Source: Bilabrum cf. latius (Eukaryota). From it: 64,000 nt of DNA. The notes below the pieces were generated by a model. The model had not been told where the DNA came from. It saw nothing but the letters and a program-made list of their open reading frames with translations, and made no database searches. Both the position numbers and the translations under genes were made by a program. The stretch lies in contig OZ237736.1 in assembly GCA_965178125.1 (NCBI GenBank), positions 310,001 to 374,000 of the forward strand, in the 5' to 3' direction. Positions within the stretch are counted from its first letter, which is position 1. Each line of letters opens with the position of its first letter. Shown here piece by piece: positions 1 to 64,000 of this stretch.

Positions 1-172
1 TACCACAGGTCTGCTCCATGCTCAAGCCACACTACCAACCCACACCCCCAATCCAAGATTCTCAACCGCGACCAGTTGCGTCTGCGCGACCTCGCCCTAC
101 TCCGCACCACCACCCGGCGCCATCCGCAACCCTACCCTTCCCTCGCTTCGGGACGGGGTGCGCCCTGCTCCC

Positions 173-211
173 GGCCCCTTCCCCCCAATTTTGCAGACGG
201 GGGAAGGGGCC
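173..211. other. GC-rich hairpin (13-bp stem)
   Basis: GGCCCCTTCCCCC (173-185) pairs with GGGGGAAGGGGCC (199-211). Confidence 0.6.
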
Positions 212-299
212 TAAGGCCATGCTGCGTGTATCCGATCCTTGTGTATCACACTGTATTGAGCGGGGTTTTTGAATCAACGAATAAGTAAGAACGTACTGG

Positions 300-323
300 T
301 GCGATACATTGCAATGTATCGCA
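300..323. promoter_or_regulatory. perfect 24-bp palindrome upstream of the first gene
   Basis: TGCGATACATTGCAATGTATCGCA equals its own reverse complement and lies about 130 bp before ATG 452. The regulatory role is inferred. Confidence 0.35.
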
Positions 324-451
324 TGAATTTGCTATAGACATTGCCCTTTTCTGCACGGATGGAATTGTGGTAAATCGTGTGCACTTTTGTAATCATATTC
401 CATTCCCTCTGCCCCCAGCCCAGCTAAGGGAGAGCCGCAGGCCCCAGCGCC

Positions 452-1318
452 ATGCAACAGTTGGATCTTGTTTCGATAGTCACAATCATTATATTGCAAA
501 TTTGGGCCGGTTAGGGTTACCTCATTCCGTGTGTTCCCGAGGTGAATCTTTCGAGCCTGGTCACGTCTACTGCAACGAATTGCAGCGTCTAGGCGGACGA
601 AGGTTAGTACTCCGATGCAAGCGAGGGCTTTAGCGTCCCAGCGTTACCCAGTACGTTGGACTGGGGCAATCTTTGGGAAGCGTCGGGGCAGCAGCCATTG
701 CTTCGGGTTCGTTTGCGCCACCCCAACAGCGGTCCAAGCTCCGATACTTAGTACAAATTCAAAGACCTGGAGGTGACAGCCGGCGGAGATGGTTTGGTCG
801 TGTACGCCTGTCCCTTTGGTGTCCTGGATCCAGACTCTTGCGATGTGAACCACATCCCCGAGGTTAGAGTTGCTACTTGCCCACTCTGCTTGCTGGACAG
901 GACGAATCTCGGCGCCGTATCCGGTCGCATCACTGCTAGTGCAGGGGACCCCGGTGCAATATACAACTTTAGTACGTCGCTGTTCTGCGCCGATGCTACC
1001 GCGAAGGTGCCGCGAGGCGAGATACCTGCGATCTTGTCTCCGGCTGGACCAGACCTGTGCACCGGCGGAAAAGTGTGGTTCTCGCAGTTCGAAGGCAAGG
1101 CGCCAACATTCACCACAGGAGGGTGCGCCAAGGCCCCTCAGGACTGCTCGCCTTTCACTGCGTGGCCCCCTGCGGTGGACGGGTGCTGCGGGGCCAAGGG
1201 CGAGCGGCCAGGGAGCCTCACGTCCTGCATGCCGTGGGACGACCCGACAGCGGTGGGCAGGTGCTTCGACTGCCACGAGAGTTGCAAGCCTGCGTCGAGC
1301 CCGGCCCCAGGTGTCTAA
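452..1318 (+). CDS. secreted Cys-rich hypothetical protein (4 in-frame TAG read as Gln)
   Basis: ATG452 gives MQQLDLVSIVTIIILQIWAG (signal-like), which reads through TAGs into ORF 773..1318 in the same frame and ends at TAA. Confidence 0.65.
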
Positions 1319-2169
1319 GTGACGAGTGCTCCTCGGCCCCGCAGCCTAGCCCTGGCCGCCACCTTCGGGGCAGTGGTGTCCTTGTCCATGGGCACCCCCC
1401 GTGGAGGGCGTGACGATCAAGGTGAGGAGGGGAGGGTCGCACGGGAAGGAGGCGAGGCCGAGGAAGAGGAAGAGGGTTCAGAGGAGGAGAGCCAGGGGGT
1501 ACCACTGGAGGGTTTGCGTGCAATTTGGCGGTCAACTGGGGAAGACACCCGAGGCACTATTTCGGGCCTTTGAGGCCACTGGGCAGCGTCTGGCGCGAGG
1601 CGCAGTTATCTGCTTGTAGAGTTTGTTCAGCTATCTGGCTGCCATAGTTCCTATGCAGCATCACGAGCACGAAGAAGTCCGATCATCAGAGGCGGCTATT
1701 AACGGCGCTGCGTCCGCATTCGTCGGGAAGAAATAAATCACCTCCCGCCGCTAACCGCGCCTCGCGGCGGCCAACGGCACTCGCCACAGTGGCCCAAAAC
1801 CATGCCCTCGTGGTTCCTTCAGCTGCCTGCCAAACCGCACGCAACCCCATCGGCTCCGTGCAGCTCCACATGCAAGCACAACCCCACCAGTGACGCCCCC
1901 AAACGCCGCCCCACCCGATCCCGGCGCCATTGTCTCCATGTCCAGTGTGACGCGTCCATGACGCGCCGCTGCCGGTCCCCGGGATGCGCGCCCTCGCCGA
2001 GGCCGTCACCGTTCGCGCGTTTCCCGTTGTCGTTCTGCTCCCGCTCTCTGGGACACCTAGTTGCCCTGCCTTGCTTCGAATGCCCTCCCACCGGCGGACT
2101 CGCTGTCCGAGCCATCGCGATCCGCCGAGTCAGCCGTCGTGCCACTTCGACGATGCGCCAATCGACTCG

Positions 2170-2460
2170 GGCTCATGCACTCAATCAGAAAAAAGTCTGT
2201 TCCAGTTGATTTTTGCGTTTTGTACATTTCATGTTCCAATTTCACTGTTCACGCACTGCTCGAATCAGTTAAGGGGCCGTGCATGGATTCTTGTGTGTCA
2301 CGCCCGATCGGGCCCCCCGTGCTGTGCTCACGGAGACGGCAGGAACTGGTTGGTGAACAGCACCGCAGGGTCTACACGAGGCACCTCGCCGTTCCACGGG
2401 CCAGGACCGATCTCCACCTCTGACACACCATCTAGCCCCGCCAGAATCCTGCCCCCCTTC
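2170..2460 (-). pseudogene. inverted, diverged copy of the 3' end and 3'UTR of the NMT1/THI5-like gene
   Basis: The reverse complement matches about 26238-26530 (GGRILAGLDGVSEVEIGPGPWNGEVPRVDPAVLFTNQFLP plus downstream sequence). Confidence 0.85.
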
Positions 2461-2843
2461 ATGCTGTTGGGTACTGGTATTACGGAGACAGAGTCTGATT
2501 CGTTGTTGACGTCAAATGAGATGATAAGCGTCTGTGCGATGAGGGTGGCTCTGCGAAGAAGGAGAACGCCGCAACACCTTGTCCGTAGGTGGGAAGAGGA
2601 ATTGTAGCGTTAGACATCGTAATCTGATTAACGGAAGAGGCAGGCCACGAAGAGTGGAGGTTGGCATTTCTCCTGTAAATCGCCTCCATTCGTTGGTGAG
2701 GCCAATAAGGTCTCTGAGATTGAGGTCGCCCGGTGGGCGCAGGACCCGCTCGAGGTGCAGGAGCAGATGCGACGTAGCGATGCGGAGGAGTGAGAGAGAG
2801 AAATATAGGCTAGGGATGCAGACCAGGAGCGGCGGCGACTCGG

Positions 2844-2961
2844 GGTGGGGGGGACGCGGAGCAGGAGGAGAGGACGAGAGGTGGGGGGGACGCGGAGCAG
2901 GAGGAGAGGACGAGAGGTGGGGGGGACGCGGAGCAGGAGGAGAGGACGAGAGGTGGGGGGG
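2844..2961 (+). repeat. 36-bp minisatellite, 3 full units plus a partial unit, in a G/A-rich tract
   Basis: GGTGGGGGGGACGCGGAGCAGGAGGAGAGGACGAGA repeats with period 36. Confidence 0.9.
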
Positions 2962-3656
2962 GGGTCGGAGTGGGGGCAGAGCAGAGAGAGAGAGGGCGAT
3001 AGATGGGCGGGTGGGGCAAAGCAGGGAGGAGGGGGGGGCGGCGGTTCACCAAGTGGGGAGGAAGTAGTGGAGGAGAAGATGAGTGGTGGGGTCATCGGGT
3101 TGATACGGCGGATAGGAAGGGGGAGGCACAGGCCGGGCAGGTGGGGGTTTGGGCATGTGTGTGACGAGTGACTCGGATCAGGGGAGATCGGATCACCCGA
3201 CCACAGGCGGATGCGGCAGTTGAGAGGTCACAATTAGACTCGAGCGGCGATCAAGCCGCGTGCTATTCGGGCGCTGAGGGGCAGCGCTCGCCAGTTTTCT
3301 TTTTGGTAACTTTGAGGATGGGCTCTCGGAGGAAACTGACTGTCTGCGAGATTAGGGTGCTGTGTACAACGTGTGATCTCAGGGGTGGAAGAGCTCAGGA
3401 CTGACAGATCATCTTGAATTCTTTTCCCACCCGCCCGGGCCCGGAGAATTCGTTGTGTGTCTCCGCTGGTGGACAAATCCATCGGTGGATTCAGGCACAT
3501 GGCGACGGCTCTGTGTTCGATGCCATGTCTGGTTGTAATTGGGTGGTTGAGTCTGTAAAAGAAGCTTTCATGGAAGTCACGATCTCACAAATTTTCAGTG
3601 GCTGCGTACATGCGGCCTCGAACACTCGTCCTGGATCTGCGGCCCCAATCCACAGC

Positions 3657-6600
3657 TCACTCGAGCATCTCGCCCAATGCAGCTAGACCGGAGGGCACAA
3701 ACAGCCCATGCATCCAATCCGAACGACTCCCCTCGCTGCCTCCCTCTTGCTGCTCTTCTTCCACACCACGACTCAGCCAACCAAGCACGCCATGCACACA
3801 GCCGGCCTCCATGCGCATCCCAGGCCTGACAACAGGACCAGAATCCTGCCCGATTGCCTCGTTCGGCACGATCCACGCCCGTCTTCCATCCACTTGCATC
3901 GGGTCGAACGCCCACGTTGACTGGAGTCGCTTTGGTCCAGCTCGCTCAGTGTAGAGCCCGAGGTTGCTGCATAGCTCCGCTTCGGCCATCGGCCCGTGAA
4001 GTCGCAGTAACAGGATAGGCACTAGGTGGCGGAGCACGCGCTGCGAGGCATCTCTTGTCGCGCGGGCACTGCTCACGGACGCAGTATCAATGATGGCGCA
4101 CACCCAGAGCATTCGCAGCGCGTCGATCGCGCTCACCACAGGTCTTGCCCGGGGAGGGTGTGCCAGCTGCTTGCCGACCATCAGCTGCACCTGCTAGCTA
4201 CCCACCACGCCCGCATCTGCTGGACGTGCGAGTGATAGAGGCAGCCGAAATGAATTCGAAGTCAGGTTCCGTTTATTCACTGCCCGCACAGTCCCTCGGG
4301 ATCCCTCGGGCCATGCGGTGAGCACCGTGGTGCAGCCCTCTGTACCGAACATGAGGTCATGCCACGCTTCTGATGCGTACGGCTCAGACTAGCCTGCCAG
4401 CATTGCTGCAGTTGCATGCATCCAACCTTTGGCATCATCAACGTCCTATGATTGTGTGTCAGACACGGTGTGGCCAGACACTCCAACCGCTAACGTTGCT
4501 GCTTTAGCGAGGACGCGTGGGTCAGCTAGCCCAGGTGACGACAAGAGAGACTCCAGCGAAGCTACAGCGCTGCCTCTTTCGTCACCCCAGTCCTACTGTA
4601 GCGTCACTTGTTCCCTGAACTGTAGCTCGGCGCTAGCTGCCATCCCAGAGATTGCACCGGCGTGTGGCTGCAGCAGTATCTGCACGTCTTGCGCTCTTGC
4701 AAGCAACCTTGACTGCAGCAAGGCAAGCTGACTTTCGATGCCCATGACTCTCGCGCACGTTCTTGCCTTCAATTCTTCCGTGGATTCCACGAATGTGTTC
4801 TCATCTACCTCTGCGAGCTCCTCTGCTGATTGCGCGAGTGCATCGAGCTGACAAGCCAGCGACCAGGAAGACGTGCACGCAGCGAGCAGTGCCCGCCTGC
4901 CCTCAGGGCCCGTACCACACCGCATGCTTCCCGCTTTTCTAGCGGCCATCACCTGCGGCTCGATTCTCTCTGCGACAAGCTCGTCGAGCTATTGCATGGT
5001 CTGCGCGGCGCTCATCTGGGGTAGTTGTTCCCGAGCTAGTACGGCCATGGTTGCCGCGGGTAGTCTGGGATCAAGAGCCCCCCAGTGCACTGCATGGTGC
5101 TGCATCTTCGCGCTTGCTTCTCGGACCATGCCGTGCAAGCGGCCTGCGACGTCGTTTGAGCTCTACCCTAAGCTGCTGCTGGCCTGCAGCAGACCGCAGA
5201 CTGATTCCGCTTGCCCAGCTAAGTGGTCCGGCCCCATCGATGATTCCGTTGGGGCGGACAGTGTAGAATCGGCTGAAGCGTGACCCAACCCCAGAATCAG
5301 GCTTCTGCATGCTGCAAGGCCCAGCTGGTAAGAAACAGCAGCCATTTCTTGCGCAGTTTTGAGCTCAGCATTGGCTTCCTGCTCGTTGTACCGGTGAGCT
5401 TCCACCCAATACTCTTCGGAGTGTCTAAAAGCTCGGCCTCTGCGCGCAAGAGCATGACGTGTGAGCTGCCAGTCCTTGCATAGCACTTCCAGGGTCCGAA
5501 CACCGCGGGCGGTCTCCTTGATCCTGGTATCGAGGAACGACTGAACGCTTGGGGACTCGCCCAGATCCGAACTCAGTGCGGCCCGCATGTGCCATACGAC
5601 GTCCGTTGCCCTCTGCGGGTGCACAGCCTCCCTCAGCTTGCCAAAGCCATACGTTGACGTGTCATCGTCGAAGGAACACGAGGCGTAGCCCATACGCTCC
5701 AGGCGACCCATCGCCAAGGCCGCTTCTGCTGCCGCCCCAGCGACCCGGCCACGTAGTGCCTCGTCCGCATTCAACTCATCCAACTTGCTGGCACAGCGCA
5801 CGGCAAGGGCAGCGCATCGCCGCTGGAGCATTTCAACTGCCGGGCACAGCTCCTCCATGACCATGCCATAACCAACGCGCATGTGCCTGTGACCGAGCAC
5901 TTCCTAGACTCGATGCTCGTCGCCATGCACTCCTTGCTTCTTGCCTTTTCGTTTGCGATCTGGACTGCCCGTGTATTTCTGCAGGTAGATGGTATCCAGA
6001 AGCCGTGAATCTGCAGGGTACGGCTGCTCTCCGAACTAGAGAGCATCCTAAACCTCAGCGCGTGCGGTCGCGGCAGTCGAATCAGCCACGGGCGCGGGGG
6101 TGTGCGGCTCGCTGTCATCGCTTGCAATGAGACCATCGCCGACCTCGCCCGTGATTGCGAGCGTCCTAAGCAATTTCATCGCTTCCAACTACTACTCCGT
6201 GTCTCGCATCTCCCGTGCTCGGACTGAAGCGATGCCGACCCCACTGCTAGCCACAGGCGCATTTGGCTCTGCGTTCGCTTCATCCCCTGCCGCAGCATCT
6301 GCGGGCAGCAAATCTTCTTGCTGGTGCCAATCATCGCCCGCCTCACAATCATCCGAATGAGGGTCCCCTCCTTCCAGCACAGCTTCAGAGTCGTCCTCTT
6401 GCACCTAGCCCTAAAGGTAGGCATCCAGGGGTTCGAGGGAAAGCGAGGCTGCAACAAGCAGGCTAGACACAGTTTCAAAGGACCGCACGAGCTCCCCCCT
6501 ATCTAGAGCATCCGCTGCTGCAACCATCATCTGCTGCTGCACGGCTAGTGGCGCTTCCTGGATGGGGCGGGAGTCTTTAGATACCCAGTCGCGAAAGGTC

Positions 6601-7502
6601 TCGTGATGCGGCGCGCTGCCCTCCTTCAGCACATCAGCCAGTCGTACCTGTGAGGTGTCTAATGAGGCCACTTGACCGGCGGCAGCACTGTGCACCAGGT
6701 CCTCTGGCCTCCTGCCGACGGGCGGCTAACTGCCTGCCACCACATGAACCTGGCCAGAGTTATTGCCGGAGCCTGAGCCAGTGCTAGCACCGGTGCTGGT
6801 GCTGTGATCCTGGCTCTGGAGCGACTGTAAGCCTGCGTTGCACCATTGAGCTACCACACTGTAGTCAGATGAGATGAGCTCAGATTCTGCCAAGCGAAGC
6901 AGTTGCACGGTCAAGTGAGAAGGGGCGCAATAGCCTGCCATGCCTGCCGCAAGCAGAGCGCGAGAAACCGTCTACGCTGTGCCAGCCGGTGGGGTCGTTG
7001 GGATCGGATCGAGGTACTTCCGGCTTGCTCCCTGCTCGGTATCGGATCGGCTTGGGCCGGCATTGCGAAGCGGCCTGGCGGCAGCAGCGAGTGCTGCTGC
7101 TACCAACCAGGGTTCGGCGGCGCCAGCCCTGGCATAGGCGAGAGCTAGCTGGACCATCTCAAGGTCGCGAGCATCGTTGCTTGTTCCACTTTTGGGTGTG
7201 TCTTCCAGGCTGGTCAAGTGTACTCGAACTGCTGACAGGTGTCTCGTTGAGGCAATGCCATCCTTCGACATCGCCTGCTTTAATCGATTTAAAACACTGT
7301 CGTTAGCCTTGACGAATTCATCCATACTGGCTGGGTCAAGCGCCTTCTTCTTCTTCTTCTTGACTGCCTTAGATTGGTTGAACGAATGCACTGCCGCCTT
7401 TACTTTGTCTTTCACGGCTATAATTTTCTCCAATGCTACGACCTCGTCGATTTTACTTACACTACCACCACAATCTACGGCGCTCTTCTTGCTGACTCGC
7501 AT
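3657..7502 (-). CDS. large helical hypothetical protein, about 1281 aa (many TAG=Gln)
   Basis: ORFs 6972..7511, 6726..6941, 6411..6695, 6192..6404, 5163..5900, 4593..4952 and 3657..4190 share one frame, are separated only by TAG, and end at TGA 3657. Confidence 0.8.
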
Positions 7503-7758
7503 CAAATCCACGAAAGTACGCCAAGCTTGTCGACGCTATTCGCCCCCACGAACACGCCGGGTAGGCAAACTATTGCAGCATCGTAAAACGCTGCGAACCT
7601 GGACCCTAGCGATCCTCATTTTACTAGTATTATTCCAATTTGGAATTTCAGGCCGTCTATCTGCCCGTGCATGCATTCACATTACTGTTGGCAACCGGAA
7701 TCGTAATAAATTCTGTGCTTTGTGCTCAACACACAAAAGGAGAGAGCATGACATCAAG

Positions 7759-9189
7759 ATGATACGATTTGCCGTAATTGTCTTACTTGCAAGACTGTGC
7801 AGCGCATGTGACAGAAGTCGCAGTGCGGAGGCTCGAATTGCTATAGCGGAAGGCCTACAACCTAGACTAGCTGACATAGGATTTGGGATCAGAAATGACA
7901 CGTCCTGCCCCTTGTCTCTTGCTTCAGACGTATATTACCATTGGGAGACGTCGAAAACTCGAAGTGACTAGGGTTTCTGGCAGTGTGGCTCATGTGGCAA
8001 ACAGTTCAGGACAGAGACGTACTTGGAAGCACATTTCAAAAGAAAGCACCCCGATCTGATTCAAAATTCGTCAGGCATTTGCCTATCAGATGCTTGTCCC
8101 ATAATTGGGTGCTCCAACCACCGTATCATTACGGCTGAGACGGAGCAACAGGGGGTGCTCATGCCAGCGGAGCAACGTCACCTCGAATGCGTGGATATGG
8201 TCAGTCAGTGCGCTACACGCCACACTGCAGATGGCATAGGTCAGCCAGTTGCTGATTCTGTACGGGAAGAACTCAAGACGGGTGAGTCCACTAGCCTACG
8301 CACGTAATTTCAAGCTCCAAACCCTCAGATCTCTTGTCTCTGCTCACCTCGATCTCGTCCGCCCCCCGCAGTTGCCGAGCAATTCTGCTCGGGTGCTTCC
8401 AGACGAGACAAGTTGCTCCCTATCGTGGACGAGACGGGCAGATGGAGGCACCCGAAACGGCGCGGCGCCTCCGCCGATGCCCAGCTCGGCACGGTGCTGA
8501 CCATCGTGGGGTCCGTCTTCGGGATCACGGGGCTGGTTTTCATCCTCTTTGTGTGCGTCGACGGAGGCGCTTGCGTCGCGAAAACCTCGGGATACAGCCG
8601 TCGCACCAACGGTGGTCGCAAGGCGGGCCGCCGCGGGTCGAGGTCGAGGTCAAAAACGGGTAGTGGTGCTTTCAGTGGCACAAGTGGGGGCGGGGGCGAA
8701 GGATGGGACAGCGACGTCGACGGCTGGGAGGGTTTGGACGGTGGCGGGAACAGTTCCGGCTTTGAGGAGGACGCTCGCAGGATGAAGGGTAGGCAAGACA
8801 TGCAGGATCGGAAGGCGCTCGGGGGCAGGGGGCGCCGCGCAGTAGGCCCCGACGGTGGTTCCGCTGCAGGACGGGGCTCCATGGCTGGGTCAGGGGGTGG
8901 CCTGTTTGGGCTAATCGGGGCGACCACGGAAACCGTATCCACCGGTTTCATAGCGGCAAGCCGTGTCGCCATGTATCCAGTGCGTAGCTTGTTCCCTGGA
9001 AACAGAGCCGGGAAAGTGGGAGGTGGTGGACTCCGGCGGCTGGGTGGTACCGCTGCTTCGAGCACAACTCGGACTGGCTCTGGCTCATTTGGCGTAGGCC
9101 TGAACGGGGTAGTTGGGGCGTTTCCAAGCAGAGTCGGGGGTTCTGATGCCGGCCAGACCCTCCGGAACCGGCCGTCGAGGCCAGTTTGA
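7759..9189 (+). CDS. signal-peptide C2H2 zinc-finger membrane protein; exons 7759-8281 and 8372-9189
   Basis: MIRFAVIVLLARLCSAC signal, TAG 7969 read through to WQCGSCGKQFRTETYLEAHFKRKH and ICLSDACPIIGC, TM helix after the intron, TGA end. Resembles the plant secreted-C2H2 family. Confidence 0.8.
8282..8371 (+). other. spliceosomal intron, 90 nt
   Basis: GTGAGT...CCCCGCAG; removal joins the frames of ORFs 8023 and 8413. Confidence 0.8.
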
Positions 9190-9262
9190 CAGAGTCTGTG
9201 TGCACTCGTCACGGGGTAAACTGAACCAAAGAATCATTTGCGCTCCACTAATAGTTCGTAGC

Positions 9263-11107
9263 ATGATTGAGCCTGAGAATCCAATGGAAGAATAGCTCTT
9301 GCAGGCGCTGTCATTTGCGCGGCGGGCAGTGGCCCTTGATTCCGAGGGTGGCAACGGTGCAGAGAGAGCGTACCGCGATGCTATCCACCACCTACGAAAC
9401 GCACAGGCTCAGTGCCATCGCGCTGAGGAGCAGGAGGAGATGACAAGCCTTGCAGACAAGTACTAGCTGAGGATAGACTCAATCGCAGCGCCAAGGAAGG
9501 CAGCGGTGGGTCAAGCTCCTGGACCAGCCGATGCAGCCGGATCCAAAGCGAAGAATCGCGCGTTCAAAGAAGACAAAAAGCTTAGGAGCATTATTGACAC
9601 TATGCAAAACATGTCGGGTGGGGTTGCATGGTCGCCGATGTGGTCGGCACGGATGTCTGCCGCGCGGCCAACATCGGCGATCGATCCGCCGTGCCCTTAG
9701 GAAGCGATGCTGCGGCCGTTCTGGAGGTTGAACCAACTCGCGCGGTCGATCCGATCAGGAACATTCATAACAGCCTCTGTGTACATGCCGCCAGACGCTT
9801 GGACGCAGCCCGGAGGATCAGCGGCGGTGTCCGGCCTGGCAGCCAAGGTCAAGGCGCTCGGAGTGCTCGCCCGCAGCGTCCGTCGACTGGCGCCGGAGGC
9901 CCCTTCCCTGCCCGCTCCCGCCGGTAGCACGGCTTCCTCCACCGACGAACTCTCGGTCTCTCACTCGTCACACGACGCGGGGACACCTTCGACCGGCATC
10001 AGCCCCGGGTTTGATGGGGAGCTTGCGCACGTCCTCAGGGTAGTGCAGGAGTGCTGGGGGGCGATGAGGGCTTGCGACCGGAGGTTGCGACCGTGGGAGC
10101 AAGCCAACGTCCCGCTCGTCAGATTGCGCGGTGCTGCTCCGGGATCGAAATCCGCGACCAAGTCGGCAGAGCAGTTGCCTGCGTTTCAGCAGGTCCCGGC
10201 GGCGACCCCGCTGGCAGAGCAGGTGGTTGGGCAGCCGCCCGCCTCCATGGCACCGCCAGCTGACGCTGTGCTCTCGGCGGCGTGGGGCTGCGGGCTGGCC
10301 ACGAGGGCCGGCGCGTTCAGGGACTCGGTGGTTGCAACCGGTGCGGGTGGGGGCGCCGCGCACGAGTTGCGGAACCGAGCCAGATCGGTGGCAGCGGGCC
10401 GGCCGAGCGCCAGCGGGGCCGTTCCGGTGGAAAACCCCGTGGCAAAGGCGACGGCGGCGCAGTCGAGGCCGCGGCGAGGTTCCGTTCCGGCGCGCGGCGC
10501 CGCGCATATGCCAGTGGCCGCGGGTGTCCCTTCGAGCCTGGGCGCCGCGCCGCCCACCCCTGCGGTCGGAGATGGTGTGACGAGTGGCCCGCGCCGCGTG
10601 TCGGTCGCGCCGCCGGCGGGTGCCGCCAGGACGCAAGGCCTCTCCGTCGCCCCCTCCCTCTCCTTGCTGGGATACGGGGGCAGAGACCCCGGCCCTCATC
10701 CTACGGGGGGTGGCCCTGCGGCGCCCGCCGATGTGCACGTGAGGGAGTACGGTGCACTTTTGATCGAGATCGCGAAGGATTTGGCGGGGGTCGAGGCCAG
10801 CATCCGGGGCGCCCTCAGGGCGTGCTCCTCGCGAGGGGGGGGGTCGAGTTTTGATTCCGGATCGCATGCTTCTGGTGCGTCGGGAGCGACTGGTGCGGAT
10901 GCAGGGCGAGCAGAATCCGATCACCGGAAGTGGTGCAGGCGCTGTGCCCTGGATCTGTCGAAGGGGTGGCGGTGGCAGGGACTGCGCGTGCTGGCCTGCT
11001 TCCTGGGTGACGCGCTTGCTCCGGTCGTGCTGGGCGACGCGAGTGCACTGCTTTCTCTATGGCTGGCAAAGGAGGAGCGAAACCTTCGTAGCCCACTGGT
11101 GCTTTGA
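9263..11107 (+). CDS. MIT-domain-containing protein (3 TAG=Gln)
   Basis: N-terminal LLQALSFARRAVALDSEG..AYRDAIHHL..KY*LRIDSI is MIT-like. PPCP*EAMLRPFWRL resembles the fungal MIT-protein motif. Ends at TGA. Confidence 0.75.
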
Positions 11108-11353
11108 TCAGTCAGACTGTCTATAGCACGCAAGCGAGGCAAACTAGGTGGTGCGATAGGCCCTCCACGCAGGTGATGTACGAGGACCGGCCAAGCCCAA
11201 GGAGCAGGGCCGGCCCTGACGGGAGTGAGCTGCATGCTGCCATTTATCCTATCAAATGAGCCACCCAAGGAGTGTGCTATGACCAAGCCGCACAAGCGCC
11301 TGAGGAGGCTGCGCCAGGCTCTGCATGTGTGCACCTACCTTCTGCGACGTGCC

Positions 11354-11854
11354 TCACTCACTCTCTGCCATCGTTGACATTGGCCTCGGCATATTCGCCC
11401 TGACCTATTCGCCCGTGCACTCTGCTCTGGGTACTGAGCTGGTGCAAGGGTACGAGATCGGGGTGGTTGTATGCAGCGGCAGCGGCGCGGCGATGTGCGG
11501 GCTGTCGCTGTTTCCGCTGGTATGTGTGCGGGCTAGCGAGGCACTTGTGTGGAGAAAACGAGCAAGTATCGGAGACGGAGAAGGTGCTTGCATTTCCACG
11601 TGTGAAACTCCGGGGGACACGATCATAGTGGGCTCAAAGTTCGCGAATCGTGGTAGCGAAGTTGTCACGGACCCGAAGGACGTGCTGGAGATGCCTGCAT
11701 TTGTGCGGGCAGCAGGTGGAAGCCTACGACTCATTGCCATTGGCATAATGCCAGAGGTAGGCCGGCCAGCAGTGCCTGTGGGGGCGATGGAAGGGAAGGA
11801 AGGAGGGCTGGCGTGCTAGAGCACAGCATTGGCTGTGCATCGAATTTTCATCAT
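11354..11854 (-). CDS. possible small Ser/Thr/Pro-rich hypothetical protein
   Basis: 166 codons when two TAGs are read through. The start is 138 bp from the divergent ATG 11992, like other head-to-head pairs here. No recognisable motif, and the + strand ORF 11325 competes. Confidence 0.3.
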
Positions 11855-11991
11855 TGGTGGTTAAAACCCTTGCATCGTCTTTTTTGGGTCTGTCTGCGCA
11901 TGAGCTCCTGCAGGCGCAACTGCAGTGCACTGCTAGTGGCAGTTGATCCGATCCTACCCAGTAGTTCCATTCTAACGGACCTCAGCTCAAC

Positions 11992-14900
11992 ATGGAGCAT
12001 ATAGAAAAGTCAGTTCACACTTGGGATGAAATTGGGGCAATATTGCTGCAATTGGCTGCTAATCCAACATGCCTTGTGCCCGTGCTAGAGCGGCGTGGAG
12101 CTCCATCGCTACCAGGGATTCGAAGGGAGACCCTTGTCCTTCACGTGCCGTCAAGCGATTCATCAATGCCTGTCAAATTTATGAGAATACTATGCTAGCT
12201 TATTCTGACTGCTGACTAGATGCGGGGCCTCTATCTTTGTATGGAGGGCGGATTCGGCGAAACGAAGGATGTACGCATTGTGGTTGATCTACTCGAGGGG
12301 AAAGGCCCTGCCTGCCGGACCCGTACGCCAGGGCTGGAGCACCTTGTTATAACTAACATAGAACTTGGCACGGAAGAGTGTGGAGAGCTTGCCGAGTCTC
12401 TTCGGAACACGCGCGGCCTGCAGCGGCTCGGGCTGGTTTGCAATGTAGTGAAGCCGGAAGGGCTGCAGCAGATATGCGAGGCACTAAAAGCTGGCCAAGC
12501 GGTGGACAGTAGTGACACAGACCCAGCACTGCACGGCCATGGAGGACTCCCATGCTCTCTCCGCCAGCTTACGCTGGGTGGGAACGCGGCAGCCTTCGAC
12601 GGCGTCGGAGCAGCCGCTGCTAGCGGCTTGCTCGCTTCACCCCTTTGCCCCCTGGAGCTCCTGCACATGGATCAATGCAATTTGTCGCCCAGTTCATTGG
12701 AATGCGTGGCCCAGGGTCTCCTCGACCAGGCCGAGCATGCCAAGCTGCACCCAGCACCGGCTGGGTCCGCAGGAAGGAGGATAAAATCGTTTGCTGTCAC
12801 CAGCAAGTAGACCGAAGCAACTAGGGCCAGCACGTGCTAGGGGCTAAAGAAGCTGTCGGAAGCGCTTGCGCACCCCAGCTGCAGCCTCCGTCGCCTGGAC
12901 CTCACGTTCACAGCAGCAAGGCCCGGGCCTGCGTCCACCTCGGTGCTGGGCGCGGGCCTGCGTGCCAACGCGTCACTCTGGTATTTGCTGGGAGGTGCCC
13001 AGGGACAAGGTCATACCACCGAAGCGTTTTTGCAGGCGGCGGTGGGCGGGCAGCTGAAGGAAATTCAGATTAACGAGTGCACTGCGGGTGAGGGCACGGC
13101 TGCGGTTCTGCGCGATGCCTTGGCTGGAACAGCCGGCGGGGTACCCGCAGCAAAATCGGCCGCAGGAGGTGAACCGCAATGCAATGCGCCTTCACTACGA
13201 GTGCTCAGGCTGGGCATGTCGCCCAACGACGAGAGTCCAGTCTATTCGGAGCGGAATGAGGGCAGCATCCGGCTAGGGGAGGAAGCAGCCGCGGCTGCCG
13301 AGTTTGCTGCCGCCACCCTGCCGATATCTGATTTCTCGCTCCGCTCGTTCGAACTGATGTCGTCTCCGCTAACAGAACGTTCGCTGGGTTCGCTGACACG
13401 ACTCCTTCAGTCGCACCGCATCGACGAGTCGTCCATGGCGCGACTCACCTCCCCTTCTATCTCCCATGCCGACCCAGCCGTGGCGGCTGCTGCGACAGCG
13501 GCGATGGCAGCATCACTTTCGTTGCCAGACCATGAGGATGCATCAGAAGGCACCGTAGATAAGCCCGGAAAGGCAGACGCTAAGCACGGCGTGAATTCTG
13601 GTGCTGGTCTCAGGGTGCTGAAGCTGATGAACTGCGACGTGCCGCAGGAGGCCGCTGAGGTCGCTGCGTTTCATGGGATGCTGCGCGCGATCCGGGGGCA
13701 TCGAGGCCTTGAGGAATTTGCGATCATCGGTAAGAAGTACGTGGGAGATGACGGCACCCGCGTCATCTGCGAGGCGATCGAGGAGACCGAGTCCATGATC
13801 GAGAAGTGGTACGACGTGGTGCAGCGCAGGGGGCAGAGGCCGAGGGGAGTGAGGGTGCTGGAGCTCATGCAGGCAGGCGTGGGGAACAACGGGGGCCGCC
13901 GCATCGCGCAGCTTCTGCGTTCCACCCGGCTCCTGAATCACATCAACCTGTGCGCCAACTCTGGAATCAAGAACGCGGCCGGCTTTGCTCTCGGACTGGC
14001 ACTGGTTGACCCCACGCTAGAGTCCCCTGCTTCCCTGCGGCAGTACGTGTCTAAAACAGATCGGCTGAACACGAATATGGGCGTGTGGGGCACGCTTGTT
14101 TCGTACGAGGGCAGGTCCTCTGCTCTGCATTCGGACGCGGGCGTGCCTGATGTCGCTGTGTGCGAGGAGGCAAGAAAGAAGGACGAGGGGGCAGGGGAGC
14201 TTGGGCCCGCTGACGTTGGCATGAGCATGGGCATGGGCATGGACGCGACCGCAAGTGGGAAAGATGGCGACGACGAATACGACGACGAAGGCTACAGCTC
14301 GATGGACGCATTCAAGGCAGGGCGGCCCAATCGCTCGCTCCGCAGCTTAAGGATGGCCGGCTGCATGACGCCCGACGTGGGTACGCAACCCATCCTGTTC
14401 GCACTGGCAAGGAACCAAGCCCTGGTTGAAATCGACGTGTCATTCTGCGGCTTTGACATAGAGGAGAGCGAGTGCTGGAACAGCGAGGACCTGGCAAGAA
14501 TCATGCCGCACAACCAGTCCTTGCGCGTGCTCGACTACGCGGGCGCTCCCGACACCAAGGGGATCGCCGAGCTCGTCCGATCGCTGCAGCGCACTAACTC
14601 CGGCGTTGCTTGGATGAGGCAGGACCAGCAGGTGCTTTACCAGGTACCTGTCTCGGAGCACCCTGCGCGAAACAGGGAGGCGATTGCGTTGCGGCTTCTG
14701 CAGCAGCAGCAACAGGAAAAGGAGAAGGAAGCGTCGGAAGGGAAGTCGGGTTCCCCGTTGTCTCCGTTGGAAAGATCGAAATTGTCGGCAGCGGGTGCAT
14801 TGCTTCACCTGGCCACGCAAGGCAGCACCCAGACAAGCGCCGAAGACATCGCACAGCACGTGGCAGGTGTGCTGCGCCGACACGCATCTCGGTGCACGGG

Positions 14901-15504
14901 CCTTTGGGCCGACACGATGATGCCACTGCTGTAGGACCTGCTGGACGTGACCCAGGAGAAGCTGTAGGTGCCTCATTTGGACGAGCACGTCGACATCCAG
15001 CGGTCTAGGGGCTTGCACCGGCCCTTCCCGTTGGAGGCCCTGCACCGCTGTGGGGTGTTTGGGGCCGTGCGGTAGATCTGGAGCGGAGGCTCTCTCGAGG
15101 GGGCAGCTGCTTCTGCTCGGCGCGATGATGATGATCGTGTTGTTGTCCGCGGTTTGGATGAGAATGCCGCCGGTGGCGATGCCAGTGCATTCGTGGATTC
15201 TCACTGTACAACTAGTGGTGGTGGCGGCAAGGGCCCAAGGGGGCCGGTGTCTTGGAGGGTGAAAGAGCTGTGCGAGCAGGTGCTCGCGATGGAATAGGAG
15301 CTGCTTGAGGACACCTATAGAAGTAGATTGTCTGCTGCTGGCGGGAGCGGGGCAGGCAGTCCCGATGGCAGTGGAAGCGAAAGTGCCGGTGGCAGCCAGG
15401 GCACGGCCTCCGCTCGATTGCGAGGTGCTGCAGTCTTTGATGGGAATGACAGCCCGCGGCACTTCAGGGGACTGCTCATGTTCATGGAGGAGGACTTCCA
15501 CTAA
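11992..15504 (+). CDS. ribonuclease-inhibitor-type (NLRC3/RanGAP-like) LRR protein, about 1170 aa
   Basis: ORFs 11992, 12220 and 12943 are in one frame joined by TAG. Motifs include GLKKLSEALAHPSCSLRRLDL, LARNQALVEIDVSFCGF and VGDDGTRVICEAI. Ends at TAA 15502-15504 followed by AT-rich DNA. Confidence 0.8.
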
Positions 15505-15633
15505 TGTGTGTTGATTGTTGTTTGATATCTACGTTGTATTGCCAGTCGCCTCCGAGTCATGGCAGTTCATGTCGATGCGAAGGTTCGTGAACATTGACCG
15601 GACATCGGAATTTCGGAAATTTCCACAGACGCC

Positions 15634-16580
15634 ATGGCGGGAAATGCCTCAGCTGACGATGACTTGAAATTCGTGGACGCTAACGACCCCAGTATCCGAG
15701 ACGATGCATCTGCTGGCGCGGCTCCGGCTCCTCTAGGAGAGATGGCACCGGTTCCAACGCAAACGCTCGGCCAGATGGGCGATGGAGCACCAACATGGCG
15801 CAACTTTATTTGTTTGTCTTCGAATCCAGGGGTAGCGTTCTTCCATCTCTTCTTCAAGGTGAGCCGCTGTGCAAATCATTATGCGCGCCCTAGGCCCGGG
15901 GCAGCTACATGTGTACTCGGTTTGCTGCCGCGCTCTCGCTTCTGCCGCAGGCTGTCGCCCTATTCGTATTTTTGTTTTACAAGCTGCTCGGATTGAATTT
16001 CGAAACCACATTTATCGTATGCACGCTGTCGCTGGCGTTCGACTTCTGGGTTGTGAAAAATCTGTCGGGAAGAATTCTTGTTGGGCTTCGATGGTGGAAC
16101 GAGCAGAAGGAAGACGGCAGCAGCGAGTGGAGATTCGAATCGCATCCTGATGGGAGGGAAGGCGTGAAGCCGGTGGACAGCCGCATCTTTTGGACCGGCC
16201 TGTACGCGGCCCCTGCGATCTGGCTTGTGGCGGGCATCCTGGAGCTGCTGTCTCTCAGCTTCACTTGGCTGCTCATCTGTGCCGTTGGGGTGGCACTGCA
16301 GGGCGCGAACGTGTATGGGTACATCCGCTGCTCTCGCAGCCAGCAGCAGCAGCTCGAGTCGGCGATGCAGAACGGTGCGCTGTCAGCGTTCGGCGGGGGT
16401 ATGCTCGGGACGGTGATCGCAGCGGCTGGTGGAGCGTCGAGGCAAGCGGCTGCGGCACCGGCTGAGGCCTAGAGCGCGAGTTCCGGCTAGGCAGGCGCCC
16501 CATCTGCGCCGGTTGGAGGGCCTCCAGCACAAAGCGGCAGCCGGTTCACGGGCAGCGCTGATGGATTGGGGGAGCCGTGA
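15634..16580 (+). CDS. TVP23: Golgi membrane protein TVP23 (DUF846); exons 15634-15858 and 15951-16580
   Basis: FFHLFFK / AFDFWVVKNLSGRILVGLRWWNE / WRFES / GANVYGYIRC. Two TAGs in the tail, ends at TGA. Confidence 0.92.
15859..15950 (+). other. spliceosomal intron, 92 nt
   Basis: GTGAGC...GCCGCAG; removal restores the TVP23 frame. Confidence 0.88.
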
Positions 16581-16657
16581 CAGCAAGGGTGGAGACACCT
16601 TTGGTTGGATTTGAATAGTTCATATGTATTCTAAATACGACTCAAATTAGATCAAAA

Positions 16658-16980
16658 TCATATTCTTTCCAAACCTTCAAGTCGAACTATCGTGTTGCCT
16701 CGAATCACCTGCGCGCGTTGCTCCAAGATATCAGGGTGGAATCATCCTACTGGGAAATTGGAAGGAGGCTAGAGCAAAGCTATTACAATACTTCACTTAC
16801 CACATTTCCCATCTCAACCTGCTCCGTTTCGGAAACCTTCTCGAACGTTTCGTCCAGAACCACGTTCATGTACAGGTCGTATCCCTTCAGGATGCCCTGA
16901 ACCTCCCGGCCTGCGTTCAGCGTAACAGAAACGCGCTTGTTCATGAACTTTTTCAAGTCAGGTCCGATTGGCTTGGGCAT
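16658..16980 (-). CDS. SNRPG: small nuclear ribonucleoprotein G; exons 16980-16801 and 16708-16658
   Basis: MPKPIGPDLKKFMNKRVSVTLNAGREVQGILKGYDLYMNVVLDE...GNV|VIRGNTIVRLEGLERI-TGA matches the SmG Sm1/Sm2 motifs. Confidence 0.93.
16709..16800 (-). other. spliceosomal intron, 92 nt
   Basis: GTAAGT...GCGCGCAG; removal restores the IRGN motif. Confidence 0.9.
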
Positions 16981-17119
16981 GGCTTCAGCAAGTCTGCCAC
17001 TTCCCGGCGCTGCTTCGGCGCCGCGCAATAATCCGGAGTCGATCAGGCTTTGGTTCCGTACCGTCACAAACCATCAATCCATCCTTATCGACTCTCATTT
17101 CCTCTAGGATTGCGTTGCA

Positions 17120-19018
17120 ATGTCATCATTTGGAAAAATATTTCGAGTAACAACATTTGGCGAATCGCACTGCCGCGGAGTGGGAGCGATTATCGATGGG
17201 TGCCCGCCAATGCTGCACCTGTCAGAGGCAGATATACAGCCGCAGCTGACCCGCCGCCGCCCAGGGCAGAGCTCGCTGACGACACCTCGGTCTGAAAGTG
17301 ATAGGGTGCAAATTCAATCCGGTACAGAGGGTGGATTTACGCTTGGAACTCCGATCGGTCTCTTCGTGCCGAACCTCAACGTGAAGCCGCAGGATTATTC
17401 GGAGATGACCAAGATTCCGCGTCCCGGGCACGCAGACTTCCTGTATCAGGCAAAGTATGGAATCAGGGCGGCTTCGGGTGGCGGTCGATCTTCAGCTCGT
17501 GAGACGATTGGCCGAGTGGCAGCGGGCGCAGTTGCCGAGAAATGGCTCAGGCAGCAGTTCGGGACCGAGATTGTCTCCTTCGTGTCATCCGTAGGATACA
17601 TTCTTCTAGCCCCCGAAGCGCATAGAAATTCCGAGGGAAAGCCCTGGACGAGGGCCGAAGTGGACATCCGGGGTACGCTGCGCCTCATCGCAGGCGAGAA
17701 CTACTCCCAGGCGCTCAAGGAGGGCGCGGACGAGGCCGCCCTGAAGCAAGCCAGGGAACAAGACGAGGCGGCCTTTGTGGCGGCGGGGCCCCCACCCGCC
17801 AGGGAAGGCGAACGGCCGCCACCGGGAACCTTCGCCCAGTCTGCGTCGTCGTCCTCGTCCTCGTCCTCGTCGGCGGAAGTCGCGACAGGCGCCTCGACAG
17901 GAAGTTCCGCAAGCACCGGCGCCGCCGGCGCTCCGTGCTACGTGGACTCGGAAGGGAACCTCTACGACAGAGAAGGTTCCTTGGTGGGCAAATGCAAGGA
18001 GGCCGCTCCCACCGTGGACAGCCTGGGCACGGTGAGCCCCCCCACCGGGAAACAGACCGAAGCGGCGAGGAACGTTCTCCCAGGACTCACCGATGACGTG
18101 GTGCAGGTCCGCTGCCCTTGCCCTAGCACCTCCGCGAGGATGGCCACCCTGATCCGCTGGATCAAGAGCCAGAAGGACTCCACTGGGGGCACCTTGGCCT
18201 GCACCTGCTCCGGAGTGCCCATCGGCCTTGGGGAGCCTTGCTTTGACAAGCTCGAGGCTCAGCTGGCGCATGCCATGTTGTCCCTTCCCGCCACCAAGGG
18301 CTTTGAAATCGGCTCCGGATTCGACGGCACGAGGCTCAGGGGCTCCCTCCACAACGACATGTTCGCTCCCGCCGGTGACGCGCCGACCTCCTGGACGGGT
18401 CAGGCGGAGAAGGCGGTCCTGGCCGCCACGTCAGCCACGTCATCGGCGGTGGCGGTGGCATCATCTTCCTCCGGAGCTGCATCCTCCTCGTCTTCCTCTC
18501 TGCCTGGGGCAGCTGGCCCTGTGCAGGTGCACGGCACGATGACGCAGGGCAAGGTGCTCCTGCGGCCTGCGACCAACAGGGCGGGAGGCACGCTCGGAGG
18601 CATCTCAACGGGTGCCGACATCGAATTCCGGGTAGCGATCAAGCCCGTGTCGACGATCGGCAGGGAACAAAAGACGGCAGGCTTCGACGGAGGCGTAACG
18701 GAGCTCAAAGCACGTGGCAGGCACGACCCCTGCGTGCTGCCCAGGGCACCGCCGCTGGTGGAGGGCATGGCTGCCTTGGTGCTGGCAGACGCGGCGCTTG
18801 TGCAGGCCACGAGGAGGCCACCGGTGACGTTCGCGCAGGCGGTTGCAACCAGTGGGAAGGTTGCAACCGGTAGCGACGGCGAGGCAACTGCCGCCGTAGG
18901 GGAGAAAAGGAGCATGCCCGTGGGGGCAACTGCTTCGGGTTCTGGGGCAGCAGCGGAGGCACCCAACGGCACAGATGTACCCGCTGCTGCAAAGAAGGCG
19001 CGAACTGAGCCCGCATGA
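17120..19018 (+). CDS. aroC: chorismate synthase with long low-complexity insertions
   Basis: TTFGESH, RPGHAD, GGRSSARETIGRVAAGAVA and GRHDPCVLPRA signatures; no TAG; ends at TGA. Confidence 0.96.
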   Translation: MSSFGKIFRVTTFGESHCRGVGAIIDGCPPMLHLSEADIQPQLTRRRPGQSSLTTPRSESDRVQIQSGTEGGFTLGTPIGLFVPNLNVKPQDYSEMTKIPRPGHADFLYQAKYGIRAASGGGRSSARETIGRVAAGAVAEKWLRQQFGTEIVSFVSSVGYILLAPEAHRNSEGKPWTRAEVDIRGTLRLIAGENYSQALKEGADEAALKQAREQDEAAFVAAGPPPAREGERPPPGTFAQSASSSSSSSSSAEVATGASTGSSASTGAAGAPCYVDSEGNLYDREGSLVGKCKEAAPTVDSLGTVSPPTGKQTEAARNVLPGLTDDVVQVRCPCPSTSARMATLIRWIKSQKDSTGGTLACTCSGVPIGLGEPCFDKLEAQLAHAMLSLPATKGFEIGSGFDGTRLRGSLHNDMFAPAGDAPTSWTGQAEKAVLAATSATSSAVAVASSSSGAASSSSSSLPGAAGPVQVHGTMTQGKVLLRPATNRAGGTLGGISTGADIEFRVAIKPVSTIGREQKTAGFDGGVTELKARGRHDPCVLPRAPPLVEGMAALVLADAALVQATRRPPVTFAQAVATSGKVATGSDGEATAAVGEKRSMPVGATASGSGAAAEAPNGTDVPAAAKKARTEPA

Positions 19019-19165
19019 TGGGAGCGTATGGCGTGCGAAGTACATGGATGGGTCCCGGCGACTACTGCGGGAGTAGATCTGCAGCGTATCGGCTGCACAG
19101 CGCAACGGCTATACATGCCTTTTGACTCAGAACGAAGATTATCTCCATTGGAAACATATTTCTAA

Positions 19166-20362
19166 TCAGTCCGAATACACGCCGGAATCAGATTCAAATC
19201 CGTCCAACCCTAGATCTGCCTCTGCTTCCTCGTCCTCTTCCCCGTCTTCTCCCTTGTCCTCACTTGCCGCCGTCAGGTCCCTCTCACCCACTGTGTTCCC
19301 TGAGGCACACACGACGCCGCCAGGCCCACTGCTGTGGACGGTCCACTTGGTACCATGCCCTGTCGATGGTTGGCCTCGGCCTCGGGCACTGGCCAAGCCC
19401 GCCCCGCTGGCAGCCCGCGCAGCTGCCTCGAAGATCTAGCCCTCCTCGCTTTGCATCAAGTTGTATCGGTCGTCAGGCCTGAGTACGCATTGACCTGACT
19501 CTATGCGGCTTTCAAGAACGGCTCCGTTCGAGCCGGGGCGGTGTTGACTACTCCTATCCCTTCCGTCGCCCAGCACGGCGATGCGAGCACTCGTCAGGGA
19601 CTGGGAAATGGATCGCATGGTCGCCTGCGAGGCTTGATCCGATCCTTTCAAATGATCCGATCCCCTGGCATCTGCCGGTTGCAACCTCAAGATCGACGCC
19701 ACGCTGCTGCCAGTCGATACATCGGACCCGCTGGGAGACTGCAGCACGTGCTCAGCCGTAGCACCACTAGTAGTCGAGGCACCGCGTGCTCGCTCGCCCT
19801 TGAGGTTGCAACCGGCATCACGACCAGGGTGCTCGTCATCATCTATAGCAGTAGACGATAGACTCAGTGGTCTCAGCACCTCTGGGGCGGCGCTATCACC
19901 CGTGCTGGCAGCCGGGGCACCTGCTCCTGCTCCTGCTCGCTCGCTCGGCTACACCGACAGAGCACCGGACATCTCGCCGGAGCCGCAGCATTGGCGAGGC
20001 CCGAAGAGCTCGAACTCGGTCCGGCGCATGAAATCGTCGATAGATTCATGGTTGTCTTGCTGCGTGTTGACTGCAAGATCGACGGTCTCGCTCGATCCAC
20101 AGGCAGCTCCCTCGCTGCTCGGTACCTCGGAATGGCGCACCTGGCTGGGGACACAGATCCTGATCACTCCGGGGCGGCCAGTGATCGGCCCGTCGGCATC
20201 AACCTTTCTCTCTCCTAGCTATTTGCTACTTGACGGCTCGAGGCCATCCGCAAACCCCACTCGTTTCTCACCACCGTGACTGGGCGATCGTTGCCTTGCA
20301 CTTGGGCCACCTTGAATACCATGCACTGCTCTCATCGCCGAATCAGCGGATATTGATTGCAT
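19166..20362 (-). CDS. low-complexity acidic hypothetical protein, about 398 aa
   Basis: ATG20362 reads through three TAGs joining ORFs 19949..20167, 19436..19879 and 19166..19396; ends at TGA. Confidence 0.65.
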
Positions 20363-20707
20363 CTTTCAGGCTCTCATGTCCATTCTGCATCAAGGTAATG
20401 ATTTAGAGGCGCGCCTGATGCAGTTGTCTGAACATGCAGCCAAACAGGCGGTTTCAATGATTGGCTGGGCAAATTCCGCAATTGTTCAACCGCGATAGTG
20501 ATACTTTAGAGGATCAGCATGCTTCCGCATCCAGCACAGTGGATGAAAAAACTTACAATGCAGATGTTGGTCTGAATCGCTATCGAATTGCACACGATTT
20601 TCCATGCAAGCTTCTGATCGCGCATCGATGGCCCGAACTTGCAGTTGCCGTGCGAGTCGCTCCGGGTCCTCGCAACGAACAGCTGGTCGCAAGTCTCAAC
20701 ACATGGT

Positions 20708-23155
20708 TTAATCCTCCTCCACGACCATGTCCTGGATCTCCTTCCTATTTCCAGCCGCAAACGCGCTGATCTCTTCGATCCGAAGCCGGTCCCTGCTCAC
20801 CTCTTCCTGCTTGCGGCCGTCCACGGCGCGGTGCCTCTCGTCCTGGTCGTATTTCTTGACCTCGTCCAGCACAGCGAACACCTGGCCCAGTCGAGCCTCG
20901 GCAGCGGCGGCAATCATCCCATCCGCCGTGTCCCTGTCCCCCAGCATGGCCGCAAGATCCTCGGGCATGTCCACCAGCCGAACCCCCACCTTGCTCCCCT
21001 CGTCGTCCTCTTCGCCCTCTCCGCCCTCCCCTGCGGAACCATCCTGCGCGGCGCCATCGGAACCCATACCACCCATGGGCATCCCCCCATCCTACCCGTC
21101 GCCCCCGGCCGCCCCCCCGTCTGCGGAACCATCCCCTGATCCCGCGGCGCCCCCACTCCGAGCAGCAGCATCGTGCTGCGCCTTTGCTTCATCCACGGCC
21201 CGCTGGGCCGCGGCATCGGCCGTGCTGTCGGCTCGGATCACGGACAGGATCCGGGGATCTCTGATATTGTGCTTTGATAGGTGCGCTTTTAGGAGCTGCG
21301 GCGCCGCCGATTCCGGATCCTCGGCGTACCTTTCCACGAGCTGCATGATGTGTTCCTTGGAGTTTTTGCCGAACCAGTCCTCAAGGCTCACCGCCTCGTT
21401 GAGCGTGTTGTCCAGGAAAGCCCTCCTCTTGTCGCAGAGGTCGTTGAAGGCCGTGTGGAAGGCGTCCAGAACCGCCACGCAGGATTCGTGCAGCCTTAGC
21501 TCAAGGAGCAGGAGCCTGCCCCTCGTCTCCTCGTTCTTCTAGTGGGCCAGCTGGAGCAGCTCCAGGGCCTCGTCGGGACCCATCGCCTGGCCGTCCAGCC
21601 GGAAGACCGCTTGTTCCCTGGGTGTCAACTCGATTCCGAATAGGGGGTGCTCGGTCGGTCCGACGGCGCCTGCCTCGCTGCTGTCGGCGCCCCTGGAGGG
21701 TCCGCTGGAAGCACCAGCTCCACCTGCTGCTGCGGCCCCGCGGCCCTTGGTCGACGTCGATGCGTGTGACGAGTGAGCCTCCCCAATCTCGGCCTGGAGC
21801 TGCTTGATTTTGTGCCCCAGCCCTCCCGGAGCCGTCGTGTCCTCCTCTTCTAGCCTTCGCCGAACCTTCTTCAAAAAATTGCGGAACATGGAAGCGACCT
21901 GCATGCTCTCCAGGTCACTGGCCTCCCGCACCCTCCGAAGAGCCTCGTCCACGTCTCTCTCTTCTCGTTGAATGGCGTGGCCCATCACGGTCCCGCGCTC
22001 AAGAGCCCGAAGCACCACCTGTGTGACGGAGCGGGCGTACCGGGCCCAGTACACCTGCATGCCTGGGATGCGGAGCACGCGGTTTCGTGCGAGCAGAAGC
22101 TCTGACTCTGCCTCGGCGTCGATCAGGTCGTCTTCATCTTCGATTTCCTGCACTTCCTCCTCGTCATCGCCCCCAGCCCCCATGCTGCTTCCGCCCGCGG
22201 GCCGAGCACCTGCTCGGCTGCTCCCTGCTCGTGCTCGCCCCTCCTCGTGTTCGGTTTCTTTCATAAGCTTGCTCCCGTCGTCATCGTCCGGCTATCCCGA
22301 TATGCGGCCCCAGAGGCCGGCCAGGAAGTGCATGCCCAGCTTGTGCATCGCCGAGCGCTCGTCCTGGCGCCGCTTCACCTCCGCCTTTGCTTCGACCAGA
22401 CGCTCCTCTCGCATCCTCAGCGGCTCAGATTCCGTCACGTGAGCTTCCTCCGCAGCAGTTCGCTCCTCGCCGGTGATCGCGGTGTAGTCGAGCCACTTGA
22501 GCTGCGGCAATTTCGCGATGGTGATGCCTCTGTATTCGGGCTCCCGCTGGCACGCGTGAACGTTCCCAGAAATAGACAGGCACTTGAGCTTCGGCAAGCG
22601 CCGTAGGTGGGCGATCGAATCGAAGCTCTAGAAACTATTGTTGCCTAGCGTTAGAATCTGCAGCTGCGTCAAATGGCTCAGATTCTCACAACGCCTGATC
22701 TTGTTTGAGGCCAGTAGCAGGTCTGTCAGTTTCGTGTTGTGCGTGAGGTTCTCGATCTTCTCGATCCGATTGAACGAAAGATCGAGCTCCTCCAGATCGC
22801 GCAGCGTATCTAGCCCTTCTATCCGGGATATCCTGTTGTTGTCAAGCTTCAGGACTCGGAGGGATGTCAGCGCCCGCAAGTTCGCAATCGACAGGATCGA
22901 TCTGAAGGACAGCTAGACACTTGGCAACTTGTGCAACTCAAGCTAGGGGAAAACAGGTTTCGCATCAATCAAGGCCTTGAGATTCTTGCTCTGGGCAGCC
23001 GATGCTTGTGCCTACGCTGCCAGATCACGGGCCTCTTCCTCATACAGAATCTCATCCTCCCGTACCGCATCTCGTATCATCCTTTCATCGATAACCCCGT
23101 GATCAGGATCTCTCACTTTGATGGGCTCAACAGTATAGCGAAACAACGACGCCAT
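20708..23155 (-). CDS. DRC3: dynein regulatory complex subunit 3 (LRRC48)
   Basis: SDS22-like LRRs (LKLDNNRISRIEGLDTL..LDLSFNRIEKIENL), LRR cap LPQLKWLDY, coiled coil and C-terminal RDRLRIEEISAF. Seven TAGs; ends at TAA near the homologous C-terminus. Confidence 0.85.
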
Positions 23156-23288
23156 ATTTATGCCGAGCCAACAGATTTGCCGCTAGAGAGCTGCCTTTGC
23201 ACAACGGATGATTTTGCGTGGCGCCGCCAAGGTCGCTGGAAGGTTCCGCTGCGCGTGGTCGCAACTACGCTAAACAAAAACGAAGTAA

Positions 23289-24758
23289 ATGCGCCTTTGC
23301 GTAGCACAGATTGCAGCGTGTATCCACCATGGAGATCTTAATACTATAGCAAACATGTGCAGGGTCGAAGCTCTCATAAAAAGAGTTTCGGAAAGCTGTG
23401 ATGTGATATTGCTGCCGGAGCTTTTTCTGCAAGGCTACCAGCTGGACGGAGCGAGACTCGAAAGGCAATCTATTCAAATTTTTGGCGGTGGTGATAAGGT
23501 TTTGTCAGGTCCTATTGCTCGTTTGGCGTCGATGTGTTGTAAATTCGGAGTATCGCTCGTTGCTACTACGGCAGAAAAGCCACCTGAGGGCAAGTGCCTG
23601 AACTCGGCAGTCCTCATCGGATCGGATGGAGACATCAAATATGTGTACAGAAAGACTCACTTGTGGGCGAGTGATGCAGCCGGCGTCGCGGGCGAGCGCG
23701 CCGTATTCGGCACCCCAGTCCCGACCGGCACAAAAGGTGAAGCCCCCAGGCACGATGCAATCTTTCCCGTGGCAGAGCTGCCTACACCCACCAAAGCTGC
23801 AGTAGGCAGTGGAGCCAAGGAAGTGTCTGGAACACGCCTCAGGGCCGGATCGCTGATCTGCTACGACGTAGAGTTTCCAGAGCCCGCTCGCTTGCTCGCT
23901 GCCAAAGGTGCCGACCTTCTGCTCGTCCCCACTGCCTCCACGGGACCTGCCGACATTCTCTCCGGGCTGCTCGTCCCCGCTCGATCCTACGAGAATCACG
24001 TCGTCTGCGCGTACTGCAACTACCCTGGGCGGCTAGCCGCAGAGCTGCCCGACCTCGGTGCCATCGGAGCAAGTGCTCCGGGCGACCGAGCATTGCAGGA
24101 GCAATCGTTGAGGGAGTCGGCCGCAGAGTGGGCGGCCGCCCTGCCAATGCACCACGCTTCGTTTGAGCATCGATTGCGCCAAGACCAGAGGGTCGGCCCC
24201 GGGGCAAGCGGCGAGGGGGGGAAATGCTAGGGGCCATCGAGCGCGGGCACCTCTGCCTCCAACGAGGAGTCCTCGACGGAGGCATCGCCAGCGTCCCATG
24301 GCAGGCAGGAAGAGAAATCGATCGCCCCGTACGGCTTCTCTGGCAATAGTGTAGTGTGTGGTCCGGACGGACAAGTGCTTGCTCGCCTTGACGACAGGGA
24401 ACAAATCGTAATTGTGAGCATAGATCAGTGCACCGGGCCTGCGCTGGGAGACGAGGCAACTGCAGCGGCATCGGCCGCGGATCCATCTGCATCACCCGCA
24501 GATGAAGCAGCGACCAAGAGCGCTGCTGACAAACTGGCCGCATCGGCAGCCTCTTTGCTTGCAGCTGCCAGCGCGGATACGGCAGCCTCAGCAGCAGGAA
24601 TAGTGGAAGGAAGCAGCGCCGCAGGCAGCGTCTACAGGGGCCATCGGCTGCGTAATCCATACCTGGCAGATCGCAGGCTGGATCTATACGGTGGTTTGGG
24701 GGGTCGAGGGCGCGAAGAACGCGAGCCTTAGTTCTGGGGGCGTGCTGGCGGCAAGTGA
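23289..24758 (+). CDS. carbon-nitrogen hydrolase (nitrilase superfamily, DavA/amidase-like)
   Basis: Catalytic triad LPELF / YRKTHLW / ICYDVEFPE. The C-terminal motifs GNSVVCGPDG and NPYLADRRLDLYG lie beyond TAG 24228. Ends at TGA 24756. Confidence 0.9.
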
Positions 24759-25035
24759 TGGGCGGCGCGTGCCGCTCGACGGCTACTAGTAGATCTACGC
24801 ATACCGTCTTGGGAATGCTCGCAGGGCCGTCCTAGCGCGAATGCCGGACCGTGTACCACACCCTGAACAGTTAAATGTGTTTGAGTATCAGAGTATTGTG
24901 TATTAGCTTTATGTTCACGCACGAATGCTAGATATAGCTCAGCCGAACATTGCGTGACGAAAGGTGAAATGAAGATGCGGGACGAGTGATCGAGGCCGCA
25001 CGCACGCGGTCACTACAAATTCCGTACCCAGCAGC

Positions 25036-26370
25036 ATGCGAAGGGCAAGTATGATTGTGCGTATTGCAAGACATCGCAAGGATCTGTTGCCATCTCCAAC
25101 AAGACTGAGCGGCGCGATCCGCACGCGCACAACTGCAACTGGTGCACCAAGCACCTTCCGCGTCGCCTTGGACTGGATCCCAAACGCAGTGCATGCCGGC
25201 ATATTCGTTGCCCAATAGCATGGCATGTTCGACAAGCATGGTGTTACCGTCGAGGTGACAAGCCCTGCTTCTGACGGCTACACAACCAGTCCTGCCGCTC
25301 GACTGTCCTCTGGAGAGGCAGATCTTATCTTCTGTCCGTCTGAAACGGTAATATCGCTCGCATCAAACCCCCATATGAACAATATTGTTGGTGTTGCATC
25401 AGTGTTTGATCGCGACACTTCATCTATCGCCGTTCTAGCGAGCTCCGAGGTCAAAGAATCGTCTCAACTCGACGGGAAGAAGTACGCAAGCTACAATGCC
25501 CGTTTCGAAGATCATATCGTCGCCGCGATGGTAAGGGCTGGAGGAGGTAAGGGCGACATACGGTGCTCCACGCCTCCGCGTCTGCAGTGCTTCGAAGCCG
25601 TCATGGATGGCTCGCACGACGCCACCTGGATCTTTGACTGGTGGGAAGGCGTGCTCGCTCTTCGAGACGGGAAGCAGCTGCGGGAATTTCGCATGAGTGA
25701 CGCGGGGATTCCGTACGGATACTCTCCCGTCCTTGCCGCGGGAGCGGGCGCGTTCGGCGGCAAGCTGGAGCCAGGCTCCAAGGGGGCGGGGGAGGGCTGC
25801 ATGCTCGCCTTGGAGCCTGCCAGTGGGGCGAGCACCGGAGCAAGTGCTCCGGCCGGCGGTCAGGGCGGCGCTTCGCTCGCGTTGGCGGACGATGACTGGA
25901 GCCGCGAGCGAAACGAGGCGTTCCGCGCGTTCATGCAATGCATCCACGAGGGCTACGAGGTGGCCCGTGACGATCCCGCGACGGCTGCCGACGCCGTGCA
26001 GCACGCACATCTCGCGATGCAGGGGAAGATTCGCGAAGCAGCAGGGGCGGCCGAAGCTGGCACCACGGACTTGACGCCTCCGGATAAACAGTTCTTCCGG
26101 GACGCCCAGCACGAGGTGGCGAACGTTCTCTCCGCCGAGCACGCAGCGGGTCGCCGGTGGGGCACCATGGAGGCAGGCAGGTGGGACGCCTTCGTGAGGT
26201 GGATGAGCCAGCAGGAGCGGATGGGGGAGGACGGGCAGAAGGGAGGCAGGATTCTGGCGGGGCTGGATGGTGTGTCAGAGGTGGAGATCGGTCCTGGCCC
26301 GTGGAACGGCGAGGTGCCTCGTGTAGACCCTGCGGTGCTGTTCACCAATCAGTTCCTGCCATCTGCATGA
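25036..26370 (+). CDS. NMT1/THI5-like (ThiY-type periplasmic-binding fold) protein
   Basis: VALDWIPNAVHAGIFVAQ*HGMF matches the family N-terminal motif across TAG 25216; also LDGKKYASY, DATWIF.WWEGV and GIPYGYSPVL. The Arg-rich N-terminus may be a targeting peptide. Start uncertain. Confidence 0.85.
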
Positions 26371-26519
26371 GCACAGCAAGGGAGGCTCGATCACTGGTGA
26401 CATGAAAGAATGCACGGCCCCTGAACTGATTCGAGCAGTGCGTGAACAGTGAAATTCAAACTTGAAATGTACAGGACACGAGCATCAAGTGGTAGTACAG
26501 TTTTTTTATTCTGATTGAG

Positions 26520-26705
26520 TGCATGAGCCTGGGCGTCTCCTGCTAGTTGCGAGAAAGACAGTGATGCTCGACCAGAGCTCACGGTAAGCTAGTACGACTC
26601 ATTGCAGGCTGCCAGAGAGGTCGGAGACAGCACGGCATCAAGGACCACATGACCCCTCGCCGATGCAGCACGGTCGGCACCAGTGGCCCCTGCCGCAAAC
26701 ACCTC
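26520..26705 (-). pseudogene. relic fragment of a diverged receptor paralog
   Basis: Encodes AASARGHVVLDAVLSPTSLAACNESY*LTVSSGRASLS, homologous to about 28020-28170. Confidence 0.8.
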
Positions 26706-27034
26706 TAAGTCTAGCCCATCCATATGGATCAGAGGACGAGGGCAGTGGACGATTTCAGTGCAACCACCAGTGCGGAGATTTGTATCACGATCCCAGTGGA
26801 TAGTAAAGCCGGTAATAATCAATGACACATCCATTTTCATCCAATGGTTCCATGCACGACTTGACACAGACGCAGTGCTGGTCTTCGGCACGGCAGGGCT
26901 GGTCCTGCCAGCTCACGTGGTGCAGCCCTGCCTGCAACCGCTCAGGTACACCAACCAGGTGCTGCTCCAACAACAGAACCTGATCCGAATAACACAATCA
27001 CAGACTGGGCTCCAGTGCCTCAAGACCTGCAGAC

Positions 27035-30000
27035 TCAAGGGTCTGCCTGCTCGCGAGATTCATCCGGAGATGCGTCGCTCCCTGGCACCTAGCTGTTGGC
27101 CGGTTTGTCCTCGTGGGCAGCTCGAGCAAAGTCAGGAGCTGTGCCTGGCTTGCTCGAGTCGCGTACCGGCTTGCCATGCGACCACATGGGAGACTGCCCC
27201 TGAAGAGCCCCGCTGCCGGATGGTCTGGCATATTCCAAACCAGCAGGATCTCCCGACTCGGTGCTGCGCTTGCCTTGGCTGGCAGTCCCAGGCTTTGACG
27301 ATGGGCCAGCAGCTTCTCGGCGATGCTCCACAGCTTCTTCCTCAGTGTCCACCAGTCCGGTTCGTCCACAGAGCCACTCCATCTTCGGACCAAAGACCCT
27401 TTCAAACACAGCGAATGCAGCTTTGAACCCGCCAAGGATACCCACTGTGAGACCCAAGATGGACGAGGCCACTTGAGCCAAGGTGTATGCTGGCGTGATG
27501 CTGGTCGTGGCAAACACTCCCGCTCGCGACATCTGGATGCTGAGCCTCGTCACCGTGCTGGCAGGATCGATGGCATCGACAGATCGAGTGGACGTTGCTC
27601 CGCTGCGCAGGTCTTGCACTCGGAAGCCCTCCACGCTCCTGGAGCTTCCAGTCCTCGTGTCGTCAAGCACATGACCGACCAACGCCACCTGCTCGGATCG
27701 AGCATCCAGCATCTCTTCCAGGTGCATGGTGGCGTTCGAAGTGAGTGGATCAGCTGATGGAGACACTGCAGTGCCGCTCACACTGGACCAGCGGCCTCCC
27801 GCGTCTTGCGTGGCCAGGCGCCAGCTGATCGCCTGCACGGCCCAGTGGGTGTCGAGGTCAAGCGAGGTGACCGCAGTTAGGCCGCAATCGTCACACATGG
27901 CACGAAGCCAGCACAGGGGTTGATCGAGCTGCTGATCATCAATGGACAGCTCCTACACGGTGGCGGTGGTTGCCAGTTGCAGCATCGAATGCGCTGGTGC
28001 GTCTCCTACCGGTGGCATGGAAGACAGCGATGCTCGGCCAGAGCTCACGGTAAGCTAGTACGACTCATTGCAGGCTGCCAGAGAGGTCGGAGACAGCACG
28101 GCATCTAGCGCCATGTTGTTCCTCGCCGATGCGGCTCTGCCGGCACCGGAGGCCCCTGCCGTAGCCACCTGCAGCCCATCCGTGGTGATGGAGTTGCGAT
28201 AGGCGAAGTCAAGCACCAGGGTAGTGGACGATGTCAGCGCCACCAGCACGGCCATGACGGTGAACCATCCACCCATTGCCGTGGTGATCCTCCTGACAGC
28301 GGCATACTCGACGGGCTTGTGTGCCTGCGCCATGCTGTCGATCATGCGGAGTCCCGTATGCATCGTTGGTCGAGCTGCAGGAACCAGCAGCAGGAGCAGT
28401 AGCACGCAGAGCACGCAGGTCGACACGATCCATGCAATGATGTCAACCTGAGATGCATCATCATCGCCTGCATCCCCACCGTTAGCCTCTTCCTCCGTTT
28501 CAGGCTCACCATTCGAGTCGCCTTGTCCGGGCTCTTGCAGACGCCGTGCAGCCACGCTGTCGCCCCTCAGTGCTGCCATCACCTTGGGGTCAACAACCAC
28601 CTCTGGGTCCATCTGCAGCCGCCTGCTGGACCCACTGGTGCTGTATCTGGTGGTCACAGCACTCGCGAATGCACCCTCGGCATCTCCGGGCAGTGGGATA
28701 CCTGCCATGGATTCCTGGAGCACAGCCACAGCAGGCACAGGCTCAGGGACACCGGGCAGGCACATCATGCCAGGATCGCTGCATTCCGGGGGACGATCGA
28801 CACACCCACTGGTGCTTGAATCGAGGATTGAATCTCCTGGACATCCCGAGCACATCGCCGAGCCGCTCTCGCTGCGCAGACCAGCTCCGCACGAAATGCA
28901 GCTTGATCTGAGAGCAGCGCCAGGACTTGGCATATAGGTGCCGCTCGGACACTGTGAGCACACACGTGATCCTAACACGGAGCTAGACACGGTGCCTGGC
29001 TCACAAGGTACACATGAAAGTACATTCCCGCCAGGCGAAGACGTGCCCGGCAAGCACGGATCGCACTCTTGTCCTGCCGAACCGCTTGGGCAAGAGACAA
29101 CGATGGCAATGCAATCAACTGCACTGGATGCTCCAGTTCCCACTGTAGTGGTTCCTTCGGGGCACTGAATGCAGGTCGATGACGACTCAGCTAGCATTGC
29201 TTCGCTGTAGGTGGCTTTGGGACACTCTTGAGCTCGCACACCGTCCTCGCAGTAGGCACCTGCAGGGCATTCCACGCACAGAATCCTCGACGCAAGTGAG
29301 TTCCCCAATACCTCTACAGTGGCTCGATATGTGCTAGTGCTGCACTCAGGTGCGACACTGTCCGGAGTCATCACCGTGGTAAGTTCAAACAGGTTTGCAA
29401 ATGGTTCGGCGTGCGACACCTCGATCGGGTTGTCCTGCAAATCCAGCGATTGCATAGCGTCATTGGGGGCACTAGACAGTTGAGGTAAGTAATCGATGCC
29501 GTTTCCACTCAAATCTACGGTCACTACCTTGTTGAGAGGTGACAGAGCGCCGTCCAAGAGCACAAAAGATCGATCACCCGATGACCCTACGACCCTGAGA
29601 TTCGTTAGTCCAGTTAGGCCGGCGAATGTTGCCTCGGTCCATACAGACCGGCGCAGATCCAGACCTTGCAGATCCAGAGTACGAAGACTGCCTGCAAATG
29701 CGCAGTCACGAAATCCATTCAGGGCCAGGTCCTGGGATTTGCCAAAGATACGCTAAATACCCTACGCCTTGACCGTAAGAGATACTAGAGACAAAGGACC
29801 GTCGAAGAATCCGCACGTGCCGTTCTCATCAGTAAAATCGGCTCCAAGGGTCAGCTATATCTCGGTCACATCTCTTAAGTGCTTGAATAGCCCAGTTGGT
29901 CCTGCTTGCAGCAATGGGGCATCAAGCTCAAAACGACGAGGACTGCCGTGAGCGCCTAAAAAAGCGTCCTCGTGCACACGCTGCAGTCCAGGTGCATCGA

Positions 30001-33000
30001 TGTATACTCCGGATGACGCCAAAGCGCCGGCGAAAACACCCAAGCCTGCATCCTGCAGCCTTGATGGCAGCGTGATGGACGTCAGGCCCGTCAGCCCCCG
30101 CAGTGCGCCTGCATCCAGACTCGACACCTGCGTCACGGACAGGTCCAGCGACTGCAGGCCGGATGGGCCCGATCCGTCCTCGGCCGATGTGAAGGCGTCT
30201 GGCTCGATGGTGCTGATGGTCGATGGCAGCGTGATGGACGTCAGGCCCGTCAGCCCCCGCAGTGCGCCTGCATCCAGACTCGACACCTGCGTCATGGACA
30301 GGTCCAGCGACTGCAGGCCGGATGGGCCCGATCCGTCCTCGGCCGATGTGAAGGCGTCTGGCTCGATGGTGCTGAGTCCCTACGGCAGCGTGATGGACGT
30401 CAGGCCCGTCAGCCCGCGCAGCGCGCCTGCATCCAGACTCGACACCTGCGTCATGGACAGGTCCAGCGACTGCAGGCCGGATGGGCCCGATCCGTCCTCG
30501 GCCGATGTGAAGGCGTCTGGCTCGATGGTGCTGAGACCCTACGGCAGCGAGATGGACGTCAGGCCCGTCAGCCCGCGCAGTGCACCCGCATCCAGACTCG
30601 ACACCTGCGTCATGGACAGGTCCAGCGACTGCAGGCCGGATGGGCCCGATCCGTCCTCGGCCGATGTGAAGGCGTCTGGCTCGATGGTGCTGATGGTCGA
30701 TGGCAGCGTGATGGACGTCAGGCCCGTCAGCCCCCGCAGTGCGCCTGCATCCAGACTCGACACCTGCGTCATGGACAGGTCCAGCGACTGCAGGCCGGAT
30801 GGGCCCGATCCGTCCTCGGCCGATGTGAAGGCGTCTGGCTCGATGGTGCTGAGACCCTACGGCAGCGAGATGGACGTCAGGCCCGTCAGCCCGCGCAGTG
30901 CACCCGCATCCAGACTCGACACCTGCGTCATGGACAGGTCCAGCGACTGCAGGCCGGATGGGCCCGATCCGTCCTCGGCCGATGTGAAGGCGTCTGGCTC
31001 GATGGTGCTGATGGTCGATGGCAGCGTGATGGACGTCAGGCCCGTCAGCCCGCGCAGTGCGCCTGCATCCAGACTCGACACCTGCGTCATGGACAGGTCC
31101 AGCGACTGCAGGCCGGATGGGCCCGATCCGTCCTCGGCCGATGTGAAGGCGTCTGGCTCGATGGTGCTGAGTCCCTACGGCAGCGAGATGGACGTCAGGC
31201 CCGTCAGCCCGCGCAGTGCGCCTGCATCCAGACTCGACACCTGCGTCATGGACAGGTCCAGCGAGTCCAGGCTCTCGGCCGATGTGAAGGCGTCTGGCTC
31301 GATGGTGCTGATGGTCGACGGCAGCGTGATGGACGTCAGGCCCGTCAGCCCGCGCAGTGCACCCGCATCCAGACTCGACACCTGCGTCATGGACAGGTCC
31401 AGCGACTGCAGGCCGGATGGGCCCGATCCGTCCTCGGCCGATGTGAAGGCGTCTGGCTCGATGGTGCTGAGTCCCTACGGCAGCGAGATGGACGTCAGGC
31501 CCGTCAGCCCGCGCAGTGCGCCTGCATCCAGACTCGACACCTGCGTCATGGACAGGTCCAGCGAGTCCAGGCTTTCGGCCGATGTGAAGGCGTCTGGCTC
31601 GATGGTGCTGAGTCCCTACGGCAGCGTGATGGACGTCAGGCCCGTCAGCCCGCGCAGTGCGCCCGCATCCAGACTCGACACCTGCGTCATGGACAGGTCC
31701 AGCGACTGCAGGCTGGATGGGCCCGATCCGTCCTCGGCCGATGTGAACGCGTCTGGCTCGATGGTGCTGATGGTCGATGGCAGCGTGATGGACGTCAGGC
31801 CCGTCAGCCCGCGCAGTGCGCCTGCATCCAGACTCGACACCTGCGTCATGGACAGGTCCAGCGACTGCAGGCCGGATGGGCCCGATCCGTCCTGGGCCGA
31901 TGTGAAGGCGTCTGGCTCGATGGTGCTGATGGTCGATGGCAGCGAGATGGACGTCAGGCCCGTCAGCCCGCGCAGTACACCTGCATCCAGACTCGACACC
32001 TGCGTCATGGACAGGTCCAGCGACTGCAGGCTCTCGGCCGATGTGAAGGCGTCTGGCTCGATGGTGCTGATGGTCGATGGCAGCGTGATGGACGTCAGGC
32101 CCGTCAGCCCGCGCAGTGCGCCTGCATCCAGACTCGACACCTGCGTCATGGACAGGTCCAGCGACTGCAGGCCGGATGGGCCCGATCCGTCCTCGGCCGA
32201 TGTGAAGGCGTCTGGCTCGATGGTGCTGATGGTTGCAGGCATTAGAATTGCTTCTAGCGATCGATTGTCAGATGCGAGACTATGCCGCGGAATCTTAGTG
32301 AGGTTGGAGCACCTTGAGATGTCGATGGTTCGTAGCCTTGGTGCGCCACGAGCGAAATTCGCAGGCAGCCCGGTGAGGTCAGCTGGTAGTACAATGGTCT
32401 CCAGCGATGTCCAACCGGCAAGAACTGGCGTTGCCCGGTCCATTGGCCACTATGATGCGACAGATGTAGCCGACAAATTTAGAGTTGTCACAGAGGTGTC
32501 AGCAAGTATGGCATCAAACCGGACAGTTGGCGGCTAGCACGATACGGGTACCGACCATGCCTGCACGCTCGATGGTGGGTTGGTCTGACCAGCTGCATTC
32601 CTCCCGAAGCAGTGCATCTTGCCAGTGCCTGCCTCGATCCCGCACGTGTAATCATAGCTGGCAGACACGGCGGACCATGCCTGCACGTTTGATGGTGGGC
32701 TTGACTCGGAATCTCGGTTGGACCCGAAGCAGTACATCTTGCGAGTGCCTGCCTCGATCCCGCACGTGTGCCCATAGCCGGCAGACACGGCGGACCATGC
32801 CTGCACGCTCGATGGTGGGCTTGACTTGGACTCATGGTTGGACCCAAAGCAGTACATCTTGCCAGTGACTGCCTCGATACCGCAGGTATGCCCATCGCCC
32901 GTAGACACGGCGGACCATGCCTGCACGCTTGATGGTGGCGTGGCCCTGGAATCAGGGTTGTACCCGAAGCAGTGCATCTTGCCGTTGCCAGCCTCGATTC

Positions 33001-33514
33001 CGCAGGTATAAGACCCACCTACAGCCACGGCGGACCATGCTTGGACACTTGGTGGTGGGCTTGACTGGGAATTTGAGTTGGACCCAAAACAGTGCATCTT
33101 GCCAGTGTTTTTCTCGATGCCACAAGTGTGCATACTACCAGCAGCCACGGCGGACCAGGCGTGAACACTCGATGGTGGAGCGGTCTGAGAGGTTCCTTCG
33201 TTTCCTTCGTTACCAAAACAGTGCATCTTGCCAGTGCCTGCCTCGATCCCGCAGGTATGCGAATAGGCCGCAGACACGGCAGACCATGCCTGCACGCTCG
33301 ATGGTGGAGTGGCCTTCGAAAATTCATTGTCTCCGAAGCAGTGCATCTTGCCAGTGCCTGCCTCGATACCACAGGTGTGAGTTCCGCCTGCCATCCCAAG
33401 CGACTAGCGTTCATGGAAGTCTTCGCACCAGTCTTCGCCCATCACTTGCACAGCCATTAAAAGGGCCGCCCCCAGGAACAAAACACCTGCATGCTCTGAT
33501 TTAATCGGAGGCAT
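27035..33514 (-). CDS. surface receptor-like protein copy 1, about 2159 aa: signal, 7 RCC1-like repeats, 14 BspA-type LRR units, LRRs, Cys-rich repeats, 3 TM segments
   Basis: Single frame from ATG33514 (MPPIKSEHAGVLFLGAALLMAVQVMG) to TGA27035, interrupted only by TAG. Confidence 0.88.
30063..32235 (-). repeat. coding tandem array: 11 x 159 bp plus 3 x 141 bp LRR units
   Basis: Unit STISTIEPDAFTSAEDGSGPSGLQSLDLSMTQVSSLDAGALRGLTGLTSITLP; short units lack 6 codons of the DGSGPSG loop. Confidence 0.95.
32560..33394 (-). repeat. 7 RCC1/BLIP-II-like repeats (~40 aa), copy 1
   Basis: Seven WSAV.aGxx(H/Y)TCGIE..tGKM(H/Y)CFG units. Confidence 0.85.
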
Positions 33515-33886
33515 CGATGGTGTTGGGTCAGCGATGTGCCACGAAGTTTGTGGCTGGGTGAAGGGCTGCCTGGGTGATAAATTGGGTGTGGGTGAAATAA
33601 ATCCGGAATCCGGCTCCGGAAAAGCGAAGTTGTTACGGAACCTCATCATGTTGGTTTGCGCGGCGACCTGGTTCATCAGAAGTCACCGTCAGCTCGTGGA
33701 TTCTCGTGAGACAGTAATCTAGGCTTTTTCATTGTTTCGATTGATTCTAAACAAGTGTAAGTACCAATGATGGTGGTAAACTGGTCGAATTTTCCCAGAC
33801 GGGCGAACATGCACACCGCCGCCTGGCCATCAGTTGCATCCCTAGATATATATTTTCATCTACCGCAGCGGGTACAACACTCAGCC

Positions 33887-34029
33887 ATGGCAGCATCCGG
33901 GGCTGGATAGGATGCTTCAGTGCCCCGGCAAGGCTAGCAACTTCATGGAGAATCAGGGCCCCTTCAGCAGCTTCGTAGGACGTTTGCCTTTGCTCGATCG
34001 TAAGACTTTAGATGGCCTCGCCAGGTGCA
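33887..34029 (+). pseudogene. orphan duplicate of exon 1 of the TPR gene
   Basis: ATGGCAGCATCCGGGGCTGGATAG...GCTCGATC|GTAAGA matches 43190-43333; homology stops inside the intron. Confidence 0.8.
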
Positions 34030-34419
34030 TGGTGGTTTGCGCGGCGACGCGGCGTCGACAGGCAAAGAAATCCCCGACAGCTCGTAAGTTAGGCACCGTA
34101 ATTGTTTCGATGAATTCAAATAATTCAAAGCCGTATGGGGCTCGTGGTTGATGTTGCGATGCGTTCGAGACTCGAACACAGGCTCCAGTCTACCAAAGCG
34201 AGGTTGCAACCGCCAGTGCGACCAGCAGCGAGGCATTCCCTCGTCTCCTTCCTTAAGGGGGGAGGCGGGGCAGCGCGGCAGAGGCCGTTTCGGCTCATGC
34301 CGTTGTTTAATCTCTTGTTTACGTCCGGTTTGGCGCTTGATACTACCAATGATGGCGATGAACTGGTCGAATTCTACCAGATACAGGCGCAAATGCAGGC
34401 TGCTGACTTTTTTCTGATT

Positions 34420-34607
34420 GCGTGCATGAGCCTGGGCGTCACCTGCCAGTTGCGAGGAAGACAGTGATGCTCGACCAGAGCTCACGGTAAGCTAGTACGA
34501 CTCATTGCAGGCTGCCAGGGAGGTCGGAGACAGCACGGCATCCAGAACCACATGGCCCCTCGCCGATGCAGCACGGTCGGCACCAGTGGCCCCTGCCGCG
34601 AACACCT
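34420..34607 (-). pseudogene. second copy of the relic receptor fragment
   Basis: Close match to 26520-26705. Confidence 0.8.
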
Positions 34608-35254
34608 GTAGGGCTAGGTACGTGAGAGGATCGTACCTCTAAGGCTGAGATCGTGCGCTGGGCACAGCGCTCGGGCGAGTCGACAAGTCGTGTGCCGTGA
34701 TTGAGGTGCAGGGAAAGGTGGCTTGGTGAAATGCAAGAAAGGTGGACAAGGTGGAAGGGGTGGGTGAAGCGGGAGGGACAGACAGTGCAGGAATGTGGGA
34801 AGGGGACGGTCGTGCCTAGGGGTTCCGGGTAACGATGGGGGGTAGGAGAGGATACAATACCCCCATCAGGATGCACCCATCAGAAGACGAGGGCAGTGGA
34901 CGATATCAGTGTTACCACCACGATGTCAGTGCAACCACCAGCCTGAGGGCCATCACTTCACGAGAAAGATAATGAGCGACAGAATTGATTCTTTACACGT
35001 TGCAGCGATTTGTATCACGATAGTAAAGCCGGTAATAATCAATGACACATCCATTTTCATCCAATGGTTCCATGCACGACTTGACACAGACGCAGTGCTG
35101 GTCTTCGGCACGGCAGGGCTGGTCCTGCCAGCTCACGTGGTGCAGCTCTGCCTGCAACCGCTCAGGTACACCAACCAGGTGCTGCTCCAACAACAGAACC
35201 TGATCCGAATAACACAATCACAGACTGGGCCCCAGTGCCTCAAGACCTGCAGAC

Positions 35255-38200
35255 TCAAGGGTCTGCCTGCTCGCGAGATTCATCCGGAGATGCGTCGCTC
35301 CCTGGCACCTGGCTATTGGCCGACTCGTCCTCGTGGGCAGCTCGAGCAAAGCCAGGAGCTGTGCCTGGCTTGCTCGAGTCGCGTACCGGCTTGCCATGCG
35401 ACCACATGGGAGACTGTCCCTAAAGAGCCCCCTTGCCGGATGGACTGGCATTTTCCAAACCAGCAGGATCTCCCGACTCGGTGCTGCGCTTGCCTTGGCT
35501 GGCAGTCCCGGGCTTTGACGATGGACCAGCAGCTTCTCGGCGATGCTCCACAGCTTCTTCCTCAGTGTCCACCAGTCCTGTTCGTCCGCATAGCCACTCC
35601 ATCTTCGGACCAAAGAACCTTTCAAACACAGCGAATGCAGCTTTGAACCCGCCAAGGATACCCACTGTGAGACCCAAGATGGACGAGGCCACTTGAGCCA
35701 AGGTGTAGGCTGGCGTGATGCTGGTCGTGGCAAACACTCCCGCTCGCGACACCTGGATGCTGAGCCTCGTCACCGTGCTGGCAGGATCGATGGCATCGAC
35801 AGATCGAGTGGACGTCGCCCCGCTGCGCAGGTCTTGCACTCGGAAGCCCTCCACGCTCCTGGAGCTTCCAGTCCTCGTGTCGTCAAGCACATGACCGACC
35901 AACGCCACCTGCTCGGATCGAGCATCCAGCATCTCTTCCAGGTGCATGGTGGCGTTCGAAGTGAGTGGATCAGCTGATGGAGACACTGCAGTGCCGCTCA
36001 CACTGGACCAGCGGCCTCCCGCGTCTTGTGTGGCCAGGCGCCAGCTGATCGCCTGCACGGCCCAGTGGGTGTCGAGGTCAAGCGAGGTGACCGCACTAAG
36101 GCCGCAGTCGTCACACGTGGCACGAAGCCAGCACAGGGGTCGACCGAGCTGCTGATCATCAATGGACAGCTCCTGCACGGTGGCGGTGGTTGCCAGTTGC
36201 AGCATCGAATGCGCTGGTGCGTCTCCTACCGGTGGCATGGAAGACAGCGATGCTCGGCCAGAGCTCACGGTAAGCAGGTACGACTCATTGCAGGCTGCCA
36301 GAGAGGTCGGGGACAGCACGGCATCCAGGACCATGTTGTTCCTCGCCGATGCGGCTCTGCCGGCACCGGAGGCCCCTGCCGTGGCCACCTGCAGCCCATC
36401 CGTGGTGATGGAGTTGCGATAGGCGAAGTCAAGCACCAGAGTTGTGGACGATGTCAGTGCCACCAGCACGGCCATGACGGTGAACCATCCACCCATTGCC
36501 GTGGTGATCCTCCTGACAGCGGCATACTCGACGGGCTTGTGCTCCTGCGCCATGCTGTCGATCATGCGCAGTCCCGTATGCATCGTTGGTCGAGCTGCAG
36601 GAACCAGCAGCAGGAGCAGCAGCACACAGAGCACGCAGGTCGACACGATCCATGCAATGATGTCAACCTGAGATGCATCATCATCGCCTGCATCCCCACC
36701 GTTAGCCTCTTCCTCCGTTTCAGGCTCACCATTCAAGTCGCCTTGTCCTGGCTCTTGCATGCGCCGTGCAGCCACGCTGTCCCCCCTCAGTGCTACCATC
36801 ACCTTGGGGTCGACAACCACCTCTGGATCCATCTGCAGCCGCCTGCTGGACCCACTGGCGCTGTAGCTGCCAGTCGCAGCACTCGCAAATGCACCCTCGG
36901 CATCTCCGGGCAGTGGGATACCTGCCATGGATTCCTGGAGCACAGCCACAGCAGGCACAGGCTCGGGGACACCGGGCAAGCACATTGTGCCAGGATCGCT
37001 GCATTCCGGGGGACGATCGACGCACTCACTGGTGCTTGAATCGAGGATTGAATCTCCTGGACATCCCGAGCACATCGCCGAGCCGCTCTCGCTGCGCAGG
37101 CCAGCCCCGCACGAAATGCAGCTGGAAGCAAGGGCAGCGCCAGCAAACGGCATGTGTGTTCCTATTGGACATTTGGAGCATGCGAATGATCCCTGCTTGG
37201 AGACAGACGCAGTGCCCGGCTAGCAAGTCTCGCAGGACTGCGTGTTACCACCAGGCGAAGACGTGCCCGGCAGACACGGCTCGCAGTTTTGACCGGCTTT
37301 GCCGCGAGGACAAGAGACGACGACGGCGATGCAATCAACTGCACTGGCTGTTCCGGTCCCCACTGTTGTGGTTCCTTCGGGGCACTGAATGCAGGTCGAT
37401 GACGAGTCGGCTAGCATTGCTTCGCTGTAGGTACCTTTGGGACACTCTCGCACCTGCAATCCATCCTCGCAATAGGCACCTGCAGGGCACTCCACGCACA
37501 TGATTTCGGTCGTTGCACTGCCCAGTATCTCCACGGGCGCTTTGTAGGTGCCAGTGCTGCACTGAACTCCCACACTGTCCGAGAGATCGACTCTTCCCAG
37601 CTCAAACAGGTTGGCGAATGCATCTGGGTGCGACATTCTGATCGGGTTGTTGCTGAAGTCTATCCCCTCCATTGCATCATTCGCTGTGAAGGACAGCTGC
37701 GGCAGATAATCAATCCCATTGCCTGTTAAATCTACCGTCACGACATTAGCGAGGGGGGACAGCGCTCCATCTAGAAGCTGGAACGATTTATCACCAGAGG
37801 ACCCCACGATCCGAAGAGATGTGAGTCTGCTCAGGCCAGCAAATGTTTCATCCGTCCATGCAGACCGGCGCAGATCCAGACCTTGCAGATCCAGAGTACG
37901 AATACTGCCCGCAAATGCGCAGTCTCGAAATCCATTGAGGGCCAGGTCCTGCGATTTGCCGAATACACGCTGTGCGCCAGGCGCCTGGATGGACAGGGAA
38001 GCGAGGGAATCGAGACCGTCGAAGAATCCACACGTGCCGTTCTCAACGGTAAAATCGGCTCCAAGGGTCAGATACACCTCGGTCACATCTTTTAAGTGCC
38101 TGAATAGCCCAGTTGGTCCTGCTTGCAGCAGCGGAGCATCAAGCTCAAAACGACGAGGACTGCCGTGAGCACCCAGGAATGCGTCCTCATGCATACGCTG

Positions 38201-41200
38201 CAGTCCTGGTGCATCGATACGCAGTTGCTCCGATGATGATGCGCCTTCCAAAAGACCCTCTCCTGCCTCCTACATGCTCGATGGCAGCGAGATGGACGTC
38301 AGGCCCGTCAGCCCGCGCAGTGCGCCTGCATCCAGACTCGACATCTGCGTCATGGACAGGTCCAGCGACTGCAGGCCGGATGGGCCCGATCCGTCCTGGG
38401 CCGATGTGAAGGCGTCTGGCTCGATGGTGCTGAGACCCGACGGCAGCGAGATGGACGTCAGGCCCGTCAGCCCCCGCAGTGCGCCTGCATCCAGACTCGA
38501 CACCTGCGTCATGGACAGGTCCAGCGACTGCAGGCCGGATGGGCCCGATCCGTCCTCGGCCGATGTGAAGGCGTCTGGCTCGATGGTGCTGATGGTCGAT
38601 GGCAGCGTGATGGACGTCAGGCCCGTCAGCCCGCGCAGCACGCCTGCATCCAGACTCGACACCTGCGTCATGGACAGGTCCAGCGACTGCAGGCCGGATG
38701 GGCCCGATCCGTCCTCGGCCGATGTGAACGCGTCTGGCTCGATGGTGCTGATGGTCGATGGCAGCGTGATGGACGTCAGGCCCGTCAGCCCGCGCAGTGC
38801 GTCTGCATCCAGACTCGACACCTGCGTCATGGACAGGTCCAGCGACTGCAGGCCGGATGGGCCCGATCCGTCCTGGGCCGATGTGAACGCGTCTGGCTCG
38901 ATGGTGCTGAGTCCCTACGGCAGCGAGATGGACGTCAGGCCCGTCAGCCCGCGCAGTGCGCCTGCATCCAGACTCGACACCTGCGTCATGGACAGGTCCA
39001 GCGACTGCAGGCCGGATGGGCCCGATCCGTCCTGGGCCGATGTGAAGGCGTCTGGCTCGATGGTGCTGAGACCCGACGGCAGCGAGATGGACGTCAGGCC
39101 CGTCAGCCCGCGCAGCACGCCTGCATCCAGACTCGACACCTGCGTCATGGACAGGTCCAGCGACTGCAGGCCGGATGGGCCCGATCCGTCCTCGGCCGAT
39201 GTGAACGCGTCTGGCTCGATGGTGCTGATGGTCGATGGCAGCGTGATGGACGTCAGGCCCGTCAGCCCGCGCAGTGCACTTGCATCCAGACTCGACACCT
39301 GCGTCATGGACAGGTCCAGCGACTGCAGGCCGGATGGGCCCGATCCGTCCTCGGCCGATGTGAAGGCGTCTGGCTCGATGGTGCTGAGACCCGACGGCAG
39401 CGTGATGGACGTCAGGCCCGTCAGCCCGCGCAGTGCGCCTGCATCCAGACTCGACACCTGCGTCATGGACAGGTCCAGCGACTGCAGGCCGGATGGGCCC
39501 GATCCGTCCTCGGCCGATGTGAAGGCGTCTGGCTCGATGGTGCTGATGGTCGATGGCAGCGTGATGGACGTCAGGCCCGTCAGCCCGCGCAGTGCGCCTG
39601 CATCCAGACTCGACACCTGCGTCATGGACAGGTCCAGCGACTGCAGGCCGGATGGGCCCGATCCGTCCTCGGCCGATGTGAAGGCGTCTGGCTCGATGGT
39701 GCTGAGTCCCTACGGCAGCGAGATGGACGTCAGGCCCGTCAGCCCGCGCAGTGCGCCTGCATCCAGACTCGACACCTGCGTCATGGACAGGTCCAGCGAC
39801 TGCAGGCCGGATGGGCCCGATCCGTCCTCGGCCGATGTGAAGGCGTCTGGCTCGATGGTGCTGAGTCCCTACGGCAGCGTGATGGACGTCAGGCCCGTCA
39901 GCCCGCGCAGCGCGCCTGCATCCAGACTCGACACCTGCGTCATGGACAGGTCCAGCGACTGCAGGCCGGATGGGCCCGATCCGTCCTGGGCCGATGTGAA
40001 GGCGTCTGGCTCGATGGTGCTGATGGTCGATGGCAGCGAGATGGACGTCAGGCCCGTCAGCCCCCGCAGTGCGCCTGCATCCAGACTCGACATCTGCGTC
40101 ATGGACAGGTCCAGCGACTGCAGGCCGGATGGGCCCGATCCGTCCTGGGCCGATGTGAATGCCTCTCTGGCTATGCTTGTGAGATTGACTGGCAGCGTGA
40201 TGGACGTCAGGCCCGTCAGCCCGCGCAGTGCGCCTGCATCCAGACTCGACACCTGCGTCATGGACAGGTCCAGCGACTGCAGGCCGGATGGGCCCGATCC
40301 GTCCTCGGCCGATGTGAACGCGTCAGGCTCGATGGTGCTGATGGTTGATGGCAGTATAATCGCTTCTAGCGATCGATTGTCAGATGCGAGACTATGCCGC
40401 GGAATCTTAGTGAGGTTGGAGCACCTTGAGATGTCGATGGTACGTAGCCTTGGTGCACCACGAGCGAAATTCGCAGGCAGCCCGGTGAGGTCAGCTGGTA
40501 GTACAATGGTCTCCAGCGATGTCCAACCGGCAAGCACTGGCGTTACCTGGTCCATTGGCCACTGTGATACGACAGATGTAGCAGAGAAGTTTAGAGTTGT
40601 CACAGAGGTGTCAGCAAGTACGGCATCAAACCGAACAGTTGGCGGCTTGCACGATACGGTTACCGACCATGCCTGCACGCTTGATGGCGGGCTGGACTTG
40701 GACTCATAGTTGGACCCGAAGCAGTGCATCTTGCCAGTGTCTGCCTCGATCCCGCAGGTGTGACCACTGCCAGCAGACACGGCGGACCATGCTTGCACAC
40801 TCGGCGGTGGGCTGGACATAGAATTGGAGTCGGACCCGAAGCAGTGCATCTTTCCAGTGCCTGCCTCGATCCCGCAGGTATGGTCATAGCCGGCAGATAC
40901 GGCTGACCATGCCTGCACGCTCGATGGTGGGCTGGACTGGGAAGTATAGTCGGACCCGAAGCAGTGCATCTTGCCAGTACCTGCCTCGATTCCGCAGGTA
41001 TGAGTCCCGCCCACACCCACGGCGGACCATGCCTGCACGCTTGATGGTGGCGTGGCCCTGGAAAACCAGTTGGACCCAAAGCAGTGCATCTTGCCATTGC
41101 CTGCCTCGATCCCGCAGGTATGGTCTTCGCCAGCAGACACGGCAGACCATGCCTGCACGCTTGATGGTGGGCTGGTCTTTGGCAGAGATCTGACTCCATT

Positions 41201-41635
41201 GTCCGCAAAACAGTGCATCTTGCCAGTGTTCTTCTCGATCCCACAAGTATGAAATTCGCCCGCAGATACGGCGGACCATGCTAGCACGCTTGACGGTGGA
41301 GTGGTCCGAGAGGTTCCATTGGATCCTTCGTAACCAAAACAGTGCATCTTGCGAGTGCCTGCCTCGATGCCGCAGGTATGAGCTCCACCCGCAGCCACGG
41401 CAGACCATGCCAGCACGCTCGATGGTGGAGTGGACTTCGAAAAACTATTGTCTCCAAAGCAGTGCATTTTGCCAGTGCCTGCCTCAATTCCACAGGTGTG
41501 AGATCCGCCTGCCATCTCAAGCGACTAGCGTTCATGGAAGTCTTTGCACCAGTCTTCGCCCATCACTTGCACAGCCATCAAAAGGGCCGCCCCCAGGAAC
41601 AAAATACCTGCATGTCTTGTCTAAATAGCAGGCAT
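35255..41635 (-). CDS. surface receptor-like protein copy 2, about 2126 aa, 13 LRR units
   Basis: Single frame from ATG41635 (MPAI*TRHAGILFLGAALLMAVQVMG) to TGA35255, interrupted only by TAG; collinear with copy 1. Confidence 0.88.
38280..40347 (-). repeat. coding tandem array: 13 x 159 bp LRR units
   Basis: Same unit as 30063-32235; one unit carries the divergent VNLTSIAREAF variant. Confidence 0.95.
40665..41515 (-). repeat. 7 RCC1/BLIP-II-like repeats, copy 2
   Basis: Seven GxxHTCGIE..GKMHCF(G/A) units. Confidence 0.85.
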
Positions 41636-41797
41636 CGATGGTGCTGGGCTAGCGATGCGCCACGAAGTTTATGGCTGGGTGAAGGGCTACCACTGGGTGA
41701 TAAATTGGGTGTGGGTGAAATAAATCCGGAATCCGGCTCCGGAAAAGCGAAGTTGTTACGGAACCTCATCATCATGGTGGTTTGCGCGGCGACCTGG

Positions 41798-42938
41798 ATT
41801 TGTGATGGCGCTTCAAGTTATCTGGTTACGTCCGACACAGTCACTAGTAGCAATCATCCCTCATGTAGGCCACGCTTGCCCTCCGGCTCGCGTGACCGTG
41901 CTCCGTCCATACTCGCTCTCGTCTCCTGCTCGCCTCGCCTCGTTCTCGTTATCAGTCGCACGTCGTCTTCGTTCTCCTACTTCTCTCCTCCTTCCGTGGC
42001 GCTGTGGTATTGGCTGGTGTTTGCTGTTATGCCAGCCTTTGTAGGGAAAGCTCCGGGGGGGTCTGATATTTTGTGGACTCAACTCAAAAGCGCGCGCTAT
42101 CACGAAGAAACATCTGGAACGAGGGCCCGGGACCTACCAGACTTCACGCTTCGGCTGCAATGGCCTAAACCACCTAAGCTCCACCCTGGGGACCCATTTC
42201 CCCCTGGGGAGCGTCAGCGTTCACGTTCCCTCCGGCGCCCGCTGCCGGCACCCCGTCCTGCTGCCCGTTCTGAGCCAACCCTGCCTTGACGTTGGCGATC
42301 GCCACGGCGAGGTTGTTGTTTTCTGCTGCCCCTACAGCCAGGCTGGCAAAGTCCTCCCGGACCGCCCTTGCGAGCGCCCGTTTGGCCTTCGCTGCAGCCC
42401 TCCTCGATCCCTTCGAGACAAAATCGAGGATCCTTGAGTGGTCCTGCATGACCCGTGAGTACATAGTGTGGTACACACGCTGTTCCCCGCGCACGTGCTG
42501 GTGCTAGGCGGCAACGGAGAGGCTTGCCTTTGCCACAGAAGACCACGAGAGGCGTGCGTTGGCCGGACGAGTCGAAACCCGCCGCCCTTTGTCCTCCTAC
42601 CTCTTCTTCCGCAACTTGTCGAGCACCTGCAGGAACTCGACCGACTTCTCCCCGATTCCCCCCAACACGTCCACCACAAAGGGTACGACCCGCACGCCAC
42701 TGCGTACCGCCCCTTTCTGCGTCCTCACGGTCCCAGGACACCACTTGTCTTCTCCTCCGATCCGGACGCCGAGCGCTCCGATGTCGACGGGCCTGCCGTA
42801 GCTGGCCAGCTTCGTGGCATGCGCGGCCCGCAAAGCAGACCCCTCTTGCCAGTCGCTGCCAATCCTCCACGACGAGCGGTCCCAAGGTGATGATGATGAT
42901 TGAATGTAACGATACGACTTTTCACATAAATTTATCCT
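41798..42938 (-). mobile_element. 5'-truncated non-LTR retrotransposon (RLE/CRE-like endonuclease tail; ORF ends at TGA 42144)
   Basis: Absent from the equivalent site in unit 1 (33671-33675). Encodes ALRAAHATKLASY...VVPFVVDVLGGIGEKSVEFLQVL...ASLSVAA*HQH, resembling the K..KY / PF..E..G / SVAxQRG motifs of CRE-clade RLE domains. Confidence 0.7.
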
Positions 42939-43189
42939 ATCAGAAGTCACCGTCAGCTCGTGGATTCTCGTGAGACATTAATCTAGGCTTTTTTATTGTT
43001 TCGATTGATTTTAAACAAGTGTAAGTACCAATGATGGTGGTGAACTGGTCGAATTTTCCCAGATACGGGCGAACATAATGCACACTGCCGCCTGGTTCAT
43101 CGGTTTCAGGGATTTTAGTCGGCCATCGGTAACAAGTTGCATCCCTAGATATAAATTTTCATCTACCGCAGCGGATACAACACTCAGCC

Positions 43190-46100
43190 ATGGCAGCATC
43201 CGGGGCTGGATAGGATGCTTCAGTGCCCCGGCAAGGCCAGCAACTTCATGGAGAATCAGGACCCCTTGAGCAGCTTCGTAGAACGTTTGCCTTTGCTCGA
43301 TCGTAAGATTTTAGAGGGCTTCGCCAGGTGCAGCTAAATCATGGTGCGTCCCATTTCTTGCTTGCTCGGGTTGGCGTTTAAATTTGCGCAGCCAGGGAAA
43401 CTCCAACTACTCCAAGAAGCGATTCCTGGAAGCCATTGATCTGTACACGATCGCACTAGAAGCCGTGGAGGAGTACGATCGAGAGTGTGAACCCGTGATT
43501 CGAGAGCGGGAGCAGCTGCTCGCTCCCAAGGGCGAGGCCGCAGGCAGGCGCCTGGAGCTCCTCCAAAGCTACCTGGCAGTCCTCGCGAATCGCGCCGTCT
43601 CGAACGAATCAGCGCTCCGTCCGCACGCCGCCCTTCGCGACGCGCGGAGACTGGTCACGCTCCTCGATCCATGGATGCGAGCACTTGCCCCCGACGGGAG
43701 CAAGCGGGAAGGCGCCGTGCTCGTCCTAGACCGCAAGATGCCATACAACCCAGACACTGCCCTTTTCAGGCTTGCCACCGCCCATGCGATTTGCGGGTCG
43801 CATGCTGCATCAATCAGGGTGAAGCGAATCGCGGACGCCCGGCGGGCAGCTGCCGACAAGGCGGCAGCAGCTGCCGGGGAGAAACCGACAGATCCAGAAT
43901 CTCCTCACTGTGAGTAGGAATGGCTGCAGTCACATCGCCATCTTAAAGACAACTGTGCTCAGCGTGGTTCCTCTTCTTGTTTGCCCCAATGGTTTGACAT
44001 GATGATGATGATGATGATCGCACTCATTCACGACCGTTTGTCTCTCCTCAAGCGTCTCTATCATTTCGCAGTCAAGCGCTGGATCGACCTGGAGAAGCGG
44101 TGGTCTGCCCAGCTGCAGAGCGGCGACTTCGCCAAAGAGAACGCCCTCGCGCTCACAGGCCCCCTCCCCCGGGGGCTCTTCCTCGTGCCCGGGCCCGAGG
44201 GACAGGGGCAGGAGGAGTCCAAGGACGCGGCCAACGGGCTGTCCGTAGACGGGTTGACTGATGACACCCTTCGCATGGGCCTGTTCCCCGCCCCAGGGGC
44301 CCTTCCAGCCACCGCGCTGCTGGCGCTCAGGAAGGCAGCGGCGGCCGGCGCGGCTGCCTTTGGTTCCGCAAGCGAGAGCGGCGCCGCCAGCAGCGGTCCC
44401 GCCGCGGGGGACAGCGCAGGTCCTGCGTCGTCTCCGGCGGGTGAGCACCCGTTGGAGGTACCGATCGCCGAGGAGCTTCCAGGCAACCCAAAGGATCCCA
44501 AGTCGTGGCCCACGATCGCCGGCGTCGTAGAGCAGGCCGGGGATGTTGGGGAACAAGGCAAGCCCACGGCCGCCGTCTTGATCAAGGCACTCGCCGCGGC
44601 GAGGCGAATGGCCGCAACTGCACGACTGGCGCTGCGGCAGGGGCAAGACCCGTCCGTGGCCGAGTCGGCGGTCACGCGCGGCCTCCAGATCCTGCAGCTG
44701 AAGCTGGATGGCAAGAGGGCGGCTTCCGTGCCTGCTGCCGCCAGAGCCGCTCTGGAGAGACACAAGATGCCGCTGCTGGCTGTCCGCGCGGTGGTGCAGG
44801 CGCTGGAAGGCGAGTGGGACGACGTGCAGGCTGACGCTGGCAGAGTGATGGCTAGACTCGGCGTGGGGGAGGGCGAGACGGCCCGGCAGCGCGCGACCAA
44901 GGAGAGCCTGATCGACCGGGAGCTGGAGGATGCTGATAGCGTGCTACTGCTCGCGGCGGTGGCGGCCCAGAGGCTGGGCGATTTTAGGGCCGCTGCGAGC
45001 GACTGGATCAGGCTCCGGCGGAGGAGGAACGGCAGGGGCCTCGGCCAGGAGGGGCAGGCGGCCAGGAGCATCGCGCTGTGCTCGCAGGCGCTTAGCAACA
45101 AGCGGATGTACAAGGAGCAGAAAGAGGCCATCGAAGAGGCGGGTGGGTATGGGTCTCCCGTCAAGCCGCCAGCGGGAGACACGGGTGTGGTGGTGGGCGA
45201 GCTGATTGAGGGGCTGCACGACACCATCGGCGAGGTCGAGGACGATGAGGTGGTCGGCGGGGACGGTGGAGAGGACGACAGTGAGGACGATGATGACAGC
45301 GAGGCGGATGAAGACGAGGACGAGGAGCCCGAGGACCTGGACACTGGTGACGAGCCACCGCCCCAGATGCGCGTGGTGCTGTGCAAGCACACGCGCGGGC
45401 CCATGCCCCCGCCTGTCCCCGTGCCCTCCAACGCAGCCACTCTGACTCGCGGTGTGGGTCCCACCCGCGTGCTGGTGCTAGTGGACCTGGACTTTAGGCT
45501 GTCGGAGAGGGTGGCTCAGGCGATGCTAGGGCCCGCCATTGCCGAGGAGCACAGGAGATCCGTAGAGAGCGGGCAGAAGATGATCCGCATGCTGCAAGGC
45601 GAGGTGCAGAAGAGGGAGGCGGTGCTGCAGCAGCTGATGAGCCGGGCAGAGGCTGCTGGGGCCAAACGTCCCGCTGATCTGGACCAGCAGGTGTCCAACA
45701 GCATGTCAGTCCTGCAGCAGATGCGCATGCGCCTGCAGTCCGTGATTCAGACGACCCAGGCGACCGCCCAATCGGAGCCGCACGTGAGGGCACTCAACCT
45801 GAGAAACTGGCGGATGGTAGACTGGTCCAGGGAACAAGCTGTTATCGTCCTCAGCGGTCCTCGGAGGGGCTGGCTGGAGGACGACGGGAGCGATCCCAAC
45901 GGCTTCGTCAGGTGGCTCTCCGGTGCCGTCCCGGGGACAGATCGGGTGGAGGTGCCGGTCAACACGCGCCCGCCGCTCGGCCACATCTGCTTTGGCGTGC
46001 TGACTTGTACCCATTCCGGCTACTTTCAGCAAACGAGTGCGTACGCCATCACGATCGCAAAGCTGATGCAGGCGTGCGGCGCCGAGCAGATCGTAGAGAT

Positions 46101-48675
46101 CGCTGAGGTGGACACGGCCAAGGGACCCAACGTGCTTCACGAAGTGGCAGCCGTGTGGTGCGATAAGACTGCCAAGGCGATCGTGAAGATGGCCAATGAG
46201 AGGCTGCTCGGGCCTTCCAACCTCTCAGCTGGGCTGCCGCGGTCGCCAGAGACGTTCGACTATCTGGCAGTTGCGTGCGACGGCGAGTCGATGGGGTGGC
46301 GCGGGGGTGACGGCAGGCCACCGACGGGCGCGAAGGGGGAGGACGGTCTCATTGGCATGAAGCGGCTGCAAGATTTCGCCATGCGTGCCACGCCACGGTC
46401 CGCCGCCCACAGGCTCCGCCCGGTCCCGATTCGCCTGCTGTCCGTGCGCGGGGTGGGGTCGGGCAAGGAGCCAGCCGAGGCCGCGGCTGCCACGGACAAG
46501 GCGTGGGATGAGACGAGGTCGGCCGGTGCGCCAGACCTGCTCGAGCTCCGGTTCGAGGTGGCTGACCCCTTGCTTACGCTTGCGCCGCATTTCGGAGTCG
46601 CAGGGTTTCTGGGACCCAACGGGGCCCCTCAGCCTGCCCTCAAGTCCGGCGGCGAGCTTGGGATTGCCGGCGGGCTGTCACCAGGAGATGCCGTTGGACT
46701 GCTTCTTCCCGAGCCCGAAGACCTGGCCAATGACGTGCTCAAACTGCTAAGGGTGTCTAAAGACGCGGAGGCGCCTGCCCCTGCCTACATTACGCAGGAG
46801 TACCCCCAAGAACGTATCGTGCCTTCCTTCAGGCAGGTCGCCAAGCAGATCACGCAGGCGCTGCCATCCGAGTATCCCTTGGACCAGGACCCGAGCACGA
46901 TGTCCTTTGTGCTTCAGGATATCATGTCCTGGGACACAAGCGAGGATGTGGCACCATTCCAGGGCCGCAGCAGCCTCCCCGACGCCGAGATTCCCCGGCG
47001 AACGGCGCTGCATTCCGAGGACGGCACGATCCCGGAGGGCCTGCCGAGCGCGCCCTTGCCACCCGTGGTGGATGCAAGCCCGGCGAGCGTGCGCCAGCGT
47101 GAGGTGTGCAGGATCGGAGAGGGGCTGGGCAAGCTCTGGAAGCTCTCGAGCGCCCAACCGCAGCTGCTGGACTGGTGCCGGGGCTGCCTGCAGCTGCACG
47201 CTGCGCAGACCAAGGGCAGCGAGGGTGACGAAGCCATCGCTGCAGAGCTGGGGCGCCTGGACTTGGAGTTCCAGCGGCTGGTTCTGGCTCGCGCGGCCAA
47301 GGCGGTGGAAGGACCCGCTGCTGCCGTCGCTGCTCGCGATTTGGAGCTGGCCGGTGGGGACGAAGGCAGCGTCTGCCTCCACCCGCAGCTCCGCAGCCAG
47401 ACGCCGTCCATGCCGCTGCCTACCGCGGGGGACGGCTCGATCGATCAAGCGAAGCTGGCAGAGTTCGTCAGGCACCTGACGGTGCCGCAGGTGATGCAGG
47501 CCGCGAACGAAGCAGCTGGGTCCGAGACTGTGTGCGCGTGTCCGTCCCACCTGAAGCAGGACATCAAGCTCGGCTGCGCAGGCAGCCAGCGGCAGTGGCT
47601 CGGTCACTTTGCGGCCGCGCTTGGTCCCGTGAGCGCAACCCTAGTGCCTGTGTCTTCGGGCGTGGCCGATCTGGCAGCAGCCAGGGCAACCGTGCGCCGC
47701 GCAGCAGACACAGGGGCCGGAGGTGCCGCGGCCAGTGGGGCTGGTGGACCCGGCCAGCCGTCGAGTGCGTCAGGTGCAGGGGGAGAGCCCATGTACACTG
47801 CGTCCGTCATTATCAGTGCCAGCAACCTCCCTCTCGGTGCCAAGTCATCGGCAGCACTGAGGCCGGGCACCGTTCTCGGCATGTACCCCCACCGTGGAGT
47901 CTGGCCGTGTGCACCGGCGGCGAGCGCCCTGCCCTGCACGCTCGTGTGCGAGGGGGATGGGATGGGCCTCGCGCGCGTGGTCGTCATGGAGCGGCTTCGC
48001 ACCGGCGCGGCCGGCAAGACCACCGTCGTTGCCATCGTTCCCGCCGTGGAGGCAGAGGCGGCCGGCGGGGACGGTGCAGAGGCGGCCGTCGGAACAGCAT
48101 CTGCTACTTCTGCGGCTGGTGACGGCAGGGATGCTGCGGCTGGGGCACTGCCGGTCTCCGCCTCCGGTACTGAGGGTGAATGTGCTGGCGATGCAGCCGT
48201 GGCAGCGGCTGCCCGTGCCACGTCGGTGCTAGGAGAGTTGCGTGCACTTTCGAGGGGTGGCCACATCGATCTGGTGGTGGTGTCCGGGTCGACGAGCGCG
48301 GAGGCTGGTGCCAGGGCGAGGGCCTGGAGGCAGGGGATCGACGGTTCGCTGGACGAGAAGGTCAGGGACAGGCTCCTTGCGGCGGGCGCTGCCGATGGGG
48401 CGCACTGGCTGCAGGCCGTGGCTCTCGAGAGGTCGGCTGAGGCATGCAGGGCCATGCGAAGGGCGGTGTGCGACCAGGTCGGGTCCATCTGGTTCTGCGG
48501 GAGCAGGCGCCGCATCGGCGCGATTCCCCAGATGAGCTTCGCGGTGACTGCCGCAGCGTTCGCCGGCGGGGAGGAGGGCAAGCCATTGCAGCCTGGTAAG
48601 CTGCCCCCGCCAAGGCTGCAGTCGCTCGTTGCCAAGAAGCAGGCCAGGGGACAGTTCCAGATGGTCATATGCTGA
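43190..48675 (+). CDS. TPR protein fused to a degenerate diflavin (CPR/NDOR1-like) reductase; exons 43190-43302, 43392-43909, 44072-48675
   Basis: ARSQGNSNYSKKRFLEAIDLYTIALE..VLANRA (TPR); LGHICFGVLTCTHSGY..LMQACGAEQIVEIAEVD (flavodoxin-like); LELRFEV..SPGDAVGLL (FAD-binding-like); PCTLVCEGDGMGLARVVVMER, GSIWFCGS and ARGQFQMVIC (FNR-like). Confidence 0.72.
43303..43391 (+). other. spliceosomal intron, 89 nt
   Basis: GTAAGA...TTGCGCAG; phase 2 join gives RSQGN. Confidence 0.72.
43910..44071 (+). other. spliceosomal intron, 162 nt, containing an (ATG)n microsatellite
   Basis: GTGAGT...TTTCGCAG; the join gives PHFKRW. The intron is itself frame-preserving, so retention cannot be excluded. Confidence 0.7.
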
Positions 48676-48839
48676 GGAGGAGCTGTTTGCGGGCAGTGGC
48701 AGCGTAGAGTGGGGCTCTGCTGTGGGGCGCTGATGTGTGTGATTTTCGCTGAAACGATAGAACTCGAAATATCCTGACACACGCCAATGATAGCTGTATG
48801 CCTAGATGTAGATGGAACCATGCTGCCAACCTATTCGCG

Positions 48840-49415
48840 TTATCTTCGCAGCTGGGAAACATCGCTGTCAAATACTAAATTTTTCATTTCCTCCTGAACG
48901 TCTCGCGAGGTAGATGCCCCGGTGCGCTTCCCTTGTGATGCTGCTCCTGGCACGGGAGAGCCAACGTGCCTAGCTGTCATTGTTCGGCACAGACTTGGTG
49001 GCAGCGCTCTCTATGCACTCCTGTTGACAACTGCTCCCGCATACGACCCACTTGGCTATATGCTACAAAGAACTAGGGGTCTATCGGAATTCATCGTGTG
49101 GCGCACGGCAGCGGGAGCGAATCCGCTAGAAGCTGCAATAATGCCCACGGATGCAGTCACCGAGGATTTTTGGCCATCGAACTGGGCCAACGATCCTTCC
49201 AGCTCCCGCACCGACTTGACAGGAAGAGGTTTGCTAGTTCTTTTGCACTACACAGCTATCGTCGTGTTTTGTGGACCATCACCAAGCAAGTCAATCCCAC
49301 CATCCGAAGGACCCCCGACGCGCAGGAAACTGGCGACACGAAGTCGCTGCAAAGTAGCCCCAACTACGTGCTCATATTCGGTTCCTGCAGCCACAAAGCT
49401 TTTCCATCGCCGCAT
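48840..49415 (-). CDS. RRG7/DUF2034-like, Mrr-type PD-(D/E)xK nuclease-fold protein
   Basis: GTEYE..RVGGPSDGGIDL..IAV*CK..VRELEGSL..VGIIAASSGF matches the family with *=Q. Ends at TAA. Alternative starts at 49451 and 49508. Confidence 0.85.
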
Positions 49416-49529
49416 CCTTGCCAGCAGTGCACAATTCGCGCAGTTGCACATGGTGATTTTTCGAAGCCGGGTGACGAGCAACTTAATTTGGCTCTGCAGC
49501 CCGACCATATCTTATCTTTCTCTTACACA

Positions 49530-50858
49530 ATGAGCTCTTCGGATGAATCAGAATTTGACGGTTGGGACGGTGCGGCTGCAGGTGGGTTCATGAGTCCGAA
49601 TGGAAGGACGGCCCGGACGTCTTAGAGAAAAGGTGGCTTCGATTCACCTGCTAGGTCCTCAGCAGGGAGGAAACGGAACCGATCTAGCATCATCTCGTAT
49701 AGAATTAGTTCGTCAGGTTCTGAGGATGAAACTGACGGGGGCGAAGTCAGTGAGGATTCGCATGAAGTCGCCCCAGAGAGACCAGGCAAAAGGAGGCGCA
49801 CAGCAGCGTCCACTGCACCCAAGGAAGCCGCTTCTGGCATCAAGTCAGAGCATTCAAAGAGGAATACGAAGCGCATGCAGGCTAGGGGAGCTGTCGATGA
49901 TGATGAACCGGAAAGCTCAGATTCAGGCGACGGCAGCAGTGCGCGCGATTCCGACAGCGTTTTTTACAGCGAAGCAAGCGAATTCAACGACTCTGATAGC
50001 GACTTTGATGCGAGTTCATCACACAGGCAGAGAAAGGGTGGTTCAAAACTAGGCAAATCGAGTGCAGGCAAGAAATCGAAGGCGAGCAAGTCAGCAGCGA
50101 ACAGCAAGAAGCGAGCAGGCAGCTCGGCGGCTTCTGAGTCTTCCATGGGAGGCGCCTCGGCGTCCAGCAGCAAATCTACGAAACCCTCGACGACTGGTTA
50201 GGCAGCAAAGGCAAAGAATGGATCGGCTGGCCCAGCCAAAAAGAAGCGCGTCCCAGGTTCGAAACCCGCTGCGGAGCTCCCTCTCACCCTGGCCTCCAGA
50301 AAGCCGGCCGGGAAGGCGACCGTGCTCGTTTCGTCAGAGCACCCGATCGACCTGGAAGGAGAGGTTGGTGCGGTGGGCTGTGTCACCATGGCGGGCGAGA
50401 CGCTCGTGCTGGACATCGCCGGGCACAGGTACCGCGCGCGGCCGGTGCCGGTGCAGTCGCACTGCGTGCTGCACGTCACCGACAAGGAGGCGAAGATCGA
50501 GTCGATCGCGAACGTGTGCCTGTAGCTAGACCACCTGGCTGACGTGGTACAGGAGCTAGGCGGGTCACTAGGGGAGGCGGGCGCGGGGATAGACGCCAAG
50601 GCCTTGTTTGCCTCTGTGGAGGCAGAGGCAGGGGTGAGCGCTGTGGGCAGTGATGGTGCTGGGAAGTCAGGCGGTAGGAAGGGGCGTGCATCGTCCACAA
50701 CAGCAAGTAGCAGCAGCAGCAGCAGCAGCACGGCTGCGTCAGGCCCTGGTGCTGCTGAACCAGCCGTGTTGGGTTCTCAGGCGGTGGCAGCTGCGCAGGA
50801 GTTGGAGATGATCGGCAGGGCAAGGAGCAAGGGCCGCTCAAAGAAGAGAAAGCATTGA
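49530..50858 (+). CDS. BIN4: BIN4/MIDGET-like topoisomerase VI accessory protein
   Basis: ELPLTL..VLV..IDLEGEVGAVG..LVLDIAGHRYRA..HCVLHVTDKEAKIESIANVCL*L parallels plant BIN4 IDLSGDMGAVG..LDLKG..EAKIEAIMNDFIQL. Three TAGs; ends at TGA. Confidence 0.8.
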
Positions 50859-51078
50859 TCCCGGATCAATTTTTGTGCAATGAGACTGGACAAGACTAGA
50901 TATAGCCTAGCGAGCCTAAAACTTAAATAGTATAGAGGATCTCATGTCTCTGGCACGTGCCGTGCTCATCAGTGCGCTGCACACAATCGCATTGCACCAG
51001 TAGCCAATCCGAGTTGCACCCGTAAGACTCGACCATATAGTAGAATCTTACCTCAGAGGCCGAGCCACCAATCGCTAA

Positions 51079-54000
51079 TCAGTCCCAGTCATCCACCGCG
51101 CCGCCCGCCCCGCCCTTGGCAGCGTTGCGGATCTGTGGCTAGTCCCTGTACATGGTGGCCACCTGTTCCGCCGACGTCGCAGCCTCCGCCGCTTTGTCGT
51201 CCCTGACCCGAAGCAGCCTGGGGAACCGAAGAGCGATGCCCTTGCTGCTGTGGACGATGCCCACGGCCGCGCGGTGCACCGGGGATATGCTCAGGTCGGC
51301 GGCCTTGATCTCCCACACAGCCTTCGGCTCGAACCACACCTCCGGCTCCATGTTGGAGTCGATGCCCATGGGCTTCTTGGGACGGATCAGCTCGTTCTCA
51401 TTGAAATACTTGGTGAACTCCTGCAGCTGCTCGTCGGAAAAACCAGTGCCCACCCTCGTGACGCTCTGGAAGCTCTCGTCCTCCTGGCTGTAGCACGCCA
51501 GGAGGTACGCCCCGTAGGTGCCGGACCTCTTCCCCTTGCCGTGCCAGGCCCCAATGGGCACCAGATCGAACGAGTCAGTCAGCCCATCCATGTAGTCCTT
51601 CTTCAGCTTGAGCCAGTTGAGGCTGCGCCTGCTGGGCAGGTACGTCGCGTTCGAGTCCAGCGTCTTCACCATGAGCCCCTCGCAGTTCTGCTCAACGGCC
51701 TCGTTCAGGAACATGCCGATTTCCTCCAGCTCGCTGCCGTCGGAGCCCTTGGCGAAGGCGAACTTGCCCTCGACCTCTCTGAAGTGCGTGTGCAGCAGCT
51801 GGCGCCTCTGCCGCAGCGGCAGCCGGATGAGCGACTGGCCGTTGAGGTACAGGAGGTCGAAGGCGCAGTAGATCACCTTGACGCCTACGTCCTCAGCCTT
51901 CACGTCCTTCCTGGCCCTGCGACTGAGCTCCTGGAACGGGAGCAGCTGCTTGCGGACGCGGTCGTACGCCACCACCTCGCCGTCGAGAACGAAGCTGCCG
52001 CCCTCCGCTGAGGTGCCGGTGACAGCCGTGCCAGACGCAGGCACAGTGGCTCCTGCTGCCTATGATGAGGACGACGACGACGAGGATGACGATGACGAGG
52101 ATGAGGATGAGGATGAGGATGAGGATGAGGATGATGATGATGACGAAGCACTGGACGTGGATGATTGCGCCGCTGATGATGACGCTGATGAGGAGGAGGC
52201 CGCTGCCGCAGGCTTAGCGGCATCTGCCGCAGAAGAAGCGGGAGAAGGCTCTGCCGGCTTGGCCTTGGCCTTGGGCTTGGACCCGAAGAAGCTCATCATG
52301 GTCTTTGCCTTGGGCTTCTTGGCGGCCTTGTCTACTCCCCCACTGGCCGCCTTGCCAGCAGCGTCCCCGCCTACTGCTGCCTTCTTCTTGGACGAAGCAT
52401 CTCCTTTCGACGCTTGTGCAATCGTACCAATGTACGCCTCCCGGATCGCCAAGCCAATGTCGGGATACTTGATCGAGGTGTCCTCACTGTTGCGGCTGAA
52501 GCACCCAATCTCACCGTTGGGAGTACAGTGGACCTGCGCACGCTCTCCGTCGTACTTGTACTCGCAGGTGAAGCTGACGCCGCTGAACCGGTCCAGCACC
52601 TCTCCCACGCTCTTGGTTGGCTTGGCGAGCATGGGCGAGACGGGGACCCCGGGCTTCAGGTGGCACCGAACGCGCGCCGCTGGCACGCCGCCTTCCAGCA
52701 GCGCCGGGATGATGTCGTTGTACGAGGGCATCTCGCTGTGGATCTGCTTGATCTCTTCCACAGCCGCCTCCACCTCCATGTTTGCCGTGGACCGAATCCT
52801 CAGCGTCTTCGGGCTCCTCCGGGCATCCAGCCTCAGTGCATAGGACCCGGCCTCCCCGCCGGCTTCTGGCATCGCCGGAGGTGGGAGACCGGCTGCCCCT
52901 GCGACCGATGCAGGCGCGCTAGCTGCGGCAGAGGCACCGGCACCGCTGCTGCTGCCACCAGCTGCCTGAAGCGCCTCCAAGGCGTACGCAGCGAGTAGCC
53001 TGCGCATGGGGATCAGTGCCGCATTTGAGGCAGCTGCCTTGTCTCTCCTCTTTGACGCGGCCGACTTCTCCCCCTTGCCCGTTCCTTTGTCTTTGCCCTT
53101 GCCGGCCTTGGCCTTCCCTGCCTCCTCGTCCTCGTCCTAGTCGCCGTCCTGGCTGCTGACATCGTCCTCATCATCGTCATCATCGAGCCCGTCATCATCA
53201 TCATCCCTCATGGAAGCAGTTCCAATGGACGCTGTTTCTGCTGCCATCGAGACGGCGTCTTCGCCGTCCTCGCCCTTGGTGGCCCTGGCTGAGACACCAG
53301 ACTCGCTCGCACCGACGCCGCCATCAGGACCACCAGCATCGCCAACAGCCCCGGTGGCCGATGCAGCAAGAAGTGCCGAAATGTCCGGTCTCCGCTCGCC
53401 CAAATGCTACGAGAGCGCGCTGTCTGCTTTCGAGCCAGCCATCACGTGGGCTGCCACCGGTGTGTTGGGAGGCGTGATGGCGATTGCTTGCGCCAGTGCC
53501 ACCAGCACGGTCCTCTCCGCCAACCCGATCCTCAGCTTGCACTGGAGTCCACGGATTAGAAACCTGGCCTCGTGGCCCTTGGGCTTGCATGCCAGTAGCA
53601 TGCCCTTGATCCTGGCAGTTTTCTTGTCCTGGCTCGCCTTCCCAGACTCCATGGCAATCGCTTTGAACTCCTTAAACACCTTTCGCAAGGTCAGCGGCTT
53701 GGGCTGCATCAGGGACCGCTGGGAGCCCTTGGATTCCTCTGCTACAAGACCGAGGTCTCCCAGGACCGGCACCCGGGATCGAACCTGCGCGAGGGGCCTC
53801 CCTGTTCCCTGGGAAATAGATTTTCCGATGATAGAGTCCCCGATCCCCAGCTCGAGCCCCTCGTGGGGTGGCGCCAGCCTCGTGCATGCCAGGTTGACGG
53901 CGGGGAGCAGGTCCTCCGGGGACAGCGCAATCACGGAGCGGAAGAAATCTCGCAGGATGGCCGTAATGCCGAGCCTGCGCAAGTGAAGAGATCGTGGCGA

Positions 54001-54665
54001 GTGGTGGCCGTTGCTCGTTCAATCGTGTGCATGTCGACACAGTACCGGCAGAGGGGCGGCAAACACCCCGTTCGATCGGAGAATCGAGACGAAATAATTT
54101 ACGTTGGAATCAAACGGTTTGGGTCTCACCTGCTGGGCTCGTCCTCGATTTTCTTGAGAGTCTGCGCGAACTGGAAATACGGCACGGGCGATCCGATGGA
54201 CCAGCCTGCGTCAGCGACAGGGTCGTACTCGCCCTTCGTCACGCTGCTGGTCTCGTCTCCAACTTGGCCTCCGCTGCCAGCACCGGATGAAGGCGCCGAC
54301 GCTTCTCCTGCCTTTTTTGCTTCAGAGGAACCGGATACTTCGACGCCAGTCGCAGCCGACGATGGCTTCGAAACAGCTGATTTCTTCTTTTCGCCCGAGG
54401 ATCGAGGCTGAAAGAAGCTGTGCAAGCCAGAACTAGCCTGCGGCTCCGTCTTGGCGCGTTTGGCTTCCGGGGCATCGTCCGCTGAAGCCCGCGGACGCTT
54501 CTCTCCGGGAGAGGCAACTGCTTCGTTCTCGTCGTCGGATTCGATGGCAACTCGGCCTGCACCTGCGCCGTTGGCTACACCCTCTGGTCTCAATACGCCT
54601 TCATCATCGCTATCAGCGACTTTGGAAGCGCTTTCACGAGACAAGCTGGCGCTCCTGCGAAGCAT
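51079..54665 (-). CDS. LIG1: DNA ligase I; exons 54665-54130 and 53974-51079
   Basis: ELGIGD, PMLAKPT, EYKYDGERAQ, VLDGEVVA, AFDLLYLNG, EGLMVK, WLKLKKDY and ALRFPRL motifs. Four in-frame TAGs; ends at TGA. Confidence 0.95.
52063..52147 (-). repeat. poly-Ser coding microsatellite in a ligase insertion
   Basis: (GAT/GAG/GAC)n on + reads as a TCA/TCC/TCG run on -. Confidence 0.9.
53975..54129 (-). other. spliceosomal intron, 155 nt
   Basis: GTGAGA...TTGCGCAG; the join gives KIEDEPSRLGITAILRDFFRSVI, the expected LIG1 DNA-binding-domain sequence. Confidence 0.88.
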
Positions 54666-55061
54666 ACGAACGGTGACGCCCCTTCAAACAATCTTAGAAT
54701 GAATGCTTCTTTTGTACTAGATGATGAAATCATAAATTTAAGCTAGATCTTACATGTTTAGAACAGCAGCGCGGTGTAGCTTTGACAGGTGGATACTAAT
54801 TTGCGGCCAGGAGTTGCGATTTGCGATTGCCCTGATCCCCTATTCAACTCGAAGCTTGGATATCAAACCCTGCGATGATCGCCCAGCAACTCGTCCCAAC
54901 TTCTGGATTCGATGGAGAGCCGCGATACTGACCTAGATTTGGAATCTTGTGCGATGCTTGCAAATTTTGAAACCATGGCGGCGCCGCGCAACTGCAGGTT
55001 CCGCAATAGCTCCACAGATGGACTGGACAGGACCACGGGTGTTTCAGGTGAGCAGCGCCAT

Positions 55062-57515
55062 TTAACGGCCACAGAGGGCAACCCTCGCCGCGTATTGTGC
55101 AACGCTAGGCGCTAGCCCGCACGCTATGCCGAATCGAACCACCTCGTCCCGCAGCCGGAGCGCAGATCCAACCCCAGCACACAGCTACAACACGCCAACT
55201 TGCCATGCCAGTGGTGCATCGTGGTAAATTGGAACAACCGACCACGCAGGCGATCCACTTGCTAGCAATCTCGATAGCTTGGCTTCTGCGGACTCTTTGG
55301 CTCGCGTGTCTTCGGCATCGAGTGCTTGCTCGTAAGGAGCCGGAGCACTTGCTTCATGCCGGGCAGTTTCAGGAGCAGCTTTCGTTTCCTCCGTGGAGCG
55401 ACTCGGATGCGTTCCCTTGGTATACTTCCCAGCATCACGGCTCGCTTGGTTTGATAGCGCGAGCGCTGGCACGGCTCCGCGAGTATGAGCACCTGCTTGC
55501 CTGGCCATGGAGTGAGCACCTGCCTGGGCACCGGCCCTTCCGATGGAAAAGCTGCTCGGTGAGAGAACGCTAGAGCTGGCTGGACTTGCAAGCTTGATTT
55601 CATGCTATGATCCGCTAGATGCCCCCTCGCCAATTCCAGCCGCTGCCTGCTTTCGCCGAGCGAGCACTCTCTTGGCAAGTCCTTTGAGCAGAGCGCTGGG
55701 CAAGTCGCTGCGTGTCACGATGATGGGCCGACCCTGCAATTCGCGGGGCTGGTGCTTAAGCACCTCCATCATCATGCTGTTGGGTGCTCTGTGGCCGATA
55801 CCAGCTGCACTCGATTCCCCAAAGTAACCCCCGCTGCGCTGCGCCGCCTCGTTAACCACAGAGCCAGTCTGCAGCGGTGTCAAGCCCTAGCCCCCGGCTC
55901 CTAACCTACGCGGGTCGGCAATATCACCGCTCTGTGCATATTTTGCTCCTGCCATTACCTCCCTTTCCTCCCTGCTGATCCCGAGCAAACCGGCGGACCG
56001 GCCCGGCATGGCCGCTATGCTCCTTCTTGCTTGTCTTTTTGGCCGACTGCTGCCACTGCCATCCCCTGTGGAACGTTCGTCTCCGAGTCGCGCTGGACCT
56101 ACAATGCCAGTTGCATCCACGGCTGGTGGAAGTGCTACCGGTCTGCCTTCTTTCTTGCGATGCTGCACCTTGCTGTCGCCTCCCCGCTGCGTAGTCATAG
56201 GCGGTGGGGCTCGCCTAGCGCCCTGCTCGGCTTGCGACGCAGTGCTTGACGATCGTGCTCTGGCAGTGCTTGGTCGCAACGCCCCAGGTCCTCGGCGGCC
56301 GCCGGCAGCCGACCTTGAGGCGCTGGAGGCCTCTGCCTCTGCTCGCCTCTGCTGCCTCTGCGCCCTCTGTATCGCCTCGATGTGACCGCCCAGTCGCGCG
56401 GCGCTGCCTCCGGGGCTATCTCGGAAGAGCTGCTGGGCGATTGCTTCCGCCGAGTAGGTCGCAAGATTGCTCACAATCATCACTTTGCGCCGGATCGAGC
56501 CCTTCAGAGCGGTTGCAACCTCGGGCACAGCGAGAGGGGGGAAGCACAGGAAAACGACCCTGCACCTTCGAAACACCCGGGCTGGTTCCCGGCTAAACTA
56601 TACGCCGGAGTCCTTGAGCCCTTGCAGTCCCGGGCTCTCAACAACTGGAACCATGCAGTGGATGCGCCCGAGCGCCACTCCGCAGCGAGCGAGCAGGCTG
56701 ATAGTCGCGCGTGCGACGCCACCGCACCCGATGAAACCGATGCCGAATTTGGTGCCCTCCGCAGCATCCACCAGGTCGACCACCCTAGATACGCAGGACA
56801 TGCATATGAACGCGTTTTGGGCGGCGATGACGCTTTGTGACATGCGCCGCAACTCGAGGGCTCGCGCGAGCAGGTGCGCCTGGCCTGGGGGTGAGCACGC
56901 GTGCGGGTCTGCTCCGGCCCTTGGCGCCGAGCGAGAGATTCGCTTCGTCTCTATGCCACCCTCATAGTACATTTCGCTAGAATCTAGCATCGCTGGGTTG
57001 AAACCTAGCGGGCTAGAGGGGATCCTGCTCCGTGCTAGCGACACTGGCGTCGGGGCTATGCCTGGGTGTGGCGATACCTACGGCGCTGCCTATGCTCCCT
57101 GCGGCAGTTCTCCAAATGTATCCCTTGCTAGTAGAGCTGTATCTGAAGCAGAATGATCTGATGGCTCGCCAAACTTGCTGGGATCTCCTCCGCCGTGCAA
57201 CGAATCCACCGGTGTGCGGTGCGGACGGACCGAAGCCGCAATTGACGCTGCAATCGACGCAGCCGATGCCTTCTTCTGCTCATCATACACGCCAAGCAAG
57301 CCTTTGATAGAAGTACGAAATGTATCAAACAGTAGCGACTGGAATACTTTTGGTTGCGCAGCATCAGATTGCATTCTTTTTCGCAAGTGCAATCGCCCGT
57401 CTCGGCTAGTCTCATACTTTGCTAGGGTACCTGCCTCCTTTAGATCTACAGCCTACTCTAAAATGCCAATCCCTCTCAATATGGTTGCCGGGTCTACATC
57501 AGTTGGAGTCGCCAT
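55062..57515 (-). CDS. NOXRED1/pyrroline-5-carboxylate-reductase-like Rossmann-fold protein
   Basis: Five ORFs in one frame joined by TAG. IGFIGCGGVA dinucleotide-binding motif and CRVVFLCFPP..VPEV..MIVSNLA. Ends at TAA. Confidence 0.7.
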
Positions 57516-57704
57516 TCCTTCGTACTGAAGCAAACTTATTTTAACGGAATTCGAGGATCCGGAACGAAAGGAAAATGGATTCATCCAGCCGCCCCAGCAA
57601 ACAGCGGAAGAAACCAATCAATTGGGTCACATAATTGGAGTTTTATTCGTACAAAGCATTGGTAATCATGCGATGAAGCGCATTGGTGGTCCAATCAAAG
57701 CGTG

Positions 57705-60281
57705 ATGAACTGCACGTCAATTTGGCTGCGCCATGTCGCAGTGGGTCTGATTTTTGTTTGCAGCGGGCATGTCCACGCACACAATGTACCAAATTTAGTT
57801 ATATTCGGCTTGGAAGGGTGGCCCAGGTTCAGTGGAAATGGCAGGTATACCGGTACGCTCACAGCAGCGCTTGACACCCAGAACGGCACAAGATACACAG
57901 CAATTCTGGCCTCTTGCATGCGGAACGATGCTACTCGAATGCTTGATAATAGGTTCCTTTTGTTGGATGTTTGCGCAAATGCACCACAGAGGCAGGTGCA
58001 GTGGACTAGACTGGACGATTGGAGCGCCTGGGATTCGTACGCTGCGCTGTCGTTCAGGCTTGGGATGGAACTGTGCTCTTTTGACGGCAGCGGTAGCGCA
58101 GAGGCCATTGGTCTGTGGAATCGTTTGCACTTATTTGGTGGAGAGAGCGACAGTGCTGTTATTTTCGCCGGCATTGACTGGCACGGGATGCTGGCTGCTG
58201 GCGCATTTCGCATGGGCTGCTCCCTCGCCGCCCGGAAGGAGACCAATCCTGATTCAAACCTGCAGTCGTAGCATTTACGTATAGTAAGAATGGTTTTGCA
58301 GGGAACAACGGCTTCCTACTGGAATTTCCGGGTGTTTGAATCGGCCCGGGTGGAAGCGCAAGCGACCTCACCAACAGATGCATGGCCCAAGGCAGCGGCA
58401 TCATGGTCCTCCTTTCAGTTCGAGCGACCGCATAGCGTCGGCGATAATTCGAACAAAACAAATGCTCGCTTCGAGACGGGTCACCCTCTGGATATTGGCA
58501 TGCTAGAGGGTTGTGCCGCTGTCGCAGCCAGCAGAACCATCGCGCTTTCTAGCAAGGACAGGGCTGTCTTAAAGGTGCTGGGCGCCAGATGCTGGGCATG
58601 GATGCAGCGCACTCGGCTGGTCTAGGATGCAGTAGTCTAGCCTGATGGCACGCGACCGTCGCAGCCGTCGATGGTCTCTACCGGTCCGGATGGCGCGAGT
58701 CCTCTGTTGCAACCAACTAGCCGTGCCATGATGAAGCCTGCGCGTGATAGCGCCGGTTCTGGCCTCTCCGAATAGATTTCATCTGCAAATGGCGGCAGCG
58801 AAAGTCGGGCTGCGGATATTTCCATACACTCGTGTTATTGGCTGTGGGATGGCACGGCTGGATTTGGCGCCGCGACTGAGACGGCGGGCGCACGTGCATG
58901 TCGCGATGTATCCAGCGACTCAACACTTGGTGCATCTGACTCGGAGACTCACAAATACGCGCCCTGTACACTTGGCGCACCAGATGGTCCACCCAGAATG
59001 CTCTCTCCAGCGCAGCAAGCTTGCCTCGCTGCTACGGTGCTAGCAGCGGGCAACAAACTGGCACTGGTGCAGCCACACGACATAGAGACCGGGTAGTTGG
59101 TCCACGTTATGCTGCAGAATAACAGGGGGGTGAAAAGAGCAACCACGGGAATTGATGTGCTACTGCCACCGCTGCGACCCGACATCTACTATCTAGTAGC
59201 TGGATCGCACCTAGAGATAGAGAGTGCGTCGAGCTCAGCTGGGCGCGGCCAACGCGAGAAAATTGTGAAATCGGATGACTCGATTGCACGCGCGGTTCAA
59301 ACTCGATCTTACTTGCTGCACTGCGCGCGCATCGTGCCTATCAAGAGGCCGTGGCTTTTTGTTGAAGCCGTAATCCGTGCGAAGCAAGAGCTCCGCGCTG
59401 CCGGGATTGAACCCGCCTTGTGTGCCCCTGGGTATAGCGTAGAGTCGCGGAAAAGCCAATTCAATGAATCCGAGGCTAGCTAGCAGCCCGGTCCCGCCGG
59501 CGAAGTCCCGACCGCACCGAACGATTTCGCTGGCACGAAGCTCTGCGTGGAGCACAGGCACTCTGGCGGACACGACAGCTTGAGGGATTGCCTGGTTGGG
59601 GACCTCCTCGCACACTTCCCAACTGCGCACATTATTACAGAGTTTCTGGACGCCCGTGGTCTAGCCTCTCTTCTGCGCAAGTCAGTTGCGTACGTGCATG
59701 CCGCTGCCTAGGAGCCCTACGGAATGGCTCTGGTGGAGGCAGCTGCATTCGGGGCCGTCCCCATCGTATCAACGAGTGCGGCTGCGGCAGTCACCAACGC
59801 ACAGCGGCAAGATTGTGATGATGCGCACCAGTCAGGGAGTGAATCTGAGTCCAGTCAGGCATGCAGCTAGTAGGCCAGCGTCACAGGCTGTTCCATCGGC
59901 GCTCGGGTCGGGAAGGAATTTGCGTGGGGTGACCTCGTCGTCGACGGTGTGCAGCGCAATCAAATTGACCGCGTCGGCCTTGATACCCCGCATATTGGAG
60001 CCACTGAGCTTGTCCGGCCCCGTTGTGGTGAGAGCATTGGGGTTGCCATCGGGTCTGATGTTCCGGAGAGTACAGCCGTCGCTCGGCTGGCTGAGACTTT
60101 CGTTCACAAGGTCCTAGCTGACAGTGCAGCGCTCTCTGCCGGAGGCCGACAGGCCGAGGGCACGACTGGCGGCATGGATTCATATCGGTCCAGAGGGCTA
60201 TCCCGGGCCACTGCTTGGAGTGTGGAGGAACACGCGGCCGGATTGATATCGTTGCTCGAGCTGGCAGCCAGAGTTCCATGA
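57705..60281 (+). CDS. GT4-family (GT-B) glycosyltransferase with signal peptide
   Basis: One frame with many TAGs. FSGNG, YLLHCARIVPIKRPWLFVE and YVHAAA*EPYGMALVEAAAFG (Ex7E motif). Ends at TGA. Confidence 0.82.
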
Positions 60282-60429
60282 AGCTTACCTACCTGTAGGG
60301 TCTGACTAGCCTATGAACACTTCGCCAGAGGACTATTTTGATAGAGCTTGAATCGGATTATTGTGACCCAATTGTCTTCAACAGAGTGTTCTAGCGATAA
60401 TCCCAAGCAAAATCAATCAGGCAGATGAA

Positions 60430-63400
60430 TCATTGAGCAAGTGAGCTCGCCAATTTGTGCACATCGCCAGCACTCGCTGGCTTGCCCAATACTCCATTCA
60501 GCCCGACCGCCTTGAACGCCTCCAAGTCTTCGCCTAGCGCGTCCCCAGTCAGGCCCACGATCATAAACTGAGATCCAAACTTCGCCCGGATCGCTCGGGT
60601 CGCCTCCACACCGTCCATTACCGGCATAGACTTATCCATGATTATGAGACCCAGCCAGCCGATGCTAGAGTATCCATGGCCGTCATCTTCGCCTGCAGTT
60701 GCAGTGGCGACCTGCACACCAGCAGCGACACCACGTACTGGACTCTCTCCCGCACATCTCTTCCGGCACGCTTCCACTGCCTCCTTACCGTGCGCGGCCT
60801 GGTATACCTGGTAGCCCATCCTGCGCAGGCCCCTAGCCAGGAGCTTCCTATTTGTGGGCACATCGTCAACAACCAGGCACCAGGCCTTCAAGCTGTCTTG
60901 TGCTGCTGCCATGCTTGCATCAGTGGTCGAAGCTTGTGACGCTCGGTGGCTGCTAGTTGTGTGTGATGCTGCGTGCAGACCAAGGGATGGCTGCGGTGCC
61001 ATGTCAGACCCATAGGTACCGTCGCCCCAGCTTGATTTCGAGCCACCCCTGCTACTTTGCTCTGCCTGCCTCGCTGCCTTGGATCGCTTCGAGCTTACGA
61101 CGCGGCGCTTCTACGCAGCCTATGGTCCATTGTCGCCGGACTGAACGACGAAACGCTAGGATCTAGATGCTGATGACCCGGCACGCCCCCGACCGTCGTT
61201 GACTTCGCCCTCCTCTGAGTGCAACAAGCTCTCGCCGTTCGTGCTTCTCCCGTTGCTGCTCTCACCATCGACGGAGTCCAAACACGACCCGTAGCTTCCC
61301 ATTTCTAGCTTTCCAATGCTCGTTAGGAGCAGCCTTCCGTTACCGAGTGACGAGAATTGAGTCGTGCTCTCCTTCTGGCTGCCACTGGTTGCAGCAGGCG
61401 ACGCCGAGTCATCGCACAGGCGAAGCGGGCCCAGTTCAAACGAAAACGTGCTGCCTTTGCCTTCTCCTTCACTGCAAGCGCCCAGATCCCCGCCCATCTG
61501 ACGAGCGATCCCGCGTGAGATGTACAGGCCCAGACCGGAGGAGGACCCCGCGTATTCCACGCCGTGCCTGGTCTGCTTGTACGGGCTGAATAGCTCATGA
61601 AGGTCTGCTTCTGATATGCCACACCCCGTATCAGAGACAGCAATGACAATCCTAGCGTTCGTCGGGGCCTTAATCCTTCCCTTTTCGTCCCGGGCGAGGC
61701 TGCCTCCTAGCAAGATACCGCTGTCGCTGTCGAGAGAAGAGGGCTCCACCTTGCCGGAAGGCGCCTAGCCGTCAGCGACGACAGTGACCTCAACCCCGCC
61801 GTTGTCATGTGCTGGCTGCTTTCTGATCGAACTGAACAAGTCGCTCGGTACCACCTTGGCGGACTTAGACGCTTGCGACCCTCCAGCCGACGATGAGCTG
61901 GACTGCCGAGCACTGCGTGCCCCTGCCGAGCGCGCGACAGAAGCTGCAGTTGTGCTAGTCTTCATGCCTGCGCGTCCTTCCGCACCGGGCGACTGCGTGT
62001 CTGAACTGACAGCGCCAGAGCTCCCATCCTTTGCCGCGGCAGCAGGTTCGACCACCTCCAGCCTGGCCCGGATGCGGACGCAGCCGCCCACCGGTGTAAA
62101 CTTCAGAGCATTTGACACAAGATTTGCTACAACCTGCTTGATCCGCACGGGGTCGCCTCGGATGTGACCCGGGACGTCGTCGCCGATCGCCACGTCGAGA
62201 GCGATGCCCCGGCTATCGGCCGTTCGCTGGAAGGTCGCAACGATGTCGTCCAGCACCTGAGGCACGTCCACTACTTCGTCCCGCAGCTTCAGCCTGCCCT
62301 GCTCGATGCGCTGGGCCTCGAGCACGTCATCGAAGATGCACTGCAGCCCCTTGCATCCTTCTTGCTGGGACCGGAGCACGTCCAATGCCTCCCTGACCTC
62401 CTGGCGCAGCTCACCACTGGCAACGGTATCTGCCTTGGACCCGCTAGTGCCGCTTGTCCTCCTGCCCCGGCTGTGTCGAACTGAAGAGAGCGCCTTGATT
62501 CGAGTCAGGCTCGCCTCCAGCTCGGATACTGCCAGAGACACCGCCTGAAGAGGCACCCGGGCCTCGTGGAAGATGTACCTGGTGAACTGCTGGATGGTGT
62601 TCAGCCTCGTGTCGGCAGCCTCTCGCTTGTACACCTGTGCTTGCGCTGCCTGCTTCGCGACGAGGTACAGGTCGCTGTGGAGAATGGCTGCAGACGTCAT
62701 GTACCGAAGAATGACGACGAGGATGTCGGTGCAGAAAACGAGAATGTCGCCGATGTCCGGCCCGACTAAAATGTCGATGTAGTAGTTGATGCCAGCGACG
62801 TACACGAGGATCAACACGGCTGCAGGCACGTTTACGCGAGAGCAGCAGCTGGGTGGAGGACCTTTTTCGGCTTGCTCCGAGGGCGAGGCATTGCTTTCTT
62901 CATTGCCTAGGATTGAGCTGGTGGGGTCCACGAGGTACACGGCTGGGTCACCACTCCGTCGGCTGCTCGGTGTGCCACCACCGAGGTCGAAATCGAGCCA
63001 GGGGGCCAGGTAAGGGTCCATTTGAAACCGAAACATTTCACCAAACACCAGAATCGCGGAAAGCAAGACTCCGAGGCCAAAGGGTATCTAGAGCGGGCTT
63101 CCAATATACTGCGCCAGAAAGCCGGAGACTACCATCAGTACCAAGGCAATCGACATTGCGACGACTCGCCGCAGCCTGAGTCGAACGACCAACTATCCAT
63201 CGTTCGAAAGAGCAGCTGCGCTTGAAATTGCAATAATCGCCCGGTGGTGATAGCCTGGGTGTCCCAGAACCGTTATACCATACGATAAATGCAAGCTAAG
63301 GAATGCATAGGCGGATCCAACCTGCGGAAAGCTGGGTGTAACACGTGTACATTCAATGATGATTCGATATACTGGCACTGTCCATAAATACACCCAGGCG

Positions 63401-63750
63401 ATTCCGGTACTCACTGCTGTGTCAAACAGAAACATTGAGGCCAGGTACATCCGTGATTTGGACGTGTCCAAGAAGGCCAGGCCGCACAATGCCAGCATGC
63501 CATGCAGAAGAAACGCACTTGACAGGGCGGCGTGCATAACTCTATCTGAGAAATCGACTGGACCCGTGCAATCCTGAGACAGTACGAAGCAGGTCGTCGT
63601 GAAGCTCCAAAAGCAACAGAGCGCTGACAGTATCAGCATGGTCAGGTACAATATCCATTCATCAAAAAAATTAGACACCATACCAATGCTGGAATAGGCA
63701 CTTGCCCTATCCGTTGCGATCCGCCTTTGGGAAAGGATATATATCTTCAT
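60430..63750 (-). CDS. multi-TM hybrid sensor histidine kinase (HisKA, HATPase_c, REC)
   Basis: H-box YIFHEARVPLQAV, N-box NLVSNALKFT, G1 VSDTGCGI, G2 SSGLGLYIS, GKGSTFSF, and REC VVDD..MDKSMPVMDG..GKP. Domains are joined across TAGs; ends at TGA. Start uncertain (63861, 63750 or 63681). Confidence 0.9.
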
Positions 63751-64000
63751 CTTCTAATGCCGAGTCGCACAAGATGGTCGCACTGCAAAAAACCTTGTGG
63801 ACTATGATAGCAGGTGTAAAGAATCACGAATTGCTGTTACACCTGCTCTATCCGGTGACATCACAACACTTAGCTGAATTACTGGCGAATACCGTCAATA
63901 AATATTGGAAAGCGATCCGCCAAGAATATCAGATTCGGCATTTGTAACGTGAGAAAAAAAACACCGGCACCGCATTCATGCGCCCAGTTGCAAAGAACGA

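What the first reader, a model, noticed from the sequence alone, without database searches (positions are those of the whole stretch)
452..63750. Non-canonical nuclear genetic code: UAG = Gln while UAA and UGA remain stops
Seen in sequence: nearly every gene is broken only by TAG and never internally by TAA/TGA, including the essential DNA ligase I. Tandem TAG-TAG occurs in frame (6189-6194, 59868-59873). Genes end in TGA (16 cases) or TAA (5 cases). From family knowledge, TAG sits on conserved Gln: LIG1 51139 YRD*PQIRN (human YRKQSQIQN), the Mrr/RRG7 catalytic VQCK motif at 49248, DRC3 22913 SV*LSF (human SLQLDF), and BIN4 50523 CL*L (plant FIQL). UAA and UAG usually change meaning together in nuclear codes. 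Split codes are rare (UAG=Gln in Iotanema / NCBI table 15, UAG=Leu in one rhizarian). Inference: the host resembles a bicosoecid stramenopile, where I know of no such code, so this may be an independent origin.
Basis: partly seen in the sequence, partly recalled or inferred. Interest (0 to 1): 0.95.

Follow-up and report, generated by a model that had tools for sequence, protein, structure and literature searches.

The report
Protist that reads UAG as glutamine
This stretch comes from a GC-rich, stramenopile-like protist whose genes are full of in-frame UAG codons that are kept in spliced mRNA and sit where relatives have glutamine, while UAA and UGA still end genes; this rare split genetic code is already known from a few unrelated protists.

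Summary
Confirmed. In 12 homology-bounded gene spans (6083 codons) there are 34 in-frame TAG, 0 TAA and 0 TGA. Off-frame counts are 60/36/261, so P is about 5e-27. The 19 long ORFs hold 109 TAGs and end in TGA or TAA.

Contigs from other studies lack three GT-AG introns, so they derive from spliced RNA. They carry the TAGs unchanged, which rules out editing and assembly artefact.

Glutamine is the best reading:
- The LIG1 TAG column is Q in 120 of 120 homologues.
- The BIN4-like column is Q in 46 of 92 rows, including a 96%-identical relative.
- At the RRG7/Mrr catalytic column Q scores best of all 20 residues.
- Between two paralogues, CAG is TAG's commonest partner.

A syntenic relative from a metagenome (L001) also has 11 in-frame TAG and no TAA or TGA, with TAG/CAG swaps against the window. 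The code is therefore a trait of the lineage.

A LIG1 tree places the organism among stramenopiles. The code type (NCBI table 15) is known from Iotanema and some ciliates. I found no stramenopile report. The tRNA-Gln(CUA) gene and eRF1 could not be examined.

The parts
51079..54940 (-). DNA ligase I gene. Last exon 51079-53974; introns 53975-54129 and 54655-54753. Holds 4 in-frame TAGs and ends in TGA.
   Evidence: Pfam finds DNA_ligase_A_N, _M and _C. PDB match to human LIG1, E 3.7e-175. Spliced contigs of X5 and X6 lack the introns, while the X1 contig keeps them. GT-AG ends confirmed.
51139..51141 (-). TAG at an invariant Gln of LIG1 (MYxxQ), 20 codons before the TGA stop.
   Evidence: Q in 120 of 120 homologues. 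CAG in the relative L001. TAG is present in an X6 contig with 0 differences.
48840..49511 (-). RRG7/Mrr-type nuclease gene with 3 TAGs. The one at 49248-49250 is in the catalytic (Q/E)xK motif. Ends in TAA.
   Evidence: Pfam RRG7 E 1e-15 and Mrr_cat E 2.3e-9. Q scores best of all 20 residues: RRG7 54.2 against next 51.4, Mrr_cat 43.9 against next 41.4. TAG is shared with relative L001 at this codon and at one other.
49530..50858 (+). BIN4-like gene with 3 TAGs, one at 50523-50525 in the conserved C-terminal domain. Ends in TGA.
   Evidence: 92 library hits. The column reads Q 46, T 12, gap 7, L 6, E 4, V 4, K 3, H 3, others 7. P0145 (96% identity) has Q; P0146 and L001 have E (GAG). An X5 transcript-like contig covers 49542-50891 with 0 differences.
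20708..23155 (-). DRC3 (dynein regulatory complex subunit 3) gene with 7 in-frame TAGs. Ends in TAA at 20708-20710.
   Evidence: PDB DRC3 chains match, with 8j07_3 aligned over residues 78-296 and 729-808. End-to-end alignment with 6 DRC3 homologues; the TAA falls at the homologues' C-termini.
27035..33682 (-). Giant RCC1 + BspA-type LRR + ephrin-receptor-like membrane protein, paralogue 1. 15 TAGs; ends in TGA.
   Evidence: Pfam. Codon alignment with paralogue 2.
35255..41668 (-). Paralogue 2 of the same gene. 8 TAGs; ends in TGA.
   Evidence: Pfam. 88% amino-acid identity to paralogue 1. In 20 aligned pairs with TAG, the partners are TAG 3, CAG 6, TCG 5, others 6.
3657..7676 (-). 1339-codon ORF of unknown family with 16 TAGs, including tandem TAG-TAG at 6189-6194. 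Ends in TGA.
   Evidence: No Pfam family found.
57666..60281 (+). Glycosyltransferase-1-like gene with 9 TAGs, including tandem TAG-TAG at 59868-59873. Ends in TGA.
   Evidence: Weak Pfam Glycos_transf_1 hit. One X5 transcript-like contig covers 57604-60365 with 0 differences and spans all 9 TAGs.
55062..57617 (-). P5C-reductase-like gene with 7 TAGs. Ends in TAA.
   Evidence: Pfam F420_oxidored; PDB PYCR2. X5 contig 54951-57508 covers all 7 TAGs with 1 unlocated difference.
60430..63894 (-). Hybrid histidine kinase / response regulator gene with 8 TAGs in the ORF. Intron at 63322-63414. Ends in TGA.
   Evidence: Pfam HATPase_c and Response_reg. Spliced X5 contig joint. GT-AG ends.
11947..15504 (+). 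1185-codon ORF (leucine-rich, no Pfam hit) with 9 TAGs. Ends in TAA, followed by TGA 6 codons later.
24973..26370 (+). NMT1/THI5-like gene with 1 TAG inside the domain. Ends in TGA.
   Evidence: Pfam NMT1 E 5.4e-28. Per-residue scores: E 90.8, Q 90.2. The two PDB homologues have D and E.
16901..19018 (+). Chorismate synthase gene with no TAG in its 560 homology-bounded codons. Ends in TGA.
   Evidence: Pfam Chorismate_synt E 2.9e-118.
8282..8371 (+). Probable 90-nt intron holding the TAA at 8305-8307 that seemed to end the zinc-finger ORF.
   Evidence: GTGAGT...CGCAG, the same ends as the three RNA-verified introns. Not checked with reads.
43910..44071 (+). Probable intron holding TAG 43915.
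   Evidence: Splice-motif scan. The X5 contig begins to match at 44072, with 681 earlier letters that do not lie on 44001-44071.

Best explanation
The window is nuclear DNA of a GC-rich, intron-poor, flagellated protist of stramenopile affinity. In it UAG has been fully reassigned from stop to glutamine, while UGA (the main stop) and UAA still terminate. This is the code of NCBI table 15.

Shown here:
- UAG sits in frame inside expressed, spliced, homology-supported genes at about 0.6% of codons. That is about 15% of Gln codons, as many as CAA.
- UAA and UGA never occur inside those genes.
- UAG is retained in RNA-derived contigs.
- Conserved UAG columns are glutamine.
- A syntenic relative shares the trait.

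Inferred from established knowledge, not shown here:
- Decoding is by a tRNA-Gln with anticodon CUA, derived from a tRNA-Gln(CUG) gene copy. Such a tRNA pairs with UAG but not with UAA.
- eRF1 has lost UAG recognition but keeps UAA and UGA, giving it an RF2-like specificity.
- New TAG codons then arise mainly by C-to-T change of CAG, and at sites that tolerate Gln.
For: 1. In-frame stops. 34 TAG, 0 TAA and 0 TGA in 6083 homology-bounded codons, against 60/36/261 off-frame; P = 4.6e-27.

2. RNA evidence.
- The X5, X6 and X7 contigs skip 53975-54129, 54655-54753 and 63322-63414, which have GT-AG ends on the gene strand. The X1 contig runs through them, so the former derive from spliced RNA.
- 25 of 37 in-frame TAGs in 44001-64000 lie in the listed X5 contigs, and the LIG1 51139 TAG lies in an X6 contig.
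- None of the 6 variant places is in a TAG codon.

3. Amino-acid identity.
- LIG1 column: Q in 120 of 120.
- BIN4-like column: Q in 46 of 92 rows, which is 46 of 85 non-gap. The 96%-identical P0145 has Q.
- RRG7 and Mrr_cat profiles: Q is the best of 20 residues, by 2.8 and 2.5 bits.
- LRR_9 profile: Q is the best of 10 residues tried, by 1.1 bits.
- Sum over five Pfam columns: Q 273.2, K 269.3, S 269.2, E 268.5.
- Combined column likelihood: Q leads E by about 10 to 13 bits.

4. Paralogues. CAG is the commonest partner of TAG, in 6 of 17 non-identical pairs. TAG is the commonest non-identical partner of CAG: 6, against GAG 5, AAG 4 and CAA 3.

5. Relative L001/L002.
- Same gene order, with LIG1 C-terminus 86-88% identical.
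- 11 TAG, 0 TAA and 0 TGA inside the tblastn matches, 1432 codons.
- Window TAG aligns to CAG at the invariant LIG1 Gln.
- The relative's TAG aligns to window CAG at 3 sites.
- TAG aligns to TAG at 2 RRG7 sites, including the catalytic one.

6. UAA and UGA as stops.
- LIG1 ends at TGA about where its homologues end.
- DRC3 ends at TAA at the homologues' C-termini.
- If TAA were used like CAA relative to CAG (32:163), about 7 internal TAA would be expected beside 34 TAG. None is seen.

7. Context. The base after TAG resembles that after CAG (G>C>A,T) and differs from that after terminal stops.
Against: - No tRNA gene lies in the window or in L001/L002. No genome is held. The tRNA-Gln(CUA) and the eRF1 change are therefore unobserved. 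There is no protein-level evidence.

- Several columns do not favour Q:
  - Glycos_transf_1 prefers W 30.3 and Y 30.1 over Q 27.7.
  - NMT1 gives E 90.8 over Q 90.2, and the two PDB homologues have D and E.
  - F420_oxidored gives K and N 34.9 over Q 34.5.
  - DRC3 columns read E in 5 of 5; Q1, R3, T1, S1; and T2, S2, N1, G1.

- Ser codons recur as partners of TAG. There are 5 TCG pairs between the paralogues, all in one repeat array, and 2 in RRG7 against the relative. The relative has GAG (Glu) at the BIN4-like column.

- Contigs drop rare variants, so partial editing cannot be excluded. One difference in the X5 contig over the P5CR-like gene could not be located.

- That UAA terminates is inferred from its absence inside genes and its place at ORF ends. 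No 3' end or peptide was seen.

- The stramenopile placement rests on one gene, and the query sits on a long branch of 0.94.
Confidence: 0.88

Rival explanations
1. UAG is a sense codon but stands for another amino acid. Glutamate is the runner-up; serine and lysine are the other one-step candidates.
For: - Glu: 5 of 5 at DRC3 column 71. NMT1 gives E 90.8 over Q 90.2. GAG in the relative at the BIN4-like column.
- Ser: TCG is the partner in 5 of 17 paralogue pairs and in 2 RRG7 pairs.
- UAG=Glu, UAG=Ser and UAG=Leu codes exist elsewhere (passages of PMC11687900).
Against: - The LIG1 column has 0 E and 0 S in 120.
- The BIN4-like column has E 4 and S 0 in 92.
- The RRG7 and Mrr_cat profiles put Q 2.5 to 3.4 bits above E and S.
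- The summed likelihood puts Q about 10 to 13 bits above E.
- The 5 TCG pairs lie in near-identical repeat units, so they may stem from one or two events. TCG is also the commonest Ser codon there.
Confidence: 0.05
2. UAG has two meanings, as in Condylostoma or karyorelict ciliates. It is a sense codon inside genes but a stop near some 3' ends.
For: In a few ORFs the last TAG lies close to the TGA with no homology beyond it. The CN-hydrolase gene has 9 codons after it and TVP23 has 30. For those, termination at TAG cannot be excluded.
Against: - No ORF needs TAG as its stop. All 19 run to TGA or TAA.
- The LIG1 TAG lies only 20 codons from the stop, at an invariant Gln, and homology continues after it.
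- Paralogue 1's last TAG, 18 codons from the stop, is CAG in paralogue 2.
- The base after TAG is like that after CAG.
Confidence: 0.05
3. UAA is reassigned too (a table-6-like UAR=Gln code) but is almost absent because the genome is GC-rich.
For: - TAA is rare everywhere: 382 triplets against 899 TAG on both strands.
- Two TAA 'stops' are followed by an in-frame TGA within 3 and 6 codons.
- One apparent TAA stop turned out to lie in a probable intron.
Against: - 0 internal TAA beside 34 TAG where about 7 would be expected from the CAA:CAG ratio.
- 0 internal TAA in the relative's 1432 codons.
- Letting TAA be sense lengthens the large ORFs only by a few codons at their ends.
- RRG7 ends in TAA in both species.
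Confidence: 0.02
4. The TAGs are not translated. They would be assembly errors, pseudogenes, RNA-edited sites or introns.
For: A few TAGs are probably intronic or upstream of start codons.
Against: - The sequence is identical in runs of three studies.
- TAGs lie on spliced, transcript-sized contigs.
- Decay would give TGA about four times as often as TAG, yet there are none.
- The trait is shared with a syntenic relative from a separate collection.
- At most 5 of 109 TAGs fall in any candidate intron.
Confidence: 0.01

Closest known systems
Iotanema spirale (Fornicata): UAG = Gln, UAA and UGA stops (Panek et al. 2017, PMC5304391; abstract and passages read)
   Same: The same code (NCBI table 15 type). 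UAG is decoupled from UAA. The postulated mechanism is the same: a tRNA-Gln(CUA) derived from tRNA-Gln(CUG), plus altered eRF1.
   Different: Iotanema is an anaerobic metamonad in another supergroup and was known from a transcriptome only. The present organism groups with stramenopiles in a LIG1 tree, has 57-67% GC, and uses TGA rather than UAA as its main stop.
Ciliates with UAG-only Gln: Hartmannula sinica, Trochilia petrani, Protocruzia tuzeti (McGowan et al. 2024, PMC11687900; passages read)
   Same: UAG = Gln with UAA retained as a stop. There is no sign of dual use. UAG is found at conserved Gln columns.
   Different: Those are ciliates with nanochromosome- or macronucleus-type genomes, and UAA is their dominant stop (93.5-100% of C-terminal alignments in that paper). 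Here the chromosomes are gene-dense with ordinary spliceosomal introns, and TGA is dominant.
UAR = Gln codes (NCBI table 6: many ciliates, ulvophytes, hexamitid diplomonads, Streblomastix, Amoeboaphelidium; listed in PMC11687900)
   Same: Stop-to-glutamine capture of UAG.
   Different: There UAA is Gln as well. Here there are 0 in-frame TAA in 6083 + 1432 codons.
Other UAG-only reassignments: rhizarian exLh and some ciliates (Leu), Scotinosphaera (Ser), ciliate PL0344 (UAG = Glu, UAA = Lys) (PMC5304391, PMC11687900, PMC10553269; passages or abstract)
   Same: UAG is decoupled from UAA.
   Different: A different amino acid. Leu, Ser and Glu all fit the conserved columns here far worse than Gln.

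Membership tests
Nuclear code of NCBI table 15 type (UAG = Gln; UAA, UGA = stop) | UAG occurs in frame inside bona fide protein-coding genes | tested here: met
   34 TAG in 6083 homology-bounded codons, P 4.6e-27. 11 TAG in 1432 codons of the relative.
Nuclear code of NCBI table 15 type (UAG = Gln; UAA, UGA = stop) | UAG columns correspond to glutamine in homologues | tested here: met
   LIG1 Q 120 of 120. BIN4-like Q 46 of 92 rows. Q best of 20 residues in RRG7 and Mrr_cat. Summed likelihood puts Q first by about 10-13 bits. Some variable columns favour other residues.
Nuclear code of NCBI table 15 type (UAG = Gln; UAA, UGA = stop) | UAA is not a sense codon and ends genes | tested here: met
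   0 internal TAA where about 7 were expected. TAA at the DRC3 C-terminus matches the homologues' ends. RRG7 ends in TAA in both species. Termination itself is inferred, not observed.
Nuclear code of NCBI table 15 type (UAG = Gln; UAA, UGA = stop) | UGA is a stop | tested here: met
   0 internal TGA against 261 off-frame. 15 of 19 ORFs end in TGA. LIG1 ends at TGA where its homologues end.
Nuclear code of NCBI table 15 type (UAG = Gln; UAA, UGA = stop) | UAG is present in mature mRNA (no editing to CAG) | tested here: met
   Intron-less contigs of X5 and X6 carry the TAGs with 0 differences. These are contigs only, so a minority edited form cannot be excluded.
Nuclear code of NCBI table 15 type (UAG = Gln; UAA, UGA = stop) | A tRNA-Gln gene with anticodon CUA | not testable with these tools
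   No tRNA in the window or in L001/L002. No genome is held.
Nuclear code of NCBI table 15 type (UAG = Gln; UAA, UGA = stop) | eRF1 N-domain changes that abolish UAG recognition | not testable with these tools
   eRF1 is not encoded in the window, and no query sequence from this organism was available.
UAR = Gln code (NCBI table 6) | UAA as well as UAG is translated as Gln | tested here: not met
   0 in-frame TAA in 6083 and 1432 codons.
Ambiguous stop/sense codes (Condylostoma, karyorelicts) | The same codon also terminates genes, depending on its position near the 3' end | tested here: inconclusive
   No ORF needs a TAG stop, and a TAG 20 codons from the LIG1 stop is read through. Two ORFs with a late TAG cannot be judged.
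Stramenopiles (host lineage) | Groups with stramenopile sequences in phylogeny | tested here: inconclusive
   In a LIG1 tree of 45 rows the query sits in a clade of 22 (SH-aLRT 91) with Blastocystis, Aplanochytrium, a Thraustochytrium-labelled transcriptome and Hondaea. Within that it sits in a starred clade of 11 unnamed or transcriptome sequences. This is one gene, the branch is long, and no 18S was available.

The most novel reading that the evidence does not exclude
This is the first stramenopile lineage, with at least two species-level members, in which UAG alone has been captured for glutamine while UAA and UGA stay stops. It would be an origin of the split UAG/UAA code independent of fornicates and ciliates. 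It arose in a GC-rich genome that uses TGA as its main stop, and UAG now supplies as many Gln codons as CAA. DNA and RNA data sets from several studies exist, so the eRF1 that tells UAG from UAA, and its tRNA-Gln(CUA), could be read off directly.
Probability: 0.6. Interest if true: 0.75.

Novelty: new member of a known kind. Interest (0 to 1): 0.7.

Why it matters
UAA and UAG nearly always change meaning together, and cases where they part are few. Each independent case is a natural experiment on how eukaryotic eRF1 can be made to ignore UAG yet still read UAA and UGA. That question bears on code evolution and on engineering amber-free eukaryotic hosts.

This instance is a GC-rich, TGA-terminating, intron-poor protist outside ciliates and metamonads, and a relative shares the trait. 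It adds a new phylogenetic data point and a different mutational background in which to test capture-type scenarios.

There is also a practical side. Gene callers using the standard code will break almost every gene of this organism. The protein collections searched here appear to hold such pieces: P0145 starts at an internal Met, and P0146 has no start Met.

Tried and rejected
- No whole genome is held for the window. tRNA, eRF1 and 18S could therefore not be sought.
- ARAGORN and Rfam found nothing in the window, and ARAGORN found nothing in L001/L002.
- Earlier scan notes: nothing for this genome, for the words searched, or for relatives.
- The look-up of sequencing runs listed no holder on record as RNA. 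I infer RNA origin only from the intron-less contigs.
- The DRC3 word search was swamped by LRR proteins. It gave 24 hits, and I aligned only the 6 with DRC3 names or DRC3-like length. I left out 17 LRR-only or long proteins and P0021, a near-duplicate of P0012.
- The RRG7 word search gave 0 hits.
- The glycosyltransferase had 0 PDB hits. PDB gave only 2 weak hits for the P5CR-like protein.
- The Atlas look-up of chorismate synthase gave no useful taxonomy.
- The TSA prefix of the nearest EukProt entries could not be tied to an organism. The search for three forms of the accession found 0 papers.
- The first metagenome scan, with P0146 alone, found nothing. The second, with an alignment, found L001 and L002.
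- ORF-length statistics alone do not discriminate. Making TGA sense opens even more long ORFs in this GC-rich DNA, so I used homology-bounded spans instead.
- A BLOSUM-smoothed vote with one vote per column separated Q from E only narrowly, 5.9 against 5.3 bits. Using the real depth of the LIG1 and BIN4-like columns widened the gap.
- The script stopped with an error after two of four genes. The TAA extensions of RRG7 and the P5CR-like gene were not tabulated. For RRG7 there is no TGA or TAA within the next 200 codons, which are antisense to the neighbouring gene.
- Literature searches for a stramenopile, labyrinthulomycete or bicosoecid UAG reassignment found none. Subscription journals and supplements were not visible.

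Full report
**What the window is.** The 64-kb window has 57-67% GC. It holds no tRNA or Rfam RNA and is densely packed with eukaryotic genes. With TAG masked as X, Pfam and PDB searches identify the following:
- DNA ligase I
- chorismate synthase
- DRC3, an axonemal protein
- a CN-hydrolase
- an NMT1/THI5-like protein
- TVP23 (DUF846)
- an RRG7/Mrr-type nuclease
- a BIN4-like protein
- a P5C-reductase-like protein
- a glycosyltransferase-1-like protein
- a hybrid histidine kinase
- two tandem giant RCC1 + BspA-LRR + ephrin-receptor-like membrane proteins

No whole genome is held for the window.

ORFs delimited by TAA and TGA are free of those codons by construction. To avoid that circularity I counted only inside spans bounded by the first and last residue aligned to a Pfam family or a PDB homologue. 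This gave 12 genes and 6083 codons.
- In frame: 34 TAG, 0 TAA, 0 TGA.
- In the two other frames of the same DNA: 60 TAG, 36 TAA, 261 TGA.
- The chance that all 34 would be TAG is 4.6e-27.

Across 19 long ORFs there are 109 TAGs, 104 after the first ATG, in 17,120 codons. In the raw table the ORFs end in TGA (15) or TAA (4). ORF-length statistics alone are not informative in DNA this GC-rich.

**Corrections to the observation.**
- The TAA at 8305-8307 that appears to end a zinc-finger ORF lies in a probable 90-nt intron. Its ends (GTGAGT...CGCAG) match the three verified introns, and the ORF continues in frame to a TGA at 9187-9189.
- TAG 43915 lies in a probable intron whose 3' end coincides with the start of an RNA-derived contig's match.
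- At most 5 of 109 TAGs fall in any candidate intron under a loose splice pattern, and one of those 5 is contradicted by in-frame DRC3 homology.

**The TAGs are genuine and are in mRNA.** Runs from three studies hold this DNA. I laid four of them on 44001-64000.
- The X1 contigs are long and run through introns and intergenic DNA.
- The X5, X6 and X7 contigs are gene-sized and skip 53975-54129, 54655-54753 and 63322-63414. These stretches have GT-AG ends on the strand of the genes.
- I therefore take X5, X6 and X7 to derive from spliced RNA, although the tool labels them only as guesses.
- One spliced X5 contig (52153-53973 | 54129-54653 | 54753-54940) carries two LIG1 TAGs with no differences.
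- In all, 25 of the 37 in-frame TAGs in this 20-kb stretch lie in the listed X5 contigs. The LIG1 TAG at 51139 lies in an X6 contig. 33 of the 37 lie in X1 contigs.
- The only six variant places reported are not in TAG codons.

Caveats: contigs hide minority variants, and one difference in the X5 contig over the P5CR-like gene was not located.

**Which amino acid.** Three conserved columns speak clearly.
- *LIG1.* The TAG 20 codons before the stop is Q in 120 of 120 homologues. These are the best 120 of 5285 hits.
- *RRG7/Mrr.* I translated the catalytic (Q/E)xK column with each of the 20 residues in turn. Q scored highest in both profiles: RRG7 54.2 against S 51.4 next, and Mrr_cat 43.9 against E 41.4 next.
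- *BIN4-like.* The column reads Q 46, T 12, gap 7, L 6, E 4, V 4, K 3, H 3 and others 7, over 92 library hits. The query was submitted with Q at that residue (table 15), which is a negligible bias for a 137-residue query.

I tested four further Pfam-embedded TAG columns with ten candidate residues, whatever the outcome:

| Profile | Result |
|---|---|
| LRR_9 | Q best: 66.6 against T 65.5 |
| NMT1 | E 90.8 over Q 90.2 |
| F420_oxidored | K and N 34.9 over Q 34.5 |
| Glycos_transf_1 | W 30.3 and Y 30.1 well over Q 27.7 |

Summed over the five columns, Q (273.2) leads K (269.3), S (269.2) and E (268.5). When the depth of the LIG1 and BIN4-like columns is used, Q leads E by about 10 to 13 bits. 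A cruder vote with one vote per column gave only 5.9 against 5.3 bits.

**Internal and cross-species codon comparisons.** The two giant paralogues are 88% identical at the amino-acid level and align at 20 codon pairs with a TAG.
- Partners: TAG/TAG 3, CAG 6, TCG 5, AAA or AAG 2, and one each of TAT, CCT, GAG and CTG.
- TAG is the commonest non-identical partner of CAG: 6, against GAG 5, AAG 4 and CAA 3. This is what a synonymous C/T change predicts.
- The five TCG pairs all sit at one position of near-identical LRR repeat units, so they may reflect one or two events.

The library search also revealed close relatives. P0145 is 96% identical in the BIN4-like domain and has Q at the TAG site. P0146 is 74% identical and has E.

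An alignment-seeded scan of metagenome contigs returned two identical-sequence loci, L001 and L002.
- They share the window's gene order: C-terminus of the large unknown gene, RRG7, BIN4-like, LIG1. The LIG1 C-terminus is 86-88% identical.
- Inside the tblastn matches (1432 codons) this relative has 11 in-frame TAG, 0 TAA and 0 TGA.
- Codon by codon, the window's invariant-Gln TAG in LIG1 is CAG in the relative.
- The relative's TAGs align to window CAG at three sites.
- Two RRG7 TAGs, including the catalytic one, are TAG in both.
- The remaining partners (CTG, GTG, TCT, TCG, GGG, GCA, CGC, AAG, GAG, AAC) lie mostly in poorly conserved stretches.
- The genes end in the same stops in both species: TGA three times, and TAA for RRG7.

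The trait therefore belongs to a lineage and was found again in a separate collection.

**UAA and UGA.**
- Neither occurs inside any homology-bounded span in either species.
- If TAA were used relative to TAG as CAA is to CAG (32:163), about 7 internal TAA would be expected.
- LIG1 ends at TGA about where its homologues end. DRC3 ends at TAA at the homologues' C-termini.
- Termination at UAA is still an inference. Two TAA ends are followed by TGA within 3 and 6 codons.

A dual stop/sense use of UAG is not needed by any ORF and is contradicted for LIG1. It cannot be excluded for two ORFs with a late TAG.

**Mechanism.** Shown: UAG is decoded efficiently enough to sit up to 16 times in one ORF, and it stands where glutamine belongs. 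It makes up about 15% of Gln codons: 34 of 229 in the bounded spans.

Inferred from established knowledge (Panek et al. 2017, passages read):
- A tRNA-Gln(CUA), one anticodon change away from tRNA-Gln(CUG), reads UAG but not UAA.
- eRF1 must have lost UAG recognition while keeping UAA and UGA.

Neither component could be examined here.

**Who it is.** The best named LIG1 hits, at about 60% identity, are Hondaea, transcriptomes labelled Thraustochytrium and Aplanochytrium, and Blastocystis.

I built a tree from 44 of the 120 listed homologues plus the query, choosing the named ones and the best unnamed ones.
- The query falls in a 22-row clade (SH-aLRT 91) with those stramenopiles.
- Within that it falls in a starred clade of 11 unnamed or transcriptome sequences.
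- The query's branch is long (0.94).

'Stramenopile' is thus a single-gene lead, and 'bicosoecid' is untested.

**Comparison with what is known.** The code is NCBI table 15. UAG-only Gln is reported for Iotanema spirale, Protocruzia tuzeti, Hartmannula sinica and Trochilia petrani. UAG-only Leu and Ser, and UAG=Glu with UAA=Lys, occur elsewhere (passages of PMC11687900 and PMC5304391; abstract of PMC10553269).

Six full-text searches found no report of such a code in stramenopiles, labyrinthulomycetes or bicosoecids. Subscription papers and supplements were not visible.

**Verdict.** This is a new member of a known kind: probably a further independent origin of the split UAG/UAA code, in a new supergroup and a GC-rich, TGA-terminating genome.

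Noticed in passing
27035-33682 and 35255-41668 (minus strand); fragment at 33964-34905: A tandem duplication of a gene of about 2200 codons, with RCC1 repeats, a long array of near-identical BspA-type LRR units, an ephrin-receptor-like Cys-rich region and a transmembrane segment. The two copies are 88% identical. A short, degraded extra copy of the C-terminal part lies between them.
   Followed up: partly
52057-52152 and neighbouring parts of the LIG1 gene: LIG1 carries long low-complexity inserts between its conserved domains, including a run of more than 30 Ser codons plus acidic and Ala/Lys-rich tracts. Read laying skipped this stretch as a repeat, and chimeric joints such as 45326>53121 arise there.
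   Followed up: no
16901-19018: Chorismate synthase has no TAG in 560 homology-bounded codons, where about 3 would be expected at the average rate. It also carries large Ser/Ala-rich inserts. Strongly conserved genes may avoid UAG.
   Followed up: no
53975-54129, 54655-54753, 63322-63414, 8282-8371: Introns are few and short (90-155 nt). All four end in CGCAG and begin with GTRAG, a tight consensus that could help gene modelling for this organism.
   Followed up: partly
L001:1863-2645 (minus strand): The relative's RRG7/Mrr ORF holds 8 TAGs in 261 codons (3%), several times the density seen elsewhere. Some may lie beyond the true start or stop.
   Followed up: no
L001 1-5228 against window 46000-53000: Gene order and orientation (large unknown gene, RRG7, BIN4-like, LIG1) are conserved between the window and the metagenome relative, although the faster-evolving proteins differ by 40-50% in amino acids.
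   Followed up: partly
62010-62676 and 52672-53338: Word depth rises sharply in all four runs over the histidine-kinase ATPase domain and over part of LIG1. The variant letters at 62323-62347 come from other contigs. This most likely reflects conserved or repeated sequence from paralogues or other organisms in the runs.
   Followed up: no
P0145, P0146: The database proteins of the close relatives start at an internal Met (P0145) or with no Met at all (P0146). That is what standard-code gene calling across an upstream TAG would produce, so public protein sets for this lineage are probably fragmented.
   Followed up: no

Follow-up and report, generated by a model that had tools for sequence, protein, structure and literature searches.

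The open reading frames of this locus raise the question of which of the three standard stop codons still end translation in the organism that carries it. NCBI translation table 6, the ciliate, dasycladacean and Hexamita nuclear code, assigns both UAA and UAG to glutamine. The sequence-only reading of this DNA had proposed that TAA is a true terminator here, and that the code is therefore not that of table 6. The sample is a single 64-kb window (the whole stretch of DNA that was analyzed, 64,000 nucleotides at 60% GC) with 16-19 genes, and the proposal was upheld by the near-complete separation of TAG and TAA within these genes, by the end of a DRC3 gene and by the length of the tail of an RRG7-like protein. 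With considerable confidence, we regard the window as nuclear DNA of a flagellated eukaryote, GC-rich and intron-poor, in which UAG encodes glutamine and UAA and UGA are the sole terminators, as in NCBI table 15 and unlike table 6. It carries introns together with flagellar and housekeeping genes.

Reading TAG as sense raised the summed length of all frames of at least 500 amino acids from 9,258 to 21,386 amino acids; with TAA read as sense, the sum was still 9,258. Fifteen gene-sized frames followed from the first ATG (15,619 codons) contained 95 in-frame TAG and no TAA or TGA, a count that is partly circular because TAA and TGA delimited those frames. In the +1 and +2 frames of the same DNA, there were 50 and 54 TAA, 125 and 87 TAG, and 300 and 297 TGA, respectively. 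TGA is thus used as a stop only, and the sequence-only observation that internal TAA is missing despite dozens of TAG was confirmed. TAG makes up about 0.6% of codons and is distributed along the genes. The context-dependent arrangement without a dedicated stop, in which TAA, TAG and TGA each appear in frame within genes (Condylostoma/Blastocrithidia type), was not seen in these 15 frames.

A non-circular test used 16 frames with TGA as the only boundary. These held 111 in-frame TAG, distributed evenly across every quartile, together with 11 TAA in frame. Seven of the TAA lie in 5' leaders, five of them ahead of any ATG; three are 4-7 codons ahead of the closing TGA (codons 1185 of 1192, 921 of 925 and 851 of 857), and one is codon 235 of 647 in the RRG7-like gene, where the lengths of family tails speak for a stop. 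A tabulation of terminal against internal TAA, suggested earlier as a check, therefore places all 11 in leaders or at ends. Four of the 16 genes end in TAA and 12 in TGA, and GC content drops beyond every stop, TAA and TGA alike. Among the genes ending in TGA are the following.

16901..19018, plus strand: chorismate synthase gene (Pfam 2.9e-118), conserved coding part without TAG.
27035..33682, minus strand: copy 1 of a gene for a giant RCC1/BspA-LRR surface protein; 15 in-frame TAG.
35255..41668, minus strand: copy 2 of this giant surface protein gene; eight in-frame TAG, and two in-frame TAA upstream of the first ATG.
51079..54940, minus strand: DNA ligase I gene in three exons (Pfam; human LIG1 in PDB, E 4e-175), with four in-frame TAG and its TGA at 51079-51081.
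57666..60281, plus strand: glycosyltransferase-like gene with nine in-frame TAG.
60430..63894, minus strand: hybrid histidine kinase gene (Pfam HATPase_c and Response_reg) with eight in-frame TAG.

Sense use inside genes does not by itself prevent TAG from serving as a context-dependent stop at some gene ends, a dual meaning that is compatible with the main explanation. In three genes the last TAG does lie close to the closing stop, 9 codons ahead of it in a nitrilase-family gene, 18 in paralogue 1 and 20 in the ligase. However, none of the 16 genes requires TAG as a terminator, the ligase TAG is an invariant glutamine with homology running beyond it, and the in-frame count of TAG (95, with 125 and 87 in the other two frames) shows no depletion. 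On sequence alone, where the actual end of translation is a prediction, we consider a second role for TAG unlikely, although occasional termination at TAG may occur.

The identity of the amino acid was sought in alignments. Only two hyperconserved columns containing a TAG were available, and both are glutamine.

51139..51141, minus strand: TAG occupying an invariant glutamine position in DNA ligase I, Q in human LIG1 and in 120 of 120 homologues.
49248..49250, minus strand: TAG at the Q of the QCK motif in the Mrr/RRG7 domain, Q in 148 of 150 homologues (one S, one gap).

The alignable TAG columns of DRC3 and THI5, and two others in RRG7, are variable; some DRC3 columns have many S, T and N residues. 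Comparison of the two giant paralogues gave 17 differing aligned codon pairs that include TAG, with CAG as the partner in six. Serine and leucine have precedents as meanings of UAG, in Scotinosphaera and in a rhizarian and some ciliates, respectively, and a sense other than glutamine would accommodate the S-, T- and N-rich DRC3 columns as well as five TAG/TCG pairs between the paralogues. The latter pairs, however, are confined to one family of 53-residue repeats and are not independent, and outside these repeats CAG is the commonest partner (6 of 12 pairs). No conserved TAG column dominated by Leu or Ser was found, S occurring once in 150. Given the two glutamine columns, another amino acid appears very unlikely, and glutamine is the reading that we retain.

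The four genes that end in TAA bear on whether this codon also has a sense meaning. Their TAA codons, at 15502-15504 (plus strand), 20708-20710, 48840-48842 and 55062-55064 (all minus strand), each terminate a long frame that stays open only with TAG as sense.

11992..15504, plus strand: 1170-codon gene to which no family could be assigned, with eight in-frame TAG; the next stop in frame is a TGA 7 codons on.
20708..23155, minus strand: DRC3 (dynein regulatory complex subunit 3) gene (Pfam LRR_9/LRR_4) with seven in-frame TAG.
48840..49508, minus strand: RRG7/Mrr_cat-like nuclease gene (Pfam RRG7 1e-15, Mrr_cat 2.3e-9) with three in-frame TAG.
55062..57515, minus strand: oxidoreductase-domain gene (Pfam F420_oxidored 1.4e-6) with seven in-frame TAG; a TGA follows 6 codons on.

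All four positions had been reported correctly by the sequence-only reading, though two of its descriptions were not fully supported. The first gene had been called an LRR gene followed by AT-rich DNA, but Pfam gave no match to it even at E<=1, and GC beyond 15504 falls only from 0.61 to 0.49. The last had been named NOXRED1-like, and only the F420_oxidored domain could be substantiated. The statement that DRC3 stops near the ends of its homologues was well founded. Its product matches PDB chains of DRC3 at E 1e-34, and the TAA coincides with the end of six of seven aligned orthologues, five at 0-2 residues and one 8 residues longer; the seventh ends short of the block. The DRC3 frame is open under table 15 and would be four residues longer under table 6.

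Under a code of the table 6 type, TAA would also be glutamine, scarce through GC bias, and the TAA-ended genes would truly end at a TGA shortly afterwards. Taken alone, three of the four ends fit table 6 as well, because TGA comes 4-7 codons later (the DRC3 protein would gain only its four residues), and TAA is scarce overall, with 382 occurrences on both strands against 899 of TAG. The choice between tables 15 and 6 therefore rests on the statistics of TAA position and on the RRG7-like gene. On the first count, codons ending in A are not scarce enough (CAA:CAG 135:423, AAA:AAG 117:334); a sense TAA should have turned up inside genes about 17-30 times, or about 30 times as a synonym of TAG at the CAA:CAG ratio, whereas not one was seen. 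With random placement, the chance that three independent sense TAA would fall within the last 4-7 of about 850-1190 codons is approximately 2e-7.

On the second, the RRG7-like gene is convergent with a gene ending at 48675, and reading through its TAA would add 412 codons antisense through that gene. The protein tail is 46 residues with a TAA stop and 458 with read-through, as against a family median of 25 and maximum of 83 (n=135), and the codon usage score of the read-through frame is at background (0.016, compared with 0.21 for the opposite gene). A tail typical of the family would be obtained only if TAA stops, which supports termination at 48840. A table 6 code is thus highly improbable, in agreement with the finding that TAA appears at no internal glutamine position in the codon counts, the TGA-bounded frames, the RRG7 family or Pfam scans. 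For these scans, 34 further TGA-bounded frames with in-frame TAA were considered; 11, each shorter than 170 codons, were left out, and no Pfam domain extended across a TAA in the 23 scanned. Very rare use of TAA as sense, below about 1 in 5,000 codons, may be compatible with one 64-kb window. A TAA at 8305-8307 lies between two coding-looking halves of a TGA-bounded frame (about 7759-9189), one resembling a signal peptide and C2H2-like segment and the other a transmembrane segment and tail. It would be explained only by a canonical predicted intron.

8282..8371, plus strand: predicted in-frame 90-nt intron (GTGAGT...CGCAG) spanning this TAA.

Introns could in principle remove TAG as well, and transcript-like contigs bear on this point. 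GT..AG joints in agreement with gene orientation occur in runs X5, X6 and X7 and are absent from DNA run X1, although the run type of X5-X7 is a tool's guess and X5 is labelled 'probably DNA'. The two GT..AG introns of the DNA ligase I gene (about 53974-54128 and 54654-54752, the first directly following the ATG) are joined in X5, X6 and X7 and not in X1, giving a spliced frame open for 1201 codons; the histidine kinase has an in-frame intron of 93 nt (about 63320-63412), whose joint, 63319/63413, is present in X5. The TAG codons themselves are retained. For genes between 44 and 64 kb, 25 of 35 in-frame TAG lie unspliced inside the listed X5 pieces, with no differing letters reported. One unspliced X5 contig (57604-60365) contains all nine TAG of the glycosyltransferase-like gene, and another (54951-57508) all seven TAG and the TAA of the oxidoreductase-domain gene; the invariant ligase codon at 51139..51141 is covered by an X6 contig (50962-51294) in which no letter differs. 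Pseudogenes, assembly errors, or loss of TAG through splicing or RNA editing can practically be dismissed as explanations of the TAG-containing frames: intron-like patterns include no more than 3 of the 111 TAG, TAG recurs across conserved genes (ligase, DRC3, histidine kinase), contigs from four runs, belonging to three studies, give the same letters, and chance does not produce TGA-free frames as long as 2,215 codons in DNA with TGA as 1.3% of trinucleotides.

With UAG read as glutamine and UAA as a stop, the decoding rules and two earlier descriptions (Panek et al. 2017; McGowan et al. 2024) suggest how the code might operate. The decoder of UAG would be a glutamine tRNA carrying the anticodon CUA, in the simplest case a mutated copy of tRNA-Gln(CUG). 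Because C34 of this anticodon would form no pair with the A of UAA, the latter codon would be left to the release factor. The eRF1 would presumably bind UAG poorly or be outcompeted there, while keeping its recognition of UAA and UGA. Neither tRNA genes (ARAGORN, Rfam) nor an eRF1 gene (Pfam scans) were found in the 64-kb window. An eRF1 that discriminates UAG from UAA and UGA, which had been put forward as an implication, is a reasonable supposition but not a compelled one, because the published account of a rhizarian with UAG=Leu describes no obvious change in conserved eRF1 motifs (Panek et al. 2017, PMC5304391).

A code in which only UAG becomes glutamine is rare and already described, and its bearer here looks like a lineage without an earlier report of it. 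It is possible, though we put this forward tentatively, that the code arose independently outside ciliates and metamonads, in a flagellate of high GC content and few introns, with stramenopiles (labyrinthulomycetes, oomycetes) as its nearest named relatives. A whole clade, and not just one species, may carry it: an environmental protein, P0168, 57% identical, breaks off precisely at the column of the invariant glutamine, for which the window has TAG. Since the genome is GC-rich and TGA, not UAA, is the main terminator, removal of a codon by AT pressure would not account for the change, and the observations would point to mutation of tRNA-Gln(CUG) to CUA in competition with eRF1 as the route.

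As far as the published accounts go, UAA and UAG nearly always shift meaning jointly, and a split between them is reported for just a handful of nuclear lineages (PMC5304391, PMC11687900). With every further unrelated case it can be tested whether the split always takes the same course, a CUA tRNA capturing UAG with UAA kept, and which eRF1 changes accompany it; the latter question is of direct relevance to the engineering of UAG-only suppression in eukaryotes. The present case departs from those described in its 60% GC and in having TGA as main and TAA as minor stop, which makes it relevant to the question whether loss of a codon to AT pressure is a prerequisite at all. In practical terms, annotation of the genome would be wrong under either familiar code, the standard code cutting most genes at TAG and table 6 carrying a quarter of them past TAA.

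Among known systems, the nuclear code of Iotanema spirale (Fornicata) is described as having UAG = Gln with UAA and UGA as stops (Panek et al. 2017, PMC5304391). The window resembles that account in its in-frame UAG at conserved glutamines, its lack of in-frame UAA and UGA, and the predicted mechanism, a tRNA-Gln(CUA) with weakened eRF1 recognition of UAG. It differs in stop usage, UAA ending 104 of 119 Iotanema genes (PMC5304391) as against 4 of 16 here, with TGA ending the other 12; in its GC content; and in that the nearest named relatives of the ligase and chorismate synthase are from stramenopiles, not metamonads. The ciliates Hartmannula sinica and Trochilia petrani are likewise reported to read UAG as glutamine and to stop at UAA (McGowan et al. 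2024, PMC11687900), as is Protocruzia tuzeti as cited in PMC11687900. There too UAG alone is reassigned, to glutamine. In contrast to the window, UAA is given as ending 87-98% of genes in those ciliates, at 27-54% GC (PMC11687900); the DNA of the window is chromosomal, multi-gene and interrupted by spliceosomal introns, and no affinity to ciliates is seen in its proteins. UAG is also described as uncoupled from UAA, which is kept as a stop, where it encodes leucine, in the rhizarian exLh and uncultivated phyllopharyngean ciliates (PMC5304391, PMC11687900), and where it encodes serine, in Scotinosphaera as cited in PMC11687900; unlike in these codes, the conserved TAG columns of the window are glutamine. 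With table 6 the window shares UAG as glutamine, and it differs from table 6 in that UAA is no sense codon.

Across the 64 kb the GC content ranges from 55 to 67%, and eukaryotic genes are densely packed on both strands. The Pfam families found in the window include DNA ligase I, chorismate synthase, a DRC3-type flagellar LRR protein, a nitrilase-family hydrolase, a THI5/NMT1 protein, a hybrid histidine kinase, two giant RCC1/BspA-LRR surface proteins, an RRG7/Mrr-like nuclease and a DUF846/TVP23 protein, among others. No tRNA genes were found in the window by ARAGORN, and no Rfam families were found at gathering thresholds. The DNA ligase gene contains about 30 serine codons in a row (52057-52152, minus strand). 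Other conserved genes, DRC3 and chorismate synthase among them, likewise have long inserts of low complexity (Ser, Ala, Gly, Asp), and in the ligase such inserts hold three of the four TAG codons.

When open frames of at least 500 aa were summed, the standard stops gave 9,258 aa and reading TAG as sense gave 21,386 aa; reading TAA as sense left the sum at 9,258 aa. The TAG-sense frames include ones of 2,215, 2,137, 1,801, 1,339, 1,185 and 1,154 codons, each with several TAG. In 15 frames, counted from the first ATG onward (15,619 codons), TAG occurs 95 times in frame versus 125 and 87 times in the other two frames; there is no avoidance of TAG in frame.

Contigs of four public sequencing runs (X1, X5, X6 and X7) were placed on positions 44,001-64,000. 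None of the runs is on record as RNA; the RNA nature of X5-X7 is the guess of the search tool, which marked X5 'probably DNA', and the evidence used was the joints that the contigs bridge and the TAG codons that they cover. Contig ends were taken as weak hints at most, and the contig evidence excludes uncovered parts, among them the RRG7-like gene with its TAA. Three GT..AG joints, each in the orientation of its gene, are present in contigs of X5, X6 and X7, which come from two studies.

53973/54129 and 54653/54753, minus strand: joints in the ligase gene, X5-X7 contigs
63319/63413, minus strand: joint in the kinase gene, X5

Contigs of the DNA run X1 do not have these joints and are continuous across them. 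Splicing at both ligase joints gives an uninterrupted ligase frame of 1,201 codons that starts in the ATG region and reaches the TGA. The first ligase intron (54654-54752, minus strand) starts directly after the ATG start codon, and all three contig-supported introns are short (93, 99 and 155 nt), with GTAAG or GTGAG at the 5' end and (C)GCAG at the 3' end. Within the histidine kinase gene, contig depth rises five-fold at 62010-62676 in both the DNA run and a transcript-like run, and a 150-nt skip (62382/62533) is present in contigs of both; the pattern suggests a repeat or a variant in length rather than an intron.

The listed X5 pieces contain 25 of the 35 in-frame TAG codons of the seven genes in 44,001-64,000. 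One unspliced X5 contig carries all 7 TAG of the oxidoreductase gene, another all 9 of the glycosyltransferase gene, and the four places at which contigs and window differ in sequence include no TAG. Since TAG is kept in unspliced, unaltered contigs, it is present in transcript-like form. In a scan with a loose intron pattern, no more than 3 of the 111 in-frame TAG fell within intron-like sequence; the matches are mostly due to chance, and the contigs show no splicing at the ones in the oxidoreductase and glycosyltransferase genes. An intron-like stretch of 162 nt (43909-44071, plus strand; GC 0.48) directly precedes the X5 piece of the 1,801-codon gene, which begins at 44072. If this stretch is intronic, the sole TAG after the first ATG (43915) of that gene is intronic as well.

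The identity of the amino acid was sought in conserved columns and in the two giant surface-protein genes, which are tandem paralogues with 1,863 of 2,122 aligned residues identical.

27035-33682, minus strand: RCC1/BspA-LRR paralogue, about 2,100-2,200 codons
35255-41668, minus strand: RCC1/BspA-LRR paralogue, about 2,100-2,200 codons

Each paralogue has RCC1-like repeats, about 20 BspA-type LRR repeats of 53 residues, cysteine-rich Ephrin_rec_like modules and a transmembrane segment. Two short frames, one downstream of each paralogue (26391-26840 and 33964-34866, minus strand), repeat one gene piece and include the same in-frame TAG.

The ligase TAG at 51139-51141 is opposite Q in human LIG1 and in all 120 homologues fetched. 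The RRG7/Mrr-like TAG at 49248-49250 coincides with the glutamine of the QCK motif, with Q in 148 of 150 homologues, S in one and a gap in one. The remaining alignable TAG columns (four in DRC3, one in THI5 and two more in RRG7) are variable; two PDB chains have D or E at the THI5 column. In the giant paralogues, TAG is partnered by TAG (3), CAG (6), TCG (5), AAA or AAG (2), and GAG, TAT, CTG and CCT (1 each). The five TAG/TCG pairs all lie within one 53-residue repeat family and are therefore not independent. Because of the ligase and RRG7/Mrr columns and the paralogue partners, the reading of TAG as glutamine is well supported by sequence comparison, and such comparison does not support the alternatives that have been reported for UAG-only codes, serine and leucine. 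The single gap among the 150 homologues belongs to P0168, an environmental database protein of 55 residues that is 57% identical to the RRG7-like N-terminus (aligned to 49251-49412, minus strand) and ends directly before the invariant glutamine column, where the window has TAG. Such a cut-off is what gene calling under the standard code would give in a relative that has a stop codon at this position, and hints that the relative may share the reassignment. The sole locus obtained from a metagenome scan with P0168 (L001) was an AAA-ATPase contig unrelated to it, and the ESM Atlas gave no usable match for a TAG-free frame of another window gene.

The sequence-only reading had named four TAA codons as true terminators. 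All four are found at their positions, and each closes a long frame.

15502-15504, plus strand: TAA closing a gene with no family assigned (11992..15504), the 'LRR gene' of the sequence-only reading
20708-20710, minus strand: TAA closing DRC3 (20708..23155)
48840-48842, minus strand: TAA closing the RRG7-like gene (48840..49508)
55062-55064, minus strand: TAA closing the oxidoreductase gene (55062..57515)

The stops of 16 genes comprise 4 TAA and 12 TGA. Frames delimited by TAA lack in-frame TAA by construction, and the count was therefore repeated on frames bounded by TGA alone. The 16 such frames that bear genes contain 11 TAA as well as 111 TAG, the latter distributed over all quartiles. 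Seven of the 11 TAA are in 5' leaders, five of them before any ATG; the two in the leader of the hydrolase frame are upstream of the ATG from which the CN_hydrolase match runs. Three more are 4-7 codons before the closing TGA (codons 1185 of 1192, 921 of 925 and 851 of 857), and the chance that three randomly placed sense codons would all be so near the end is about 2e-7. The last is in the RRG7-like gene, at codon 235 of 647. Third-base usage is 135:423 for CAA:CAG and 30:171 for TTA:TTG, and 17-30 interior TAA would be expected in these genes if TAA were synonymous with TAG. Tabulation of terminal versus internal TAA, the check proposed with the original claim, supports it for these 16 frames, with TAA only in leaders and at ends and TAG spread throughout.

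The individual gene ends differ in how well they discriminate between the codes. As had been proposed, DRC3 ends at its TAA close to where homologues end, namely 0-2 residues from five orthologues, with a sixth 8 residues longer; a seventh ends short of the aligned block. These seven orthologues were among 24 matches of a word-based search, the rest being mostly unrelated LRR proteins; a PDB search aligned the LRR part only, and the C-terminus was compared with the fetched orthologues. Table 6 would lengthen DRC3 by just four residues, up to a TGA, and on its own this gene does not discriminate between the codes. The RRG7-like end is the only one of the four without a nearby TGA. The protein has a tail of 46 residues beyond residue 176, as compared with a median of 25 and a maximum of 83 in 135 homologues; the tail would be 458 residues with read-through, which would run for more than 1 kb antisense through a convergent gene. 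The codon-usage score there is 0.21 per codon for the convergent gene versus 0.016 for the read-through frame, a side argument only, as this score is weak in this genome (0.03-0.30 per codon for real genes). The oxidoreductase TAA is contained in one X5 contig, 111 nt from the contig end, and this gives at most a weak hint. At every stop the GC content drops, with 0.54-0.68 before it and 0.43-0.60 after it. An in-frame TGA occurs within 4-7 codons after three of the four TAA stops (15505-15525, 20696-20707 and 55044-55061), and the next in-frame stop after 11 tallied TGA stops is 5-52 codons away. The nearby TGA may be a back-up stop or due to chance, the sample being too small to tell.

A search for sense TAA outside the gene set considered 34 TGA-bounded frames of at least 110 codons with in-frame TAA. 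Pfam was run on 23 of these plus one further frame (the 11 dropped were each under 170 codons), and no match in the scanned frames spanned a TAA. The frame 6919-9186 (plus strand) has a TAA at 8305-8307 between an upstream signal-peptide and C2H2-like half and a downstream half that has a transmembrane-like segment and scores as coding; no other TAA has coding-looking halves of a single frame on both sides. The TAA at 8305-8307 is covered by an in-frame stretch of 90 nt (8282-8371, plus strand) that starts with GTGAGT and ends with CGCAG, termini like those of the three contig-supported introns, and the coding score dips there. We read 8282-8371 as a predicted intron; if it were unspliced, this TAA would be the only candidate for TAA as a sense codon.

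Decoding rules, and the points discussed by Panek et al. (2017) and McGowan et al. (2024), suggest a tRNA-Gln whose anticodon, CUA, would read UAG alone, as C34 does not pair with A; an anticodon UUA would have captured both UAA and UAG. The release factor eRF1 would keep UAA and UGA, and would either bind UAG poorly or lose the competition at this codon. The UAG-discriminating eRF1 of the sequence-only reading is plausible but not a necessary consequence, because the rhizarian in which UAG is leucine is described as having conserved eRF1 motifs with no obvious change (Panek et al. 2017, PMC5304391).

With TAA and TGA as terminators and TAG as glutamine, the data therefore support a code of the table 15 type, not table 6. 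The separation from the ciliate code, the main point of the original interpretation, is supported by the TAA position counts and by the RRG7-like tail. In FastTree analyses of ligase and chorismate synthase, the window falls among environmental sequences; for ligase it is within a clade of 34 sequences (local support 97) that includes labyrinthulomycetes. The best named matches of chorismate synthase are labyrinthulomycetes, oomycetes and a haptophyte, and its closest sequences overall are environmental (70% identity). The nearest named matches suggest a stramenopile affinity, an impression from names and single-gene trees rather than a placement. Searches of open-access papers and bioRxiv found no stramenopile or labyrinthulomycete for which a UAG-only nuclear code had been reported, and if the lineage is indeed unreported, the window would represent a further case of the known table 15-type code. 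The NCBI table 15 pattern is described for Iotanema spirale (PMC5304391) and, among ciliates, for Hartmannula sinica and Trochilia petrani; Protocruzia tuzeti is cited too (PMC11687900). Codes with UAG as Leu or Ser that keep UAA as a stop are mentioned as well (PMC5304391, PMC11687900). Stop usage differs, however: UAA is given as ending 104 of 119 genes in Iotanema (PMC5304391) and 87-98% of genes in these ciliates (PMC11687900), whereas in this window, at 60% GC, TGA ends 12 of 16 genes and TAA only 4.

Follow-up and report, generated by a model that had tools for sequence, protein, structure and literature searches.

Many ciliates, hexamitin diplomonads and others read both UAA and UAG as glutamine (table 6-type codes). 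The metamonad Iotanema spirale (Fornicata), an anaerobe known from its transcriptome, is described as having reassigned UAG alone, to glutamine, with UAA kept as the primary stop codon (PMC5304391), and for the phyllopharyngean ciliates Hartmannula sinica and Trochilia petrani PMC11687900 gives the same UAG-only change as putative. UAG has also been reassigned by itself, decoupled from UAA, to leucine in the rhizarian exLh and in uncultivated phyllopharyngeans (PMC5304391, PMC11687900); TAG specifies glutamine in code-15 bacteriophages, crAss-like phages among them (PMC9523058); and the part of PMC6733595 that bears on variant codes treats those of plastids only.

The window analysed here, that is, the whole stretch of 64,000 nucleotides, is nuclear DNA, ~60% GC, of a compact, intron-poor, single-celled eukaryote. 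Its 17 open reading frames (ORFs; 16,762 codons) contain 99 in-frame TAG, 0 TAA and 0 TGA, against 131 and 99 TAG, 48 and 54 TAA, and 317 and 334 TGA in the two off-frames of the same ORFs. All but one of these ORFs (16/17) have at least one in-frame TAG, the exception being the chorismate synthase CDS, and the terminator is TGA in 14 and TAA in three. The best explanation, to which we assign a probability of roughly 0.86, is that UAG specifies glutamine and that UAA and UGA have kept their role as stops, the pattern of NCBI table 15. The original prediction had reached this assignment from a pair of paralogs; the assignment is supported, but what decides for it lies outside the pair, namely in the ORF counts, the spliced contigs, a column of DNA ligase I, the profiles and a related metagenome locus, whereas the pair itself does not amount to proof. 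Glutamine codons in the window ORFs would then number 448 CAG, 149 CAA and 99 TAG. If TAA were glutamine as well, the CAA:CAG ratio would predict ~33 in-frame TAA; none is observed, and a table 6-type code, which shares UAG=Gln with the window, was rejected on this absence, on the 48-54 TAA per off-frame and on the three ORFs that end in TAA.

Akin to Iotanema, the window combines many in-frame TAG with neither TAA nor TGA, as expected if UAG alone means glutamine, but it differs in its ~60% GC, in a ligase that groups with stramenopiles and in TGA as the main terminator (14/17). From Hartmannula sinica and Trochilia petrani it differs in having genes that fall apart from those of ciliates and for the most part terminate with TGA, and from the code-15 phages in being eukaryotic nuclear DNA, with spliceosomal GT..AG introns, a DNA ligase I and an axonemal gene resembling dynein regulatory complex subunit 3 (DRC3). 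A UAG-only glutamine code is thus already known from Iotanema and two ciliates, and the window would be a further case, apparently from a stramenopile, to judge by a single-gene tree in which the ligase falls with the heterotrophic members of that group (Bigyra).

Pfam domains (DNA ligase I, chorismate synthase, CN hydrolase, NMT1/THI5, histidine kinase and LRR/RCC1) indicate that the window ORFs are real genes. The same search, extended to 104 small ORFs from the gaps, yielded no further domains but DUF846 and LSM, the conserved parts of which carry no TAG. A sub-threshold MIT match (E=0.02), which tells against glutamine, places one TAG after a Tyr, where the consensus is hydrophobic. Neither the MIT-like ORF nor the GT1 ORF had a match in PDB sequence searches, Pfam scans of the window detected no eRF1 gene, Rfam gave 0 matches in the window, and ARAGORN predicted 0 tRNA genes in the window and 0 in the two metagenome loci (L001 and L002) described below.

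The paralogs lie in tandem on the minus strand. Paralog A (27035..33676) runs over 2213 codons and has 15 TAG but neither TAA nor TGA in frame, and paralog B (35255..41635) is an ORF of 2126 codons with eight in-frame TAG; both terminate with TGA. At the DNA level the duplication unit 26504..33671 matches 34408-41797 with ~90-94% identity (75-79% in the RCC1 part). From the N- to the C-terminus, paralog A comprises a signal-like segment, seven RCC1-like blades, 14 BspA-type LRR units of ~53 residues each, more LRRs, a Cys-rich ephrin-receptor-like region and a membrane-spanning C-terminal domain, and B has the same architecture (1861 of 2111 aligned residues identical). Pfam matches in A (LRR_8, 3e-80; LRR_5, 3e-77; RCC1_2, 7.8e-21; Ephrin_rec_like, 2.6e-8) are mirrored by similar ones in B, so that both paralogs show the LRR_5/LRR_8, RCC1_2 and Cys-rich features of BspA-type LRR/RCC1-repeat surface proteins; the C-terminal membrane domain, found in 63 representatives at E<=1e-3, bears no Pfam name. 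As part of the reading favoured above, the paralogs are in all likelihood real, expressed-looking genes for large surface proteins built from RCC1-like blades, LRRs and a Cys-rich region.

A codon alignment of the two ORFs covered 2111 codons, 1637 of them identical, and TAG appears in one or both copies in 20 of its columns. Six of these pair TAG with CAG, in both directions, precisely where the original prediction had placed them: TAG stands in A and CAG in B at 27089-27091/35309-35311, 27953-27955/36173-36175, 29753-29755/37970-37972 and 32450-32452/40562-40564, and CAG in A and TAG in B at 27200-27202/35420-35422 and 30053-30055/38270-38272 (all minus strand, rechecked). In the 27953 column 4 of 14 members of the wider family have Gln and 5 have Thr; a database ORF fragment (P0264) stops exactly at this column. 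The TAG that had been noticed in both copies just after the signal peptide is indeed shared (33404-33406 in A, 41525-41527 in B, minus strand); it belongs to the first RCC1-like blade, at a distance of 12 residues from the hydrophobic signal-like segment that precedes it. Two further shared TAGs, at 31616/39869 and 31475/39710 within the LRR array, had been missed. No CAA/TAA or CGA/TGA swap was seen in the pair (0 and 0), equal frequency of such swaps having been put forward beforehand as evidence against the change.

The remaining partners of TAG are TCG (five times), AAG, AAA, GAG, TAT, CCT and CTG. They had been taken as ordinary substitutions scattered over K, E, Y, L, P and S; the residues are as described, but the five TCG are not independent, since they follow from the way two types of LRR unit line up, 'LPqGLST' (with TAG; six units in A, three in B) and 'LPSTIST' or 'LPSGLST' (with TCG). 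Opposite the CTG (36275 in B) the TAG of A (28055..28057, minus strand) also occurs in both copies of a downstream fragment, and its presence in three of four copies marks TAG as the older state; the commonest residue of this column across the family is Gln (4/16).

How much the pair proves depends on the control. TAG/CAG swaps affect 6 of 52 columns (six swaps and 46 conserved), more than the 3 of 433 in other non-synonymous first-position C/T classes (Fisher p=7.5e-5) and more than the 4 of 158 for synonymous Leu CTR/TTR swaps (p=0.016), but no more than His/Tyr swaps, also non-synonymous first-position C/T changes (5/35, p=0.75); the swaps thus exceed chance in part. The dN/dS comparison proposed along with the prediction, run on the pair by the Nei-Gojobori method under eight readings of TAG, gave the lowest value to Gln throughout (0.359 versus 0.367-0.373 for E, K, Y, L, S or W), with differences too small to decide. 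Under Gln, 6 of the 17 changed TAG columns are synonymous, a proportion not far from that among non-TAG columns, 218 of 457 (47.7%), while K, E, Y, L or W make 0-2 of the 17 synonymous (P 0.002 or less). The hydropathy of the neighbours of TAG, compared with that of the neighbours of each amino acid, had too large a standard error to be informative, and a count by eye found no excess of Q neighbours or of TAG followed by Leu. The original claim that the pair is an internal proof in no need of external data does not hold, because His/Tyr swaps are equally frequent and the dN/dS readings nearly alike; the pair fits a TAG=Gln code change and is not by itself proof of one. TAG/CAG swaps between paralogs are a useful flag, to be accompanied by a control such as His/Tyr swaps and by some outside columns.

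Such columns come from conserved families. The DNA ligase I gene (51079..54755, minus strand; CDS 54753-54755 with the ATG, 54129-54653 and 51079-53973; stop TGA) has four in-frame TAG and GT..AG introns at 54654-54752 and 53974-54128. One TAG (51139..51141, residue 948 of ORF 51079-53982) aligns with a residue that is Gln throughout the homologs (120/120) and likewise in human LIG1, and is the only TAG in an invariant column. The DRC3-like gene (20708..23155, minus strand; seven in-frame TAG, TAA stop) aligns the TAG at 22913-22915 with an R/Q/K column. Profile log-odds summed over 10 TAG columns of three window families were +7.23 nats for Q, +2.46 for T, +2.14 for R, +1.46 for K and +1.17 for E; with the ligase column omitted the lead is thin (Q 4.59, T 3.22, R 2.39). 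The support from Gln columns comes from few columns, and two places disagree with it, residue 362 of the DRC3-like protein and the Trp register of the blades.

Additional support came from a metagenome scan with an eight-row alignment of the C-terminal family of the paralogs, which found the loci L001 and L002; a single-protein query, the paralog C-terminus, returned no relative in such a scan. L001 encodes a homolog of paralog A (779 of 1949 aligned residues identical) with 23 in-frame TAG, and nine more stand in the adjoining ORF (32 in all), with 0 TAA or TGA in 3,721 codons and TGA terminating both ORFs. An organism related to that of the window shows the same TAG pattern. Over six TAG columns of the C-terminal domain Q scores +5.01 nats and S +3.05. 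Like P0264, two further database ORF fragments are cut at TAG or Gln columns, P0259 exactly before an L001 TAG and P0248 exactly before a column with Gln in 13 of 13 other members.

The alternative that survives best, although we consider it improbable, is that TAG encodes a polar amino acid other than glutamine (Glu, Lys, Ser, Thr or Arg); codes with UAR=Glu and with UAA=Lys occur in certain ciliates and trypanosomatids. The ligase site aside, the TAG columns are simply polar, and a BLOSUM62 heuristic that places Q first (29.9 versus 15.4 for E) owes this lead to the six CAG pairs and the ligase column, the paralog partners ranking K>E>Q once those pairs are dropped. Serine in particular, with its five TCG partners, makes 5 of the 17 changed columns synonymous and is not rejected as long as the LRR array is counted (P=0.10), and the TAGs of L001 often stand opposite Ser or Glu in A and B. 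The TCG pairs, however, stem from two repeat-unit types, and outside the array synonymous changes fall to 0 of 11 for Ser (P=0.0006), 1 of 11 for Glu and 2 of 11 for Lys; the invariant ligase Gln and the summed log-odds (7.23 + 5.01 for Q, at most 4.7 for any other residue) likewise favour glutamine.

Slightly less probable still is an ambiguous TAG, mostly glutamine and a terminator in some contexts, akin to the context-dependent stop/sense codes of some ciliates. The CN-hydrolase ORF, with a TAG 8 codons ahead of its TGA, makes occasional termination there conceivable. Yet the three of 17 ORFs with a TAG in their last 20 codons compare with ~2 expected from TAG density, and two of these late TAGs are clearly read through: that of the ligase is followed by a conserved motif, and that of paralog A faces CAG in B within an identical tail. 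Moreover, every one of the 17 ORFs closes with TGA or TAA, and contigs of the sequencing run X5 end 33-138 nt past these.

Far less credible is a reading as Trp, Tyr or Leu, hydrophobic or aromatic residues, although UAG=Leu and UAR=Tyr codes exist. It would suit the shared TAG of the first blade, which by blade register takes the place of a Trp invariant in the other RCC1-like blades (12/12), the DRC3-like residue 362, which adjoins an indel in a Tyr/Phe column (61/69 homologs), and the single TAG/TAT and TAG/CTG pairs. The profiles speak against it (W -9.0, L -7.4 and Y -5.0 nats in the window; W -6.7, L -5.3 and Y -4.4 in L001), as do the invariant ligase Gln, the lack of TGG and TTG partners (0 and 0 in the paralog alignment) and the 0-1 of 17 changed columns that such a reading makes synonymous (P 0.0003 or less). 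UAG=Leu codes resemble the window in the change of UAG alone and differ in that leucine is disfavoured here; this candidate was rejected on the two leucine scores and on its 1 of 17 changed paralog columns.

Spliced contigs bear on whether the TAGs belong to the genes at all. Gene-sized contigs of runs X5, X6 and X8, whose kind is given by a guessed label ('RNA?', and for X5 'RNA? (probably DNA)'), skip GT..AG introns on the strand of the genes and keep the TAGs of the window. The ligase intron 53974-54128 is skipped in X5 and X6 and 54654-54752 in X5 and X8, which gives back the N-terminus of the ligase, and a 93-nt GT..AG intron (63320..63412, minus strand) of a hybrid histidine kinase gene (60430-63864) is skipped in one X5 contig; the DNA-like run X1 contained none of these skipped-intron joints. 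Records 11 and 13 of X5 span TAG-bearing ORFs with 0 letter differences, and the only four variant places listed in the contig comparison include none in a TAG codon. That the code is unchanged, the TAGs reflecting pseudogenes, assembly errors, introns or UAG->CAG RNA editing, has nothing specific in its favour beyond the fact that introns do occur, and can be all but dismissed given the asymmetry between TAG and TAA/TGA, the agreement of X1 and the transcript-like runs with the window at TAGs, the few introns seen (93-155 nt, containing none of the counted TAGs) and the same pattern in an independent metagenome assembly.

If UAG is read as glutamine, cytoplasmic translation would decode it so and terminate at UAA and UGA, presumably by means of a tRNA-Gln (anticodon CUA) together with an eRF1 no longer able to recognise UAG. 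TAG and CAG, synonymous under a table 15 code and one C/T transition apart, would then be exchanged by drift, either way, between gene copies. A full-text literature search found no UAG=Gln code in a stramenopile. Tentatively, and with the odds somewhat against it, the window may represent an independent, so far undescribed origin of a UAG-only glutamine nuclear code in a Bigyra-like heterotrophic stramenopile, GC-rich and with UGA as main terminator; at least two related organisms would share this code, one of them in environmental metagenomes, and their proteins would lie chopped at TAG in public collections. Annotation of the organism or its relatives with the standard code truncates almost every gene. 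Nuclear code changes affecting UAG and leaving UAA as it was are very rare, and a further case in a GC-rich, non-ciliate, UGA-ending lineage would be an independent data point on how the decoding of UAG and UAA uncouples and on whether the capture of a stop codon needs AT pressure.

In the 17 ORFs of the window (16,762 codons) TAG occurs in frame 99 times and TAA and TGA not at all, whereas the two off-frames hold 131 and 99 TAG, 48 and 54 TAA, and 317 and 334 TGA, respectively. The ORFs were defined by TAA and TGA, so that the zero counts for these two codons are partly circular; that the ORFs are genes is nevertheless shown by their lengths, their Pfam domains and contig evidence (see below). 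They end in TGA (14) or TAA (3). Set beside 448 CAG and 149 CAA, the 99 TAG would predict ∼33 in-frame TAA from the CAA:CAG ratio if TAA also encoded Gln. TAG is a sense codon in this window, and TAA and TGA are not. The long ORFs, open only when TAG is read through, are tightly packed on both strands (GC content ∼55–67%) and include typical eukaryotic genes, encoding DNA ligase I, chorismate synthase, CN hydrolase, NMT1/THI5, a DRC3-like LRR protein, a hybrid histidine kinase, TVP23/DUF846 and an Sm-like protein. Long low-complexity inserts occur within ligase I (51079–53982; a run of >30 Ser and acidic/Ala-rich stretches) and chorismate synthase (17120–19018; Ser/Ala-rich). DUF846/TVP23 (∼15600–16580) seems to be encoded in two separate frames; for the Sm-like gene (16786–17073, minus strand), the 3′ end looks truncated. 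The CN-hydrolase ORF (23289–24758) has a TAG 8 codons ahead of its TGA, past the usual domain end, and may terminate there. Positions 2170–2464 and 26235–26529 form an inverted 300-nt duplicate (87% identity) in which the NMT1/THI5-like gene is repeated at its 3′ end together with its downstream flank, with the same last ∼40 residues encoded.

The tandem paralogs A (27035–33676, minus strand; 2213 codons, 15 TAG) and B (35255–41635, minus strand; 2126 codons, 8 TAG) share one architecture: a signal-like hydrophobic segment, seven RCC1-like blades, an array of 13–14 BspA-type LRR units of ∼53 residues, more LRRs, a Cys-rich ephrin-receptor-like region, and a C-terminal domain with membrane segments but without a Pfam name. 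The duplication unit spans ∼26504–33671, matched to 34408–41797. Downstream of each paralog lies a ∼170-nt fragment (26529–26695 and 34432–34608), ∼84% identical to internal coding segments (27990–28180 in A, 36210–36400 in B); one TAG codon is retained in both fragments and in A, and is CTG in B. When A and B were aligned by codon, 1637 of 2111 aligned codons were identical and 1861 encoded the same residue. TAG was found in 20 columns: 3 shared, 6 paired with CAG, 5 with TCG, and 6 with single partners (AAG, AAA, GAG, TAT, CCT and CTG). The original prediction had listed the TAG/CAG swaps, and all six were recovered, four with TAG in A (27089/35309, 27953/36173, 29753/37970, 32450/40562) and two with TAG in B (27200/35420, 30053/38270), as were the shared TAG at 33404/41525 and the scatter of other partners over K, E, Y, L, P and S; two more shared TAGs, within the LRR array, had been absent from its list. 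CAA/TAA and CGA/TGA swaps were both zero in this alignment.

That the pair by itself proves TAG to be Gln, as had been proposed, did not hold. TAG/CAG swaps (6/52 columns) were indeed far more frequent than swaps in the remaining non-synonymous first-position C/T classes (3/433, p=7.5e-5) and more frequent than synonymous Leu CTR/TTR swaps (4/158, p=0.016), but His/Tyr swaps, the same transition and non-synonymous, were as common (5/35, p=0.75); five of six His/Tyr-type swaps fell within the RCC1-like blades, at positions that vary. The suggested dN/dS comparison gave the lowest value under TAG=Gln in every partition, albeit by tiny margins (0.359 versus 0.367–0.373 for other readings overall; 0.223 versus 0.268–0.281 in the C-terminal third). 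A sharper test considers changed columns only and takes the share that is synonymous under each reading, the share for differing non-TAG columns being 218/457 (47.7%). With TAG as Gln, 6 of the 17 changed TAG columns were synonymous, a typical value (P 0.22), as were 5/11 outside the array. Ser came closest (5/17, P 0.10), yet all support vanished outside the array (0/11, P=0.0006); the five TAG/TCG pairs stem from two repeat-unit types, ‘LPqGLST’ and ‘LPSTIST’/‘LPSGLST’, and are not five events. Lys (2/17, P 0.002; 2/11 outside), Glu, Tyr or Leu (1/17, P 0.0003; 1/11 each) and Trp (0/17; 0/11) fared worse. On these counts the A/B pair favours Gln to a moderate degree.

Support for Gln comes mainly from outside the pair, contrary to the claim that no external database was needed. 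The ligase TAG at 51139–51141 is aligned with Gln in human LIG1 and in 120/120 database homologs. Other alignable TAGs lie opposite polar residues: NMT1-61 (D/E), PYCR-like residue 340 (N), and DRC3-like residues 155 (R/Q/K) and 250 (K/E/N/T/S). With the paralog C-terminus as query, a HMMER search across 1.84 billion representatives returned a family of 63 members at E<=1e-3 (32 at E<=1e-10), in which Gln is commonest at the column of TAG 28055 of A (4/16) and follows Thr at that of TAG 27953 (4/14 versus 5/14). Summing the profile emission log-odds of 10 TAG columns gave +7.23 nats for Q, ahead of T (+2.46), R (+2.14), K (+1.46), E (+1.17), Y (−5.0), L (−7.4) and W (−9.0), although this lead is thin once the ligase column is left out (Q 4.59 versus T 3.22 nats). 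Three misfits, all weak and alignment-dependent, stand against these many points: the shared TAG (33404–33406/41525–41527) in the first RCC1-like blade, in register with a Trp invariant in 12 other blades; DRC3-like residue 362, opposite Y/F and adjoining an indel; and one TAG within a sub-threshold MIT match, at a position where the MIT consensus is hydrophobic. The blade register at the shared TAG reads ‘ERqSLG’ against ‘QAWSAV’, and with TAG as Gln this blade would be without Trp. The table 15 pattern, with TAG read as Gln and TAA and TGA kept as stops, is well supported; a tRNA-Gln(CUA) together with an altered eRF1 would be the predicted mechanism.

The 51000–60300 stretch is present in eight public sequencing runs from four studies, four of which were compared over 48900–64000, their kind labels being guesses. 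Gene-sized contigs from runs X5, X6 and X8 skip three minus-strand pieces: 53974–54128 (155 nt; X5 and X6), 54654–54752 (99 nt, directly after the ligase ATG; X5 and X8, where X8 has 29 on its short side) and 63320–63412 (93 nt; X5). Each is bounded by CT..AC on the plus strand, i.e. GT..AG on the strand of the genes, and none of the three joints was found in X1, the likely DNA source, over the same interval. Once joined, the ligase pieces form a single open frame whose N-terminus is typical of ligase I. X5 records 11 and 13 span TAG-bearing ORFs with 0 differences, and the sole variant places listed (60557, 60582, 62329 and 62347) are not in TAG codons. As the spliced contigs are unchanged at TAG codons, UAG seems to be retained after splicing in the RNA, judging from contigs whose kind labels are guessed and with X5 marked ‘probably DNA’.

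The top ligase homologs are just 58–63% identical. In a FastTree phylogeny of 121 ligase rows, the window ligase sits on a long branch (0.7) within a 35-row clade (SH-like support 99) that includes Hondaea fermentalgiana, two labyrinthulomycete MMETSP entries and Blastocystis. A heterotrophic stramenopile is a lead rather than a placement, because this is one gene analysed by one quick method. The code variant itself is already known: UAG alone is described as Gln in Iotanema spirale (PMC5304391) and in Hartmannula sinica as well as Trochilia petrani (PMC11687900), and UAG as Leu in a rhizarian and uncultivated ciliates (PMC5304391, PMC11687900). In the other UAG-reassigned lineages described there, genes have UAA as their primary or favoured stop (PMC5304391, PMC11687900), whereas 14 of the 17 window ORFs end in TGA. 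Full-text searches of openly accessible papers turned up no UAG=Gln code in a stramenopile. The window lineage looks like a new addition to the UAG=Gln lineages.

A family-alignment scan of JGI metagenome contigs yielded L001 (11.5 kb, 57% GC; ORFs 1–6738 and 7036–11466) and L002 (5.1 kb; positions 3–5147), which come from separate contig sets and share 99.96% DNA identity across all 5,148 bases of L002. L001 codes for a complete homolog of A and B (779/1949 aligned residues identical to A) and carries 23 in-frame TAGs in this ORF and 9 in the second, with no in-frame TAA or TGA in 3,721 codons; TGA ends both. At six TAG columns in its C-terminal domain Q scores +5.01 versus +3.05 nats for S, and Gln is modal in two of them (6/18 each). 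The L001 organism is related to that of the window and has the same TAG-sense pattern. Several short database ‘proteins’ of the C-terminus family are ORFs called under the standard code and interrupted at TAG: P0259 and P0261 both belong to the L001 protein as pieces, the former stopping exactly before an L001 TAG, P0248 stops exactly before a column with Gln in 13/13 other members, and P0264 stops exactly at the 27953 column. Standard-code gene calling chops genes of this lineage in public protein collections.
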